A stretch of DNA of 63,480 nucleotides, counting the filler, from Reclinomonas americana ATCC 50394 (Eukaryota): assembly GCA_048213135.1 (NCBI GenBank). It is 9 parts of 9 records of this genome, joined end to end, with 100 filler letters (N's around TTAATTAATTAA, not from the genome) between each part and the next. Parts side by side here need not be neighbours in the genome. Positions count along the whole stretch, not along the records: positions 1 to 14,946 come from AFZH01019600.1; positions 15,047 to 19,832 come from AFZH01019602.1; positions 19,933 to 21,931 come from AFZH01019603.1; positions 22,032 to 30,960 come from AFZH01019604.1; positions 31,061 to 36,968 come from AFZH01019605.1; positions 37,069 to 53,900 come from AFZH01019606.1; positions 54,001 to 59,150 come from AFZH01019609.1; positions 59,251 to 61,644 come from AFZH01019610.1; 1 more part is not named here. One strand, given 5' to 3'. The notes beneath the pieces were generated by a model, which made no database searches, was not told where the DNA came from, and worked only from the letters and a program-made list of their open reading frames with translations. Of this stretch, positions 1 through 63,480 are shown in pieces (position 1 is the stretch's first letter; each line of letters begins with the position of its first letter). The position numbers and the translations under genes are program-made.

Positions 1-276
1 TCTCTCAGTTGCTCACCTCGAGCTCCCCAGCAGCTGCTCAATTGTGATAATACTTCCAGTGATGGCGGTCTTTCTGTGTCTGCCTCGGCCTCGGCGCCTC
101 CTGCGTGGCTGCGCTCGCTCAATCCGTGGGTCGTATGGCTGCTGGAGATTGGCGCGTACACTGTGCAAATGACGTGCTTGTATCTGCTGATGTTGGCGGT
201 CATGTCGATGAACTTTTGGTTGCTGGTCGGCGTCTCGGCCGGCGTTGGTATCTCGATGCTGGCGTTGCCGAAGTGA
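1..276 (+). CDS. Ctr-family copper transporter, 3' part (5' end outside window)
   Basis: Frame 1 is open from base 1 to TGA at 276. It encodes YLLMLAVMSMNFWLLVGVSAGVG, the Ctr MxxxM motif followed by the GxxxG helix. Confidence 0.8.
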   Translation, partial: SLSCSPRAPQQLLNCDNTSSDGGLSVSASASAPPAWLRSLNPWVVWLLEIGAYTVQMTCLYLLMLAVMSMNFWLLVGVSAGVGISMLALPK

Positions 277-380
277 GCGCTTGTTCCTGTCTGGCGCTTG
301 AGTGAACGTCGCTTGTTGTTGTTGTGTTGAAGCTGTGTCCCCGTGCGCGCGTGATTGTGACTCCGAGTGGTGAGAGGCGA

Positions 381-1016
381 ATGTTTCACAACCCCGGTAA
401 CAGCGATCGCAAGTTGCTGGAGGAGATCGATGCGGGGCGCATGACAGAGCGCAACCTGGATGTGCGTCTTGCACGTGCGAGCGTGTGTTATGTGTGTGTG
501 TGTCACGCTGATCTCTTCGCTGGCGCAGGACCTCCTCGCGCTGCGTTCGCGGTACACGCTGGGTGGTGCGGTCTCGTGGAGAGAGATGTGTGCGCGTGTG
601 TCGGTGCTCACTCAGTGTGTGCGTGCAGGCATGGGCGGTGCAGTGGTCGGTGCGACTGGGAGCTACTTTGCGATGCGATTCATTCGTTTCGTATCTCTCT
701 TCTCTCTCTGTGTGTTCGTCTCTCTTGACACAGCTCACACGTGTTGGTGTGATTGCACAGCCGCGCTGTCTCAGATGACGGAGCGACGAGTGCCGATCGT
801 GCTCGGTTCGTGGATTGTGGCGATCGCCAGTGGCGACTTGTCTTGTCACTGACACGCAGTGTGTGTACTCGCGCAGCGTCGACCGTGGCCACAGCGTTCT
901 TGTCGTCGTACATTGCCGGTCGCATTCACTCGGCGGGCGTGCGAGCGGCGAGGCTGCGGGAACAGGAGGAACTGCGGCTGGCTCGGTTGTTGGCCGAGAC
1001 AGCAGAGGAGAAGTGA
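381..1016 (+). CDS. Small two-TM membrane protein, paralog A (spliced, ~5 exons)
   Basis: Spliced product MFHNPGNSDRKLLEE...GMGGAVVGATGSYFAMRFIPALSQMTERRVPIVLG...ASTVATAFLSSYIAGRIHSAGVRAARLREQEE*. It aligns by eye with the next gene. Confidence 0.65.
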
Positions 1017-1178
1017 AAGAGAGAGAGCAGTTGTTGAGCGGATTGCTGTTGCTTGTCGCTGCTTGCTTCCCCTAACGGCGTGGCCATGGTGGCCACCGTG
1101 CTGGTCTTGCGATTTAGTCCAATCGGTCTCTCGATTCCCTCTCAGTTTCTCATAGCACCCTCGAGCAGCAGCAACCAC

Positions 1179-1808
1179 ATGTCGAGCGACTTCCCCGACG
1201 TAAGCTCATCGCCCTTTGTGCCACAGCCGCAAACGCCTGCGGCACACGAGGCGGCGCAGCGAGATGTGGAGGTTCGTGATATGTCTTACATCGACCGCCG
1301 ACACTCACTTTGTACTTTGTCTCCAGCACATTCGCACTCTCCGTCCGCAATACATGGCCAGTGGTGTGTGTGTGTCTCTCTCACTGACCTCCACTGTCGA
1401 TCCGGGCTCACTGCTGCGCAGGGTTAACTGGTGCGGTTGCCGGTGGAGCCACCAGCTACGCACTCTTGCGCTTTGTTCGTTGCGTCCAGTATTCCTCTCG
1501 CTCTGCTCCGCCTCCCTCTATCTCTCTCTCTCTCTCGCCGACTCACCACCACTGCAGCACGTTTCTCGCGGCTGGCCGACCGTCGCGTTCCAATTGTCAT
1601 TGGTGAGCTGTCTCGGAGATTCTCTCGTCATCGCGCGCCCTTCTGCTCACATGATGCCGCCTGCAAGGATCGTCGGTGGTGGGCGCGCTCGTCACCTCCT
1701 ACATCGCCGGACGCATGTACACCACGGCCCTGCGGGATGCGAAGCTGCGCCTGCAGGAGTACGACAGTCGTCTCCGCTCCAGCGGCAGCACATCGATGCC
1801 GCACTGAC
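1179..1808 (+). CDS. Small two-TM membrane protein, paralog B (spliced, ~5 exons)
   Basis: Spliced product MSSDFPDV...LRPQYMASGLTGAVAGGATSYALLRFVPRFSRLADRRVPIVIGSSVVGALVTSYIAGRMYTTALRDAKLRLQEY...*. It shares motifs and approximate intron positions with 381-1016. Confidence 0.65.
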
Positions 1809-1883
1809 ATGCACCGCACCGATCGATCGTCTTCGCCTTTGTACACATTGTTCAAATATTGCGATTAAAAGAGAGGCAGCACT

Positions 1884-2049
1884 GTCAACAAGTGTCACTC
1901 CCTGTTCCTCCTCCCACCGCCATCGCCACAGCAGCAGCGGTCTCGGAGAAAATAGAGAAAAGCTGTCGCGACAAGAATCGCAGCGCCGTGTCTCTGCGCG
2001 GATCACCGAGCGGCCATGCCGCTGCCACCAGCGCGACCCGGACGACAAC
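1884..2049 (+). repeat. Direct repeat, left (decayed) copy of the GT61 5' region
   Basis: gtcaacaag...caccgccatcgccacagcagcagcggtctcgg...aaaatagagaaaagctgtcgcgaca...gtgtctctgcgcggatcaccga...gcgcgacccggacga recurs at 5868-6068. This copy has two short deletions. Confidence 0.9.
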
Positions 2050-2232
2050 TGCAGGATTAGATAGCACTCTAGCAGTGTTATTTTTCATCCCAAAAGCAAC
2101 ATGTTAACAGGATAATCGTGATCCCGATCGATATCATGATATCGATGCAAAAAAAGTAACAGCTGCCTTTATGACCAAGTCCAACCACATCCAAACAAAG
2201 AAAAGAACAGGAACATCTTGCCCCTCTCAAAT

Positions 2233-4725
2233 TTAAAACTTGGATGCGAAGATTGATAACTGGGCCATAATACGGTGAACGTACCGGCCCTGATTGTCAA
2301 AATAGCGGCCGATGGTATTTCGCACTTCCAGGTCATTATCTGCCTGGCTCCTAGCGCGCCAATGATGATGAGCACCAGCCACGCCACGACGCCGCATGTA
2401 AGTCGACGTACTGATGCGCTGGCCGCTGCGGACCTGCACATTAGCCGGCAAATCGTTGCCGAAGGATTGACGAAGCGTCAGAACGTTGGCGCCGGTGGGC
2501 CATCGCAGCGCAAGCACGAAATTCTCGGGTTCATGCGCGTCCACATACTGGATGGAGCACTGAATGAACAGCACCGTGAATTGGCCTGGCTGCACCCAAC
2601 CGGACAGTATTCTCAGCTGAGTCAACGCGTCAACATCGTTTTGAGTCGATCTTTCTGGGATTCGGCAACGGGCGTCAAGCTTCATAACCGCACTCTTGAG
2701 ATTTGCATCGACGGTATCAACTGCGGTGTGATTTCTAGTTAGAAATTACGATTCAACAAGGCTGCGACTGCACACGACACGAACCGCCTTTGCAGTATTG
2801 TTCCCAAGCAACTCGAGATAATATCTCCGCCACCACACCGACTCGAGTAAAGAGATTGACCAGCCTCGTGCTGAACAACTGATTCGCAACAGGCGAATGT
2901 GCAATCTACGAACAGACGTAAGGATGCGGAGAAGTGGGTGATGACGAACAACGAGGATAAAACAAACATGCGAAAGCTTGACAGGGTTCGGAAGCACGTC
3001 AGCGTCAAGAAGCGGAGGGTTCGTCGACGTGAACATGAGCTGAACATCATTCGCGGCGACTTTGAGAACCATCTTGCGGTCGATACGCCCACCGTCTGCT
3101 GGCCGAAGCTTTACAAACAGCTTTTCGCTGGATACGGTGGTTCCGTGTCCAGTTGAGTCCCAGGGAATCGAAAGCGCCTGTTCTTGCAAGTACTGGCGAA
3201 CCACGTCCGGGAGAATTTTACCCGACTGCGAGTACACGTGAGTGTGCTGCCCAGCGCGACCATTGTCCGTATGGTAGGTCCAAGTTTGCAGCAGATCTAC
3301 CACCCCCGAATTGTGGGTGGTGTCGGGCCTCAGACTGATGGCAAAGTCGCCGTAAAAGTCGTAAGCAGGGCCAACTGCAGCCTCAGTCAAGGATAACTCC
3401 ACAAACGACGGATGATGGCTACCAGGGTCCAAGAGAAAATAGCTGTCGCGAGCTCGGTCATCCGACACAATGTGCATAAGTACGGCACTATGGCCATCAG
3501 TCGCCACCACTTCACGACAATCTCTGAAGCGAGTTCCCTACAACAAGGAGAGTGCCATGAGAAGAAACTCAACAGAAGCACTGGAGAAGGTGAACATACC
3601 CGCAGTGCTCGACAAAGCATTTCCGACTTAAGTAGGCAATCTCCTGACACTAAGGGACCAAACTGTCCGGTAAAATATGCGTGCACTCGCGTCAGGTCGT
3701 CCAGACCAGGAGCCGGCGGCGCAGCCGGCTCCCAGGCATCGTTCACGTACTGGACTGGTGCGTAGTAGTCGAGGAACGTCAGGAGCGTTTCGAAGAGGGG
3801 ATCATTTCGAAAATGGTCCTCAGCAATGCCACGAAGTTGGTGCACGATGGCGTCAAACTCCGCGGTTGCGCATACAAGCGGCTAGAGTCCCGACGTCATG
3901 AGGAAATACTGCAAAATGCGACTTATTGCGACGAGCAACGACTTCGCAAACCGGTGGTAGAATGGAGCAAATGTCGGTCAGGAGGCAGTTAGGGCAGCCC
4001 ATCTGGACCAAGATAAGCGCGATGCGCTGCAAACATGCACAGCCGCGCTCGTGCAACAAGTCCAACTGTGGAGAAAGTCAGGACTGCTGCTTGCACGTCG
4101 AATGCATCAGGTGGACAGACCTCATTGACCGTCTGCAGGACTGGGTTGAGCGCAGCCAGCAATACGTCAGACACAAAGTTGTCGGCAGCATGGACCATTG
4201 GGCGAATCAAGTTGACGCTGTCATTCTGAAGGGCGTACAGCAGGGAGGGCACATCGGCGATGCCGTGACAACAATCGGAAACTGCTGTTAATGCCTCGGC
4301 CGTGTTGAAGGTCCACGATTCAAAAGTCGGCTGGGCTGGGAGTACGACCACGCCATGGCACACGGTTCTCAGACGCCCCAGGAGAGCAAGGCTCCACGCC
4401 TACAAACAACAATGTTGAAGATCAGAAAGGCGGCTTGCATCAACACACACACGCGCACCACCCATGTCGACATTTCGCTGAGATTGGTGCGATACTGGGA
4501 CATCTGCTCGTCAGTGATGGTGCAGCCAACGATGCCATCCTTCGCCAGAGCGAGCATAAATGCTGTTGCCGCTTCTCTCACGCCAGCAGGGACATGATGT
4601 CCACGCACAACAGCCAGCAGAGAGCCCAGATCGCCGTCTGCTGTACTTGCCAGGAGTACTTCCGGATTCAAGTGCTCAGGCTGTATGTTCACTCGAGCAG
4701 CACCCTGCTGCAGTGTATCGTCCAT
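2233..4725 (-). CDS. Orphan multi-exon protein with a putative transglutaminase/papain-like Cys-His-Asp triad
   Basis: ATG at 4725 (MDDTLQQGAARV). GT-AG introns join the ORF pieces to give SGDCLLKSEMLCRALR|GTRFRDCREVVATDGHSAVLMHI...YFLLDPG. The splicing of the 3' exons is not fully resolved. Confidence 0.5.
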
Positions 4726-4831
4726 GTGGAAGTGGAGGAAAAATAAAAATAGGCCAATTTCGTCCGTTGAGCCGATTCGGATTCGCTGTGATTGATTCTC
4801 ATTACACGCAACCAAACCGCGTGAGCTTACT

Positions 4832-4958
4832 ATGTCGATAGCACACACTGCGGCAGCCTCGAGTGCGGGCCCTGCTGGATACGTCGCCTCTGAGGTCTGT
4901 CTCTGTGTGTCTGTTGAGAAGCTCGTTTTGGTGTCAGTTGCCAGCTCTTTGAAAGAGA

Positions 4959-5008
<50 letters not shown>

Positions 5009-5754
5009 GTGTGCGTGTGCGTGTGCGTGTGCGTGTGCGTGGGTGGTGGGGGGTGTGGCTTTGTGGAGTTGATGTCTGATGGTCCATTTCTAGAGTCAAC
5101 CACACGCATACGCTGTTCCCGACGCCGTTCTGGTGGCATTGGTCGAATTCGGCGCAGGCGAGGAGGATAATGAGCTTTTTGGAGAGGCCACCGCGAAACA
5201 CCATCTCGTCGCCTTGGATCTGCGTGCCCAGGGTCGACAAGAACACGAGTTCGCTGTGCACCTGCTCTCGGTTGCTGTTGAAGAAGGCTTTCCTTTCCTG
5301 GAGGAAGATCAGCGTGATAAGTGCATGGCCCTTCTGGCGTACCACTTGCGCGATCTGCTGAGCATGCCCGACTTTGTGGCAAGACTAACAGAATTCGAAA
5401 GTTGCGTCATCCACCACGCTGTGGCCCTCGATTTTATCCGCGCTGACTCGTGGTGCACTGATACTCGCAGTTGACGTTTTGAAGAGCGTGCGTATGGATT
5501 GCGAGTTCTTCGCTAATCCCAAGCTTGACGCCGCGACACTGTTCAGTCCAGACGGCTTTGCAGTTCTCCACGGACTCGGGGAGAGAGTCCACTCCGGCAC
5601 GTCTAAGTTCGCCAAAGATGTTCTCAAGTGCATGGAGGCATTTGCCAGTAGTTTGCCCGAGGGCTATATCCAATCCCAGCCGATCATCGGAGCGTGGGAG
5701 ATGCTGTTAGAGCAGTGCCGCTCGTTTGATGCTCGCAGCGATCCCCACACGTGA
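4832..5754 (+). CDS. Orphan 3-exon protein, divergent from the 2233-4725 gene
   Basis: MSIAHTAAASSAGPAGYVASE|SQPHAYAVPDAVLVALVEFGAGEE...RLTEFE|IDVLKSVRMDCEFF...SDPHT*. Intron 1 holds the GT repeat and intron 2 starts at 5401 (GTTGCGT). Confidence 0.55.
4961..5040 (+). repeat. (GT)n/(GTGCGT)n microsatellite, intronic
   Basis: Directly visible tract. Confidence 0.95.
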
Positions 5755-5867
5755 GCGTCACAGACTTCCCAACAAATATACAGCTAATAATTGTTTTGTT
5801 CTCAATCGACTCGAGTCTGCATTCTTCCTTCATTCCCCACCTTGCGTTGCCTATTGTCACGAGGCAC

Positions 5868-6068
5868 GTCAACAAGCGTCACTCCTTGTTCCTCTCCCCA
5901 CCGCCATCGCCACAGCAGCAGCGGTCTCGGCAAAAATAGAGAAAAGCTGTCGCGACAGGAATCGCTGCGCCGTGTCTCTGCGCGGATCACCGAATGCGAA
6001 TGACCGTGGAGTCGCGGCCATGCCGCCGCCCACCAGCCGCGGCGTCCATGCGCGACCCGGACGATAAT
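5868..6068 (+). repeat. Direct repeat, right copy (upstream region and start of the GT61 gene)
   Basis: Matches 1884-2049 and retains the in-frame ATGs at 5994, 6000 and 6048. Confidence 0.9.
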
Positions 6069-7688
6069 AATGTGGCACTCCAGCAACAAGCACTGCTGGT
6101 CCCAGCACCACCACAACCGTCATCACTGCCGCTGCTGCAGAGCAACGATCACCCGCGACAATACTCACTGGTGGCACGGCAGCAGCGCCTGCTGTGCTGG
6201 TGGCGTGCAGCCGTGTTGGCGTGCCTCGGCACCTTTGTCGTGTTGTCACTGGTGGCGCCACTGGCCCCCCACCTTCTCGCCACACCCGTGTGCCCTGCTG
6301 CGGGCAATTTTGATCCGAATCACCATCGTGGCCTGCCGAACAAGTCGCGCTCGCCGCCAGACGGCAGCGGTCCGTCCATTCTCTGTTACCAGGACCACCT
6401 CAGCACCGGCATTGTGGAGTGGCCGCAGCTGCCAGTGGCGGCCGGTGTTAACGTCCTGTTTTCGGCCGGCGCCGGTCGGATTGAGCGACGACCGCCTGTG
6501 TCGCTGGAAACAGGTGCCGCACTCGCCTCCCTCGACCACGTGCTCACGCTGTTTGAGTCCAGCTACTGCGGCGACGACGTGTGCCATGTACGTTCGCTCC
6601 CACAGCACTACTGGACCACGTCGCGCGCCGAGGCCCTGGAAGACGAAACAGCCGATCATCGACCGTGCACGTGCGAGCGACCGATTGACGACGGTCGCTC
6701 CGTGCAGCTGTTGGCCTTTTCACAGGCGACGGTGGTGACGGACGGCACCGGTGCCGGTCGATTCATGTGGCGCACTCGCCACACCGGCGGCCACCACCCG
6801 CAGCAGCTGACGGCCTTTCATGCAGAGCTCGTGCAGCCGGTGGCGTATGTTCCGTGGCGGTCTCCTGCCCGTCGACATCATCGTCGCCTTGTCAACATGT
6901 GCCTCAACTGGGGTCGTCCGTGGCAGCACTTTCTCCTGCTCCAGCTGGGCCACGTGCTGCAGGCGGCCGATCACTTGCACGACGCTGCCTGGCTCGTCGG
7001 CAGCCGTGAGTCGCGGGCACTCCTGCTGCAGGCGCTTCGCGCAGCCGGTGTACGCGTCGATGCACGCAATGTGTGGCTGTGTGGTAGCGGCAGCAGCGGC
7101 GGCCAGGTGTATACCCACACGGCGGATACGATGCTGCTGTTGGGAGAGTTTCCGCTGTGGCCGCCCGATTATCCGAGTCGAGTGGCACTGGAGAGCACGC
7201 GGCTCCTCTTTGCGCAGCAGGATGCGGAAGACAACAGTCAACCGTCGTGCACGGTCCTGTACCTGGCACGACACAGCGACAGTCCACACCTATTAAGCAG
7301 CACACGCTACGTGGACGAGCGCATCGAGCAGCACCTGCTGCGCAGCCTGCGCCTCGCCCTGCCTTCGCACTGCGCCGTCACCGTTTTCGACGGCTCCCTG
7401 TCGCTCACCGAGCAAAGCAGAGTGGCGCACCTCTTCGAAAGCGCCACCGCCGTGCTCGGACCACACGGCGGCGCCTTTGCCAACACGGTGCACTGTCGGA
7501 GCGACACACTGGTGATTGAGATTGCCGATCCGCGACAGTGGACCGGCTACTGGCACGTGGCACAGGCGCTGCAGTTGCGCCACCGACTGGTCCCAGTGCG
7601 CCTCGATGCGCATGGCGTCTTTCGGTACCTCCCGGTCGAGGATATCGTCGCTGCAGTGGTGGAAAGGATCGAGGAAGTGGTGAAATGA
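5994..7688 (+). CDS. Glycosyltransferase family 61 (DUF563) type II membrane protein, intronless
   Basis: 564-aa ORF with an N-terminal TM helix (AAVLACLGTFVVLSLVAPLAP) and the C-terminal motif FESATAVLGPHGGAFANTVHCRSDTLVIEI typical of GT61. The start may be 5994, 6000 or 6048. Confidence 0.8.
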   Translation: MRMTVESRPCRRPPAAASMRDPDDNNVALQQQALLVPAPPQPSSLPLLQSNDHPRQYSLVARQQRLLCWWRAAVLACLGTFVVLSLVAPLAPHLLATPVCPAAGNFDPNHHRGLPNKSRSPPDGSGPSILCYQDHLSTGIVEWPQLPVAAGVNVLFSAGAGRIERRPPVSLETGAALASLDHVLTLFESSYCGDDVCHVRSLPQHYWTTSRAEALEDETADHRPCTCERPIDDGRSVQLLAFSQATVVTDGTGAGRFMWRTRHTGGHHPQQLTAFHAELVQPVAYVPWRSPARRHHRRLVNMCLNWGRPWQHFLLLQLGHVLQAADHLHDAAWLVGSRESRALLLQALRAAGVRVDARNVWLCGSGSSGGQVYTHTADTMLLLGEFPLWPPDYPSRVALESTRLLFAQQDAEDNSQPSCTVLYLARHSDSPHLLSSTRYVDERIEQHLLRSLRLALPSHCAVTVFDGSLSLTEQSRVAHLFESATAVLGPHGGAFANTVHCRSDTLVIEIADPRQWTGYWHVAQALQLRHRLVPVRLDAHGVFRYLPVEDIVAAVVERIEEVVK

Positions 7689-7740
7689 AAACGCAGGCGT
7701 TTCCGTACAGTACTTGTCAGCGACCATCTTTGTTTGTTGA

Positions 7741-9059
7741 ATGCGTTTTGTGCGACTTGGCAGTGGTGGAGAGGCGTCTCTGGTGCCGTTTGAGGGCCAG
7801 ACAGTGGTGGTGGTGAGTGGACTCACACAGAGAGAGAGAGAGAGAGAGCGGGCAGAGAGCGACTGGAGCAAGTGTGTGAGGAAAGCATCAGCATGGCGGG
7901 AGTGGCGAGGAGAGTTGTCTCCGTGTCTATGCATCTGCTTCAGTGTCATCGAGTGTGCATGCTCCGACATGCGTGTGTGTGCGTGAGAGAGAGATGACTT
8001 GAGTTGTCCACTCTATCATGCGCATCTCTGTCTTTCTCTCTCTCTCTCACTCTCTCCTCGCCTCTGTGTGTGTGCACCCTGCTGCCCTTCCACACGCACA
8101 CGCACACACAACGGCATTCTCCCACACTTACATTCCCCCGTCATTTCCCTGTGATAACAATGCTCTCATACATGCATGCAGCCGACCCTCGGCACCGGCA
8201 ACCTCGGTCAACTGGTCGTCGACCTGCTGATCAGCAACCTGTGCCCCAGTGCAGCCTCGCCAACCACCTGCGGTGTGCGTCGCGTGGGCCTGCTGGACAC
8301 ACCACACGTGCTTCCCTTTGCCTCGGCCGACCCGTACATGTCTCCGAGCGCCACTGCCTCCTCCAAGAAGAGCAAACGTCGTGCTGCTCCTGCTGCTGCC
8401 TCAGCAGCGAGTGAGTCAGTGCACCAGGAGCCCATGCACTTTGCGCTGGAGGTGTACCAGGCGGCAGAGGCGCCCATTACGCTGCTGCAGCTGCGCTCGC
8501 CGATTCGACGCGGGCGCACTGAGGACTTTTCGCGCGAGTTGAGCGCGTGGATTGCGGAGCAGCGCTTCTCGCGTGTGCTGGTGGCCGCCGGTGGCAATGC
8601 CTCGTGGTCGGCCGATGCTGACATTGAAGGGTACGCGAACGGTGCCTGTGTGTGTCAGTAAGTGGTGAGACTCATTGCGTGTGTGGCAGGCCGCATCTGT
8701 GCACGCTCGGGCACAAGGAGTGGGCCGACGCACTGCCGGCTCCTCTTCCGCACCTGGACCACGCCTCGCCACAAGCTCACCTGTACTACGGCTCACGCAG
8801 CCCACTGGTGCTGCTGCTGAACGCGCTCTCGGCCGAGGCCGATGCCGCCGCTCGGTTACCCTCACTGGTTGTCTCGCGTCTCTGCAACGAGGGCGACAAC
8901 ACCGCCGATGCGTTCATCCTGGCCGAGTTGGCACTGGCCGCACTGACCAGCGTGCTTGGCGAGAGGCCTCCGTTGGCTCCTGAGTGGCGCATGCCCACGA
9001 GCTGGTCGCTGCTGTTCGGACCGTCTCTGTCCATGTCGGGCGCGAGCGACATCTTCTGA
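7741..9059 (+). CDS. PSMG2: Proteasome assembly chaperone 2 (PAC2 family)
   Basis: MRFVRL...FEGQTVVV|PTLGTGNLGQLVVDLLISNL...LQLRSP...CNEGDNTADA...WRMPTSWSLLFGP. These are PAC2 motifs. Confidence 0.85.
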
Positions 9060-9115
9060 CAGAGAACGAAGACAAGATCGAGTGTGGGCGACAACGTAGT
9101 TAGTGAATCGATCTC

Positions 9116-10493
9116 ATGGCAGCTGCATCAGTGGGCGAGGGAGAGAAGAGTGCATCGCGTGAGCAGGTGGAGCTCATTGCAGCTGCGGATGAGTTCTTTC
9201 GCGTGTCCACACCTCCACGTTGCACAGACGAGGTCTGTGTTTGTGCAACAGCACGCGCGCTTATCTCCTTCACTGATGTGCACTCTCTTTCGCTGCATCA
9301 GCTGCGGCAAGAGGTGGAGGCCTTTTGCAGCATGCACGCTGCGAGTGGTCGCCGATTGGTGTGTGTGACCAGTGGAGGCACCACTGTGCCTCTGGAGCGC
9401 AACACTGTGCGCTTTATCAGCAACTTCTCGTCGGGGACACGAGGCGCAGCCTCAGTAGAGTTAAGAGAGAGACACGCACACACACAAAGAGAGACTTTTG
9501 TGCTCATTGATTGATATCTTTTGATTAGGTACTTTATCCGAGCTGGCTATGCTGTGGTGTTCCTCAATCGACGCTTCTCGATCCAGCCCTATAACAGGCA
9601 TATTCTCGAGGCGAAAACGAACGTATTAGACTTGGTGCGAGTCGACGAGAGCGGGCGCATCGTTGGTGTGTGAGGGAGACATTGTTGGCGAGGCCAGGTG
9701 ACATACAATACCTACTGGTGTGTATTGCAGTGTCGGAGGAGACGCAGCATACGCAGTTCCCGCGAGTAGTGGCCGAGTACCACGAGGCCATGTCGCAGAA
9801 ACTGCTGCTGCGGGTGCCGTTTGAGACGGTGTTTGAGTACTTGTTCTTCCTGCGCGTGGTTTGTGAGGCGTTTGCGCCGCACGGTCGCTCGACCATGGTG
9901 TACTTGGCGGCGGCTGTCTCCGACTTTTATGTTCCCGAGGCAGCCATGGTATGCACGTGTGCGTGCGTGCCTGTGTCGTTGTTGTGGTCGTGCCCTCATG
10001 TGTGGCGCGCAGCCCGAGCACAAGATCCAGTCGTCGGCGGGACCGCCACCGATTGCGTTGCAGGAGGTGCCGAAGATGCTGCAGATGATTCGCTTTCGCT
10101 GGGCGCCCGAGGCCTATATTGTGTCCTTCAAGGTGAGGTTCATCGAAGAGGGGAAAGGAGGAGACGACGGCCTCACTCAATCGCGCCGCAGTTGGAGACC
10201 GACATTTCGTTGCTGGAGAAGAAGTCGCGCGACGCCATTGCACGGTACGACGTGAATAGCGTGGTGGCCAACATGCTGCAGAGCTACAAGGAGTGGGTGG
10301 TGGTGTATCGCGCCGACGGTGGCGAATCACGATTGTCGCGAGTAGATGGCGAGGAGCTGGAAAAGGTGCCTGCACAGCCGGCTCGTGCGCGAAAGCTGCC
10401 AACTCACGTGCATGTGTTTTTTTCCCGCAGCCCCTGGTGCACACGCTCGTGCAGTTTCACGACGACTGGGTCCTCACTGGCGAGACGACGTAG
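9116..10493 (+). CDS. PPCS: Phosphopantothenate--cysteine ligase
   Basis: [59 protein letters not shown]; several GT-AG introns. Confidence 0.92.
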
Positions 10494-10562
10494 CGGCCGG
10501 CACGACAGACGAAAACCAACAAAAACAATAAAATGCAGATTTTGGGTTCATTCGTTCATTCG

Positions 10563-12007
10563 TCACGCGTCACTCGAGGAACCCGATCCGCTACCGTACC
10601 CACCGAGGCCGAGCAGTGCTTCTGACGGCTCCGCACCTGCAACGCATAGCACGTCAGTGTCTTCCCCCGTGAGTGGAATTGACCATTGTGGTACACGCAA
10701 CTGACTGCCGACTGCACCGGCGGCGGTGGTGGCGCTTTCGGCTTCACCTGGATGGCGATCTTGACGCCGGTGGCCTTGGGTTTCGCCAGCACCAGTGTGG
10801 CGTTGCCGATCTTTGCTCGTTTCAGTGCCGGCTCTCCGCTGTCCGCTGCGCTCTCTTTGGCCATCTCCAGCCCCTCGGCCATCATCGTTCGTTTCTGCGG
10901 CCGCAACACGAGTGAGAAAAACACCGTTGCCAAAAAGGATCCGGTGCTGCATCTCCAACTCACCCTGCCCTCTCCAGCACCGTCGCCATCGTCGCTCTCC
11001 ACACGCTTCACAATCGGCTGGTTCTCCGGGTCAAAGTACGAGCGCGCCAGCATCTCATCCTCCATCTCGATGCGGGCCAGCTGTTCACGACGCGTGAGAC
11101 GACGATGCATTTGCAGCACAACGACAACACAGAACACTCACCAGCTCCTCATACTTTTTCCGGTGCATATCGAGCAGAGTGTCCGTGTCGACGCGCGCAT
11201 GCAGCGCATTCATCGAGCGGATCTCGTCGAGCTTGTCCAGCATCTCTGCAACACATATGAGTTCAGCAAGCAGCCTCAACACAATGTGGAGACCAGCACG
11301 CACCCATCTCCGCCTTGGAATCAATCGTCCGACTCTCCAACAGCTTCATCGCATCGACCTCGTCCAACTTGGCGCCCGCCTCACGCTCCAGCTCCTTCTC
11401 GCGATGCTCGACCCACGGCTCAAAGTTCCGAATGCACCCCGCCTCCGCAATGTAATCGCTGTTCTTCGGATCGGTCTTGATCGTGAACTCGCCCGCACAC
11501 ACCGGACACCGCATGTAGAAGCGGAAGATGCGCAAGCCGAGGTAGTCCTCGCCTTGCACGGTTTCCTTTCGCATAGGATGAGCAAGCTGCATTGAGACTG
11601 TGTGTGTGTGTGTGTGTTGTCTCGAGCAGACCTTTCGCGAGTTGAACTTTTTGCCTGCGCCCATGTACTCTCCACACGTGGAGCAACGCAGACTCATCGG
11701 CAACATCATGCGCACAGTGACTTGCATGTCTTTGGGTCGCCGAGTGCGAGGCACAAGTGCCGGCTAACAAAAAACAAGTGAGAGAGAGAAGTAGTCACTC
11801 AAGAGGGAGCAAGCGCGTAACATCAAAGTCCGCTGCAGTGAGAGAGAGAGAGTGAGCAGAGAGAGAGAGAGAGATGCATTTTCGCGCGCGCGCAACGCAA
11901 CGTGGATAGTACTTTTGAATAACCTGCGCTCACACACACGCACAATGGTCAGTAACGCACACACTCTCACACTCTCACGCACACAAACGCACCTTGCGCT
12001 CGCCCAT
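10563..12007 (-). CDS. YJU2: Splicing factor YJU2/CCDC94 (Cwc16)
   Basis: Spliced MGERK|VIQKYYP|PDFD|PALVPR...VRMMLPMSLRCSTCGEYMGAGKKFNSRK|ETVQGEDYLGLRIFRFYMRC...KTDPKNSDY. Confidence 0.92.
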
Positions 12008-12236
12008 TGTGTGTGTGTTGTGTGCGTGTGTGACAATCACGACGATGAGTCACCACGGGCGATTGTCCCTCACAGTGTCAGAGGTCCCTCACCACTGCAC
12101 AGCTGTCAAATACCTCACTCACTTTTCTCTCTCATACACATACGCCCGCACCCTGCATTCTCCTTCTCCTTTTTTGCGTGCGGGACAGTTGAGGTAGTGA
12201 GTCACCTCTCGGGATTGGCCGTGATTGTACCTTGCG

Positions 12237-14570
12237 ATGTTGGGGGGCGCCAGCGGTCACTCCACCAGCGGTCTTCCTGCCGGTTTCTACCGCACAACTG
12301 TCGAGTATCGTGTGCGCATTACGCGCGTGCGACAGCAGATTGTGCGATCAGGTGAGTGAGAGTGAGAAAAAGTTGACTGCACTCTCTCCTGTCTCTCTGT
12401 CTCTCACGCGCATTTGTGCGTAGACTGGGTGCTTCCCGAGCGCTACGAGCTCACCTCTGTGCTGGGCTCTGGCGCATTTGGTGTTGTTGTGTTGCGTTGT
12501 TTTCATCACACAGTGTCTTTCTTTGTCTCTCTGTGTGTGTGACTCTTTGTGTGTCGCAGTGCGGCGCTTGATAAGGAGAGTGGGCGACAGGTGGCTGTCA
12601 AACGCGTGGAGAATGCCTTTCGCTCGGCCGCAGAAGCCAAGCGGTTTGCCTTTGTCACTCTCGCAGTCAACCCCCCATTCTCATCCTTTTTCTGACACAT
12701 ACACACACAGCTTGTTGCGCGAGTTGAAGATCTTGCGACACATGCATCATGATAACGTGCGTCGCCTTCTCGTTGTATATATCGACAAGGTCGACATTGA
12801 CATTTCTTTTGCGTGACAGATCATTCGACTGGTCGACATGGCAAAGCCGACTGCGTATGCCGATTTTCGGCACTTGTACTTTGTGTTTGAGCGCTGCCAT
12901 GTCGACTATTCCACGTTGCGACTCTCGTGTCCGTTGATATCGGCCGCTCTCGTCTCTCATGCGGCGATTGCAGGGTGCTCAAGTCGCCGGTTCCCATTAC
13001 GGAGGATCAGCGACGGCGCTTCCTCTATGAGATGTTCAAGGCGCTCAAGTACATTCACTCGGCCAATGTGCTCCACCGTGACCTGAAGCCCGGTAATATT
13101 CTCACTACGGAGGAGGGCGCCATCAAGCTGTGCGATTTTGGGCTGGCGCGCTCCGTCAACCATCAGGGCGAGGATCGGTCGTCGCCCGAAATGACCCTCT
13201 ATGTCGTTGCGTCCCTGTTGCCGTGGTGTCTGTATCTCTGTGATGCTTACTCTCTAAGAAATTCGAATCGTTAGGTGACACGGTGGTACCGTTGAGTATC
13301 TGTACGCTTTGTCTCGTGCGTGCGTCAATGTGTGCTCACCACAGGCAACCTCGCACAGGCGCTCCGGAACTGCTGCTGTTCTTTTCGCGATACACCACAG
13401 CAAATATCCTTATCGTTATCATCAAGCTTGCTGCTCTTCTTCTTCTTTGTCTCCGTCCTTGACTCACAGCTCGGGCGTGTCGCACTCGACGTGTGGTCGG
13501 CTGGGTGCGTGAACTTCCTGTTTCTCCTTCACTCCGCCTCCGCCCTTGCACTGAACAACTTTTTCCGTGCAGTTGCATCTTTGCCGAGACGTATTTGCGG
13601 TCGCCGCTCTTCCCGGGCTCCACTCGTTGCGTTTCTCCCCAACGCCCACTTCTCCGCCTCCGCCGTCATTTGTCGCTCACTGGCAGAGTGCAGAGCTCAA
13701 CCAAATCACCACCGTGTTCAACCTGATCGGGACACCGAGTCAGGAGGAGGTTGATGAGATTGGCTCGGCAGAGGTTACGTGCATGTGGTTCGACTCGTGA
13801 GTCCGGCGCGGTCGTCCTCATCTCTCTCTTCGCACAGGCAAGACAGTGGCTGTCTACGCAACCGAGGAAAGCACGGAGCTCATTCGCAGCCAAGTTCCCA
13901 CAAGCGCCAGACGAAGGTACTTGCTTCATCATCGTCGCAGTCTCCTTTTTCTTCACGTGGTTCTCATCTTGTCCGCGGCAGCCATTGATCTGCTGGAGCG
14001 CATGCTGGTGTTCCACCCGTCGAATCGCATCTCGGTCGACGACGCTCTTGCGCACCCCTATTTTAGCTCGATTCGTGATCCCGCGTCGGAGACTACGGCG
14101 CCCAGCACGCTCAACTTTGAGTTTGAGCAGCAGGACTTGACGCAGGAGACTGTCAGAGGTCCGTCTCTTTTTTTTTTTTGCCTGGCGATGTGTGTCTCTT
14201 CCCCTCTCATCATGCCGCAGAACTCATCTGGCACGAGATCGCGTCGATGCATCCCGACCTCGTACCGCTCGGACCCACACCACCGGAGGGTGCCGCCGCC
14301 ACCGACGCTCCTCCCGAGGTGGAAGCCGCCGGTGGCTCCGGTTCCGCGCCACCAGAGTCGGACGCAGACACCGGAGCCACTGACGACGGCAGCTCCAGCG
14401 CAGCGGCCGACGGCGGCGGAAGCAGCAGCAGCGGCAGCTTCCTCAGCCCGATTTTGCCCACGCCTCCGCCACCGCCCATGGCGACAGATGCGGGCTCGCC
14501 ACCAGCGGACCCGCTGTCGCTTTCGTCGTCAGACTACGCAACACCACCGCCGCCTCCAACATCCGTGTGA
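12237..14570 (+). CDS. Mitogen-activated protein kinase (TLY activation motif), Pro/Ala-rich tail
   Basis: GSGAFGVV, AVKR, LRELKILRHMHHDNII, HSANVLHRDLKPGN, DFGLAR, MTLYVVTRWYRAPE, YTTAIDVWSAGC, RISVDDALAHPYF. Confidence 0.92.
13404..13485 (+). other. U12-type (minor spliceosome) AT-AC intron
   Basis: 5' ATATCCTT at 13404, branch-like TCCTTGAC at 13456-13463, 3' AC at 13484-13485. Removing it restores YTTA-I-DVWS. Confidence 0.9.
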
Positions 14571-14767
14571 CGAGCGTGTAATGTGCAGCCAAAATGTATA
14601 TTCAAGGGTAAAAAAAGAAGCATGACGAGGGACAAGGGAGACACAAGAAAAAAACTCAAGGACGCTTTCATCGCACACGCACAGTCACACACACAAAACG
14701 CCATGAACCAACAACCTAGGGGAGAAAAAAAGAGAAACAAACGCCACTCGCATGGGGGACTGAAAAA

Positions 14768-14886
14768 TCACCACTTGAGATCGTCGAATGGTGTTGCGTT
14801 GGCCTTCTTCGGACCCGCCTCATCACCCGTTCGCTTCTTCGCACCGAGGCCCGTGCCTTCCCGTGAGGGTGCTTGCATCATGCCGC
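14768..14886 (-). CDS. Probable terminal exon of a gene mostly lost in the assembly gap
   Basis: After an acceptor (aaatacag) the frame reads GMMQAPSREGTGLGAKKRTGDEAGPKKANATPFDDLKW*. Confidence 0.35.
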
Positions 14887-14946
14887 CTGTATTTCAAACC
14901 AAGACATAAAATGAGTGTCGGCTGGCAAAACCAATGAGGAATCCCC

Positions 14947-15046
14947 NNNNNNNNNNNNNNNNNNNNNNNNNNNNNNNNNNNNNNNNNNNNTTAATTAATT
15001 AANNNNNNNNNNNNNNNNNNNNNNNNNNNNNNNNNNNNNNNNNNNN
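14947..15046. other. Assembly gap linker (44 N + TTAATTAATTAA + 44 N); also at 19833-19932, 21932-22031, 30961-31060, 36969-37068, 53901-54000, 59151-59250, 61645-61744
   Basis: Identical 100-nt structure eight times. The 12-mer places stop codons in all six frames. Confidence 0.97.
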
Positions 15047-15601
15047 GAGCGCGCGTTGTGGCCATTGTGCACACACGCCACCAACAACAAAAAAAGAAGC
15101 ACGGCTAAAGTGCCGAAAAAAAGGAAAACTGCTCCCTGCCCCCGCCTCTTCCTCTCTCACTCTCACACATGCACACACACACGTGCAATGCATCACGACA
15201 AGGCACGCAGGGCGTGTGAGAGTGAGTAAGACATTTCGGCGCAAACCCCGCCCCTTGTTCCGATGCAAATCAACTCCCACTCTCTCACGCTGTCATGCAT
15301 ACACGCACAACAACAGCGACAGAGTGTGCGCGTGTGACAACAAGTGTGCACGAAAGAACGAACATGCAGTCTGATGATGACGTGTGTGTGCGAAGATGCA
15401 CTCTGCCTCTCTGTCGGCTGTTGCGCATGTTCTCTCTCTCTCTTTTCCGATTGAAGTGCAAGCAAAGGGACGCAACATGCGCACACGCTCGACGCGCAAG
15501 TGTGATTGAGGGACAGTTGCAGTCCGTCCACGCGCGAGCCACATTGTACACTCGGGCCATATCGTCGGCGTGAGGAGTGTGTGTTAGTGCGCGAAACAAA
15601 C

Positions 15602-17525
15602 ATGAGTCTTGATGCACGACTGCTGCGTCAACGCGAGGCACTGCTGCGCGCGGAACACAATCGCCCAGTTGCGTTTCTCTCTATCTCTCTGATGCAGTAC
15701 AGCACACGCACGCACAGAGACACACAGACACATACAAAGAGAGACAAGGAGAGCACGCCACATATCCCACACACGCACTTGCGCGACAACAACAACAACG
15801 TTGTGCGTTTGCGCGTCATGTCATGGCGCAACTCAACTCCTCACGCTCACCAAACACACATGCACGCACACAACAGGACATGCGTGCGGCCGACCGCGTG
15901 CAAGAGCGCGAAAACCGTCTGCGAGCGGCCGAGGAGAATGCACACGGGTACGCACACACACAAACACAAACACAAACACGTATTGGTTTCGGCCCTCACT
16001 TTGATGATGTATGCAGTGACTTTGCTGCTGCGGAGCGGTATGCGGAGGAACAGGCGCGGGATCGTGGCAGCAATGGGTACTCGGTGCCGACACTGTCGGT
16101 GTTGAGTGTGGCGCGCACAGAGACTCCAGTCGATGCGAATTTGTCGAGTGCTGAGCGCTCCGATGCCGACAGTCTCCTGCAGGTCCTCTATGCCTCTCTC
16201 TCTCTCTCTCTGCCTCTCACTCTATGCGTGTCTTGCTGACTGTGTGTGCGTCGCCCGCGGCTGCTGCTGCATCAGCGATTGTACTTTGGTGGTGGTGGTG
16301 GAGGTGGAGCACCGGCGCAAAGCGTGCGTCATGAATCCTATACTGCACCGCCGCCACCGGCGATATCGACGGCGGCGGCGGCGGCGGCAGTGGGCGCCTC
16401 GCGCTTCTCGGAGCATTCGCCGTCTGGTGGGACGGAGACGTCGTCGGTCGGCGACTCCCCGTCGTATCTGATGCACACCGAGTCTGGTAAGCGTGCTGAC
16501 CATTGTCGTGCTGTTGCGATGGGTGCTGATGAGTGCGTGTAGTGGACCTGCACGATGATCCGTTCCTGCGTGAGTTGTCGCAGCAGCTGTCGCGCAACTC
16601 GGGCTCGCAGGCGCACCTGCATGCGCAGGCGTCGCCGCCGGTGCACCTGCAGCAGAAGCTGCCCGAGTCCCCGCTGGATATTGATGCCAATATGCAGCGC
16701 TACGGCCTTGCGCCGTCCACCGTTGCCGATGAGAGCTTTGATGTGAATGAGTATCTCTCGTTGCTGCGTCAGAACGAGAGCATGGTTGGTGGTGGCAGCA
16801 GCACTGGTGAGTCGCACGAGCACCTCCACCTCCCACGCGCAGTCGCTGAAACCGCCTGAAATGCGCAGGATCGGCACCCTCCGCTCCCGCTGCTCCCGCG
16901 GCCTCCACGTGGCACAAGTCCGAATCTCTCGACGACAGTGGTGTGTCTGCGTGTGTGCGTACAAGGCAGGCAGGTCGTCGTCGCGCTCACGCTTGCTGTG
17001 CGCGCCCGCAGGTGACGATGTGCGCGAGACGTTTGTGAAGCGCATCAATCGGCTGGCAGAAGCCGAGGCGGCACTGAGTGCGTCGTTGGCGGCGCATCCA
17101 GAGTACGAGCGCTCTGCCCTCGGTTCCGATCTGGTCGACACCTCTGGCGACATTTCGACCACCTACCAGGAGTTCTTGGTGCGTGCGAAGTGCCCGATTG
17201 CCTGTGCGTGCGCAAGCTCACGATTATGCGTGTGCACGCAGAGTCGCTTCCACTCCGACGGTCCCAGTGCTCCCCGCTCGCAGGCCAATCCAGATGAGAT
17301 CCTGGCGGTGTGTTTTTTTCACTACCACTGTGCACGACTAACTGCTGTGCGTTTGTTTGGCTCATCCTTTCTTCCTTCTCCCCTGTGTGTGTCGCAGTCC
17401 ATTCGCTCGCCGAGCAACCTGGAGGATTTGAGTGAGGACCAACTGCGTGCCTACCTGCAAGAGGAAGAGAACGAGTGGCGTCGCTACGTCGGCACCATCA
17501 CCAACAAGCAGTTCCATCAGCCGCG

Positions 17526-17616
<91 letters not shown>

Positions 17617-19832
17617 AGTGCGCGTTGCTGTCCGCATCAAGGATCTTCATCAGTCATGATCAGCATTCGTGTTGTGATGTGTGAAGGTGTGTGTGTGTGT
17701 GTGTGCGTGCAGTGTGTGTGTGTGTGTGTGTGTATGAGTGAGTAGTGAGTGTGTGTGTGTGTGTGTTCATCAATGTAGTGCTGCTCGTGGGTTTCTCACA
17801 ACGAAGCATGCAGCCTCTCCGCCCGAGAACCGCCGACTGTACGAGGAGTACTTGGACTTCCGTTTTGGTCGCAACGAAAAGTCACCTCGTCGCATGGAGT
17901 CAGTGGAGCACCGTGACAGTTGCGAGGGCTGCTTGATGCCACGTCTTGTTCTTTTTCGTTTCTAAACCCGCGGCATGCAGTGTCGACCATGACACCCGAT
18001 GAGCAGCGCGAGTACATGCGCACACTGGCGATGCGTGAGGAGTGCGTGCGCAAGAAGCGCGTGAACAAGATGGTGAAGGACGCGGAGGAGCGCAAGCGCC
18101 ACATTCTCAAGGACCGCCTGCGGAAACTGCAGGAGGAGAGCCAGGAGGCTGTCCGTCGCTCCCTTCGTGCCGCCGAGCGCAAGAAGCAGCAGCAGCAACA
18201 GCAGCAACAACAACATGCGCCAAAGCCAGTGGCGCACCCGGCGCAGTCGCACGAAGTCGCACCCGGCGCTTACACTCCCGCAGGCCGGTCAGACTCCTCG
18301 TCGATTGCCGGCAGCGTCGGTAACGGCAGCCAGCCGACCGAGATGACAGCAGCGGCGCCGCCGTTCTCTCGCGACGGGCCGATTGCACTCGAGGTTCGTT
18401 GTGTGCACTCACTTGCACAGTGTTGCTGTGAAGTGTCGCTGAAGTGGATGGATGTGTGTTTCGCGCAGGACTACGAGGGTGGTGCGCACCTGCAACGGAT
18501 ACGTCAGCAGCGTGCGGCGGAGGCAGCGGGTGTGGTGGTGCGTCCGCGCGAACCGGTAACGACCGATCGTGAGGTGTTGCAGAAGCAATCGGAGCAGGCG
18601 GCGCTCAAAAAGTTGCGCGAGTTGAAGCGCGACGAGCAGGACCGCCGTGAGAAGGAGGAGATGGAGAGACGCAAGGTCCAGGCCGAGAAGAATGCGGTTG
18701 GTTTCCACTGCGGTGCGCGTTCAGATGCGCGTTGACGGTCTCTGACAGTATTTTTTGTTGCAATGTAGCGCTTGGCCAAGGTGCAAGAGGAGGCACGACG
18801 GGCGCTGCGTGCGGCCAAGAAGAAGAAGCAAGAGGCGGAGGCGGCGGCTCGATCTCGCGACCCGCTCGACGATCAGGTAAACAACTCGCTTCGTCAGCTG
18901 GAAGCCAACTCGGATCAGTTGCTCGGCCGGCCAGCGCGGCCCGCCTCGGCAGCTGCTCCCCCTGCCTCCTCTTCACAGCCGACAAGCACAGTGTCGCCAA
19001 ACGCTCCGACACGCGCCGCTTTGCGCTTCACGGAACTTAACCAGACAAGTACCACTGCTGCGGCTCCTCCGGCTCGTGCTTCGGTGCCTGCGCCGGCTCC
19101 TGCACGACCTGCGGCGGTGGCACCACTGCCCACCGCGTCACTCACTCCACCAGTGTCATCAACAGCGCCGGCCACTGGTTCCTCGTCCGGTGGCACGTCG
19201 CCGCGTCCTGGTGCCAGTGTGGTGGCTGCTGCAGTTTCGGCTGGTGAGCTGAGCACGGCGGCCTCCAACTCGCCGTCGGCGTTTTCGACTCCACCAGCGC
19301 CTGTGCAGGGCCGCTCCCCCAATCCCTCGCCGTCACCGTCACCGCGCCCGACCTCGGCTTCCGTCAGCTTTGCTCCGCCTCCAGTCGCGACACCAGTGGC
19401 GATGGCCGCACCGACGGAGCCCGTCGATGGAGCCGCGGCGGCAGCGGCGGCAGCGGCGGCGGCAGCTGCCGACAGTGTGCGTAACTCATTTAATCCCGAC
19501 GTCTCTCTCAAGCCGGCAGCCTCGCGGCGACCTGATAGTGAACCGCAGTCTCCGGTCCCCACTGGAGAGTCCTCGTCGGCCGCACCTGTCGCTGTGGCCT
19601 CCGCTCCGGTCCCAGCTCCGGCCTCGGCGTCAGCCACACCTGCGACGCTGGCGACTCCTGCTGTCGCGGCGGCTGCTGCAGCATCCGCTGCCGCTCCCGC
19701 TGCGACCGACGCTCCGGCCGCCGCCGCCGCCGCTGCAGTGGCGGTAACACAACCGGCTGCCGGGTCCAGCCGTGGAGGTACCCCACCGGCCCAAGCCGTG
19801 GCGACGGCGGCTGCGTCAGGCAGCCGGGGAGC
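15602..19832 (+). CDS. Hypothetical multi-exon protein with coiled-coil and Ala/Pro/Ser-rich C-terminus (3' end in gap)
   Basis: MSLDARLLRQREALLRAEHNRP..., EQREYMRTLAMREECVRKKRVNKMVKDAEERKR, LKKLRELKRDEQDRREKEEMERRK, then a low-complexity exon running to the gap. Confidence 0.6.
17528..17614 (+). repeat. (GT)n microsatellite, intronic
   Basis: Directly visible tract. Confidence 0.95.
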
Positions 19833-19932
19833 NNNNNNNNNNNNNNNNNNNNNNNNNNNNNNNNNNNNNNNNNNNNTTAATTAATTAANNNNNNNNNNNN
19901 NNNNNNNNNNNNNNNNNNNNNNNNNNNNNNNN

Positions 19933-21786
19933 CGTCACCCACAAGCGACCGGCCTCCACCAGCGACCAGTTGTGCTCGATCGCTGGGTCGTAGCCCTCTT
20001 CGATGAGGTCGTCGTCTCGGCGCGGACTGCCGAATATGAAGCCGACGGACGCGGAGCCTTCCACGCTGCCGCTGTGGACGGCCGCGAAGGTAACACTGTT
20101 GTTCGTAGTGCTCCACAGCGCCCGCACGGTGAACGAGTACGACGGCGCACCAGCGTCGTGCAAGTGGAACTGAATCGTGTAGGTGCCGTCGCTGCGCATC
20201 GTCCAGTTGACCCAGCCGCCCAGTGCAGTTCCCGCCGGCGTCAGCACTTGCTCCTGGTGGGTGACTTCGCGCACGGGCGGAGCGCCACGTCCACGAATGA
20301 CCACAATGCCATCGGCTTCCGTCCAACCGAGCTGACCGTGCTGGAAGGAGCTGATGCGGCCGCGACGCTGGTTTGCTGGATTCGTCCAGTCGCTCTCGTC
20401 CGACACCGGGTATCCCAGCCAGCTCGTTTCCGAGCCCATCTGGTGCCACCGGTGGGCAATTACACCGTGGACCTCGTGGGCGCCAGTCTCCGGTGTCCAG
20501 TAGATGGCGCCGCCCTCAAAGTGAGTAAATGCACCATGATTGTCGGGGCACGGCAACGAGTCGGTGACAGGGTAACCGAGCAGGCCGCGTTCCCAGCCAA
20601 GCTGACCCCACTTATCGCCAATGAGGCCATGGATATCGTGGGCCCCGGTCTCCGGCGTCCAGTAGATGGCGCCCTTCTGGAAGGTGTTGAAGCGTCCACG
20701 GCCATCGGGAGCGGCCTTCTCATCCGAGGTCGGATAGCCGAGGAGGCCGGCCTCGCGGCGAAACTCGGTCCACTTGTCCAGAATCGCCCCTTGAACCACG
20801 TGAGCACCGATCTCCGGCGTCCAGTAGATGGCGCCCTTCTGGAAGATGCTGAAGCGGCCGTGGCCGTCGGGAGCGATGTTCTCATCGGAGGTCGGGTAGC
20901 CGAGCACACCGACCTCACGATGGAGCGCGGTCCACTTGTCCAGGATCGCTCCCTGCACTTCGTGAGCGCCAGTCACTGGTGTCCAGTAGATGGCGCCCTT
21001 TTGGAAGGTGCTGAAGCGGCCGTGGCCGTCGGGAGCAGCGTTCTCGTCCGAGGTCGGATAGCCGAGCGCGCCGACTTCACGGCGCAGCTCGGTCCACTTG
21101 TCAAGAATCCGCCCCTGTACCTCGTGAGCACCGGTCTCCGGGGTCCAGTAGATGGCGCCCTTCTGGAAGGTGCTGAAGCGACCGAAGCCGTCAGGCGCGA
21201 TGTTCTCATCCGAGGTCGGGTAGCCGAGCGCACCAGTTTCACGATGGAGCGCGGTCCACTTCTCGAGAATGGCTCCCTGCACCTCGTGAGCACCGGTCTC
21301 CGGGGTCCAGTAAATGGCGCCCTTCTGGAAGGTGCTGAAGCGGCCGTGGCCGTCGGGTGCGATGTTCTCATCGGAGGTCGGGTAGCCGAGCGCACCAGTT
21401 TCACGATGGAGCGCGGTCCACTTGTCCAGGATCGCTCCATGCACTTCATGCGCACCGGTCTCCTGCGTCCAGTAGATGGTGCCCTTCTGGAAGGTGCTGA
21501 AGCGGCCGTGGCCGTCAGGGGCAGCGGTCTCGTCCGAGGTCGGATAGCCGAGTATGCCGGCCTCTCGATGAAGAGCGGTCCACTTCTCGAGAATGGCTCC
21601 CTGCACCTCGTGAGCGCCGGTCTCCGGCGTCCAGTAGATGACTCCTCGCTCGAAGACGTTGAAGCGACCGTGGTGGTCTGCGGTGGCGGTCTCGTCAGTC
21701 GTTGCTTTGCCGAGAATACCAGCTTCGCCACCCAGCGACTGGTACTTGGCGAGGATGGCGCCTTGCACGATGTGTTGGCCAGACAT
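19933..21786 (-). CDS. LGFP-repeat protein (nine ~54-aa repeats) plus C-terminal domain; 3' end in gap
   Basis: Repeats of HEVQGAILDKW...LGYPTSDE...DGHGRFSTFQKGAIYWTPETGA; uninterrupted ORF. A candidate 82-nt GT-AG intron at 21788-21869 ends just before the ATG. Confidence 0.9.
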
Positions 21787-22031
21787 GCTATGTGCGAAAG
21801 AAGACGCGGGTGAGAAGATATAAAGGTATGAGCCGTGGTTTCTCTTGCAGAAACGCCAGCATTAGCCACCTCGACTTTCTCTCAGTGTTCACGTGATGTC
21901 TGAGTTTCTGGTGCTCACTCAAGATGGTGATNNNNNNNNNNNNNNNNNNNNNNNNNNNNNNNNNNNNNNNNNNNNTTAATTAATTAANNNNNNNNNNNNN
22001 NNNNNNNNNNNNNNNNNNNNNNNNNNNNNNN

Positions 22032-22113
<82 letters not shown>
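22032..22113 (+). repeat. (CT)n microsatellite at contig edge; similar tracts at 31072-31120, 54001-54058 (GA), 59251-59308
   Basis: Directly visible tracts abutting the gaps. Confidence 0.95.
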
Positions 22114-22117
<4 letters not shown>

Positions 22118-22129
22118 CCTCCCGAACAG

Positions 22130-25100
22130 CACGACTCACACACAATGCCGTGTGAGCAGGGCGCTGGTCGGTTCCGTGTATTTCGACTTTTATGAGCAGG
22201 TGGCACACCAGTACGCGCTGGTGCTGCGTTGGCTCTCCAAGTACCGCCTGGCCAACATTGTCAACTCGCTGCGTGGCCTGGTGCTTTCGGCGCGTCTCCC
22301 GGTCGAGGACCTGAAGGCTGTCTATCATGGCATGCGCATGCTGTGCATGAGAGTGCGTCGCTGTGTGTTGATGTTGTGCTACCCGCTGGCCCACCTCACT
22401 CTGGAATCCACGCAGCCACATTCCGCGGATGGCTCAGCCGTGCAGGACCTGCTGGGATTCTTCCTCACCCAGCTGAACGAGCTCGGCTCAAAGCACAACC
22501 CGATCCGTGGAGTCCTCGTGCGCACATTGACCTCGCTCGTGCAGCAGCTCGACTTTAGCAACCCCAACATTAGCGACGTCACTGCCAAGGGCGTGCTCGA
22601 TCAAGTGCGTGAGATCTTCAACAAGGCCAACGCCATGCTCAAGCACCCCGAGTTGGCCTCCTCGTGCTACAGTCTCATGACGGCGTACATTATCAACTCG
22701 CCGCTCGACGAGTACCGCGCCGGCGGTGTGCAGTACTTTGAGGACACCATCCTCGGTGCGTCACTCTCTTGTACTCAACCAATGGTTCGCGCATTGTGTC
22801 ACTGACAATACTTTGTCGATTTTTGTGTGCGCAGGCGTGGCACGCAAGCGCCCCGACTTTGTGGTGGAGTCGTGCTTGGCGTGGCTGCGAGGCCAGTTCT
22901 ACTCGGCACGCATGTCTCACGAGCTGGAGACGCACTTGTCGGGCCCGCTGCCGGCTGCTCTCCGTCGCAACTTGCTCGACGTGTTTTTCAACAAGGTCGG
23001 AGCGTTTGATCAGTTGAGTGCAACCGACCTCGTCAGCATAGACCGCCAGTCGCCTCAATGCCTGACCCATGTCTTGTTTCAGGGACCACTTCCGCAGTCG
23101 CCTGGCCGTGTCGCGGCCTCGCGACCCCGATTTCTTCATGGACGATGGCCAGGTGTTCCAGTGCGTCACTCGCTCCGACCAACCCGGCAGCCCGTCGGGT
23201 GGTCTGGTTCCTGCGTCGGCCATCACGGCGCTTGATCGCGTGTTCTTGTTGTTCTTTGCCGCAAAACACTCGAGTGCGCTGATGATCAACGACGTCTCCA
23301 TCTACTCGGATCTGTTGGTGCAGATTGCTGTCATCAAGTTTCGTTGCTACGCACCCACTCATTTCTTCCCCCCATGTTGCTCACTGCTGCGTGCATGTTA
23401 GCTTTGAGTTCTTCCGTGACTCGGTCATTCCGCGCGTTCAGTCGGGGCAGGTGTCGACCGAGTTCCTGCTGGTGGCATTTCGTGCGCTGCGCGTGGTCCT
23501 CGATCCGGACTACCGCTTCTTGGCGAATGTTGTTCGCGCGCCAACTGTGGGCTCGTCGTACAATGTCATGGAGCAAAAGGTACGTAGTGCTGTACGCGTG
23601 GGGACGAGCGGCTTCAAGCGGACTGACAGTGCGGTTGATGGCAGTTGGAGAGCCTCCGCGAGGTCTCGCAATCGGTCCTCTTCTCGATGGTGCAGGGCTG
23701 CGAGTCGCGTGTCGGCATCACACAGCTGGGCATGCAGGGCATCAGCACGCCCATCACGTCGTACCGCACGGAAGGCGACGCTGTCGTCAACATTGAGGGT
23801 CTTTACGAGCCGCAGCAGACCGGTGCTGCCGAGACTGCCGAGTCTGAGATCAAGACTGCGGACGACTACTGGCTGCGCTACGGTGGCAAGGTGCTCTCCC
23901 GTCACCGTCTGCCGGAAGAGGTCTGGTGTCGTCGACGAGGCAGTTGTGTGGCGTGGAAGTCTTGTGTGCTGAAACTGCTGCCGTTCGATAGGAATTGTTG
24001 CATGAGGCGCTGCAGTACTACCAGCGCGAGGCAGGCGAGCTGGTGTATCCGGATTTGGCGTACGAGCAGTCGCTGAATGTGCGTGATATTCTTTGTTCCT
24101 CTTTCTTCACTTGTGCAGTCGGATTCACGTTGCATGCCCACCACAGGCCAACTTTATCGAGCTGTACAAGCGACGCAAGGCCATCAAGCCGGCGCAGCAA
24201 ATCTTCTTGGATCTGTACCGCGAGCTCGTGCGCTGCGTGCCAGTGGTGCGTTGTCGCGTGGAAGAGCCCTTCCCCTCCTTGTCAGTTTGACGACTCACAG
24301 TCTCACTCTTGCATGTGTGACGCACGCAGATGACACCGATCCAGATCATCACCACTGAGGACATTCGTGCTTTTGTGGGCATGCTGCTGGTGCATTTCGA
24401 TGCCGGTCTCAGTCGCGCCTGCTCCCACGCGCTGCAGCGCCTGGTGTTTGAGCAGGGCAGTCTGCGATTCCGCGTGCTCGAGGTCTCGTTGTTCTCATAT
24501 GTGTGTGTGTCTTGTCTTCCGTTTGCTGACGATGCGCGTCTCCGTTGCAGAACGTGATGAGCATTGCGCTGACCAACGAGCTGGAGACATTCCAGATGCT
24601 GACAATTGCGGAGAACACGCGCGTGCTCTTCAAGGAGCTGCTGCAGGCTCTGGAGGAGGAGCAGCGAGCCAGCGGCGGACAACTGTCACGCGAGCAGCGT
24701 ATCCGAGTCGAAGATCTGGCCATCAAGGGCGACGCCACGGCCTTCCGCTTGCTGACCATTGCTCACGTCGAGGTGCGCAAGATCGGTCTCAAGATCGCCA
24801 AGCAGGTGGCCGAGGCCCGCCGCTTCCTGGAGGAGGGCGACACACCAATGCTGACCACCTTCTCCATCGACAAGCACTTTTGGTACATGCGTGTCACTGC
24901 TGGTGTGTATCGCGCTCTTCTCCGTACTCACCCAGTCGCCTCCTCCTCCTCCCCCTCAGCTTGGAAGCCATCATTGAGCGATTTGGCGAGGACATTTATC
25001 GCAGCGCAGTGCAGCGCATCCTCGAAGTGTGTCCGCTCTCGCCTGCTCGAGTGCCGATCGTTGCGTCAGCCGCTGTCACGTCGCAGGCGTTGCTTGTGTG

Positions 25101-28100
25101 TTACTGATTGCTGTGCACAGACCAAGGACTTCCCTGCGCGCAAGTTTGACATTCTGGCCGAAGACCTGTGGACCGTCCTCTGGCCGTTCATTCTTGGCGA
25201 GCTGGCGGTGGTCTTTGCCAAATATGTGCGCTGCTTTTTTGCCTCCCCGTCACGTTGCTGCATACACTGTTTTTCTTTTGCTCACGCATGTGAATGCAGG
25301 GTTTCCCGGCCACGGTGTTGCACGTGCAACATGTGATGATGTGGCGCGCAGGCGAGCTGATTGCTCAGGCACCGCTGACGCTGCAGGAGGCGGCAAAGAC
25401 GCCTGCGGTCCACAACAGTCGCTGTTGCGTACACACTCCCTTTACTGCTTCTTGTGTTCATCTGTTGAACCTCACGTTGTATACGTTGTTTACTTATTTG
25501 TGCAGACATGCTGAAGCAGCTGGCAGAGCTCGTGCTTCTGTACGCGCCGTTGTATCCGCGCTCCTCCACCGAGTACGAAGAGGGTTAGCGACTGCTGTCA
25601 TTGCTGTCACCGTTACGCAATGAATCAGTGGTATTAACTCCTCTCTCTGTGCCACAGAGATTGTCGCCGGCGACGCCGATCTGCGCCTGCACTCTGCCGA
25701 GTTGCGCGCGCAAGTGGCTTCGCAGGAGCAAATCACACAGATCATTCGCCGCAACTTTGATTACCTCCGCTCGGAGATTCAGTGGCACCCGCTGGTCAAG
25801 ACGCTGGCCTCGTACTTCCTCAACACACGGTCGGTGCCGATTGCGCTTCTCGTGCTGGACGACTGGTGGCAGGTGCACGAACGCCAGCGCCGTCGCTCAA
25901 CCAAGAAACTCGACGTGCTCTACTACCGCTATCATGCGGTGTTTAGGTGCGTACCGACCATCCACCGTGCAGAAAGACGAGGCGTGCCACTGACTGTGTG
26001 TCTCTTCAGCGCCATCATGACCAATCTGACCGTCGGTGGCCGCATGGTGCACGTCGAAGCGCTGTTGCCGCTGATCCGTACCGAGCATGCCAAAGTCACT
26101 CAGCTGGTCGGCAGCAACAACTTTATGGCCGCGCAGAGCCCCGAGGCCGTTCTCATGTTGCAGGTGTGCACTGCTGTGTCTGTCTATTATATCAGCTCCT
26201 GTGTGTGTGTGTACTCATCGTGGATGATGCAGAGCTCGTGGCTCGACTTGGTGATTGTCAATTTGTCGATTGCTCGTGCATTCAATCGCCTGCGCCGTTG
26301 CGTCGCCCGACTTGCACCCTCCTTGTACTGCAAGTGAGTGCTCATTGTGTTGGCGCGCAGGTGATGAGCGTCAGCAGCTGTTGGAGAACGTGTGGAATCT
26401 GCAGGCGCGCCAGACCATCATCCACGAGCTGTCGTACCTGTGGCGTGAACCAGGCGCTGTGGTGCGTTCGCTGCCTCGAACCCGGCATGGCGTGTGCTGA
26501 TTGTTTGATTGTCTCACCTGTTTCGTACGTCGGCGCAGGATGGCACGGAGCGCACCGCACAGCTGCTCGGCAAGAAGACTGATGGCGACGCCCGCCAGAA
26601 CTACGTCCTGCTTCACAAGGCCTACGTGCGCAAGATTGCACAGACGGCCGGGTTGGCACTGGAGGAGGTGATCAAGCTTGGTCCGTGCCTCAACCCGATT
26701 ATTGTGCGCGGTGATGGTGCGACGGGCATCGGCAACTATCCCATTCAGTACTCTTCGATCCAGTCGCTCGACCGCACACTCGCCGATGGTGTGTATATTG
26801 TTCATTCTATTTTCGTATCACGAGTTTGCGCACTGATCCAACTACCGGCATTTTGCAGGCGAGGAGCGCGGTCACCGCATTGATCGACTTCCGACCACGG
26901 CCATGCTCAATGGCCGCCTGAATCTGTTCTCGCACACTGATGACCTTGCTCTTCTCGATCCGTACATTGCGCTGGAGGAGACCGGCTTGCGGTGCGTGTC
27001 TCTCTCCCCGCATGAACATGTTCCTCATGTGCTAAGCTGTGCGTGCGGGATTGTGTGGTGGCAGTGTGCTCGGATCTGTGGCCGAGCACCACAACTGGCT
27101 TCTACCGCTCCTCATCACCGGCTTCTTCCAGAATGTGAACTCGCAGCGCATCATCAACTCCATTTTCCACACCATGTCGTGCATGTTCATGCACATGCCG
27201 AACGAGTCCGACGCCAATGTGTCGTCGGGCATCCTGCGCGGTGCGTGCCGCCTGTGCATGGAGGGCGTGGTTTTCGAACCCCAATTTCTCACTTGTGACA
27301 CTCGCAGAGCGCTTCCGTCGCCTGGGCGAGTTGAAGAATCGCGAGGACTTGGGTATCCCGCCGCGCAAGCACCTGGCGCAGGAGACTGTCGAGCGGTTCG
27401 TTTTGTGTGCCCGGTGGCGGCCGCTGGAATGCTGTGTTGCGTGCTGACACTGTTGGTGCTCATGCGTAGATGGAAGGAAGCACGTCACGGCATGCTGCAA
27501 ATGTGCCTGTTCATGCTGGGTGACTTGGAGCTGGAGAACCGCTGCAAGGCTTTTGACCTGTTGCTGGCGTTTAGCAGCCTGTGGGAGGACGGCTCCACTG
27601 GCGCCAGCTTTGACAGCACCCTGCGACCGTACCACGTGGCGTTCCACACCAGCGCACACGCGCAGGTGCAGCAGGCGGCGCACGAAGTGGCAGAAGCCGT
27701 GTCGCGTCACCTTGAGGCATTTTCGCGCGTGGTTCTGGTCGACGGTTTCACGTTGATGCAGTTGCGTCGTGGTAGCCCACCAAACACCGCCATCCACTCA
27801 GTGTTGACTCACTCGACTTTCTACTTCACAGAAACACCATCGACCAGCGCAAGAAGGCGTGGATTGCCGAGTACCTCGAGCCGTGGGCCATCAACGTTGA
27901 CTTGACGGGCACCGATGTGAGTCGTTTGCAGCTGCTCTCCCCATCATTCTCATGCTTCTGACACGTCTCTGCAGGACGACTCGTTCCTTCTCGCGGCCTG
28001 CTATACGGCCTCGCGCCATCTGCACGACCACTTTTTGCAGAATGCCGCCTCCGCCTTCTGGGAGCGTTTGGCCGAGCGACCGCACGACAACCTCGGCACC

Positions 28101-30960
28101 GTGGTGCACTACTTGATGCAAAAGACGTTGCTGTCGGACCGTGATACGGAGCTGTGTGGCAAGATTTTCGGCAACATTTTCCGCTTCGAGCGCGGCGTGC
28201 TGCTCGAGCTGATGCTGTCGGAGATTTCGCCCGAGCGCTACCAGCAGGCCATGGACGTGCCGCATGACGAGGGAGCACTGGGTCGACAGCATCCACGGTT
28301 TGCTCATCTCTCCGTCGCATCCATCCATCGTATCCAGTCTTTATCCTTACGCTGTTCTCTTTGTACAGACGACCAAACAATGGAGTGAGTCGCCTGCTTT
28401 ACTGAATACCTTTGCCCGTCGCCTTTCTCACTCGCCTCTTTTTTATTTTTCTTCATCTCTCAGGAAGTACCACCCGAACAAGGTGTGTGCTATGTGTGCG
28501 GTTTGGTTGTCATCCTACTTTGCACTGCATACTCACTCTCGTGTTTTTTTTTTTTTTGTCAGTGGTCGATGCATTGGACCGTCGCCGAGTGGCCGAGATC
28601 AAAGGCAAGCGTCTCGCCGAGATGGACATTCGTCGCCGCGCCGTCGTCCGCCTACTGCCGTCTGTGCTCACGCAGCTGCACACACGCGACGAGTTCTTGG
28701 AGATTCTGCCGCGCGTCTTTGTTTACGCGCTGCTGTCGATGGGCTGTTGCGTCTCTACCCTCAAACAAATGCCACCCTGCGCACATATGCGCATACACAA
28801 ATCTGACTCTTCCTCTGCACTGCAGCTGACACGGAGCGCACTTCGAATCCGCACAAGCTGCTGCTGACCATCATCCACCAGCTGATGGTGTACTTTGATG
28901 GTGAGTAAGAAGGAGAGGAATACTCCGTGCATCACCGTCACCTCATATTCCACGTGTGTCGACAGAGGGTTCCGCACCGTCGCGTACGCTGGCCACGCTG
29001 AAGATGTACCTGGAGAGCCCCACATTCCGCCTCAACTGGCGCTGCGAGTCGTCACAGCGTGTGCACGAGCAGTTCAACGACGATGTTATTCGCGAGTACG
29101 TGCCGGCATCGCAGCAGGAGCTGGTTCAATTCCAGCGACTGTACCCGGTGGTGCTCGGCGAAGTCGACGCCGTCATGTTTGTACAAAAGTTCTGCTTCTG
29201 CATCTCCGGACTGTCGGAGACTCTGCAAAGCGACATTGGCAAGGAGTGCCTCAGCTGGGCCCTCCTCAGTGGCGAGTCTCTCATGCGTGTCAAGGCCGTC
29301 ACGGTGTACCGCTCCATTCTGTCGCCGCTGAGCCGCGACTGCGTGCACGCATTGCTGAAGATGCTGCACAAGGCCTGCGAGACTGTGGAGCGCGGATGGC
29401 GCACTCGCCACCGCAAGACAGACTCCGTTCGCCAGCGATTCATCTGGCGCATCTTGGCACTCGGCGACAGTGCGTGCTTTGCGCCGGGTCTGGTGGAGGC
29501 TCTCGAGTCACTGAGCGCGCTGAGTGTGCGTGCATGTTTTCTGTTTCCCCCCGTTGTGTGTGTTTTGCTGACCTTTCGTGTGCAGGACATTGCGCTCTTC
29601 CTGCGCGCCAATGGGCGTGGATCCGACTTCCCTGAGATTGTGTGGGCCGCCGTGGCCGCAATGCGCGCCCCGCTGCCTGCACTGTATCAGCCCGCGGTGC
29701 GCCTGCTGCAGACGCTGGCCTCCGATGTCGGTGTGTTTGAGAAGCTGTTTGTCGGCAACGTGCAAGACAAGCGACAGCTGTTGGCCTATGTGGACGGTTG
29801 GGTGCCGGCGTTTTCGGGCATCCAGCCCATGCTTCTGCGTGGCCTCATGGACCCTGCTCTGGAAGAGGACACGTACAACTTCCTCGCCGGCCTCATCCAG
29901 GCGCCGTGCCGTGAGATGGTCGACAGCAGTCCGTCACGCATGTTTGTTGCGTCAGCACGCCGTCCATCCAGCCCGCCGCTACTCCACTTCTTGCTTGTCA
30001 CACTCACTGTGTGCCCTTCTTTTGTGTGCAGATGACGGTGCTGGCCTTCCTCCCGGTTATTTTCCGTGAGTTTGAGCTGAACGCGGCCGCCTTCTCCACG
30101 TTCTCGACGTACGACATGGCGCTATCGTTGGTGGATCTCTTGAAGGCGTGGGACGCGCAGCGTTCTGTGCGCCTGGTCAATCTTTTTGAGCAGTATCGAG
30201 TGCAGGAGATCAGAGTGAGTGCAATCTTCTTTATGGCGCGCATCACCCAAGTCACACCACCGTCTCACGCAAGTGCGTTGCTCTGTGTGTGTGTGTGTGC
30301 AGCACGCTGATGTGTGGTTTGCCGAAGTGTGCCGTGAGATGGCACGCCTGTTCTTGCCGACGCATGCGGTGCTTGCTGCCGGTGTGTGTCCTTGCGCTCA
30401 CTTATTCACACTCCACTTGGCATGTGTGATGCTGACGATCCCCGCACACAGATTTCCTCACCAACATGTTCGTGTCGGGCCCGGAGCACAACCGCCTGCC
30501 TGTCATCAAGATCACCGCGTGCTTCCTCAGCGCCGAGAATGCATCGTCCATTGTGCAACACTTTGGTGGCTTGCTCAAGGTATGTGGTGATGTATCGTCA
30601 CCCTTTTTTTGATAAGTTACTGACTCGATTGGTGCAGCTGGTGACACTACACGTGCAAAGCCAGTCGCTGACGGCCGCGGTGGGAGAATTGCTGGCCTTT
30701 GCGGTGCGCGCGGCCACCCCGCCCGATGCTCCATGCCTGTCGGTGGGCAGTTCATCGGAGCCACTGCGCGCATCAGTGCTGCAGCACGACCGCCGTCGCT
30801 TGTCGTTGCGTCGAGACTGCTAACTGTAAGCGCCAGTGTGCCTTATTGCTAACTAACTGCGGTCCACAGTCACGCACTGAGTGGCCTGTCGCGCGTCATC
30901 CTTCACAACCAGTCGTTTGTGAACAATCCGTCGATCGCGTTTGCCCGGCGTGACATCTCC
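22130..30960 (+). CDS. Furry/Tao3/MOR2-PAG1-like large HEAT-repeat protein (both ends in gaps)
   Basis: Long multi-exon frame. The segments CLSWALLSGESLMRVKAVTVYRSILSPL, FPEIVWAAVAAM...LYQPAVRLL and FSGIQPMLLRGL resemble the MOR2-PAG1 C-terminal region from memory. Confidence 0.7.
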
Positions 30961-31068
30961 NNNNNNNNNNNNNNNNNNNNNNNNNNNNNNNNNNNNNNNN
31001 NNNNTTAATTAATTAANNNNNNNNNNNNNNNNNNNNNNNNNNNNNNNNNNNNNNNNNNNNGTCGTAGC

Positions 31069-31122
<54 letters not shown>

Positions 31123-31123
31123 G

Positions 31124-32094
31124 CGTTCTCTCCGTTTCTGCAATGAGACACGCCCTCACACGTCCGATACACAGCCTATGAAGCGCCGGGGCCCCTTGTC
31201 TCCCGACCGCGGTGCCGACATTTCCGCGCAAGAGATCGAAATCGATCTCGACAGCGACGAAGACTACCAGCCAGTGCGTCGTCCCTGTTCCACTGATGCG
31301 CGCCCGAGTGATCTTGTGACTGATCTATTCTTGCCCCCGCTGCAGCCAATCTCCCATCGATCCAACGCCTCACACGGCTCGCTGACGCAGTCGGCACTGG
31401 CGTCGCACAATCGCGCTCCATCACCTCCAAGAGGCGGCCGCGGTGGCGCCCCGATTCAGAAGGAACCACCGGCTCTGGTGCAACTGCTGCACAATCCGGT
31501 CTTGCGGCCGTACTTCCAGCGCTTTGTCAGCCAGAACTACGAGACGTTGCGTCGGCGAGAAGAGAGAGTGAGAAAGAGATTAATTGCCTTTTGTCTGTTG
31601 GTGCTCATCGACGTTTTGCCTGCAGTGACGGCCTCAATTTCTATCTGGCTGTGCGCGACTTCGTGTCGGAGGTACTTCAGTGATGATCGTCGTCGTGGTT
31701 TTCGCGTAGGGACACAGTCACTCATTCATTTTTTGCACGCACAGCCAAATGTGACCAAGCAGGCGCTGAAGGCTCGTGTTATCATTGAACGGTTCATCTC
31801 GCTGGACTCGTTTGACACGCTCAGTTGCGTACCGACAAGTGTACTGTCGGATGTGTGTGTGTGTGTGTGTGAGCAACCACAACAGTCTGTGCTCATTCGC
31901 CGTCGCACACAGACATTTCCGACTCAACGCGTCGCCAAGTTCTGCACGCGTTCTCGGTATCGTCGCTGACGCCGCCGCTGTCGCTGTTCGATGTGGCACA
32001 GGATGAAGTGTTGCAATCCATGGCCTCGGAGGTCTACCCCATGTTCCTGCACTCGCGCGAGTACGCCTCCATGGTGGAATCCGGCAAGGTTTAA
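31124..32094 (+). CDS. RGS (regulator of G-protein signalling) domain, C-terminal exons
   Basis: LLHNPVLRPYFQRFVSQNYET|DGLNFYLAVRDF...KARVIIERFISLDSFDTL|NISDSTRRQV...LFDVAQDEVLQSMASEVYPMFLHSREY; begins at an intron acceptor. Confidence 0.85.
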
Positions 32095-32314
32095 GCCGAC
32101 CTTGTTAGTCCTTTTGTGTGTGTGTGTGTCAAGTTCCCGTTGCGGTCACCGCGCCGCCACTGTTGTGCATTTTCTACTACCGTTGTTTCTCTTTTCTTCT
32201 TGTGTCAAATCGCTTCGCTGTGCAGTAACCTCCTCCTCCCACTTTTACAACCATTGCGTACTTTATAAAAAGACAACAACTACGCTTTCGTACAAGTTGA
32301 TTTGCGCGTGTCTC

Positions 32315-35300
32315 CTACCGCCGCCGACTCTGCTGCGTGCCAACCGTGCTGCTCGCCGCCGAGTCAATGTCACTGCCACTGTCGTCGTCGTCGGACGACA
32401 TCACATCGCTGATAGTTGGCCGGCCCTGCGACATCATCGGGCCAACAGGCAGCGAGTAATGTACGCACTCTTGCTGTGCGCGCTTCACACAAGCGTTCTA
32501 GCAGACGCAGCAGCACAGTGAGATCACGCAATAGACAGAAGAAGGACATTAGACGAGTAGCACACCTTTTCGTGCACCACCTCCAGTTGTGCCGACAGCG
32601 TGGCCCTGCCCAGGTCTTCCAGGTTGTGCCGCGGCCAGATTTCGGAGACCACATCGAAAAAGTAATGCAGCTGTGCCGACGATGTGTCCTCGATCTGCAC
32701 GACATGGGCGACACGTCAGACATGGCAGGCACTGGCGGGAATGAGTACACACACAGTCACGCAACTCGACTCATGCGACCGACGCCAAGTGTCGGTGTCA
32801 TGCCACGCGCCTCGCGGTGGAACGACCTGAGCACAAAGTCAGCTTATGCATCCATGAAAATGCAATAAATGCACAACAAGCAAACACCCACCCGCGGAGG
32901 GCAGACGCCGGCGGCAGTGGAACGAGAGGTTTCGGACTGAGACCACTGTCGAATCTGGCAGTGTTCCTCTGCAGATCAGCAAGCACCTGTTTGCTCGTCA
33001 TGAGTGAGTCTTCAGCTGAAGTGAGTAGCGCAAGCGTGCGTGTAACCCACCTCGGCATTCGGTGACAGAACGCCGACGGCTGACGCCGAAGCAACGGTCG
33101 CCATCTTGGCCTGCTTCTCCTCCTCCTCGACACGCTCCTTCATCTCCAGCAGCGAATGCGTCTCGAGAAGTGTGCGCGACACTGCGCGCTCTTCTTCGTA
33201 CAACTCGCGCAGCAGACGGACCTGCAGCAGCAGCAACAAGAGGTGAAAAGGGGTGCACAAGGACAACTGCTTCCCAAGTCGACGAGACCTTGGATCGCAG
33301 TTGCTCGACGGTGGTGCCGAGCTGCTCGAGATGAATGAGGTCGGGATCCGCGCTGCCATTCTCGGTCACCAAGGGCGGCGCTGGTGGCTTTCTCGACTTG
33401 CCAGAGCCCTGTCGGCCACCAGCCGACGACGCACTGGACCTCGACGTTCGACTGGACAGCGATGCGAGGTCGTCGTCTGTCGACTCGCTGTTGAGGCTGG
33501 CAAACGAGTCGAGATCCCATTGAATCTCCGCTGTTTTCCCCTGCACGGATGGGAGAGGAAATGTGGGACGGAGAACGATCAGTGTCCGCACAACACCCGT
33601 AACAAACAAATGCACAACGAAACAACACTGTCCGGTGCGTGTGGTCTTGTCAATGCTACCAGCTTGCCCGAGATGCGCTTTCGTTTCCGTATGGAACCTT
33701 GCGCCTTTTTCAACATCTTCTCAAACTGCAGGCCCATAACATGTGTGAGAATCAGATGTATATAGTGACTGCAACACACGTACGAGTACCTGCTTCTGTA
33801 CAGAGCCGTTGACCAGCGACAAGGCATTGTTGCACACCACAGTGCCCGAGTGTGCCTCAATGTCTCGCAACAGTCGATCCTGCCCGACTTCCTTGATGTG
33901 GAACAGCTCATACACACTGCGACCACAGATTCAGTCAGCCCCTCCTGAATATCGACACAGAGCACAACATGCTGCGTTGATAACAACTCAACTCCTTCAT
34001 CTGCACCTGCCAGTGGCTGCTCGACATGTACGGTTCCAGCACACAGTCGTGTACGTGATTCTCCTGCGCGCATAGCGGTGCAAATGAACACGCATGCACA
34101 CACACACACAGCAGCACCGAGTGACAACGAAACTCGCGTCAACAGCGTCATGTTCATGTGATGCGCACAGAGACGCATGTTCGGCCGCGTGACATCCACC
34201 TCGTTCAAACAGTGCAACCACTCGCACAGTTTGGCGGTGTACTCCAGGGAGAGGGTGGCGCGCTCTGTGGACTTGTCACCGTCGTCGCCGTCCTTGTCGC
34301 GATGCTTTTGCAACGGCGATTGGGTGGGGAATGGCCGGAAATGTGTGTACGGGCTCAGCTGTGAGCCACGTCCATCGGCTCCGCCCGCATCGCTGCCCCA
34401 CGGATGCACGTCGGAGTGTGCCTCGCTCAGCATCGATCGAAGACCGCCGGATGCCTGTGCGATCGTTAGTCTGCAATGCACACACAGCGACTCACGCGGA
34501 CCTCCGTCGCACCTTGCGCTGTAGACCCTGCGACTGCGGCGCATCTCGTCTGCCGTACAACGGAGTGGCCGCCAATCGGAATGGCGAGCCATCGTCACCA
34601 GTGGGCGTTGCACCCGCCATCAACAGCTGATTCGGCGACGGCGAAGGCAGGCCCAGAGGCTTGGCCGCTGCCGTTGGCGCGAGACGAGCCATCGACGGCA
34701 TCAGTTGACGATGTGCGTTCTGCACCAACCGCACATTACATGGCGTCAGCGCACGACACTCAGTAGAACCAGCAGAATGATGAAGGCCGTACCTCTTCAT
34801 CTCCACCTCCCTCCCCTTTGGCATCGGCGCCGCCCTCGGACACCGTGTCGTCAGTGTGCAGTCCAAGCTCCTTCTCGACGGCCGCAACCATGGCCGCATG
34901 ACCTGTCTCACGCTTCTGCGCTTGCACCTGGTCGTCCAGGAAGGCCGCATTGTCCGTCTCCGTCATGAACTGCACGAGCACTTGCGCAAACTGCAGCTTC
35001 GGCGGCTCCTCCTCCGCGAGGTACGGCGGGTACAGCCAGCAGTATCGGTAGGTCCACCGACGTCGCTCCTGCTGCGGCGCCTCCGGGAAGCAGGCGGTGC
35101 CGCAGTTGGGTGCCTCGCTCGGTTCACGCACCACATACACCGTGTACAATTCTTGCAGCTGGCGGTCGGACAACGCAAACACTCGCGATCGGCGACCCGG
35201 TTGTACCGACACCAGATAGAGATTGCTCAGCAACGCCATGGCACTGTTGGCGGCATACGAGCCGTACACCTCCTGCAGTAGCTGGCGATCCGACGGCCGC

Positions 35301-36968
35301 ACATGCAAGCAGCGGCGATGTGCCACACTCAGCAACTCGCGCACCGTGGCAGGCGCAAAATGCAGCCGATGTGCTGCACAGTGAACCAACACAGCGAGAT
35401 CAGCAAAGCGCATGAGGAGAGTGGCCGGGGAGAGAATGACGCAACGACCATACTTGACAATGCGCACGTCGGTACTCTTCTTATTAAGAGTCCACAAAAT
35501 GCGTCGACCAATTACTTTACATCTGTCAAACTGGCTGCGTTCGCGGAAGAGCTCCGCCAGTGGTGATAGCGGATGCGGACACATGGATTCGGGGTACTCC
35601 TCGTCTTGGAAGCCCTGCGAAGAAGAGGTAAGCAGTGGCCTGCGATGAACGGTGACTGACAAGAAAGAGGGAAAACACACCAATTCGCGGAGCCACACCA
35701 TGCGTTCCTGAGAGCGCGAGAACAGTGAGACGCGAAGAAGGGGTGAGCGCACACTACACAACACAGAATTGTCAACCTCAATGCAGAAGAATACTCGCGA
35801 GTCCATGATGGGCGACTGAAAGCTCAGTAGCCAGCCGAGCACTGTGTGCAGAAGAAGATGAGCATCTATTTTTCGGTGTGCGCGCTGCCGACAATCAGAC
35901 CTTTTGAGGTGAGTGGCGTGTGGACCTCGAGATCGGGTAACCGCGCAATCGAGCCCACAAACGATCGACTGTACCCATTGGCCATGGCCTCACGAATCAA
36001 ATCTGACGAGGGGCAGGACGGCAAAGTCAGCGCTGCTCGTTCGGTGGTGGAAAGTGTCGCGCAGACTGGCTCGACAGACCCTTCTTGTTGTGCGCAGCGC
36101 CCGACATGGACATCATGAGGCTGTTGAGGAGCTCGCGCATGTGAAACGGCGTGGCGGTGACTGCAGCGCGCACAGTTGTATCAGAGACCAACTCGCATAC
36201 GACCACAAACATCCATGGCGACGACGCAACAGAATTTGGAGATGCGTCGCTTCGTGTCGTGCCCGTCGGTGACATCGATGGGATGGCCAGCCACATCGAG
36301 CGCCGCGATTCGATGCACCACCACTCCGTCGCCTGTCGCGAGTGTGAGCCACGTTTCGCTTGATCACCCACAAGCACACACCACACACATACCGTCGACT
36401 TTGATGCGTCGCTTCTCCAGCGTCGACTGAAACACCTCCACCCACCGCTCAAAATCGGCCGAACCACGCTCCACATCGCGGACCTCGATCAGTGCTACAA
36501 CCGACCACCATCAACACGCTGCGCACGACAGAGAGAGAGAGAGAGGAGAATCGCACGCCACACCTTGCGTGTCCTCCACGATTCGCAACAGAAAGTTGCG
36601 CCAGTGATAATCGTCGAGAATGTTGGCGCGCTCAAAGGGCACCAGTGCGCGCAGCTTGTTGCACTTGTCGCGCAACGCCAGCAGCACCTTGATGCTGTAG
36701 AGCACGCACGAGTTGAACGAGTTCTGCGACTTGACAAAGAGCTGCTTGATCGCCTGCAGCTCGGCCCACTGATGCAACAAGAGAAGAACGCGCGATCGCG
36801 AAAGCACCCAGCGAATGCGTCGCCAGCATTGAATCTGTGCTCACGTGTGTCAGCGATGCCTTGCGTGTCCACAGTGTCCACATGAGGAGGAGGACCTTGC
36901 GCTCATTGGCAGCCGCAATGTGCTCCTCAGAGGTGATGATCAACGCGGCATGAGAGACATCCTCGTGC
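32315..36968 (-). CDS. Hypothetical multi-exon protein with a C-terminal coiled coil (5' end in gap)
   Basis: Exon-like frames WAELQAIKQLFVKSQNSF..., GFQDEEYPESMCPHPL..., LRELYEEERAVSRTLLE..., final exon ending QQSRRR*. No family recognised. Confidence 0.55.
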
Positions 36969-37068
36969 NNNNNNNNNNNNNNNNNNNNNNNNNNNNNNNN
37001 NNNNNNNNNNNNTTAATTAATTAANNNNNNNNNNNNNNNNNNNNNNNNNNNNNNNNNNNNNNNNNNNN

Positions 37069-40051
37069 ATCTCCTGTTGGCTGTTGCTTACTGGCAGCAC
37101 AGGGAGTCAAGCGGTTGGCGAAAAGTGGTGCAACGATGCGGCCTTCAAGCTACCGCTCTCCCGTAAGGAACTTTTGGCGGTTTTGCGCTTGCGTGAACCA
37201 GGCTCTTGGACTTCCTTGCGTCTGGATGAGTGTCTCCATCACATGGATCGCTTCCTCGTGTATACTACGCAAAAGGTGTGTGTTTGTAGCGCGACGCCGC
37301 GGTACTTGTTCCACGGTAACTCACAGACAAAGGACAGACGGCAAGTGCGGAAGGCGTCGCGACACTGAGCGTTGTTCCACCACTGGCGGAGTGGCTTCGC
37401 GATCCGAAGAGTCACAAGTTCAACTGCAACCTGGAGGAGAGCGAGCGACGTTTGATGAACCAGACGATCGTCTCGGCTCTGTGGTTGCAATTTGCACAGC
37501 AGTGGCACGATTGCTGGCGAGCAAAGGGTCCTTCAGTTGCGTGACGAGATCCAGCTCTCCTGCCGGCCACTCGATGGCGCTCACCGCGAGGTCGTGCACA
37601 GACAAAGGAGGCGCTTGACGCCGTGGTCGCAGAGGCACGAGATGTGTACAGATTTGAGTACCAGTACATCGCACAACTGGACGTCCACATGCCGCGTGTG
37701 GAAAGCCAGGGCTCCGAAGTGTGCGAAACATGGCGCTCGTTGGTGCGTGGCTCGCGACGCAATCGAAGCTCGATCTGCAACTCACAAGTCGCACTTCCTG
37801 CAGGCACGCCTTCTCCTGGATATTTGGAAGCTGAAGAAGCCACATCGCCTGCACTGCAAAGAGGACTTGCTCAAAATCGTAGACGAGTATCAGCAGCTGT
37901 TGGTGCCTCTCGGATTGTACGCAAAGTACTGTGCGCTAGGTTCGAGAAGCATCCGAGTGGCTTGTTGATCATTATCTGTGTCTCACCGCCCGGTTCTCGA
38001 TCATACAGCTCCGGCAGACGATGTCAATGTCTGGCGCGATCAGTTCGACGAACTCCTCCTTTTGATGCAACCGTACTTATTCACGGTGGACCGCGAAGAG
38101 TTCCATGCGTTGCATAGCTTCCTTGAGCACTTCCCGCTTGTGGCCTCTTCGTTCGCCAAGTGGCAGCACCTGCCGGCAGACAACGCTCCGTTCATCCAAC
38201 TGTTGCACCTGGCTGGTCACGGGTTTCAGATGTGCGAGTCGCGAACCATGGGCTACACTCCGCTGCACTGGCTGTCACAGTCCGGCCAGAGTGCCATGGT
38301 GGAGCAGCTGCTGTCGTTGCAGCCGTCAGATACGGATCGAATTCGCTTGACGACTGCGCGATTGGGCGAAAGCGGCGACACCCCTCTGCATGTCGCCGCC
38401 GCCAAGTTGCGTCTTCCCACACTGTTTCGTCCACATACATTTGTTCTCACCGCGCCATCTTGTCAGTGGTCACGTGGATGTGGTGCGCAAGCTGGTCGAC
38501 TTCAAGGCGGACATGCACGATGCAAACTACGCTGGCAAACTGGCCAGCTGAGTGCCCACTTTCCTCGTAGATGCCAGACGTGCGTTCTTGGACTCACATT
38601 TATTGTTTGCTGCAGTCCACGTGGCCGCGCGACAGAACCACGTTCCGGTGGTCCAGTTCATGGTGGAGAGAGACCATTCGCTCCTGCTGGTGCCTGACGA
38701 CAAGAACCACAATGTGCTTGCCGTCGCCGTGATGTGGGGTGCGTGCACCTCTTGCAGCTGGTGAACTTTGACTGCTGCTGTTTTGCTGAAGCGCGAATGT
38801 TGTGCTCCTTTGGTCGCCGCTGCACAGGTCGCTTGGAGATGGTCAACATGCTGTACACCGTCTACGGACACGATGACTTCATGCATGCACTGAATCAACC
38901 GTGCGTGCAAGCCTTGCACTGCCATTTTGCGCAATGTGATTTCGTTTTTTCTCATGGCGTTTAGCAAACCAGTGACACGTACAACCGCAATGGATTTCAC
39001 GTATGTGTAAGCTGGGAGTCCGAAGGCAATCTGCAGACGGCGGAACGCCTCCTCCAAATTGCCCCCAGTCTGCTGTGGTCGCGAAGTCTGCAGGGCGGCG
39101 CGTCGCATTTCGACATTGCTTACGGACCGCAGCCGACGTATCCTATCGAGTGGGCCGCCAGTAGTTTCGTGAGCACAGCTGTTATTTGTGGTGGTGTGTG
39201 TTTTCGGCAGTGCGTTCCTCACCGACGTTGTTCGCCAGTGGGACACCCGCGCATGATGTTGTTCCTCCGCGAGGAGATGGAGCGAGAGCCGCATTGCGCA
39301 GAGTACCGCGCCGAGGTTACAGACTTGGAGCACTTGCTGATTGTTGCCAGCTGTCGCTGCAAAGCGCACTTCATGCAAGCCATGGTGGACAAGTTTGGCG
39401 AGCTGTGCGTGCGGGACGCCCGCGATACCGACGGGCACACACTTTTGCACTGGGCCGCCTCGGCTAGAGGCTCGGTGGAGCTGGCACAGTGGCTGTTGGA
39501 GAGACGCTACGAAGTGCCGCTTATCGAAGTGTTTGACAACAAAGGAGCCTCGGCGTTGCGTGTCATCGTCAACAACGCCCTCTGCTGTTGCTCACGTTGG
39601 TCACCAATGTTGCTCAGTGTGCACAAGGCCGCTGCCTCCGGCAACTATGCTGTCCTCAGCTTGTTCCTGACGAGTGATCTAGTACCTGAGTCGGTGCTCC
39701 GCTCAGTCACTCGCGACTGGAAGTACACGGTGCTGCACTCGGCCGTTTTTGTGTCGCGACGCAACACTGAGGTGTGCTGCTGCGAGTCCCGCGTGCGTTG
39801 TTTGATTCATGTGCGTGACGAACCCTATGCTTGCGCAGGCAATTGTTATTTTGCTGGCTATGCGATTCCCGGAGATGATGCAGGCTCGCGACCACAAAAA
39901 CCTCAAGCCTCTGGAGGTCGCTCGAAACAAGAAGCGCTTCGGGCCGAATAGTGCACTAGCTGCCGACATTGAGCGAATGTTGCGCGAGCGCGAAGCTGCT
40001 GCCGCTGCTGCTGCTGCCGCCGCCGCTGCTGTTTCCGGGGCGACCGAATGA
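37069..40051 (+). CDS. Ankyrin-repeat protein (5' end in gap)
   Basis: GYTPLHWLSQSG, GDTPLHVAAANGHVDVV, GHTLLHWAASARGSVELAQWLL, VHKAAASGNYAVL, YTVLHSAVF. Confidence 0.85.
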
Positions 40052-40087
40052 AATGAAAAAAGTACCACACATGTCTTTATCTATTAA

Positions 40088-43000
40088 TCATCTGGGGACG
40101 ATAGGGTTCATCTCTAGCTCTGTATCTGGCGGCGCCGTTGACGAAGCCTCATGGTCCGTCGAGTCCGACTGGCCGTCAAGCAGAGGCGTGGACAGTCCCG
40201 TTGACATAGACTTTGACAGCAACACGCCCGTCGGTTCCTGGTCGTCGGCAGTCGCAGCCACCGCGGCAGCCGCTGCACTGCGTCGGCGCTGAATCCGTCC
40301 CCTCACAATGTCGTAGATGCGACGGACGGTGTTCATCCACTTGAAGACGATCGGCAGTGCCACGATGAAGGAGCCGATGGAGAGAACGCAGAGGGCGGCG
40401 ATTCGCTGAAAGTCTGTCGAGAGACGATTCGAAAACAGCACTGCGATGATGGTCAACGTGACCAGGCCAACCGTCTGCAGCCCGCTCACGCGTGTTAGAG
40501 AGACAGAGATCACTGATCAACTGTCGTACTTGTAAGAACACGAAAAAAACGCAACCTCCAGTTTGTTGTTACGCGACAGAGCGTACGCTTGCAGGCGCAG
40601 GTGGATGGCGAGGAATGCCTGCACCGCACGTAACTTATCAACAAAACAAATACTACGTGAGTGGTGCAAACGATGGGCGGTACCATGCAAACGGCCCACA
40701 ACGCGACCGGGATGATATCCAACTGGCCACTGGCGGCGAGTGGGAACAGCACGCCAATGACGACGAGTCGACGGATGAGCTGGTATCCCTGATACCACAC
40801 GTATGGCTGCGTAGTCACATACACCGTAAGAGACAGACGATCAATCACGACAACGCTCGGCGAGATACTCACGCGGCGGTAAAAGTTGTAGAGCACGCCA
40901 AAGCGAAGGCGAGTCTGGCACACGCACACGGAGATCAGAGACAAGCAAACACATGGCAACTCTCCATTCCGACATCCCCCCGCAACTCGTTCATCCTCGA
41001 GTCGCTTGCTGCGGCGTAGCCAGAGGGTCCAGACGATAATCAGCACCGGAATTAGGAGAGCAATGACGAGGAAGGCTCCGAAGAGTGGTCTCAGCGACGC
41101 CCAACTGCGTGCGACGCGCGATGTGATTGCGGAGCGGAACGTGCGTGTACGAATGACAAAGAACGCAACTGCGCATCACAGCGCACACTTGGCACAAAGA
41201 GGAGTACTCGCTCGGAGCCAACTTGCGTGCACGTGAAAAACGTGACTGCTGTCTCCACGATGCCTTCGTACACGCCGATTCCGAGGACCACAGTCGACAC
41301 AATGTACCTGCGGCGGCAAGCACATTCGTCCTCAGAACCCACAAGTTTTCGTAAAAAAACGACCTGCATGCAAGTGCGCACCGATCGATGCTGGCCCGCC
41401 GATATACCCACGAAGCGAATGCGTGACCGCGAGGGGTCACTCTGGCATCACCCCACCAATTTCGCCGCAGCATCAACCAAGCGGAGAAGCGGTGCAAGCC
41501 GTACGTGAACCACAGGAAGAACACATACATGGCCGGCGACACCAACCGCATCCCAAGTTCACCCAGGCCGTCAACGTAGAAGGGGCACCGACCCTGGAAG
41601 AAGCGCGGAAACCAGTACTTGACAATGCGGCTCAGCGTCAACAGTGTCACACTCGGGTAGAAGAGAAGGGTGGCCGTCTGTTCACACACAGGATAAGCGG
41701 CAGCACAAACTGCCATGGTGGAGATGACACGATGCGAACCTGCAAGGTAAACAGGAACATTTCGGCAGCCGCCTCGCTGTACGCACGTGCACGAAATGTT
41801 TAAGATGACTTGGCAATAAGGTGGCCATGTCAGGGACCCCATTTTTTCTCTCTCTCTCACGCACCTGCCACCTCGGAACGCGGCAACGGTGAACACGGCA
41901 ATGCCCCACATCTGGCAAAGTGCGTGTGAGCAGCTGCTGCTCGTTGCTCTCTTTTCAACATTCGTACCTTAAGCAACAGCATGGCAATCTCGTACGCAGA
42001 TGGCGAAGTGCACTCCACGCACTCCGAGTTCCACTCGGCGTACCCGCTCTGCACAAGCACCACCTCAAATCAATCGCGATTCGAAAAAATGAGGTCAGGG
42101 CGCGCCACAATCCCTCGATACACAACAACGCAGGTGCCGCAGAGTGGAGTGTTGCTGTCACGGAAGCTGTCGGCGCGACAGTAATCAGCACCTGGTGCGT
42201 AAGGAGTGGCTCCGGCATCGCCCACGTCGCAGAAATCGTAGGGACACAGATAGGTGGTGATGGGAAGCGGTGGTGGTGCGTTGACGGCGAGCGGGAAAGC
42301 CCACCGCGTGCTGCTGACAGTCACGTCGGGTCCTCCGTAACATGTCATGCCGAGAGGGCACGGCTGATGCCAGTGCAGTGAGATGCGTTCGTTGATGAGC
42401 ACACGAAGAACGAAAGCAACTTTCGGCTTACAAACCTGACATGATTGCTGAGTGAGCGAGAACTCGCCACGAGGGCACGCCTGACAGCCGACACTGTCCA
42501 CGTATTCTTCTCCGATGGGACACGGGAGAATCCCCAAATTGAGAGTGGGTGGTGCCGTAGAAAACGCCGCATTGACACTCTGCACCGCGATGTTAAACGT
42601 GGAGCTCTGTCCCGCAGAAGGCGCAACCACGGGAAGTTGGAAGGTGGCCACGCCGTTGGTGGTGGCCTCTGTGATATGTGCCGACTGCATAATACAGAGA
42701 AAAACGAATGAAAAGAACAGCGAAGAAAGGCCCTCACACACACGCTCCAACGAGACCTGGTTGGTGCACGCCGGGCACGACACTTGCAACACCCACCCGT
42801 CCAGAGACGAAATCGGCGATCCAAACACATCGAGGACATGCACATCGACTGCGCGTGTCTCCGTCACCGAAGGTGGCATGGAGCCTTCGGACGACTGTTG
42901 GAGTGTGGCGGCGGCCGTGTACGGTGCTGCAGCCAGAGGTAATTCGTGAGCGCCGAGAATGCACACGCGTGCGTGTGTGTGTGTATGTGTGCGTGTACGC

Positions 43001-46000
43001 AACAGGTCGCAGTGTTGTTGCCGTACTGAGCCACATTGCCGCTGAACGATAGCCCCAGCAGCGTGGCCCAGTTCGGCGACAGGGCCTCCACGAAGCTGTG
43101 CATGACGTCGAGCGACGACGGATCACCCAGCGCGTTCCAGAAGAGCGCACCGCCACCACCGCCACCGACAAGGTCTCCAGCGCCCGTCAATACGGCAGAG
43201 TTGTTCACAAACTGTGACTGCTGCAATATCAAGCCCAGCGCCACCACATCGCCAGGTCCGACACTCCACTGCTCCGCATCAAGGGCGGTCATGTTCACAG
43301 AAATGGCGCCACCGCGAAGCGCGCTATTGCCAGTGAATGTGCATCCCATTACTGCAGCTTGCAAACTGGAGGAGAGAGACATGGCGCCGCCGTCACCCGC
43401 GAACGCAGTATTCCCAACAAAAGATGAGCCCTGCAACAGTAGTGACCCAGTCCCGGTTGCCATCAGTGCACCGCCCACATTCACGGCCGCGTTGGCGTTG
43501 AACTGCGAGCCGATGATGCGGACAGTCGACTGATTCTGCACGTATGCGGCAGCACCTGAGGCAGCCGAGTTGCTGCTCAGCTGGCTGTTGGTAACATTGA
43601 CAAATGCGGTTTCGGTGATCGACAATGCGCCACCAGCTTCGGCCGACGACAACTGCGCCGACGAGCCAGAAAGCTGGACAGCAGACGCGCCACCGGCATA
43701 CAGCATACCGCCCTGCAAGTCGGCCGAACCTTGCAAAAATGTGCTGCCGGTATCTGTGTTTGCGAGTACATCGTTTCTCAGCCGGTGCCAGTCATCATCT
43801 CACATGCATCAAACTGCGCTGTGTTGATTACCTGTCCACGTGCTGAGACCGGCCATGTACACGTGCCCGCCATTGGTGGACGCACTGTTGGAGAGCAAGC
43901 GACATCCGTTGCTGGAGATCTCGGCCAGTTGCTCGGCAAACACACCACCGCCGCCAAGCTGCAACGCCGACACGCACATCATGATGAGAAAGACAGAGAC
44001 AATCAAATGTCACCACCAAGACTGAACGCACCGTGGCCACATTACTCTGCAGCAGGCAGTCGGTGAGCGAAAGTTGCGCGGAACCGGTCACATATGTCGC
44101 GCCACCGTCGGCCTGACAAGAAATGAGCGCACAAGTAGCGTGTGCAAAAAAAGTGAGGCAAGGCGTACGCACCGACGTTGCGGTGTTGTTGACCAGCTGC
44201 ACGTGGGTGAATGAGGCGACGCTCAAGTCGGCCAAGAATAAGCCGCTGCCGAACTGCGCCCGATTGTTCTGCAGAATGGAGTCGCTGGCGACCACCGACG
44301 CGGACGAGGCAGAGAAAATCGCACCGCCGAATTCGCCGGCCTCGTTGTTCGACACCTGGGTGTTGGATGACAAGACGACTTGCGACGATGACGACGCGTG
44401 GATAGCGCCGCCATTCAGTGACGCGCGATTGTTCACCAACTGGCAGTTGGAAAACGTGATTGCGGAGTCGATAGCGATGAGGGAGACCGCGCCGCCAAGG
44501 ACTGCTGCACCGTTAGCCAGCAGTGTGTCTACAATTGTGGTATTCGTGGCCACCGACACGGCTGCAATGCCGCCGCCGCCGGTGCCGCCAACGGCTGTGT
44601 TGGACAGGATCCTGCAAGACAGGATGGAGCCACCACGACCAATGAGACCGATTCCACCACCGCCAGTTGTGGAAGTCACCGTACTGTGTGCAACAGTCAG
44701 TCGTACGAATCGACGCGAGCACGGGTGCGGGGAAAGAGCATGGCGAAACTTGGAGACGATTGAGGCCCATCTGAGCAGTGAATTGGTGCCGAGGAGGACC
44801 GCGCCACCGGCAGCAGGGCCAAGTGGACTCTGCACCACATTGTACATGAACGTGCTATTGTGGCACAAAGATTGTGTGTCGAGAAGGAGTGCTCCGCCTG
44901 CGCAGCGGTGGCCGAAGAAAGGTGAGCAGTCGGTCGCCCACACAAAGCACGCGCAAACACATTCGCCACCTCCATTGGAGTGGCCGGCGCTGATTGCCGT
45001 CGACGACAGCTGCAGCGAGTTGGACAGGAATGTGCATGCAGTAACTTTTGCTCCATTGTAGGCCAGCAACGCACCACCTGCACACATTCACGGATGCACG
45101 TTAGGTTTCACGAGATCTACAAAGCGGTTGCGCACGGCACACGTACCGCCATTGCTATCGCCGGAGATGAAGTGAGCAGTCGTGTTGACAGACACGCGTC
45201 CACCAACACCCGGATCAATGGCGATGTTGTAGAGGAAGGTACTGTTGGTGATGGTCGTCCCGCCCTCCGGCACAGTCATTCCGCCTGCGATTCGACGAAT
45301 GCCGTAAAGTGAGCGGGACGGCGAGCCAGACAGAGGATTGCCAATAGCGACTCACCACCACCGTTGTGATTAGAGCCACGAGAGTCAACGCTGTGCACAC
45401 ACAGAGAGAGAAAGAGATATGCCAGATGAAAAAACAAGAGAGCCAAATCAGAAAGACAAGGACAACAACACAACACACCGCGCAAAGTCTCCACCGGCAC
45501 CATCGCGGATGCTGTAATTGGTGGTGAACGTTGAGTTGACGATGAGAAGCAGGTGATTTGCATTCTCGTAGGCGAAAATGAGCGCGCCACCTGCGAGCGA
45601 GCGTCAAGTCACCGACGACGCAAGTTTACGAGAGAAGGATGACGCACCGCCGCCGTTGAAGCCGCCCAACGAGCTGCCGAACTGTTCCGCATAATCGCCT
45701 CCGCTGCCGTTGTCCATCGATGTGTTGTTGTAGAAGACGAGCGATGACAGAGTCTAAGCAGGACAATGAGAGATATTGCCAAACAGCTCCTGAGCGAAAC
45801 ACAGGTGCGTCTACCAAATTGGAGGCACCGGAGATGCCCAACAACAGCCCTCCGCCGCCGTTCCAGCTGCTGTTCGACTGCCCAAGCAAACTGTAATTGC
45901 CGCCACGGCCGTTCTGAGTGGCCCGGTTGTTGGCAAAATACAGATTTGACAGCGTCGTCTGCCACACCACACAAGTCAGTGGTGCGTACGATAAAGCAAA

Positions 46001-49000
46001 TATTGGCCCACAAAAAAAACTGTACCTCGTAGTTGGTGAGCAGCAGCATTGCACCACCGCCGTTCGAGTTTTGCGAGGCACTGGCTGTGTTGCCGACCTC
46101 TCGGAGTGCGCCAGATCCATTCCCGATGGCAGCGTTGTCGAGAAACGAGGTTCTCGTAATCGTCTATGCGAACCACGCAACAACTCAGCAAGTGATAGAC
46201 ATACTCTCGACACGCGTGCATTTCGCACTGACCAACGTGCCCTGCGACCTGTAAATTCGGTGGTGTAAGAAACAGAACGAGACGAGCGACTGCGATGCCG
46301 AAGAACGGAAAGACGCAACCCACGCATGTACATCCAGAGTGCGCCTGCAGAAGAAAACACAGTAAACAACAACAGTGAGCACGGCATCAACAGATTCCGA
46401 TCGTCGTTCAGCAAGACTTCTCACCGCCCCCCGTCTGTCCTGATTCGCTGTTGCCACCGAGTACGTTACCGTTGCCGCCGACTGAGCAGTAGATGACTGA
46501 ATTGTTGCGAAATGTGCAATCGTACACGGTCTGGCGATGCTGCACATGAGTACGAAAGGCGGGAAGGAGTGACACACACATACAAACCATATATCCGGTG
46601 GTCCCAGAGCCAACAAATGCCGCTCCCTGCAACGTCGTGAGATGCCGGATTGTTGTGTATGCTCACGCGCAGAAACAGAAGAAACAAACACAACTCCTCC
46701 GACACTGCCGTTGTTGGCAAATCCCGCGCCGTTGACGGTGTTGGTTCCGCCACGATTGTGCCATCGTACAATGTTGCCAATCCACGTGATGTTTGCCATG
46801 ATCTGCGTTGACGAAGGTGGAGAGTTACAAGAGCGGCACGCATGCAAGACTATTCGTTACCGTGGCACGGTCCACAGCACATACCAACGCAGACGACGAT
46901 GCCGTGTAAAAGTACAAGCCGCCACCGCCTGCCAACACACAGTCAGTAACACACAGTCTGACCAGTAGTGCGAACACACTCACTCACCTCCGTTGCCGGC
47001 TGACGCCGAACTGTCGGCATAATTGGCATTGCCGCCACTGGCACATGAATCGACGAGGTTGTTATTGATTGCCGAGTTGTACATGAACTGCAATGTGTGT
47101 GTGCGCGCGAAGTAGGTGAGATTTCTTATCTCTGGGGCACTCGTCCCCGACATACGCACGAGGCTGCCGCCAGTCTGGAAGTCGCAGTACAAAGCGCCGC
47201 CACCAACTCCAATGGCGTCCGACCCTCCGGTTCCTGAGTTATTGTTTCCACCATTGCCGCTCGTGGCCACGATATTTGCCGAGAACTCGGAGGCCGTAAC
47301 GTTCTGCGTCGAGTGCGCAGAAACTGAGGATGACAGAGAGAGAGAGGGACGGACATGCGGATACGGATCGTGACGCAGCGCACCATTTGGCTTGGGCCGT
47401 TTTGCGTGTAGAACAAAATGGCCCCACCGCCGACCGAGTCCGTGTCACTGTTGCCTCCCTGGAAGCAACCGCTGCCGCCGTTGGCGGCGTTCACCACCGA
47501 GTTGCCGAGAAACTGCGATGACTGCACATACTGTACAAGAGAGAGCGTCAATAGGCAGCCATGCAGCAGCCGTGATCATGCAAAGACTGGCCAACCATAC
47601 TTCCACCGGCGAGGCAGTAACCCATGAAAGCACCGCCTCCGGCTTCGGAACCCAGAGCGTTGCAGCTGCCGGCTTGAGAGTACGGACCACCGCAACTGCG
47701 CGTAGCCACGGTGTGAGTCGTGCAACCACTACCGTTAGCGAAGCATGGATGGCCACGACGCACGCGATGTTTTGCACAGTGTTTGACGAAAACAGGGAAT
47801 GCGTAACGTACTGCGCGTGGTTGGAGTGATCATCAGCAACCAAGCAAATATGCAAATGAGTATCACAAGATTAACACGCACGACCACTGTCGGTCCGTTG
47901 AACGACGTCAAATAGACTGCGCCGCCTGTGCGTCACACGATGTGTAATGTTTTTCAGCACTCAGCGCATGTATGTGCAGCACAGACGAGGGAAACAACAT
48001 ACCACCAAGTGCAGAGCCTTGCGAATCACTGGCTCCGTTGTTGGTGGAGCCACCATTCCCGTTGCCACTGGACTCGTTGGCAATGAATTCCGAGTCCGAA
48101 AACGTCTGCATGATTAAGCGGTGAACAACAGAGTAGAGCTCACACAGAGTGCACCTGTCAAACACGAACCAAAATGCCACCGTAATTCATGTTCAGGTAC
48201 ATGGCCCCTACGCGCATGACAGAGGAAAACACGCGATGAAAGCGTGCGCGCGCACAAATGCGCACATGTATATATACACACCTCCACCGCTGAGACCACC
48301 AGACGCGGTGACCATGCCTGTGAGCCCATTGAAGGAGCCAGCCGAGGCGTTTCCGTTGGCCTGGTTGCTACGAAATGACGACCCCGTAACCTGGATACAC
48401 GCACGCCTCTCGTTGGCAACGCAAAGCGCAGGCAGTACGCGCAAAAGCACCAACTCTGACCGTAATGTTGCATGGACCGTCGACACACGCAGCCCACAGT
48501 CCACCGCCGCCGGTGAAAGTGCTCGGGATGTACGGGACTTGACCGATCTGCTTGCCTCGATGCAATCAACACACCACTGCTCGGAGAATACCCAGAGGTA
48601 ACAGCAACGCAACGACATCGCCGTGTCCGTTGTTCTTCGATCCACCGATAGCTGTGCGAGACAAGGTGCACGGATGAACGCACGAACCGATGAGGAATGA
48701 AATTGGAGCCAGACGATCACCATTGTTGTTGGCAGCATTCCCCACAAAGGTGCAATTGGCAATCTGTGCCGATTACGTAAGCAAGAGGGATCATGAAACC
48801 AAATGCACATTCCACAGATACACACCGTCATGGCCGCAAGACCGTCGACCCACACACCACCTGATCGCAGTCATTGGAGACGAGTGAGTGTGGATAGCAG
48901 ACGCGTAGGATTGGCGGACACGCGCACACACCGCCACCGCATTGAGAGCCCGAGTTCCCGTCGCCTAGAATGTACGAGCCTCCACCACAATTGTTCGAGG

Positions 49001-50931
49001 CTGCGTTGCCACTGAATGTGGAGCCTGTCATCGTGAGCGTTCCGCCCATTGGGTCCGTGATGGATATGTACATCGCCTGCGGCACCGCACACCAGCATCA
49101 GAGCGCCATACCTTGCAACACGCACACATGATCAGCTCTCTGCAGTCACTCAACTCCTCCACCCGACAGCTGGCCACCAATGGCGGCCGCTCCAGTCACC
49201 GTACACATTTTGGTCTGTCCGATGCAGTTCATGCCGTTGGAGTTGCCGGTGGCGAGATTTTGCGTAAAGGTGGAATTGGTGATGGTGAGTGCCACACAAT
49301 CTTGGGAGAAAATGGCTCCGCCGCCATTGCTGGCACTCCCGATATTGGTGATTGCGGGAGCTGCAATGCCACAATTCACCGCCACGTTGTTTGCAAACGT
49401 CGACGAGGTCACCACTGTCGTGGTGATACCACCCGTGTACTGCCACGTGAAGATGTTGCGCCGCGAGTGAGCAACAAACAAGGAACCGAAAAAAAGAGCG
49501 CGTGCGAGTCAGCAAACCAGTGCTCCGCCACCGCTGGCATCGCCCGCCAGGTTGCGCACCAGGTTGCCGACAAATGTGGAGTTGGTCACTGCCAGAGTGA
49601 TGGAGCTGCGAATGAATACAGCGCCTGCCCGAGGGAACATCAATCGGTGAGCAGCTGCAGGAACGACAACATACGTGCGCGTGCACGCAGACTGACCTCC
49701 GCCGGTAAACATCTGCGTCTCGGTCCCGTTGCCGACGGCCGCGTTGTTTTGGAAGCGACACGAAGTGATGACCACGTTGCCGGAAAGGTACGGGTTTGGC
49801 AAGTACACGGCACCACCCGACGCACCAAGGCCCTGCAGCACAGAGAGAGAGAGAGAGAGAGACAGTCGTGAGGAGCAGAAGGTCACACTGCATCGCTGCT
49901 TCCGCCTCTCCCCACCGTGGCCGTGCAATTGGTAAACGTGCTCTGCGACAGGGTCACCATGGTGTAGTACGCCGGCACATGCAGTCCACCGCCACCGATA
50001 CCGTTGCTGGTGGACGAATGCGAAAACGAGCAACCCGACACCGTGAGCACCAAGGGGGCGATCGGCGCCGGCATCATTGGCACCGTGCCGATTGTTAGCG
50101 GACTCAAGGCGCCATTTGATCCGCTAAAGGTGCAATTGACTACTGACACCGTCAACGGCGTGGCCAGTGTTGCCAAGGGCAGCAACTGTACCTGCCCGCC
50201 GAGCACCGTCAGTCCCTGCATGGTGATCGAGCCCGTGGTGGTCGTGGCCGTCATTGCCAAGCCACTGGCCTGGATACTTGCGGACTCCGACACCGCCATC
50301 AGTTCGATGGTGGCCGCTGCACATCGACGACACCATCGTCAGCACCAGCAGAGGGAAGTGACAGCACACACACACACACATGCATGCGTGACACACCAGT
50401 GACCGCCAGCTGATAGTTGTCACTGGTCAAATCGTAGAGGCCGCTGGTGAACATGATGGAGAGGTTGGCCGTGGGACCTGCTGTTCCGCGACTCACACAC
50501 GCTGCATACGCCGAGCGGATATCACACGCCGAAGCCAGCGGTGTCGCCGACACACCGCAGGTGGCGGCATCAGTGGCGCCTCCGGGAGCCACATACACTA
50601 ATCCACGCACATGCACACACACACACTGTTGAGTTGCGAGTGTGCGCGCGTACGTGCACACATGCAACACACACGCACCAGTGCACTGCTGCTGAGCAAG
50701 TACGCCTCCCATGACGCACAGCAGTGCTGATAGAATGAGCAGGTCGCATTGCCTTCGACGCCACCGGCGGCGGCGACCATGCCGTTCTTCCGCCACCGCC
50801 TTCTGTGCGATTACGCAACAAACGTGGTCAGCACGCAAGGGTACACGCACATACACACACAGGCAAAGCAAGAAGAGGAGACCTGCGCATGCATCGGTGG
50901 TGAGCGGAGACGTGACAATCAAGTCCTGCAT
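40088..50931 (-). CDS. Giant surface protein: polymorphic-membrane-protein-like beta-helix repeats (GGA[IL]/FxxN), Cys-rich region, multi-TM C-terminus
   Basis: Many FxxN...GGA motifs (NNRASLNGGAIH, NNEAGEFGGAIF, GNTAFAGDGGAM), then CPIGEEY...CQACPRGEF, LCGTC..GYAEWNSECVEC, then several hydrophobic helices. The start is uncertain. Confidence 0.75.
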
Positions 50932-51040
50932 CGATGCGGACGTCAGTCGTCTCTTTCACCGTCGCGATGGCCACGAGTGCATCCCAGCAGCACGTTACGT
51001 GTGCTCTCTATCTCCCAGTCGATCTCCTCGCTAAACCCTG

Positions 51041-52916
51041 TTGTTCCTTCGTCCTCTTCAGACCTCTCCTCATGTGCGACTTCAATGGCAACAAGCCGAG
51101 TCTGTGGTGCTGTTGGCCTGGGCGCGCGCAATGCCTTTCTGTGAGGGTGAGGAGCAGTGTGACGAGCACGCTGTGCGCATGGCCGATGTGACCATTGTCG
51201 CGGGAACGGTTGGTTGGCGAGAGTGCTTCGGTGTGGAAGATGAATTGCTGAGAACACACAAGTACACACACAGGAGGGCACTGAGCTGCGAGCACACTCA
51301 CTGGTGCTGGTGATGCGCTCGCCCTACTTTGCTGCCATGCTGGCCAACGGCGATGGTTGGTGTCATCATTCTCATCCATGTTGTCTCTTTCTTACTCATC
51401 GACATGCCGACAGAGTGGTCCGAGGGTGCTCAACGGCGCATCGAGAAGCGCAATGTGGCGACGCCAGTGATGCGCCAAGTACTGCGCTTCCTGTACACGG
51501 GCGCGGTGGATTATGCCTTGTCGGAGGTGTTTGCGCTGATGGCGGCCTGTGATGAGATGCGAGTCACGGAATTGTGGGAGCACTTGCTTGGAGTTGTCTC
51601 GCAGCGCATTGGAGTCGACACGGCGGTGTCGTTCTTGGAGAATGTGGATATGCTGGGGCCAGAGTTTGATCGCATCCAGCGCGACAGTTTGCTCATTGTC
51701 AGCAATCAAACATGCGAAGTGCTGCTGACAGACGCTTTCCTGCGGTGCTCGGTCGCGACGCTGATGCGTCTGTTGCTGCTCGACGAACTCGATGCCGACG
51801 AGGTCGATTTGTGGAGAGCCTTGTTGGCCTGGGGATGGTGCGTGTGGTGCACGTCGCTGCGATGGAGAATCATTTTCCTCGTGACACTCAACCGCGCGTG
51901 TAGCACACAGTGTGGAGTGGCAGTGGGCAAGGAGGTGGCGGAGTGGAGTGAAACGGAGCGGTTGCGGATTGCCGAGGTGTGTGCGGAGCCGGCTACTGCC
52001 ATTCGCCTGTATCACTTGCCGCGAGAGTGGTGTGTTATGGATATGAGAGTTCCCTGTCGTGATGTTCCAAGCTAATGCTTTCCTCTCCTCCGCCATGCGT
52101 ACAGCGTGCGCGAGGTGAAGCTGAGTCGTATCTTCCCTCCGCAACGGTACCTTTGGTGGACGGACTACTTGGCCGCCCCCGACCTGTTCCACGACGAGGT
52201 TGTCCCTCCGCCTCGCCTTCGACCACCGGCACTGCAGCAGCCGGTGCGCCCACCTGCTGCTGCGGTTGAGTCCCTTAGGTGGAGTGATGAGCTGCGTGGC
52301 AATCTGTATCGCGTGTCGCCCGATGGAATGGAGGCCACATTCACGCACAACGCACATGCCTACATTGGCTGCGTGGCCACGACGCCGTTGCCGGCAGGTC
52401 CCAATGGTGTGTGCGAAATACGATGTCACGTGCCCGCTGGCGCTGCGCAGTACTTTATGCTGGGCTTTTACGACGGAGCAAAAGTCGGCGAGATGATGAA
52501 TGTGAACTCACCGCATGGAGCAGCGAGTGGGCTGTTCATGCTCTGGCACACATCGTTTCCGTCGCTCCAGATTGCGGTGCGTTGATGCACGCATATGTTA
52601 CATCTTTTTCTTCAATGGTCACTGACCGAGGTTCGACTGCAGAACGGTTCGGCGCTGTCGCTCGCGCGCAGCAGCCCGGTGACGTTTGTGATCGACCAGC
52701 GACAAAAGACGATTGTGGCGCAGAGCAGTGGCATGGCTGAGGTGAGGTGCACGTGGGGTTTCTTTTCCCGACAGCGATGACGATTGCTGATAGATTGGTT
52801 GACAGCGAATCGATGACCGAGTGCCGAACTGGGTGGTACCGGACGATGTGCGCCTGTGCTACCTGGGATACACGCCGCAGCTGGCCATCAGGCTTGAGTG
52901 TGTCCGAGTATCGTGA
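51041..52916 (+). CDS. BTB/POZ-BACK domain protein with beta-rich C-terminal domain
   Basis: ADVTIVAGT|EGTELRAHSLVLVMRSPYFAAML...VLRFLYTG, LDADEVDLWRALLAWG. The start is uncertain. Confidence 0.8.
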
Positions 52917-53160
52917 GTGCAGTGTGGTGCGCCACCTTGCATTTTTGCATGTGTGTGGCGGCGTGTCAGTGCCGCTGCACCGACGAGGGATCGACCCGCG
53001 CGCGCACTGTGGTGCGACAGTCTTTGTAGCGTGCTGCTGTGACACTAACCAGCAGGAGGATGCACGACACGCAGAGACTTTGTGGTTTCGCACGCGTGTT
53101 CATATAATAACAGTCGACAGGCTGTGCTTCGCCAACTGGGAAGTCGCTTGAGTTTTTTTT

Positions 53161-53877
53161 TTACGCTTCCGGTACAAAGGCAATGGCTGCCCGCAGGTCG
53201 GCCGCAAGCCCTGCCGTCTGGAAGTTCTTGAACTTGTACCTGCATGCATGAACCAATCGTGAGTGACGGGGTTATACGAGAGACGGCGTGGTGCATGCGG
53301 AGACGCACACTTTGCCGGTGCCAAAGTCGATTGTGGTGATGGCATTGTTCGTGGCGTCCGTGCCAATCTGCAGTCGGCACATGTCAGCGGTGCAGTGATC
53401 AGAAATGTGCGTGGTTGTGTCGCTCGCAACAGCAATCCTGCCAAAGTCCGCCAGGTTGATGTTGAACGAGTACTTGGGGTTGATTGGCGACTCATCCTCC
53501 GTCCTGTGTACACGTCACCACGTTAGTCACCGCTGTGCAGTGCATTGCAACAATATCGATCACTGACATGCATTTGCTCACCACGAGACACTCAGAACAT
53601 TGGGCGTGAGAGCGGCACGCTCCAGCCACACCCAGCGCGTCTGCCACTTCTGTGAATGTTTGAAGCATGAGTGTGATGCACGTGGTGGTTCAGGAGGTAG
53701 GCGCGTACGAACATTCTTCAACTTGCCACCGAGCTTCTCGACCTTGTCCTTGGAGAGCCAGGCCTTGCGCTTGTTGCCCAGCAGCACCGCGATGTTGCCC
53801 TGTCCAGCGCCCACAAAGTCTTCTTCCTCCTCATCCTCATCCTCGGCCCCCTCCTCCGTCTCAAAGAAGCCGAGGGC
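53161..53877 (-). CDS. C-terminal PH-like domain of a gene truncated by the gap
   Basis: Spliced KAWLSKDKVEKLGGKLKN|KWQTRWVWLER...LSVSW|TEDESPINPKYSFNINLADF...KVYKFKNFQTAGLAADLRAAIAFVPEA*. Confidence 0.55.
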
Positions 53878-54059
53878 TGCATGATGACGGAAAATGCATA
53901 NNNNNNNNNNNNNNNNNNNNNNNNNNNNNNNNNNNNNNNNNNNNTTAATTAATTAANNNNNNNNNNNNNNNNNNNNNNNNNNNNNNNNNNNNNNNNNNNN
54001 GAGAGAGAGAGAGAGAGAGAGAGAGTGAGACGAGTGAGAGGAGAGAGAGAGAGAGAGAG

Positions 54060-57000
54060 GGCGCTGCTTGAGTCGCCCGAACACTGGCACGCACCGTGGT
54101 TATTGCATGTGCCGTGTGGAGGTGGGACTGTAGTCGTAGCTGGCGCTGCCTGTTGTCGTCCGTGATCACCGGCACTTTAGCAGTCCAGAGCATGTCGTAG
54201 TTACAGCAGCTGGCATTTGTGTGATCGCCCGTGTACAGACAAGTACCGTCACTCTCGCACACTCCCTTACAATGCATACGCGATGCACCTGCACAGTACG
54301 CACGTTCCGTGTCTAGAATCTCCTCCTGACATGATGTATATGTGTGCATGCACAGGGGACAGCTGCTGTCCTCGCTGTTGAATGGACCGCTGCGTGCGGC
54401 GCACTTGGTCACCACTCTCGACTTGTCGTACAACGTTGCGCACTCGTTTTCTTCTCCCTCTTCTTCTTTGAGTAGCACCTCATCATCGATTGTGACAGTC
54501 ACTGGGTGTGGACGGTGCTGAGCTGGTGGCACGCTTTCTCTGCGCACCGTCCACCGCGGTCGGCGGCAGCAATTTGCGAGCACTGCTTCTCGCTAGGTGC
54601 AACCTCACGGCCGACGGCTGCACCATTCTGCTGCGTTCGATGGTGAGTGCGGTAACTCCCGTGACCAGCAGCGAAGGCAGTGTGTCCGCAACGACGACAA
54701 CCACCACCACTACAACTACCACTGCCACTACGGCTGCGACGGCCGCAGCACATGTGGGTGACGATGGCTCCGACGAAGACGTCGATGACTCGTCGCCGTT
54801 GCATCACAAAAGAGAGGTGGCGACCCCTGTGACCATCGGTTCGCGACTGATCTCCCTCGACATGAGTGGCAACGGCGCGCAAGTCATGCATGTTGGCATT
54901 GCGTCGGAGCTGGCGACCTGCCATCAAGTGCTGCAGCAGATCACGCTGCTCACACCCGAGCAGGAGAGCAGTTGCGTGTGTTTTTGTTGCGTGCTCGCAC
55001 AATTGATATACTTAATGGCGCCCGCCCTCGCAGGTCTGTCGGTGGGTGAGGCGGCGTGGGTGGATCGCCTGAAGAGTGCGCTGCAGGCCAATGTGCAGCG
55101 GGCGGGTGGTGGTACAGATGTCGGCGGCAGCATGGTACGGCAGGGCTCGATGGGGCGCAATGCGCTGTCATCCATTCGCCGCTCGCTCTCCAGCAGTCGC
55201 ATGAATATTCTCGATCAAGTTCGTACCCATGCCACCAAGGTGCGTTGCCTTGTGCGTCCATTGTTGTTCCAGCCTGAAATTCACGAAGCCGCGCGCAGCT
55301 GGAGCGTGAGCAGTGGCAGCAAGGGGCGGCGAGAGACTCGTCGGCGGAGCACCTCACGTTGAGGCCTGTCTCCGGCGATTTTGTGCTGGTGGAGATGGAC
55401 GATGAGGCGAGGCATGCGCGCCAGACAGCAGCGCAACCGTGGTGACGTAATCTTTGATGTCCGTATTGCGCGTGGTACAACTCTCACGCCGGATTTCACT
55501 CGCAGGGAGTCTGTTGAGCGTCCTGTGTGCAGTTTGTGTCGTGCCAACATTGCCGGCGACGGTACCAGATTACGCGGTGAGTCGAGGAAAAAGAGTAGCT
55601 TCTCCTGGCCCCGGTCTAACGTCCGTCTGCGATGCACAGAGTGCGGCCACTTGTTCTGCAACCAGGTTTGTCGATTTTTTTAATTATTATTGTTGCTGAT
55701 TTGTCTCCTCAGTTGCGAATGTGCGTGCGCAGTGCATCGATCAACATCTCGCCATGACGGTCCAAGTGGCCGAACAGTTCCCCGAGCGGCTTGTGTGCCC
55801 GGCCCCGCAGTGTACCTGTACCATATCAGACGCGGAAATTCGAGCACATCTGTCGCCCCAGCTGCAGCAGCGGTACGACACGCTGTCCATTCAAGCCGCC
55901 ATGCGTGACGCGTTGCGTGCTCGTCGTCCACGTCGATGCGTGTTGCGTGCGTGTGTGTCGCTGACCGCCACTCTTCTTTTCGCAGTGCCTCGCATTCCCC
56001 TGCTGTGGCCGCCTCCATGCCACCACTCCCCGCGGCAGCGCAGCCGCTGCCGGCACCGGCGCTGCCATTGTCTGCCACCGTCATGATGACGCCGCTGCGG
56101 CCATTCCACTTGGCGGGCTTTGACGACGACGATGATGATGACGGCGGCAGTGGCCATATCCGTCCGTACGCGATGACGGCGGCGGATGCCACGTCGCCGG
56201 CGGGTGCCCGTCAATCGGCACCAATGGCATACAATCCGTATGGTGAGTTCCGCGACACGACGTGCGCGATCCAAGGTTTTTTTCGTCAATTCACTGCTCT
56301 CCGACCAGATCCAACTGCCGTGATGCCGCAGCCTGTCGCACGGCAACCCTCGTTCGTGCAGCCTTCACGCAGTGGTTCGTCGGCGAGCTGGCGTGTCTCG
56401 TGTCTCCGTTCTTTCCCCCACTCAAATCTCTCTCTCTCTCTTGTTCAACAGAAGAGGATGCGCTGCTGGCCCAGCGACTGCAGGACGAGGAAGACAGGAG
56501 AATGCGTGAAATTCAACAGCAGCAGCAGCAACAGCAGCAGCGACTGCGACAGCCGCCGCTGCCGCCGCAGCCGCAACCCTTGCTGCAGCAGCATTCGCGC
56601 TCGAGCCTGGGCAGTCGCTCGGCCACTGTCGAAGAGGCCGACAGTGAGCTCGCGGCACAGCTGCAAGCGGAGGAGAACCAGCAGAGCATACTGGCCATGC
56701 GGCGCCCCTCCAGCTCGCTGCTGCCGGTGCTGCCGCGCATTCTCATGCAGCCTGAGGGCACCATCGAAAGCATGCAGCAGCTGCTGGCCGTGCTTCATCG
56801 GCAACACGAGGACATGCGCGAGATCTTTGGGCGCGAGCTGATGCTGGACTCTGACGATGAGCACTCCGAGGCCGACTTTCTCGGACGCGGCAGCATCCGA
56901 CCTCACGAGCCACAGACGTACGAGGAGCTGTTGGAGTTGTCGGAGCGCATTGGGCGTGCAGGCGGCCTGTCAAACACGCAAGTCGACGAGCGTACCCGTG

Positions 57001-57372
57001 TGCATGTCATGCAGCCCGGTGAGCGCATGGCCGAGGGATGTGAAAGGTATGCTCCGCAGATTGAAGATGCAGAGTTGTTGCTCACCTCCTTTCGTCGCAG
57101 CTGTCCAGTGTGTCTGAGCGAGTACTCTGCGGGCGAAGAGGTGAAAACACATTGCTCTCTCTCGCTGCCCCGCGCACACGTGCTCACTGCTCACAAACAC
57201 ACAGATCCGCACGCTGCCATGCTTCCACCAATTCCACAAAGCGTGTGTCGACCGCTGGCTCGTGCAAGACAAGCACTGCCCGACCTGTCGCGCCACAGTC
57301 GACGATGCAGCCGGCGAGGTCCCCGTTGCCAGTCCACCACCACAGCAGCAGCAACCGGCAGGTCGCAGATAA
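54060..57372 (+). CDS. LRR + RING-HC-like + UIM-like + RING-H2 E3 ubiquitin ligase (5' end in gap)
   Basis: LVTTLDLSYN|SLGVDGA and LRALLLARCNLTADG (LRR); CSLC...CGHLFCNQ|CIDQH...LVCPAPQC; EEDALLAQRLQDEE; YEELLELSERIG; CPVCLSEY...IRTLPCFHQFHKACVDRWL...CPTCR. Confidence 0.8.
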
Positions 57373-57475
57373 AGAGAGTGAAAAAAACAGTCTGTGTACA
57401 GTGAACTTACAATTGGCGGGATGCGCAATTGTCCCTCGTCGCTCTCTCTCTGTCATCACAACGTGCGTTCCAATC

Positions 57476-59250
57476 ATGCAGCGCTATCACCAGCTGGAGG
57501 TGATTGGCGAAGGCTCCTTTGGGCGCGTCTTCAAAGTTGCGTGCACACACACTCTGTGATGTGAGAGAAGAAGACGAGGAAGAAGAAGAAGAAGTCGAAC
57601 TCACACATGATTTGCGCGCGCGCGCTCACAAACAACGAGAGAGATGTCGCTCTCTCACGCACACACACACTCTCTTTGACATTTCGTTGTCTTTTGCTCT
57701 CTCTCTCTCTCTCTGTACTCTCACTCTCCCTGCTGCCCCTCAGTTGTCACACACGCTCTCACTTTCTCTCACTCTCTCTCTCTCTCACTGAACAGGGACG
57801 CATCAAGCACACGGGGCAGATTGTGGCCATGAAGTTCATCACGAAACACAACAAGACAGAACGCGATCTGAAGAACCTGCGACAAGAGATTGAGATCTTG
57901 CGCAAGCTCGATCACCCCAACATCATTCTCATGATTGACGCGTTTGAGACACCCGACGAGTTCTGTGTCGTCATGGAGTACGCACAGGTGAAGCATGAGG
58001 AGCACAAGTCTCTCTCACTCACGCATACACTCTCTCACTGCTATTGCGTGCAGGGTGAGTTGTTTGAGATTTTGGAGGAGGACCAGCAGCTGCCGGAGAA
58101 TGTGGTGCAGTCGATTGCGCGCCAGTTGGTGCGCGCGTTGGAGTATTTGCACGCGAATCGCATCATCCATCGCGACATGAAGCCGCAGAACATTCTCGTG
58201 TCGTCGTCGGGAGTGATCAAGCTGTGCGACTTTGGCTTTGCGCGGGCCATGTCGGTCAACACGATGGTGCTGACCTCGATCAAGGGCACGCCGTTGTACA
58301 TGTCGCCCGAGCTCGTGCAGGAACAGCCGTACAACAACACGGCGGATCTGTGGTCGCTGGGCGTCATTCTCTACGAGCTCTTTGTCGGCCAGCCGCCGTT
58401 CTACACCAACAACATTTACTCGCTCATTCACCTCATTGTCAAGGATCCCGTCAAGTTCCCGCGCAACATGGTCCGCCCCCTTTGCTTTCCTTCCCCCTTC
58501 GCATTCTCCTCTTCTGCGTCTCTCACCTGTTTGTGGGGGGAATGCAGAGTGCCGATTTCAAGAACTTCCTGAAGGGTCTGTTGCACAAGACGCCGTCGAA
58601 GCGACTCAACTGGCCGGCGCTGGCCGAGCATCCGTTCGTGCAGGAGACTGATCAAGAGCGGTGGGTCAACACTTGTACTTTCCTGTCACCGTCGCGAGGT
58701 TTGCGAACTCACTCGCCGCTCCCTCCAGTGCCGACCGTGAAGAGTTGTATCGCAACGATCTCGGCCGGCAACGCCTGCTGCACTTGTTGCGACACCCGCC
58801 ATCGGCATCTCGCATAATACGCTCTCAGGTCTCTGGTGCCTCTGCGTCTGCTGCTGCAGCGGCGGCTGCGTCGGCCAGCGACGGCGCCGTCACCGGCCAA
58901 GTGCCGTCGCTGTCGCTTCAGTCGTACGAGACGCACTCCAACGCGCAACTCATGTCGGCTCGTCAACGCCCGGGAGAGAGCAAGACACGATCTGCGGCCG
59001 CCGCAGGTGGTTCTGGCTCTGCAGCACCTCCGACCATGACAGGTGTGTGTGTGTGTGCGCGTGTATGTGCGGAAATGATCTGGCCTCTTTACTCCCTCTC
59101 ACTGTGCGTGTGCAGTGGACGAGGAGTTGACGGAAATGGAGAGGCAATGCNNNNNNNNNNNNNNNNNNNNNNNNNNNNNNNNNNNNNNNNNNNNTTAATT
59201 AATTAANNNNNNNNNNNNNNNNNNNNNNNNNNNNNNNNNNNNNNNNNNNN

Positions 59251-59312
<62 letters not shown>

Positions 59313-61644
59313 GTCTCGTCTCTTCGTCTCCCTCCCCTCCTCTCCCTCCTCTCTCTCTCCCTCTCCCTCTCCTTCTCCCTCGCCCACTCCCTCTCCCCCT
59401 CTCTCTCCCTCTCCCTCCCCCTCTCCCTCTCCCTTCCCCTCACTGACACGCAATAATGCGGGTACAGATTTGGTAGAGAGCGGATTCCATCCGAATGTGG
59501 GCTCGCTGCTGGTGAGCGTGGCGTACCACTCGCTGCGCAGCATCTCGTCGAGCACCTACCCGGAGCACGTGTGGGAAATGTTCTTCAACGTGTACTCCGC
59601 CGTGTTTGCGCACCTCCCGCCGACGGCCTCGCCAGCCATTCACGCCGACTTGCTGAGGGTGAGCGGCGTGACGAGAGAAGCATGAGACGAATCATCGCGT
59701 GGCGCTGACAGACATGCTCGTGGTGCAGATTGCCGTGCTTATTCTGCGCGCTCTGGCGGCCGACCCAGCCGGCACCGATCGAGCGTACTTTATGGCGGCT
59801 CGCTCCAAGGCCATCAAGGACATTGCGAGCATTTTGGTGGGCGACTCAACCAAGAGATTCGGTGGACAAGGTGTGTGTGCCGCACATCCGCCTCTTTGTG
59901 TTTTTTGCGGGAGATTTTGTTGCCGTACTGATGGCAGTGACAGAGGGTGTTTCGCTGGTTATCGAGGCACTGTCGGCCGCCGTGCACCCGACACACAATC
60001 CCGACGAACTCAGCTCCGAGTTCATTTTGCCATTCCCCTACACCAAGGCCGCAGCTGTACGGGAAACGCGTCGCACCATGAACTTTGATTTGATTGTTGC
60101 GTGCGCCGCCTGCTGTCTGTGCGTATGTGTGCGGTTTGTTCGCGGCTGACCAACCAATGTCGCGCACAGATTCGCAAAGACGTCGGCGACACGTTGCGCA
60201 CGGAGAATGGCCCGCGTGCCGTCCTCGCGCTGTTGTCGACACCGAGGCAGCAGCATGTGCCATTCACCCACCTGCTACGAGTTGCGCCGCTCCTTTGTTC
60301 GTGAAGCGCGTCGATGCCACTGACCACGTTGGCATTTTTCTTTGCATAGGTCGTGTTTCAATGCTGCCGCTTCTCGCCCAAGTTTGGCGTGGAGATTCTG
60401 AAGCTGCCTGGACTGCCGGCGGTCGTCAATTCGCTTCTCAGTTTCGTTGATCGTCACGCTCCCCCATGAGCGCTTGTCATGTACTTTCTGCGCTGACGCT
60501 CTTCTTGTCTCGTTGGTGCAGACGAGCTGGAAGGTGAAGATCTCGGCCTGTTTTTCCACATTGTCTCCATTTTGGTGCTCCTCGAAAGCACACCGCCACA
60601 CAATGCGCGACCAACGTTGCGTGATGACCCGCCGTTTCTTCATTTCATTTCCGTGTCCTTTTGTGGCGTTGTGCTGATGGTGGCGATGACGCAGGCTGTC
60701 GGCTGAGATCGGTGACACACTGTGCCGGCGAGCAGCTGCCTGTATTCGCAACGTGTCGGGCGTTCACCTGTCGCTGCTCATTGGATCCGCGGCCTCGTGG
60801 GCTTTCTCGCGCATTCTCGCGTTCGAGCAGGTGCGTGTGTGGTTAATTCGCAAATTCGCTGACACCTGCTCACTGATGCGCACCGCACCAGAGTACTCGT
60901 CTGCCGGAATCTGTGCCACCGGGAGAACGGCAGGCTGTGGTCACTCGACTTGTCGATCGGTTCTCGCTGACATCCGGTGCCCTCTGGTCGAGTATTGCCC
61001 GGGCGCTGTGCATTGCGGTGAGTGTTTATGTGTGCATTGTGCGCGCGCATATATCGACTTTCGTGTTTTGCTCAAACAATCTGCATCTTTATTATTTCAG
61101 ATCCCTGAGCAGAACCGGCTCAACCGTCTGGAAGGCACTGGCTACGGCTATCCCGACTCTGGTTTCCATGATGGTTTCGCCGCGCTTCTGGCGGAAGCTG
61201 TGGCTCTGGTGCGTCGTGTGAGTGTGGCCAGGAGATCGATGAATACTGATTTTATTTTGGTCGGGGTGTGCAGAAATCGCCGGAGGTGATTGAGACGCTG
61301 GAGACCGCGAATGTCTGGGAGGGCGTGCGGCACTCGATCTGCCAGCTGTTTCCGCCGACGGGTGGCGAGTACTCAACATGCGAGGTACAGGGTGTGCACT
61401 GCGGTTGATGGCGATGAGATGCTCAGTTGTTGATGCCGCGATTATGTAGCTCTCGCCATTTGGTTTGCTGTACGCTGTGCGCTACACGTACGATTACATG
61501 AGCAGCAAGAATGTGGCCTGCGATAGTGTGCTCACCGACAAGGAACTGCTCGGCAACTTGGTCAGCATCCTCAGTCCCGAGTGCTTGCAGGCCATTGCCG
61601 CGTGGTGAGTGACACGAGTCTCTCTTTTTTCCCTGGTGGTAGAG
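57476..61644 (+). CDS. STK36: Fused/STK36/TIO-family Ser/Thr kinase, spanning the gap at 59151-59250; 3' end in next gap
   Basis: [35 protein letters not shown]...LRQEIEIL...[35 protein letters not shown], followed by a helical-repeat C-terminal region. Confidence 0.9.
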
Positions 61645-61979
61645 NNNNNNNNNNNNNNNNNNNNNNNNNNNNNNNNNNNNNNNNNNNNTTAATTAATTAA
61701 NNNNNNNNNNNNNNNNNNNNNNNNNNNNNNNNNNNNNNNNNNNNATACCACTCCAACGCCGCCGCCGCATTGTGCACCGGCAAATGCGGCGTCAACTTGC
61801 TCACTTGAACCTCTGCCATGATAATGTATGCGCGCACTTGAAGTGAGTCGAAAGTGATGGGTCCAGTTTGCCACGAGTTTGCGGGAGCGGGACAGTTTGC
61901 GCGCGACTCGCTCGGCGATAACACACAAAGCATCTTTGCACTTTTGTGAGCGTTTCTCCGTGTGCACTGATCGTCGGGC

Positions 61980-63480
61980 ATGACGCTGCTTACGTGGGTG
62001 AGTAGAGTGGCATACACATAAGCAAAAGTGCGCACACAGAAACGCTTATTATGCGCATGTGTGTGCAGTTGTTGGTGTTGACACCTGTGGTGTTGGCGTT
62101 GCATTCGCTGGTGTGGTACTGGCGCAAGCGCGGTGGCCTTCCCGGACCCACTTTTGTCATTCCGTGGATTGGATGTTAAGCGCGCATTGTCATCATCATC
62201 ATCACATGCATCGGAGTTGACTTTTTCCCTCAGGTATCATTGATCTGGTGATGCATCCGGTGGAGTTCTGGCAAAAGCAGCGTGATTTCGCGCCCAATGG
62301 AGTCTCGGTGAACTACATTCTCGGCAACCTCATGGTCTTCATCACCAACACCGACATGGCCAAGTCGATTTTCCAGCAAATCGATGACTTTGTGGTGCGG
62401 CCTCACTCTCCTTCCTGCTCTCTCTCTCTCTCCCGCACTCTGAGCATGTGTCGCGCTGCAGCTGTACGCGCACCCGAATGCCACGTTCCTCTTTGGCCCG
62501 GAGAACCTGATCTTCAAGGACCCCGATGTTCACCGGTGAGGGCGGACGATGCGGGTCAATGCAGTTTTTGTTTTTTGCACTGATCGTGTGTGTACATTAT
62601 CATGTACAGTCGCTACCGCTCACTGCTCCACAAGGGCATGTTCGGTGAGGAGTCGCTGCACTCGTACCTGGACGGCATGGAGACGTCGATTCGCGAATTT
62701 ATGCGCGAGAAGGTCGTCGGCAAGGAGTTTATTGATGCCCGCCTCGAGCTGCGCTTTGCCAATGCGCTCGCCTCGCAGCGCAGCTTCTGCGGCCCCTACC
62801 TCCCCGAGGTTTGCTGTCTCTCTCTTACGCCCTCCTTTTTTACCCCGTCTTTGCACTCATTTTTTTGTGGCGCAGAGCGTGCGCGGAGAAATGGCCGAGG
62901 ACATTCTCACTTTCACTCAGGGCTTCCTGTGCTTCCCGCTGCCGTTCCCGGGCACCGGTCTCGGCCGTGCCATTGCCGCGCGCAAGCGTCTCCGCGCTCA
63001 TGTGAGTCCTGTCCCCTGTGCTTTGTGGAGGAGAAGGGCGCTTGGCTGACGAGTGCGTTTTTTTGTGTGTGATGCACAGATTATCAAGGCTGTGGAGCTG
63101 GGGTGTGTTGTTGCCTTCCCACTCTCAATCTCATTTGTGTGCTTCCACTCATTTATTTTGCTCCTCATCGCACAGCAAGGAGTACATTGCCAAGGGCGGC
63201 AAGCCGCGCTGCGTGCTCGACTACTGGTGTGTCGAGGCTGAGAAGGTGCGCGCAAATTTCCATTTTTCTCTCCTTGTCGCCCCCGCTTAACCACTGCATT
63301 TCTCACCGCAGCGTGGACCCGAGTACACCGCCGCCGGCATCAGCGACACGGGCACTGAGACGGGCCACATTGCGTCCACGGTCAGCATCACGCTGCCTTG
63401 CTCTCGCAGTTTCTTCAGCATTCTCGCTGACTCATTCTTTTCGTCACAGGTGCTCGATTTCCTGTTTGCCAGCCAGGATG
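61980..63480 (+). CDS. Cytochrome P450, CYP710/CYP61 (sterol C-22 desaturase)-like; runs off the window
   Basis: N-terminal TM, LPGPTFVIPWIGCIIDLVMHPVEFW, LFGPENLIF, FPLPFPGTGLGRAIAAR, PRCVLDYW, VLDFLFASQD. Confidence 0.85.

Follow-up and report, generated by a model that had tools for sequence, protein, structure and literature searches.

In humans, both shifted and bulged registers of U1 snRNA pairing are established at rare donor sites, as described in PMC4856993. Here, the donors of one 63-kb stretch of Reclinomonas americana DNA made of concatenated contigs (the window, to which all counts refer) have been analyzed. An initial annotation had listed 32 introns in which GTT and a core displaced by one base replace the usual donor. 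All 32 positions carry such a sequence (23 GTTGCGT, 2 GTTGCGA, 2 GTTGCGC, 2 GTTAAG and one each of GTTGAGT, GTTACGT and GTTACGC), and 29 of them follow a base other than G, the sites with an exonic G being exactly 13774, 40555 and 46319. In the following, shifted donors (S) are those with GTT, the core and a G at +6, and ordinary donors (O) are those of the +5G type.

The frequency of both forms was assessed with a donor-neutral gene finder, which scores a donor as GT and nothing further. The commonest donor heptamer in its 95 introns was GTTGCGT (10/95), and unsupervised EM on the same 95 donors returned two classes and a background: G/GT[GA]NGT, with 51% of the donors and a G frequency at -1 of 0.76, and H/GTTGCGT, with 23% and a G frequency of 0.06. 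The fraction S/(S+O) is 0.32 for homology and the donor-neutral model together and 0.30 once a learned gene finder is added, whose donor model had these data as its training set and whose support is circular. These values support the view, already put forward by the initial annotation, that shifted donors form a common, mainstream second class, with 30-32% of the classified donors in the window. The displacement of the conserved core one base inward is likewise borne out, GCGT occupying +4 to +7 in 24 of 34 shifted donors; the GCGT core is found in 19 of 81 ordinary donors.

The listed sites and eight added donors are collected in Table 1. Ten of the 32 listed junctions are fixed by homology, ten more were picked by the donor-neutral gene finder, six by the learned finder only and six by neither; of the last six, 1479 and 46319 lie in a weak coding context and the other four are frame-compatible only. 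Taken as a class, the listed sites are supported by this sequence evidence as genuine U2-type GT-AG donors.

Table 1. Shifted donors and candidate sites in the window. Slash, exon-intron border; H, fixed by protein colinearity, with the number of homologues giving the junction where counted; N, donor-neutral gene finder; L, learned gene finder; added, beyond the initial annotation.
Positions	Strand	Border	Description	Evidence
9460..9528	+	aga/GTTAAGAG	shifted-class intron, phosphopantothenate-cysteine ligase (PPCS) gene	H; exon matches to 6ai8_A
11764..11821	-	gat/GTTACGCG	shifted-class intron, Yju2 gene	H, 12/12
11833..11901	-	cac/GTTGCGTT	shifted-class intron, Yju2 gene	H, 12/12
12491..12559	+	tgt/GTTGCGTT	shifted-class intron, MAPK gene	H, 8/8
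12915..12973	+	cac/GTTGCGAC	shifted-class intron, MAPK gene	H, 8/8; N
13206..13274	+	gtc/GTTGCGTC	shifted-class intron, MAPK gene	H, 7/8; 16-nt exon next
13291..13358	+	acc/GTTGAGTA	shifted-class intron, MAPK gene (TRWY/rAPE)	H, 7/8
13626..13693	+	ctc/GTTGCGTT	shifted-class intron, MAPK gene	H, 7/8
13774..13837	+	gag/GTTACGTG	shifted-class intron, MAPK gene, exception with G at -1	H, 8/8
57536..57795	+	aaa/GTTGCGTG	shifted-class intron, Fused-type kinase gene (GRVFK/GRIK)	H, 12/12, gapless junction
23013..23082	+	tca/GTTGAGTG	shifted-class intron, added	N, L
23338..23401	+	caa/GTTTCGTT	shifted form of GTTCGT, added	N, L
26297..26360	+	gcc/GTTGCGTC	shifted-class intron, added	N, L
27761..27831	+	gca/GTTGCGTC	shifted-class intron, Furry-like gene	N, L
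28746..28825	+	gct/GTTGCGTC	shifted-class intron, Furry-like gene	N, L
29946..30031	+	ttt/GTTGCGTC	shifted-class intron, Furry-like gene	N, L
31546..31625	+	gac/GTTGCGTC	shifted-class intron	N, L
31824..31912	+	tca/GTTGCGTA	shifted-class intron	N, L
38406..38466	+	caa/GTTGCGTC	shifted-class intron, ankyrin-repeat gene	N, L; Ank matches in flanking ORF
42927..43003	-	cct/GTTGCGTA	shifted-class intron	N, L
54435..54498	+	aac/GTTGCGCA	shifted-class intron	N, L
55912..55985	+	cgc/GTTGCGTG	shifted-class intron	N, L
60096..60169	+	att/GTTGCGTG	shifted-class intron	donor N, L
60441..60521	+	tca/GTTTCGTT	shifted-class intron, added	N, L
5401..5470	+	aaa/GTTGCGTC	candidate	L only (circular); acceptor ambiguous
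10637..10701	-	tca/GTTGCGTG	candidate, Yju2 tail	L
25060..25120	+	atc/GTTGCGTC	candidate, added	L only
25424..25505	+	gct/GTTGCGTA	candidate	L only
30805..30869	+	gtc/GTTGCGTC	candidate	L only; coding scores positive both sides
37536..37601	+	tca/GTTGCGTG	candidate, added	L only
40475..40555	-	gag/GTTGCGTT	candidate, G at -1	L only; frames open both sides
44612..44749	-	caa/GTTTCGCC	candidate, added	L only
54971..55033	+	gca/GTTGCGTG	candidate, added	L only
60616..60694	+	aac/GTTGCGTG	candidate	L only
39555..39617	+	ggc/GTTGCGTG	listed site	no gene model; frames open for at least 60 codons, positive coding scores, both sides
60281..60349	+	cga/GTTGCGCC	listed site	no gene model; frame consistency only
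62175..62233	+	gat/GTTAAGCG	listed site	no gene model; downstream exon coding score 15.2
53368..53430	-	gct/GTTGCGAG	listed site	no gene model; open frames 28 and 31 codons, scores small positive
1479..1557	+	ttc/GTTGCGTC	listed site, weak	no gene model; coding scores negative both sides
46249..46319	-	tgg/GTTGCGTC	listed site, weak, G at -1	no gene model; frames short, downstream score negative

Nine of the homology-fixed junctions come from donor-neutral spliced alignments to homologues (8 for MAPK, 12 for Yju2 and 12 for Fused), which verified the protein motifs that had been said to fix donors in these three genes. An RGS motif, also invoked, was not recovered: five exon translations between 59946 and 60830 match no Pfam family at E values up to 1. 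In the PPCS gene, the exon upstream of 9460 is aligned to the solved PPCS structure 6ai8_A until residue 113 and its last residue is 114, and the alignment of the downstream exon starts with its second residue at 117, so that the split codon corresponds to residue 115 and the junction is gapless. Support for 13291 rises from seven to all eight MAPK homologues once AT-AC introns are permitted. Moving both intron ends by +1 alters a conserved residue at two of the homology-fixed junctions. The split codon at 11901 encodes P, present in 12/12 Yju2 homologues, and would encode R after the slide; the residue following the junction at 11821 is P in 10/12 and is compatible with the GT-AG reading alone. 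At six of the ten homology-fixed junctions the next exon begins with G, and the two readings are therefore inseparable by protein there. The alignments show the predicted cleavage to fall before the G of GUU.

The remaining sites are of varying quality. The donor at 29946 is given by three of six distant Furry homologues in weak alignments, and for the donor at 60096 the neutral model places the acceptor at 60169 and the learned model at 60349. The phases of 60096 (0), 60281 (0), 60441 (1) and 60616 (2) form a self-consistent chain; the exons next to 60281 gave zero Pfam matches. Only one of 12 homologues gives 10701, in a Yju2 tail that lacks conservation, and the neutral model prefers an in-frame GT 33 nt upstream of 25060 and 6 nt upstream of 25424. 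The intron at 44749 spans 138 nt, long for this window, and its support is accordingly weak. Splicing at 39555 would produce GAS-a-VHKAAASG within an ORF with Ank matches. The exons at 62175 had zero Pfam matches and, in a PDB search, chance matches to repeat proteins only, and Pfam returned for 53430 a sub-threshold chance match only (12.5 bits, cutoff 25).

With six of the 32 listed sites left without support and a fragmented assembly, it might be suspected that the class is an artefact of chance motifs, mis-called junctions or an assembly error adding a T to GTGCGT. This is most improbable given the abundance and orientation of the motif. The two strands together contain 44 copies of GTTGCGT, and none of 100 dinucleotide shuffles reached this number (17.26 +/- 3.73, maximum 26). 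Relative to predicted genes, 30 copies are sense, 3 antisense and 11 unassigned (30:3, binomial p=1.4e-6), and a branch motif and a YAG follow downstream of 27/44 copies vs 2197/8457 of all GT. Ten junctions, moreover, are fixed by homology, and an insertion error would ignore the last exon base, on which the class depends.

This dependence, also claimed initially, is marked. In the donor-neutral set, G occupies -1 in 33/45 +5G donors vs 0/15 GTT/+6G donors (p=3.3e-7), and in the homology-fixed set in 8/9 ordinary vs 1/10 shifted donors (p=0.0011), which supports a link between donor class and the base at -1. The intron bodies are alike: the median length is 69 nt in shifted and 67 nt in ordinary introns, the branch A lies 17 and 18.5 nt from the 3' splice site, respectively, and branch motif and composition agree. 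Such likeness speaks against a mobile-element (introner) origin, in which GTTGCGT introns would be a spreading family carrying its own 5' end. The dominance of a single heptamer and the uniform intron length would fit such a family, yet with donor and acceptor removed local alignment scores show no excess among shifted introns (S-S mean 7.99, maximum 16, 435 pairs; O-O 7.79 and 16; S-O 7.86 and 22), and we consider this origin highly improbable.

A shifted register of U1 probably, though by no means certainly, accounts for both classes. Ordinary donors combine an exon-final G with an intron beginning GT[G/A]NGT, typically G/GUGCGU. The second form has A, C or U as the last exonic base, and its intron opens with GUU followed by the same core (H/GUUGCGU). 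Read from the first G, the heptamers GGUGCGU and GUUGCGU are one base apart. U1 snRNA would bind both in an identical footprint, in which the second form has its +1 G in place of the exonic -1 G, its +3 U in place of the +2 U and the conserved G at +6. U5 and U6 would still fix the cut at GU in later steps; relative to its usual position in the footprint, the cut would move upstream by one base.

Alternatively, U1 and later U6 might pair normally, C8 facing the +1 G and A7 the U at +2 or +3, while one U is bulged out and the core is read as in GUGCGU. Experiments in human cells have established such a bulge at +3 (or +2), for which 68 sites are predicted, 54 after curation (PMC4856993). It keeps the usual place of the +1 G and suits 13774 and 40555, two of the exceptional sites that follow an exonic G, and U6 would have to tolerate an extra base anyway if the +6 G pairs with the ACAGA box. 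With a bulge, however, G at -1 should be favoured as strongly as usual or more so, opposite to the 0/15 and 1/10 of the shifted class, and the bulged base could be other than U, yet T alone is enriched as the extra base (GT+N+GCGT: T 44, G 18, C 9, A 5). We therefore regard bulging as unlikely. The enrichment of T only and the -1 profile are consistent with a shifted register over a bulge. Position -1 of shifted donors resembles -2 of ordinary ones in A (13/34 vs 29/81, p=0.83) and G (2/34 vs 13/81, p=0.22), and C is in excess at -2 relative to -3 of ordinary donors (12/34 vs 12/81, p=0.022), in agreement with a position -2 opposite G11 of U1.

Folding of 34 shifted donors with RNAduplex against the canonical U1 5' end placed 9 in the shifted register, 1 in the bulged register and 19 in no meaningful register; with hypothetical variants carrying G at position 5 (G5), 22 were shifted vs 2 bulged. 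With canonical U1, the mean energy was -1.36 kcal/mol for the 34 shifted donors and -5.32 for 9 homology-fixed ordinary donors, 13291 reaching -4.6 kcal/mol in the shifted register. In every register, GTTGCGT is predicted to form almost no duplex with the canonical 5' end. The near-fixed C at +5 of shifted donors has no partner in canonical U1 and, as we read the ACAGAGA box, none in canonical U6. Since canonical U1 should favour GAGT or AAGT, the strict GCGT core is the opposite of what U1 would lead one to expect.

These values bring in a co-evolved or second U1 with an altered 5' end, for example a G opposite the conserved C, that would read both classes or the GTT class alone, a possible if doubtful explanation. 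In its favour are the energies of about 0 to -1.6 kcal/mol that canonical U1 yields for homology-fixed GTTGCGT donors, the C at +5 in the GCGT core of 24/34 although C makes up only about 0.3 of intron bases, and the improvement of the mean to -4.91 or -6.46 kcal/mol with G5 variants. Variant U1 genes are reported in humans (PMC3561869 and PMC10870369). If U1 merely carried one additional A, on the other hand, its donors should show the G at -1 that the shifted class lacks. To our knowledge, the U1 5' end is near-invariant across eukaryotes and other GC-rich organisms with GTGCGT donors retain canonical U1, both of which count against an altered 5' end. An Rfam search of the window gave zero matches.

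The initial observation is confirmed, and its interpretation as a whole is partly supported. In the human data described in PMC4856993, donors displaced by one base are rare, whereas they belong to about three in ten short introns of the R. americana window, where this form of donor looks routine.

The initial annotation had placed an extra T behind the GT of the donor at 32 positions of the window, and GT-T followed by the core is seen at all 32 (23 GTTGCGT, two GTTGCGA, two GTTGCGC, one GTTGAGT, one GTTACGT, one GTTACGC and two GTTAAG), with an exonic G before three of them, as had also been stated. The two strands of the window together contain 44 copies of GTTGCGT, compared to 17.26 +/- 3.73 in dinucleotide shuffles, none of 100 shuffles reaching 44. 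The enrichment concerns T only: GT+N+GCGT is found 44 times with T, 18 times with G, nine times with C and five times with A. Thirty of the 44 copies are sense with respect to predicted genes, three are antisense and 11 are unassigned (binomial p=1.4e-6), and a branch motif and YAG are present downstream of 27/44 copies versus 2197/8457 of all GT. Extra GTTGCGT copies lie within predicted introns, 3' of the donor in use, at 27436, 54986 and 55942 (+) and 41169 (-), those at 54986 and 55942 being 15 and 30 nt past another GTTGCGT. These four copies could be alternative or decoy donors.

A first permissive intron scan returned about 11,700 candidates and was uninformative. The sites were evaluated by two donor-neutral tests, which score nothing at the donor beyond GT: a Viterbi gene finder based on codon log-odds, branch motif and YAG acceptor, with the donor matrix left out, and a protein-to-DNA spliced aligner constrained to GT..AG only (AT-AC was permitted in one rerun). 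The gene finder predicted 95 introns, many of which are noise, and its top donor heptamer was GTTGCGT (n=10). Expectation maximization on the 95 donors, with two matrices, a background and no preset classes, assigned 26% to the background, 51% to a class G|GT[GA]NGT (-1 G 0.76, +5 G 0.83) and 23% to a class H|GTTGCGT (-1 G 0.06, +6 G 0.79), referred to below as ordinary donors and the GTT class, respectively.

The placement of the MAPK, Yju2 and Fused junctions by conserved protein motifs, as originally proposed, was recovered by spliced alignment with homologues that are 47-72% identical, belong to many eukaryotic groups and include none that is near-identical. In the MAPK gene, donors 12491, 12915 and 13774 were chosen by 8/8 homologues, 13206 and 13626 by 7/8, and 13291 by 7/8, or 8/8 once AT-AC was permitted. 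Donors 11901 and 11821 of Yju2 were each chosen by 12/12 homologues, reading KYYP|pDFD|PALVPR, and donor 57536 of the Fused-type kinase by 12/12, reading GRVFK|GRIK. The exons flanking the GTTAAG donor at 9460, in a phosphopantothenate-cysteine ligase gene, were matched separately to yeast Cab2 (PDB chain 6ai8_A); the exon before the intron runs to residue 114, the one after it starts at 116, and the split codon is 115. Removal of 10 GTT-class introns thus restores a colinear protein with only GT..AG demanded.

The claim that all 32 sites are donors could be upheld in part: 10 are fixed by homology, 10 are chosen by the donor-neutral model, six are chosen by the learned model only, a gene finder whose donor matrix was trained on the window and whose support is circular, and six are chosen by none. 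Two thirds of the listed junctions depend on our own gene models. Two of the unchosen sites (1479 and 46319) sit in poor coding surroundings; for the other four (39555, 60281, 62175 and 53430), the only support is a compatible reading frame. Eight more donors of the same kind were found beyond the list; two of them read GTTTCGT, which is GTTCGT in its shifted form. All counts come from a single 63-kb window made of nine joined contigs.

The Furry-like exon 28968-29945 (+) is matched by the protein fragment P0197, 68% identical, and by three other fragments in a representative protein library; sequence data of a fairly close relative must therefore exist. Two metagenome scans, one using the Furry exon and one using P0197, gave no match, and alignment of the fragments from the 68%-identical relative to the Furry-like gene did not resolve its junctions. 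The Furry homologues were too distant, with six scattered spliced alignments scoring 200-287 and a sole recurring donor, 29946 (3/6). Pfam searches named few genes from ORFs of at least 150 aa and gave nothing useful on nine single exons, so the RGS motif that had been invoked at one junction found no confirmation. For the exon after 62175, which may belong to a cytochrome P450 gene, a PDB comparison returned nothing beyond chance similarity to designed repeat proteins.

Donors that have a G at +5 were classified as ordinary; those that begin with GTT, have G at +6 and lack it at +5 were assigned to the GTT class. The donor-neutral set comprises 45 ordinary donors, 15 of the GTT class and 35 others, and the proposed dependence on the last base of the exon is borne out in it: a -1 G precedes 33/45 ordinary donors versus 0/15 of the GTT class (p=3.3e-7). 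The homology-fixed set (nine ordinary, 10 GTT class, two others) gives 8/9 versus 1/10 (p=0.0011). When all sets are merged, there are 81 ordinary donors, including 18 GTGTGT-type calls of which many are probably false, 34 of the GTT class and 39 others, so that the GTT class makes up 0.30 of the two classes; the corresponding -1 G counts, 61/81 versus 2/34, are partly circular. In the homology and donor-neutral sets together, donors without a -1 G number 23 in the GTT class and 13 among the ordinary donors. An assembly error that inserts a T was rejected, because its occurrence should have nothing to do with the -1 base, with which the site pattern varies.

Apart from a stricter core in the GTT class (GCGT in 24/34 versus 19/81), the two kinds of intron are much alike. 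Median length is 69 nt for GTT-class and 67 nt for ordinary introns, the branch motif CT[CGA]A[CT] is present in 27/30 versus 48/54, the branch A lies at a median of 17 versus 18.5 nt from the 3' end, and acceptor and composition are the same. The GT and AG ends of the GTT-class introns, the branch motif close to a YAG acceptor and the protein colinearity restored at the 10 homology-fixed junctions are features of U2-type spliceosomal introns. An introner or mobile-element family was rejected, as local similarity among GTT-class introns (mean score 7.99) is no higher than among ordinary introns (7.79) or between the classes (7.86). Both kinds of donor are held by the same genes and occur on seven of the nine contigs, those free of GTT-class sites being 15047-19832 and 19933-21931. 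A single intronless ORF, 19933-21861 (-), takes up the latter 2-kb contig and has a GC3 of 0.77, LGFP repeats (PF08310, E 8e-194, eight stretches), DUF6330 and DUF7187; it looks bacterial, so the contig is a contaminant or the gene was transferred. Some contig ends carry (CT)n or (GA)n runs. Every N block between the parts consists of 44 N, TTAATTAATTAA and another 44 N, a six-frame stop linker; the stretch is therefore a chain of nine contigs, and parts that meet at a linker may not be true neighbours.

Linker blocks, micro-exons and unusual donors of the window
Feature	Position	Strand	Basis or content
N blocks	14947-15046, 19833-19932, 21932-22031, 30961-31060, 36969-37068, 53901-54000, 59151-59250, 61645-61744		
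MAPK micro-exon, 16 nt	13275-13290	+	codes VTRWY; homology
MAPK micro-exon, 19 nt	13486-13504	+	codes iDVWSA; homology
Donor g|GTACTTG	13917	+	8/8 homologues
Donor g|GTGAAGC	57988	+	12/12 homologues
Donor g|GTCCGCC	58471	+	12/12 homologues
Donor g|GTTTGCC	12644	+	8/8 homologues

The four unusual donors in the table are all preceded by an exonic G; judging from these junctions, the intron side is only loosely constrained when a -1 G is present. Both MAPK micro-exons were missed by the gene finder and recovered through homology. The same gene contains a U12-type AT-AC intron, 13404-13485 (+), which opens with ATATCCTT, the sole [AG]TATCCTT of the window, carries TCCTTGAC at 13456 and terminates in AC. 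This intron was picked by 8/8 homologues when AT-AC was permitted, reading SRYTTA|iDVWSA colinearly, and its presence makes it probable that the organism has a minor spliceosome.

Where the GTT-class introns are cut can be read from the encoded proteins. In the homology-fixed genes, the reading frame excludes splicing from the second GT within GTTGCGT. A +1 slide of both intron ends would restore the usual G|.. context and leave the mRNA unchanged at 6/10 homology-fixed junctions, because the next exon there begins with G. At the two Yju2 junctions, the slide alters conserved residues, and the residue of the GT-AG reading is present in 12/12 and 10/12 homologues. Since the Yju2 homologues match the GT-AG reading, cleavage falls, on this protein evidence, immediately upstream of GUU.

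Aligned at their first G, GGUGCGU and GUUGCGU differ by one base, and the cut shifts together with GU. Two established human registers described in PMC4856993 could read GUU sites, the shifted register and the bulge at +2/+3. In the bulge register, -1, +1 and +2 would pair canonically, and the one base bulged out before the core could be any. Like the sites described here, the human bulge +2/+3 sites start with GUU and have a conserved G at +6 (Tan et al., 2016, PMC4856993); however, the -1 G that this register predicts to be kept is nearly absent from GTT-class donors, and the extra base, which should be free to vary, is enriched for T only. The exon side of the GTT class appears to be read one out: with the -1 G lost, position -1 resembles position -2 of ordinary donors (A 13/34 versus 29/81, G 2/34 versus 13/81), and C is raised at -2 (12/34 versus 12/81 at -3 of ordinary donors, p=0.022), a profile expected because these bases lie opposite U10 and G11 of U1. 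Under the shifted reading, the +1 G would take the place of the exonic -1 G, and the extra T at +3 would be the base needed for pairing with A7 of U1. At the level of sequence, the lost -1 G, the likeness of -1 to the ordinary -2 and the T-only extra base favour the shifted register over the bulge.

Pairing was modelled by RNAduplex with the canonical U1 5' end from a table in PMC4856993. GTTGCGT sites pair poorly with it in all registers, the homology-fixed ones giving +0.5 to -1.6 kcal/mol in any register and homology-fixed ordinary donors -1.4 to -11.2 kcal/mol. The 34 GTT-class donors have a mean dG of -1.36; nine are best shifted, one canonical and one bulged, and 23 hardly fold. GTTGAGT at 13291 shows better complementarity when shifted (-4.6 kcal/mol), and the near-fixed C at +5 is partnerless in canonical U1. 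This poor modelled pairing is a serious reservation against the shifted-register reading. Hypothetical U1 ends with a G at position 5 are predicted to give means of -4.91 or -6.46 kcal/mol, with 22/34 donors shifted and two bulged. An Rfam scan of the window gave 0 hits. According to PMC4856993, the variety of registers used by U1 need not have a counterpart at U6. A far-reaching model, which we consider rather unlikely, would be a genome-wide two-register donor code in which the last exon base sets the place of GU in a fixed U1 footprint. The 5' end of U1 would in this model have diverged by co-evolution from its near-universal sequence, placing a G opposite the conserved C, and would have G[G/U]UGCGU as its target.

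A genome in which about three of ten donors carry a motif displaced by one base, chosen according to the base that ends the exon, would lend itself to studying how the cleavage site is uncoupled from U1 pairing, how U6 handles the extra base and whether the U1 5' end can co-evolve with its targets. In this genome, many junctions, a large share of the total, will be called wrongly by gene finders that rely on one donor matrix, as happened with our own model at the MAPK micro-exons.

Shifted-register 5' splice sites of mammals were reportedly treated by Roca and Krainer in 2009, and, for human 5' splice sites, the bulge +2/+3 register is said to have been treated by Roca et al. in 2012. Literal-text searches found no description of a lineage like the present one, and unpublished status for this organism is thus not claimed; searches with the literal heptamer (alone, with 'splice site' or with 'intron') returned primers and unrelated papers only, and those on shifted or bulged registers human work only. 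According to PMC4856993, the mammalian shifted register has, as here, an extra U after GU, all U1 pairs are displaced by one, and the cut stays at GU, U1 merely marking the site for U6. Validated noncanonical registers of all kinds account for 1.5% of 201,541 human sites in that paper, with 68 sites predicted for the bulge +2/+3 register. The shifted register is rare in humans, whereas the displaced class makes up about 30% of the classified donors in this one window. The core here is GCGU, which is weak with canonical U1, and the human-type AAGU core is found just twice, in the GTTAAG of 9460 and 62175. U12-type introns are likewise a second class that shares genes with ordinary introns and is marked by an extended 5' motif, but the GTT-class introns lack the U12 motif [AG]TATCCTT and share branch motif and spacing with ordinary introns; a U12-type identity, which would call for [AG]TATCCTT at the 5' end and a TCCTTRAC branch site, was rejected, the single [AG]TATCCTT of the window, at 13404, belonging to another intron. 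In ordinary donors, exonic and intronic U1 pairing compensate each other. The GTT class resembles such compensation in that loss of the -1 G goes with a stricter intronic motif, but ordinary donors compensate by a stronger motif in place, whereas here the whole motif is displaced by one base.

Follow-up and report, generated by a model that had tools for sequence, protein, structure and literature searches.

A stretch of 82 bases in a MAP kinase gene begins with AT and ends with AC, and the question it raises is whether it is a U12-type intron, removed by a minor spliceosome that the same genome encodes. From the sequence evidence, this is highly probable, by the mechanism set out below. The window analyzed (63,480 nucleotides, filler included) consists of several contigs joined; the runs of N around TTAATTAATTAA at 14947-15046 and in seven comparable gaps are linkers. 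Its first contig is C4133, and C4139 occupies positions 37069-53900. The gene and its parts nearest to the 82 bases are the following:

12237..14570, + strand: MAP kinase gene with 14 exons and a TLY activation motif, the start codon and the 3' end of intron 10 being predicted with less certainty
13359..13403, + strand: upstream exon of 45 nt (APELLLFFSRYTTA)
13404..13485, + strand: predicted U12-type AT-AC intron of 82 nt, intron 8 of 13, phase 1, splitting the Ile codon of A-I-D-V-W-S
13486..13504, + strand: downstream micro-exon of 19 nt (IDVWSAG)

Among the best 60 solved-structure matches of the largest exon, 59 are MAPKs, and TLY precedes VVTRWYRAPE in the kinase domain, as expected for the TxY loop of a MAP kinase. 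The 12 remaining introns are all GT-AG and range from 59 to 72 nt. Besides the 19-nt micro-exon, the gene contains another one of 16 nt (13275-13290). With intron 10 as modelled (13626-13693), FPG and QL are separated by 2 residues, versus 5 in 35 of 35 matched homologs; the intron may have a different 3' end, or the loop may be shortened. Two genes adjoin the MAPK gene in the window: one at 11263-11763 (-), which by its motifs may resemble the splicing factor YJU2/CCDC94, and one at 9595-10704 (+), presumably similar, likewise by its motifs, to phosphopantothenate-cysteine ligase.

Within the 82 bases, the following signals were found:

13404..13411, + strand: U12-type 5' splice site ATATCCTT, with positions +5 to +8 complementary to the 5' end of U11
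13456..13463, + strand: U12-type branch sequence TCCTTGAC, with the putative branch A at 13462
13466..13469, + strand: ACAG, in which an AC and an AG lie 5-7 nt downstream of the branch A
13484..13485, + strand: AC at the 3' end, the nearest AC or AG that lies over 7 nt past the branch A

The donor ATATCCTT at 13404-13411 agrees with RTATCCTT, the 5' splice site of the U12-type AT-AC subtype, and TCCTTGAC pairs at 7 of 7 positions, one of them G-U, with the arm GUAAGGA of the U12 candidate described below. The sequence-only reading had placed the 82-nt intron at exactly 13404-13485, and the signals that it named are there (ATATCCTT at 13404-13411, TCCTTGAC at 13456-13463, AC at 13484-13485). 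It had also called them U12 consensus signals, and the donor, the branch sequence and the AT-AC ends do have the U12-type form. The distance from the branch A to the 3' end of the intron, 23 nt, had passed unremarked there. A short branch-to-3' distance in U12-type introns is a tendency and no absolute rule. In human, the optimum given in the available part of PMC3584512 is 11-13 nt. The AC and AG within ACAG (13466-13469) are predicted to be passed over for lying too near the branch A, and the use of these ends would insert 6 residues or need a non-consensus donor.

When 13403 is joined to 13486 and the next GT-AG intron (13505-13572) is also removed, the product is YTTAIDVWSAGC. Excision of 13404-13485 restores the MAPK motif YTTAIDVWS, alone among the excisions considered, and retention of the intron leads to a frameshift, with the protein truncated at 252 aa. 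We enumerated donor/acceptor pairs with GT-AG, GC-AG, AT-AC, AT-AG, GT-AC, AT-AA and AT-AT ends, of which 23 are in frame and free of stops. The sole GT-AG pair among those 23 (13415-13469) adds 9 residues and does not restore the motif, in line with the earlier statement that no GT-AG solution gives the same protein; the best GC-AG pair (13400-13469) adds 4 residues, also with the motif not restored. From 120 homologs, 34 cover the intron region. The spacing from APE to DxWS is 12 residues in 28 of these 34, matching the AT-AC junction, and YTKAI is read in 19 of them. In a profile built from 24 homologs, the AT-AC junction scores 408.8 bits versus 392-397 bits for five alternative junctions (the best one with 396.8).

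These comparisons bear on two other ways of splicing the region. It could be an ordinary major intron, starting at the GC of 13400 or the GT of 13415 and ending at the CAG of 13467-13469, with the kinase gaining 4 or 9 residues. Both options keep the frame without stops, the CAG is preceded by a pyrimidine tract and by CTTGAC, a possible U2 branch site, and the GC option has 70 nt, inside the length range of the other 12 introns. However, the score falls by 12-16 bits, the conserved AID motif is broken and the perfect ATATCCTT and TCCTTGAC are left unexplained. The other way keeps the AT donor and takes the proximal AC (13466-13467) as the main acceptor, which adds six residues (KLGRVA). The resulting 64-nt intron is in frame, but this AC is just 5 nt past the branch A, the score is 13 bits lower and none of the 34 homologs has 18 residues here, which makes this acceptor extremely unlikely.

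The assembly comprises two haplotypes, and a second copy of the MAPK gene is found on C4276. Two substitutions and a 3-nt indel set its intron apart; the donor, the branch motif and the 3' tail are identical. Over the 2.4 kb compared between the haplotypes, 13 of 13 indels fall in predicted introns; the 3-base indel of the C4276 intron is by itself no test of frame. In a paralogous MAPK gene (C77, allele C306), a 73-nt AT-AC intron interrupts this codon in the same phase and gives YSDAIDMWSIGC on excision, with a branch-to-3' spacing of 13 nt. The AT-AC ends of the paralog's intron, at that shared codon, also speak against the ordinary major intron, which we consider very unlikely.

The signals of the MAPK intron are not a product of chance, since the pattern ATATCCTT-N20-50-CCTTRAC has 83 matches in G000 versus 3 for the reversed control. 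The GT version of this donor-plus-branch pattern has 3 matches versus 2 in the control, and a gap of 51-80 nt gives 72 matches (70 AT, 2 GT) versus 1. Summed, the strict pattern has 158 matches versus 6 for the controls, and 153 of the 158 (97%) start with AT, a share that is probably overstated because the pattern missed a GT-type donor, that of the CENATAC gene, which has a looser branch motif; one AT-type donor was missed as well. Allele pairs, counted by eye, are ~32 of the 83 matches, which brings the distinct loci to roughly 60% of the counts. Of the 83, 79 have CCTTGAC as the branch motif. At 30 loci, the introns range from 68 to 92 nt and the branch-to-3' distance, as predicted by the first-AC rule, from 11 to 31 nt, being at least 20 nt at 7 of them. 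The alleles L008 and L022 have the same predicted junction at spacings of 12 and 20 nt.

We then come to the machinery, which the sequence-only reading had supposed to include U11, U12, U4atac and U6atac. Part of this stands: U11 and U6atac are above their cut-offs, U12 is below its own and U4atac was not found. The U11 gene scores 51.2 and 51.1 bits in the two haplotypes (cut-off 39), and its 5' end is the one complementary to donor positions +5 to +8. The U6atac gene scores 37.8 and 34.9 bits (cut-off 33), with the 3' stem-loop and the U-tail present and the donor box altered. The U12 candidate, located on two allelic contigs, surfaced solely at E<=10, with 26.5 bits versus the Rfam cut-off of 53 and a genome-wide E of 0.13. 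It is likely to be real: the branch arm GUAAGGA, helix I and the Sm site are intact, its helix Ia GAUC is complementary to the GGUC of this genome's U6atac, and a downstream 3' box is common to it and the variant U1 gene described below. The default family search of the genome returned no U12, and three pattern searches for it gave coding or chance matches among those inspected (30 of 52 in one search, 30 of 31 in another). A compensating C in U12 for the CCTTGAC branch motif was a wrong guess, the arm being canonical. For U4atac, the family search, in which 50 of 876 candidates from a fragmented assembly were scored, and a complementarity pattern gave nothing or chance matches.

Among the minor-specific proteins, for which the sequence-only reading had proposed a search, a CENATAC/CCDC84-like gene was found in both haplotypes, with three colinear Pfam matches. 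According to the part of PMC8280824 that was available, CENATAC promotes the splicing of AT-AN minor introns. On the reverse strand of L285 (~1685-1803; G000 C136), the CENATAC-like gene has an apparent GT-type minor intron, with the donor GTATCCTT and the branch-like motif CCTAAAC. Exon-by-exon genome searches for SNRNP25 and CRIPT, run without a positive control, were blank. The retention of a minor spliceosome, as claimed from the sequence, is supported by U11, U6atac, the U12 candidate and the CENATAC-like gene. By the rule stated in the available part of PMC10639083 (at least 3 minor introns and at least 2 minor snRNAs), and leaving its annotation-based condition aside, this genome counts as having minor splicing even without U12.

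The sole U6atac found reads ACCGAGAGA at the donor box. A core-pattern search of the genome for a second, canonical U6atac found none; it gave 2 matches, both alleles of the altered gene. The metagenomic U6atac-like genes flagged by a structure filter read AAAGGAGAGA in 28 of 28 cases, many of them redundant, in a partial scan covering 26 of 64 parts (117 stretches). Facing the AT-AC donor, the altered box pairs at +4, +5 and +8 and mismatches +6C and +7U, in the usual register. The gene (L001/L002 1501-1632; G000 C392, C1225) also has a GNRNA-like loop (GGGCA) in the internal stem-loop and, judged by eye, a possible 5-bp hairpin around the donor box.

It is conceivable that the boundaries and the recognition by U11 and U12 are as proposed while the catalysis is mixed, with U4 serving for U4atac or U6 for the altered U6atac. 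Such a mixture would agree with the poor fit of the altered box to the minor donors, with the failure to find U4atac and with the single type of U4, whose computed duplex has -23.5 kcal/mol with U6atac versus -27.3 with U6 (irregular, and calculated without a shuffle control). A pairing of U4 with U6atac is proposed for oomycetes in the available part of PMC11347168. On the other hand, U6 pairs the AT-AC donor still worse, the changes in helix Ia are matched between U12 and U6atac, and the assembly is fragmented, with few of the U4atac candidates scored, as given above. We consider mixed catalysis unlikely.

Two types of U1 were found, the canonical one (L067, C343) and a variant (L065/L066 1501-1654, C429/C479) with the 5' arm AUACGUAAC, which is one base longer and complementary to GTTRCGT donors. 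In the MAPK gene, the donors concerned are in the following span:

12491..13837, + strand: span with six GTTNNG donors (12491, 12915, 13206, 13291, 13626 and 13774) that fit the variant U1

In the first 9 bases of these six donors, 7-8 are paired by the variant U1 versus 3-4 by the canonical one, and the window has 44 copies of GTTGCGT, versus an average of 17 and at most 26 across 20 resamples. With GTTNNG donors in 6 of the 13 introns and AT-AC ends in 1 of 13, the earlier description of one MAPK gene mixing canonical, shifted and minor introns holds.

The altered U6atac box fits GTTRCG donors, which match the variant U1 too, and of the 7 MAPK donors that start with GTT, it pairs +5C and +6G in 5. 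Part of the minor spliceosome could have been re-purposed, with the single ACCGAGAGA U6atac joining the variant U1 and an ordinary U2 as the catalytic RNA for the GTTRCG introns, which are abundant, while still serving a near-pure AT-AC set. If true, common introns would be handled by a third, hybrid spliceosome, in a lineage within Discoba, where minor splicing is reported to be absent. We regard it as doubtful because most GTT donors have a U at +7 that the altered U6atac leaves unpaired, because the canonical U6, shifted by one base, would explain these donors equally well, and because both types of U2 keep, as seen by eye, the 5' end complementary to the 3' region of U6. These two U2 types (L088; L089/L090) score 114 and 85 bits and have the same branch arm.

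A CCCACAA motif, presumably akin to the plant USE, is found ~62-74 nt before the start of U11, variant U1, U6, U6atac, U2 (L088) and U4 (L277). The promoter pattern CCCACAA..TTCTTA is unenriched (16 matches versus 22 in the control); its matches recovered U11, the variant U1 and a C/D-like RNA, U12 and U4atac not being among them. This last RNA (L085/L086 from 244; G000 C5724, C9840) is encoded by a small RNA-like gene behind that pattern, with C-box and D-box motifs, and contains short stretches complementary to U6atac, with no Rfam match at E<=0.01.

For the U12-type AT-AC intron, the proposed sequence of events is as follows. The 5' end of U11 would pair with donor positions +5 to +8, and the U12 arm with UCCUUG(A)C, including a G-U wobble and leaving A 13462 bulged. 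The 3' end would fall on the nearest AC past some minimal spacing from the branch A; the spacing in this intron is 23 nt. Next, U6atac would take the place of U11 and pair with U12 in helix I, with three base pairs to the donor (+4, +5 and +8) rather than five. Against this mechanism are the U12 score below the cut-off, the U4atac that was not found, the U6atac mismatches at +6C and +7U, and a spacing far above the human optimum. The signals, the reading frame, the conservation in the second haplotype and in the paralog, the snRNA-like genes and their complementarity are there in the DNA, and from them we infer that the snRNAs are expressed and the intron is actually spliced, with A 13462 as the branch nucleotide and the 3' end chosen by the scanning rule. 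With its AT-AC bias, relaxed branch spacing and altered U6atac, the minor system of this genome looks like a variant machinery; the MAPK intron on its own adds one ordinary case to a known class. A natural U6atac short of two of the five donor pairs is a test of how much pairing is needed and of whether minor and major parts can mix, and the canonical, shifted and minor introns would bring three pathways into one gene, within 2.3 kb.

Regarding the host, a GspF-like gene with an apparent intron is found on the nuclear contig C40 (L279) and its allele C3723. The available part of PMC8134430 describes a full eukaryotic Gsp set in jakobids, heteroloboseans and malawimonads. The GspF gene with its apparent intron places the host among the groups with a mitochondrial secretion system (these three and possibly hemimastigotes), where a jakobid fits, as do malawimonads and heteroloboseans. 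The host is probably a jakobid. The HSP90 exon of the genome, with an identity of at most 78% to its matches and uninformative names among them, does not place the lineage, nor does the only eukaryotic COX1 contig (L093, G000 C14726), which has a 99% match to flowering-plant COX1 and is likely a contaminant. The megabase contigs C1 and C2 of the assembly look bacterial. Surveys describe minor introns and minor snRNAs as absent from Discoba/Excavata (PMC10639083, PMC11347168 and PMC10161547, in the parts available). A jakobid minor spliceosome is unreported in the article texts searched; species tables that accompany PMC8280824, PMC9887622 and PMC10639083 may be relevant here. Should the host be a jakobid, minor splicing has persisted in a deep branch, and its presence in the last eukaryotic ancestor becomes less dependent on the position of the root.

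That MAPK genes are recurrent hosts of minor introns, as the sequence-only reading stated, is in print. Minor introns are reported in ERK2, MAPK11 and JNK1 (PMC8199999), and JNK2, which has a hybrid intron, carries a U12 intron after exon 6 and a U2-type intron before it (PMC1874599), according to the available parts of both papers. No animal or plant MAPK intron boundaries were obtained from the available parts of PMC9887622, bioRxiv 10.1101/2021.09.28.462139 and PMC3728624. Animal MAPK minor introns resemble the present one in the host gene and in lying near subdomains IX-X. The JNK/p38 minor intron would lie one exon downstream of this position and would then be another intron. The V of VDxWS is probably split in phase 1 where JNK2 exon 6 begins, so that the U2 intron there, rather than the U12 one, would have the codon and phase of this AT-AC intron. 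In that case, the intron position would be an old one whose type changed in one lineage.

Compared with the U12-type AT-AC introns described in the available part of PMC3584512, the similarities are the conserved donor and branch, the AT-AC ends, the lack of a pyrimidine tract between the branch and the 3' end, and genes for U11 and U6atac, with a candidate for U12; the differences here are the 23 nt instead of an optimum of 11-13, the CCTTGAC in 79 of 83 matches, the ACCGAGAGA U6atac and the U4atac that was not found. In Blastocystis sp. subtype 1, also a protist, the minor introns are short and enriched for AT-AC (77%, versus 26% in human), and all four minor snRNAs are reported (available part of PMC10639083). 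Here, in contrast, AT starts 153 of 158 matches (97%, which is probably too high), and intron lengths are greater (68-92 nt at 30 loci). Finally, the coevolved U1 of Entamoeba and Mastigamoeba (bioRxiv 10.1101/2022.06.08.495308, in the part available) has, like the variant U1 of this genome, a 5' arm altered so as to fit an atypical donor, whereas here a canonical U1 and a variant whose arm is one base longer coexist, together with an altered U6atac.

Follow-up and report, generated by a model that had tools for sequence, protein, structure and literature searches.

Recognition of a 5' splice site by U1 RNA in a register displaced by one base (+1) was described in human genes by Roca and Krainer in 2009, as recounted in the accessible text of Tan et al. 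2016 (PMC4856993); in PMC6280755 and PMC9311317, as far as their available text goes, the shifted register is merely cited. Table 3 of Tan et al. also lists nine predicted human GC donors (four after curation) with an asymmetric loop including +2, and the same text holds that U6 need not follow the registers of U1. According to the available part of PMC11162779 the U6 register is treated as nearly rigid in published work, and a tandem donor of STAT3 is presented there in which U6 C42/A41 pairs one base off +5/+6, in the -1 register. U2-type GC-AG introns, in the accessible part of PMC3167603, account for about 1% of donors and carry a stronger remaining normal consensus. As to U1 itself, the accessible text of Roy and Bowser (bioRxiv 10.1101/2022.06.08.495308) reports co-evolved U1 5' arms in Entamoeba and Mastigamoeba balamuthi, and both a standard and a modified U1 in Physarum polycephalum. 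A literature search, whose coverage was short on subscription papers and supplements, returned no GTTGCG donor class, no shifted GC donor of the kind described below, no U1 tuned to the +1 register and no two U1 RNAs tied to two donor classes, and the two-U1 system presented here looks new.

The locus in question is a GC-AG intron in an ankyrin-repeat gene of Reclinomonas americana (Table 1; a slash marks the predicted cut here and below). It is like the U2-type GC-AG introns of PMC3167603 in its T to C change at +2, its AG end and its ordinary branch point; in the available account of that paper, however, known GC donors compensate in the normal register, whereas the strength of the donor at 38547 is confined to the +1 register. 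It had been stated in the preliminary description that GC donors usually keep a stronger remaining consensus, which agrees with the accessible part of PMC3167603, and that this one lacks it, and in the normal register indeed only 3 pairs to standard U1, worth 0 kcal/mol, are predicted. Both 38547 and its GT paralog fit the human shifted form CA/G-x-y-R-A-G-U on standard U1, with +2 facing C8. The GC donors with a +2 loop listed by Tan et al. use a register related to that of 38547, yet different, and human shifted sites, as far as that text describes them, are a small subset all read by standard U1, whereas here 26% of introns, with a +5 C consensus and a matching variant U1 gene, are concerned. 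On its own the site is a modest rarity, as a single GC-AG intron is ordinary; it is of use mainly for probing whether two U1 RNAs with different registers are employed in one cell. The reading preferred here, held at a probability of about 0.5, is that standard U1, pairing out of register, spares this GC site within a two-U1 system.

Table 1. Features of the ankyrin-repeat gene and of related shifted donors (positions in the window)
Feature	Position	Strand	Basis or remark
GC-AG intron, 69 nt, phase 1, shifted donor class	38547..38615	+	gene model, frame, conservation
Donor region CA/GCTGAGTG	38545..38554	+	9 predicted pairs to standard U1, +1 register; +2 C (38548) unpaired
TGA in frame on read-through	38549..38551	+	sequence
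Branch-point motif CTCAC, A = 38596	38593..38597	+	motif
Acceptor CTGCAG	38610..38615	+	sequence, gene model
Upstream exon, 80 nt, ankyrin repeat, last residues GKLA	38467..38546	+	gene model
Downstream exon, HVAARQNH...	38616..38738	+	gene model
Ankyrin-repeat gene, 12 exons, 684 aa, predicted	37243..40051	+	Pfam Ank, Ank_2; 5' end model-based
Shifted GT intron CAA/GTTGCGT, neighbour of the GC intron	38406..38466	+	gene model; same donor in paralog
Shifted GT intron TCA/GTTGCGT, same ankyrin gene	37536..37601	+	gene model
Shifted GT intron GTA/GTTTCGT	39164..39238	+	gene model; paralog ACA/GTTGCGT
Shifted GT intron GGC/GTTGCGT	39555..39617	+	gene model; paralog TGC/GTTGAGT
Shifted GT intron CAA/GTTTCGCC, another, long multi-exon gene	44684..44749	-	C325 allele (23151, +) starts GC

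The window, that is the whole analysed stretch of 63,480 nt, is composite: eight 100-nt linkers (N44, TTAATTAATTAA, N44), placed within 14947-61744, join unrelated contigs, and 37069-53900 represents contig C4139. One small contig of its own carries at 19933-21861 on the minus strand an intron-free frame of 643 codons with LGFP repeats (PF08310, E 8e-194) and a GC content of 64%, which stems from bacterial contamination or else was acquired by gene transfer.

The assignment of 38547-38615 to the shifted class as a GC-AG intron, made in the preliminary description, agrees with the frame, the gene model, the second haplotype and a GT paralog. The intron starts with GCTGAGT after an exon ending in CTGGCCA and its 3' end is TGCTGCAG; its excision restores GKLA-I-HVAARQNH, and Pfam ankyrin matches flank it on either side. 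The branch-point A lies 19 nt before the intron end, which is the modal distance in this genome, and the U2-type branch point and GCAG end are like those of other introns of the genome. The motif of U12-type donors is RTATCCTT, and no such donor is present at 38547. Read-through reaches the TGA at once, as had been observed, and the remark that no suitable GT lies in phase also held when all GT/GC-AG pairs were listed. Only 38469 (GT) and 38487, 38535 and 38547 (all GC) keep the frame with the acceptor at 38615; use of this sole in-frame GT leaves a 2-nt exon and loses most of one ankyrin repeat, the GC at 38487 would remove 20 residues, and four further GTs are frame-compatible only via acceptors within the downstream exon. 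A CT donor one base 3' of 38547 was rejected from the sequence, as either the frame is broken or Ser replaces a conserved Ile.

Exactly this intron is called by the self-trained gene model. Its margin, 6.8 nats, ranks third among the 44 non-GT calls and is exceeded by those of one GC donor of the normal class and one GA decoy. When the genome was searched, a second haplotype of the gene (G000:C325) and a paralog (G000:C3391) came up. The haplotype has the identical GC donor; the two contigs do not differ over about 325 nt surrounding it and may therefore share assembly k-mers, so that their agreement weighs against a stray error, yet is not fully independent. The 684-codon gene is free of stops in the comparison of the haplotypes, and their differences downstream of the intron (11 synonymous, 1 replacement; upstream 1 and 3, respectively) argue for translation of, and purifying selection on, the part that follows it. 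In the paralog, which is identical at 355 of 650 aligned residues and, where the two genes align, has introns at 8 of the 11 predicted positions, KLAIH is conserved and the donor at the same phase-1 position is CCA/GTTGAGTAT, so that one shifted donor exists in a GT and a GC form. Contig C3391 seemingly holds two related ankyrin-type genes in tandem, which the model fused into one frame of 1470 residues.

It can be said that the intron is very probably real, as judged from these sequence comparisons, and it is the GC variant of the shifted donor class. It is improbable that the donor is not used as proposed, with the runner-up GC at 38535 taking its place, or with intron retention, C-to-U RNA editing or an assembly error accounting for the C. 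Such readings draw on the fact that the evidence for 38547 is from DNA only and that the haplotype contigs are identical near the site. The GC at 38535 does preserve the frame, but it costs four residues where KLA is conserved in the paralog and it scores 6.8 nats worse; retention would truncate a gene with purifying selection downstream, and nothing that was found points to editing.

The gene model covers both strands and was trained on 675 kb of host DNA, comprising the window and nine contig pieces, with C325 and C479 held out as haplotypes and C1 and C2 left out because they were judged bacterial. The latter two are 2-Mb contigs with a GC content of 48% and no intron motifs, likely bacterial genomes within the assembly. 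The class statistics are model-based and the two-way split of donors is seeded, since the model was started from two consensus classes, their frequencies being re-estimated; at +2 its prior was 1% each for GC, GA and GG. After 126 allelic duplicates had been dropped, 2041 introns were predicted: 1479 with normal GT donors of the type G/GTGCGT, 519 with shifted GT donors of the type H/GTTGCGT, i.e. about one quarter (519/2041), and the rest non-GT. In the 519 shifted donors the consensus is A 45, T 27, C 20 and G 8% at -1, T 96% at +3, G 81% at +4, C 87% (A 7%) at +5, G 98% at +6 and T 80% at +7, while intron length, branch point and acceptor are similar in both classes. Among 80 allelic pairs of shifted donors there was 1 change at +2, none at +3 or +4, 3 at +5, 1 at +6 and 3 at +7, compared with 4-8 changes at each free position. 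The Prp8 region was checked against outside homologs, which span gap-free 8 of the 14 predicted introns listed, among them one with the shifted donor ACT/GTTGCGT at 98% identity; of the others one was gapped, two were uninformative and three had no match. Prp8 (C728:12500-29631, C4241, C4242) contains several intein-like insertions of the Hint/homing-endonuclease type, common to Prp8 of Coemansia and of unnamed sources, and its scaffold consists of gap-separated pieces whose order and strand are jumbled, an assembly fault in all probability.

Two types of U1 gene were found. The search with RF00003 yielded three copies, one with the standard arm AUACUUACCUG (at least one copy, C343:5715-5887, adjoining an assembly gap) and two alleles with the variant arm AUACGUAACUU (C429:9347-9500 and C479:4310-4463), which differs from the standard arm by the three changes U5G, C8A and G11U. 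A pattern common to both types returned the same three copies and two non-U1 matches. Both types match RF00003 over its full length at E about 2e-14 (for the variant, model 1-166), and both the variant (64.0 bits) and the standard-arm copy (63.7) score below the Rfam gathering cut-off of 69.5. It possesses the stem-loops, the loop I and II motifs, helix H and an Sm-like site; helix H begins at position 12 in both RNAs, so the variant arm is no longer than the standard one. Its two alleles are identical over 154 nt, with 33 of 1040 aligned positions differing in the flanks, and from these sequences the variant is presumably expressed. The contigs of both U1 types show the host signature and shifted introns (C343 21/65, C429 21/79), and the origin of the standard U1 from a contaminant is ruled out, because C343 has the host signature. 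Searches for U5 (RF00020) and U1-C (PF06220) gave no match and are uninformative either way. The 40-nt 3' flank is alike in variant and standard genes (ctcct..tggat..gaa..cgaaga..), perhaps a 3'-end signal.

When U1 C9 is set on +1, the three changes of the variant face +5 C (G5), +2 U (A8) and -2 (U11), and C8A abolishes precisely the mismatch that shifted donors in humans have at +2. An altered U1 5' arm which suits an atypical donor is shared with Entamoeba and Mastigamoeba balamuthi, U5G (ACGU) being the very change reported for the latter, and the presence of two U1 types resembles Physarum. Nevertheless, as far as the available text of Roy and Bowser describes them, their U1 changes stay in the normal register, whereas the present variant is complementary in the +1 register only, and one U1 is described for Entamoeba and Mastigamoeba, whereas here the variant coexists with a standard U1.

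Pairing was assessed by computed fixed-register energies in which pseudouridine and proteins are ignored. The best predicted partner of the shifted GT donors is the variant U1 in 503 of 519 cases, standard U1 in the shifted register in 7 and in the normal register in 9, and their median helix is -8.3 kcal/mol with the variant and 0 with the standard RNA. Normal donors have a median of -5.9 kcal/mol with standard U1, which is best in 1329 of 1479, the variant in the -1 register being best in 115; a single (variant) U1 reading both classes as the main route was rejected on this preference. It is very improbable that standard U1 reads the whole shifted class one base out, with +2 free and the variant silent or minor. 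The site at 38547 does fit such a scheme and the register is documented in humans (PMC4856993, in its accessible text), but a typical shifted donor, with the C found at +5 in 87%, for that reason forms no stable standard-U1 helix in the +1 register, shifted donors show no enrichment of GC, and each of the three changes in the variant, whose alleles are identical, matches the class.

The donor at 38547 is predicted to behave otherwise. With standard U1 in the +1 register its helix amounts to -6.9 kcal/mol, +2 faces C8 as the sole unpaired position inside it, and the energy is equal with U or C at +2. With the variant U1 there are three mismatches and -1.4 kcal/mol, while the paralog donor pairs with both RNAs (-7.7 and -6.5 kcal/mol for the two). 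The claim that +2 is unpaired in the shifted register thus agrees with the prediction for 38547 on standard U1 and is not supported class-wide, since the variant U1, the best predicted partner there, pairs +2 U and +2 is therefore not free in the shifted class. Only 4 of 519 shifted GT donors pair with standard U1 as well as 38547 does, and the context CA/GT..A occurs in only 6 of 519. At most +5 A donors of the local set (25 of 35) the variant is still the best partner. C at -2 is found in 205 of 526 A/GTTRAGT sites genome-wide (39%) and in 46 of 122 +5 C donors (p=0.91, counts halved for haplotypes), and A at -2 (126/526) is likewise without excess, so that an influence of standard U1 on this subset is not demonstrated; +5 A could also aid donors via U6. 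A at -1 is commoner where +5 mismatches the variant U1 (39/53 vs 193/422, p=1e-4).

The further claim, that 38547 independently supports shifted pairing, is not supported. The catalytic core reads position +2 as well, so one C at this position tells little about U1 pairing. At margins of at least 3 nats the calls comprise 1 shifted GC donor (38547), 10 normal GC donors, 1 GA decoy and 1 GG decoy; the GC rate is 1/520 in the shifted class, the one being 38547 itself, which was ascertained, and 10/1489 in the normal class (Fisher p=0.31), and without it the shifted rate is 0/519 with an upper bound of 0.7%, all these rates being lower bounds because the 1% prior limits calls. The share among normal donors, 0.7% and nearly all AG/GC, compares with the approximately 1% given for known GC-AG introns in the accessible part of PMC3167603. 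All ten normal GC donors at that margin are AG/GC, as against AG in 581 of 1572 normal GT donors, and several (GCACGT, GCTCGT, GCATGT) pair better with the variant in the -1 register than with standard U1. The pattern A/GCTRAGT followed by a branch point and AG occurs in 46 rows genome-wide, compared with 526 for A/GTTRAGT; two of the 46 are alleles of 38547 and the others represent 32 loci, grouped by eye, of which none of the 21 checked is a donor, forcing them costing at least 5.8 nats. None of the 7 candidates checked in the CA/GCTRAGT context is a further donor, so GC stays at about 1% even in the CA context. A reversed-pattern control (98 vs 46) was not composition-matched and is not used as a rate.

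The same independence is also undermined by a second shifted GC donor, CAA/GCTTCGCC, the C325 allele of the intron at 44684-44749, called with a margin of 7.5 nats. Read-through meets a stop, the alleles differ downstream by 16 synonymous changes and 1 replacement, and standard U1 forms no helix with it in either register; its predicted U1 helix is -0.8 kcal/mol in the fixed register and -3.4 as a free duplex, so C at +2 appears tolerable with almost no predicted U1 helix. A possible, somewhat doubtful alternative is therefore ordinary GC-AG tolerance within the variant-U1 class, in which the variant, or weak U1 binding helped by intron definition from the 3' end, would read 38547 despite C.A at +2, the short intron, the good branch point and the match of +5 A/+6 G/+7 U to U6 would compensate, and the fit to standard U1 would be incidental. 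This second allele at a variant-only site, the C found at -2 in 39% of A/GTTRAGT sites anyhow and the similar GC rates of both classes speak for tolerance. The weak variant helix at 38547 speaks against it, as does the stronger U1 pairing usual for GC donors elsewhere (PMC3167603, accessible part); moreover, of 274 local occurrences of H/GCTKCGT only one is called, doubtfully (margin 2.3, 522 nt), whereas 308 of 460 H/GTTKCGT are, and the C325 allele, which is heterozygous, may be deleterious or stem from an assembly error. At 38547 alone no other mechanism fits better than the shifted pairing of standard U1, for which the odds are about even, the pairing argument being drawn from a single site chosen post hoc.

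U6 adds a further question, namely how the cut is fixed in the quarter of introns where the G normally held by U6 is found at +6 instead of +5. A family search found three identical U6 copies with the standard ACAGAGA box, and a search for a variant U6, combining the family with a 15-nt pattern allowing one mismatch, returned those three copies and three non-U6 matches, a very divergent U6 being able to escape it. Pairing of U6 C42 is possible at +5 in 87% of normal donors; in shifted donors it is possible in 1% at +5 and in 98% at +6. By this account, provided that no divergent U6 escaped the search, the shifted class would either require U6 in a +1 register or make do with little pairing to it. 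In the STAT3 case, as the available text of PMC11162779 presents it, the register is -1 and one human site is concerned; the shifted class here would require +1 in a quarter of introns.

In the preferred reading 38547 would be an intron of the major spliceosome whose donor, formerly CCA/GTTGAGT, changed from T to C at +2, a direction suggested by one paralog. Two donor classes would be served by two U1 genes. Standard U1 would bind the normal G/GTGCGT-type donors, and the variant, keeping the frame of its body, would repair the mismatches of the +1 register through A8/+2 U, G5/+5 C and U11/-2 A and so read most shifted donors with +2 paired. The site would belong to the few +5 A donors in which CA precedes the cut, to which standard U1 also binds one base out, with +2, U or C, unpaired opposite C8. 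As the standard helix is indifferent to +2, the variant helix would have been lost through the mutation and the standard one kept, and on this proposal the site survived. U6, in a +1 register of its own, would most likely pair with +6 G and +7 U, the cut falling before G. Splicing at 38547, the choice of U1 and the U6 register are all inferred here. Slightly more tentatively, just short of an even chance, it is proposed that major-spliceosome introns are split between standard U1 and a natural "suppressor" U1, in which three changes make a full helix out of the +1 register, rare in humans, at one intron in four, with one unchanged U6 pairing one base farther; the GC site would then mark an overlap zone once readable by either U1, now dependent on standard U1 and a possible relic of the origin of the second class.

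Together with the paralogous GT donor and the two alleles, GT and GC, at 44749, the site at 38547 makes up a set in which one site fits standard U1 only, one both RNAs and one the variant only. On the practical side, gene finders without shifted and shifted-GC donors will give broken gene models in this genome. Among the other non-GT calls, a possible GA donor, TTG/GAGCGT, near 42685 on the minus strand is called in both haplotypes (margin in the window 0.1) and another, AAA/GAGAGT, lies at position 181047 of the C14 piece (margin 9.3); the GA calls may be model errors. The GG call, CCA/GGTGCGC at position 4783 of the C343 piece on the minus strand (margin 3.0), is within decoy noise, and its pattern is the one expected were +2 free.
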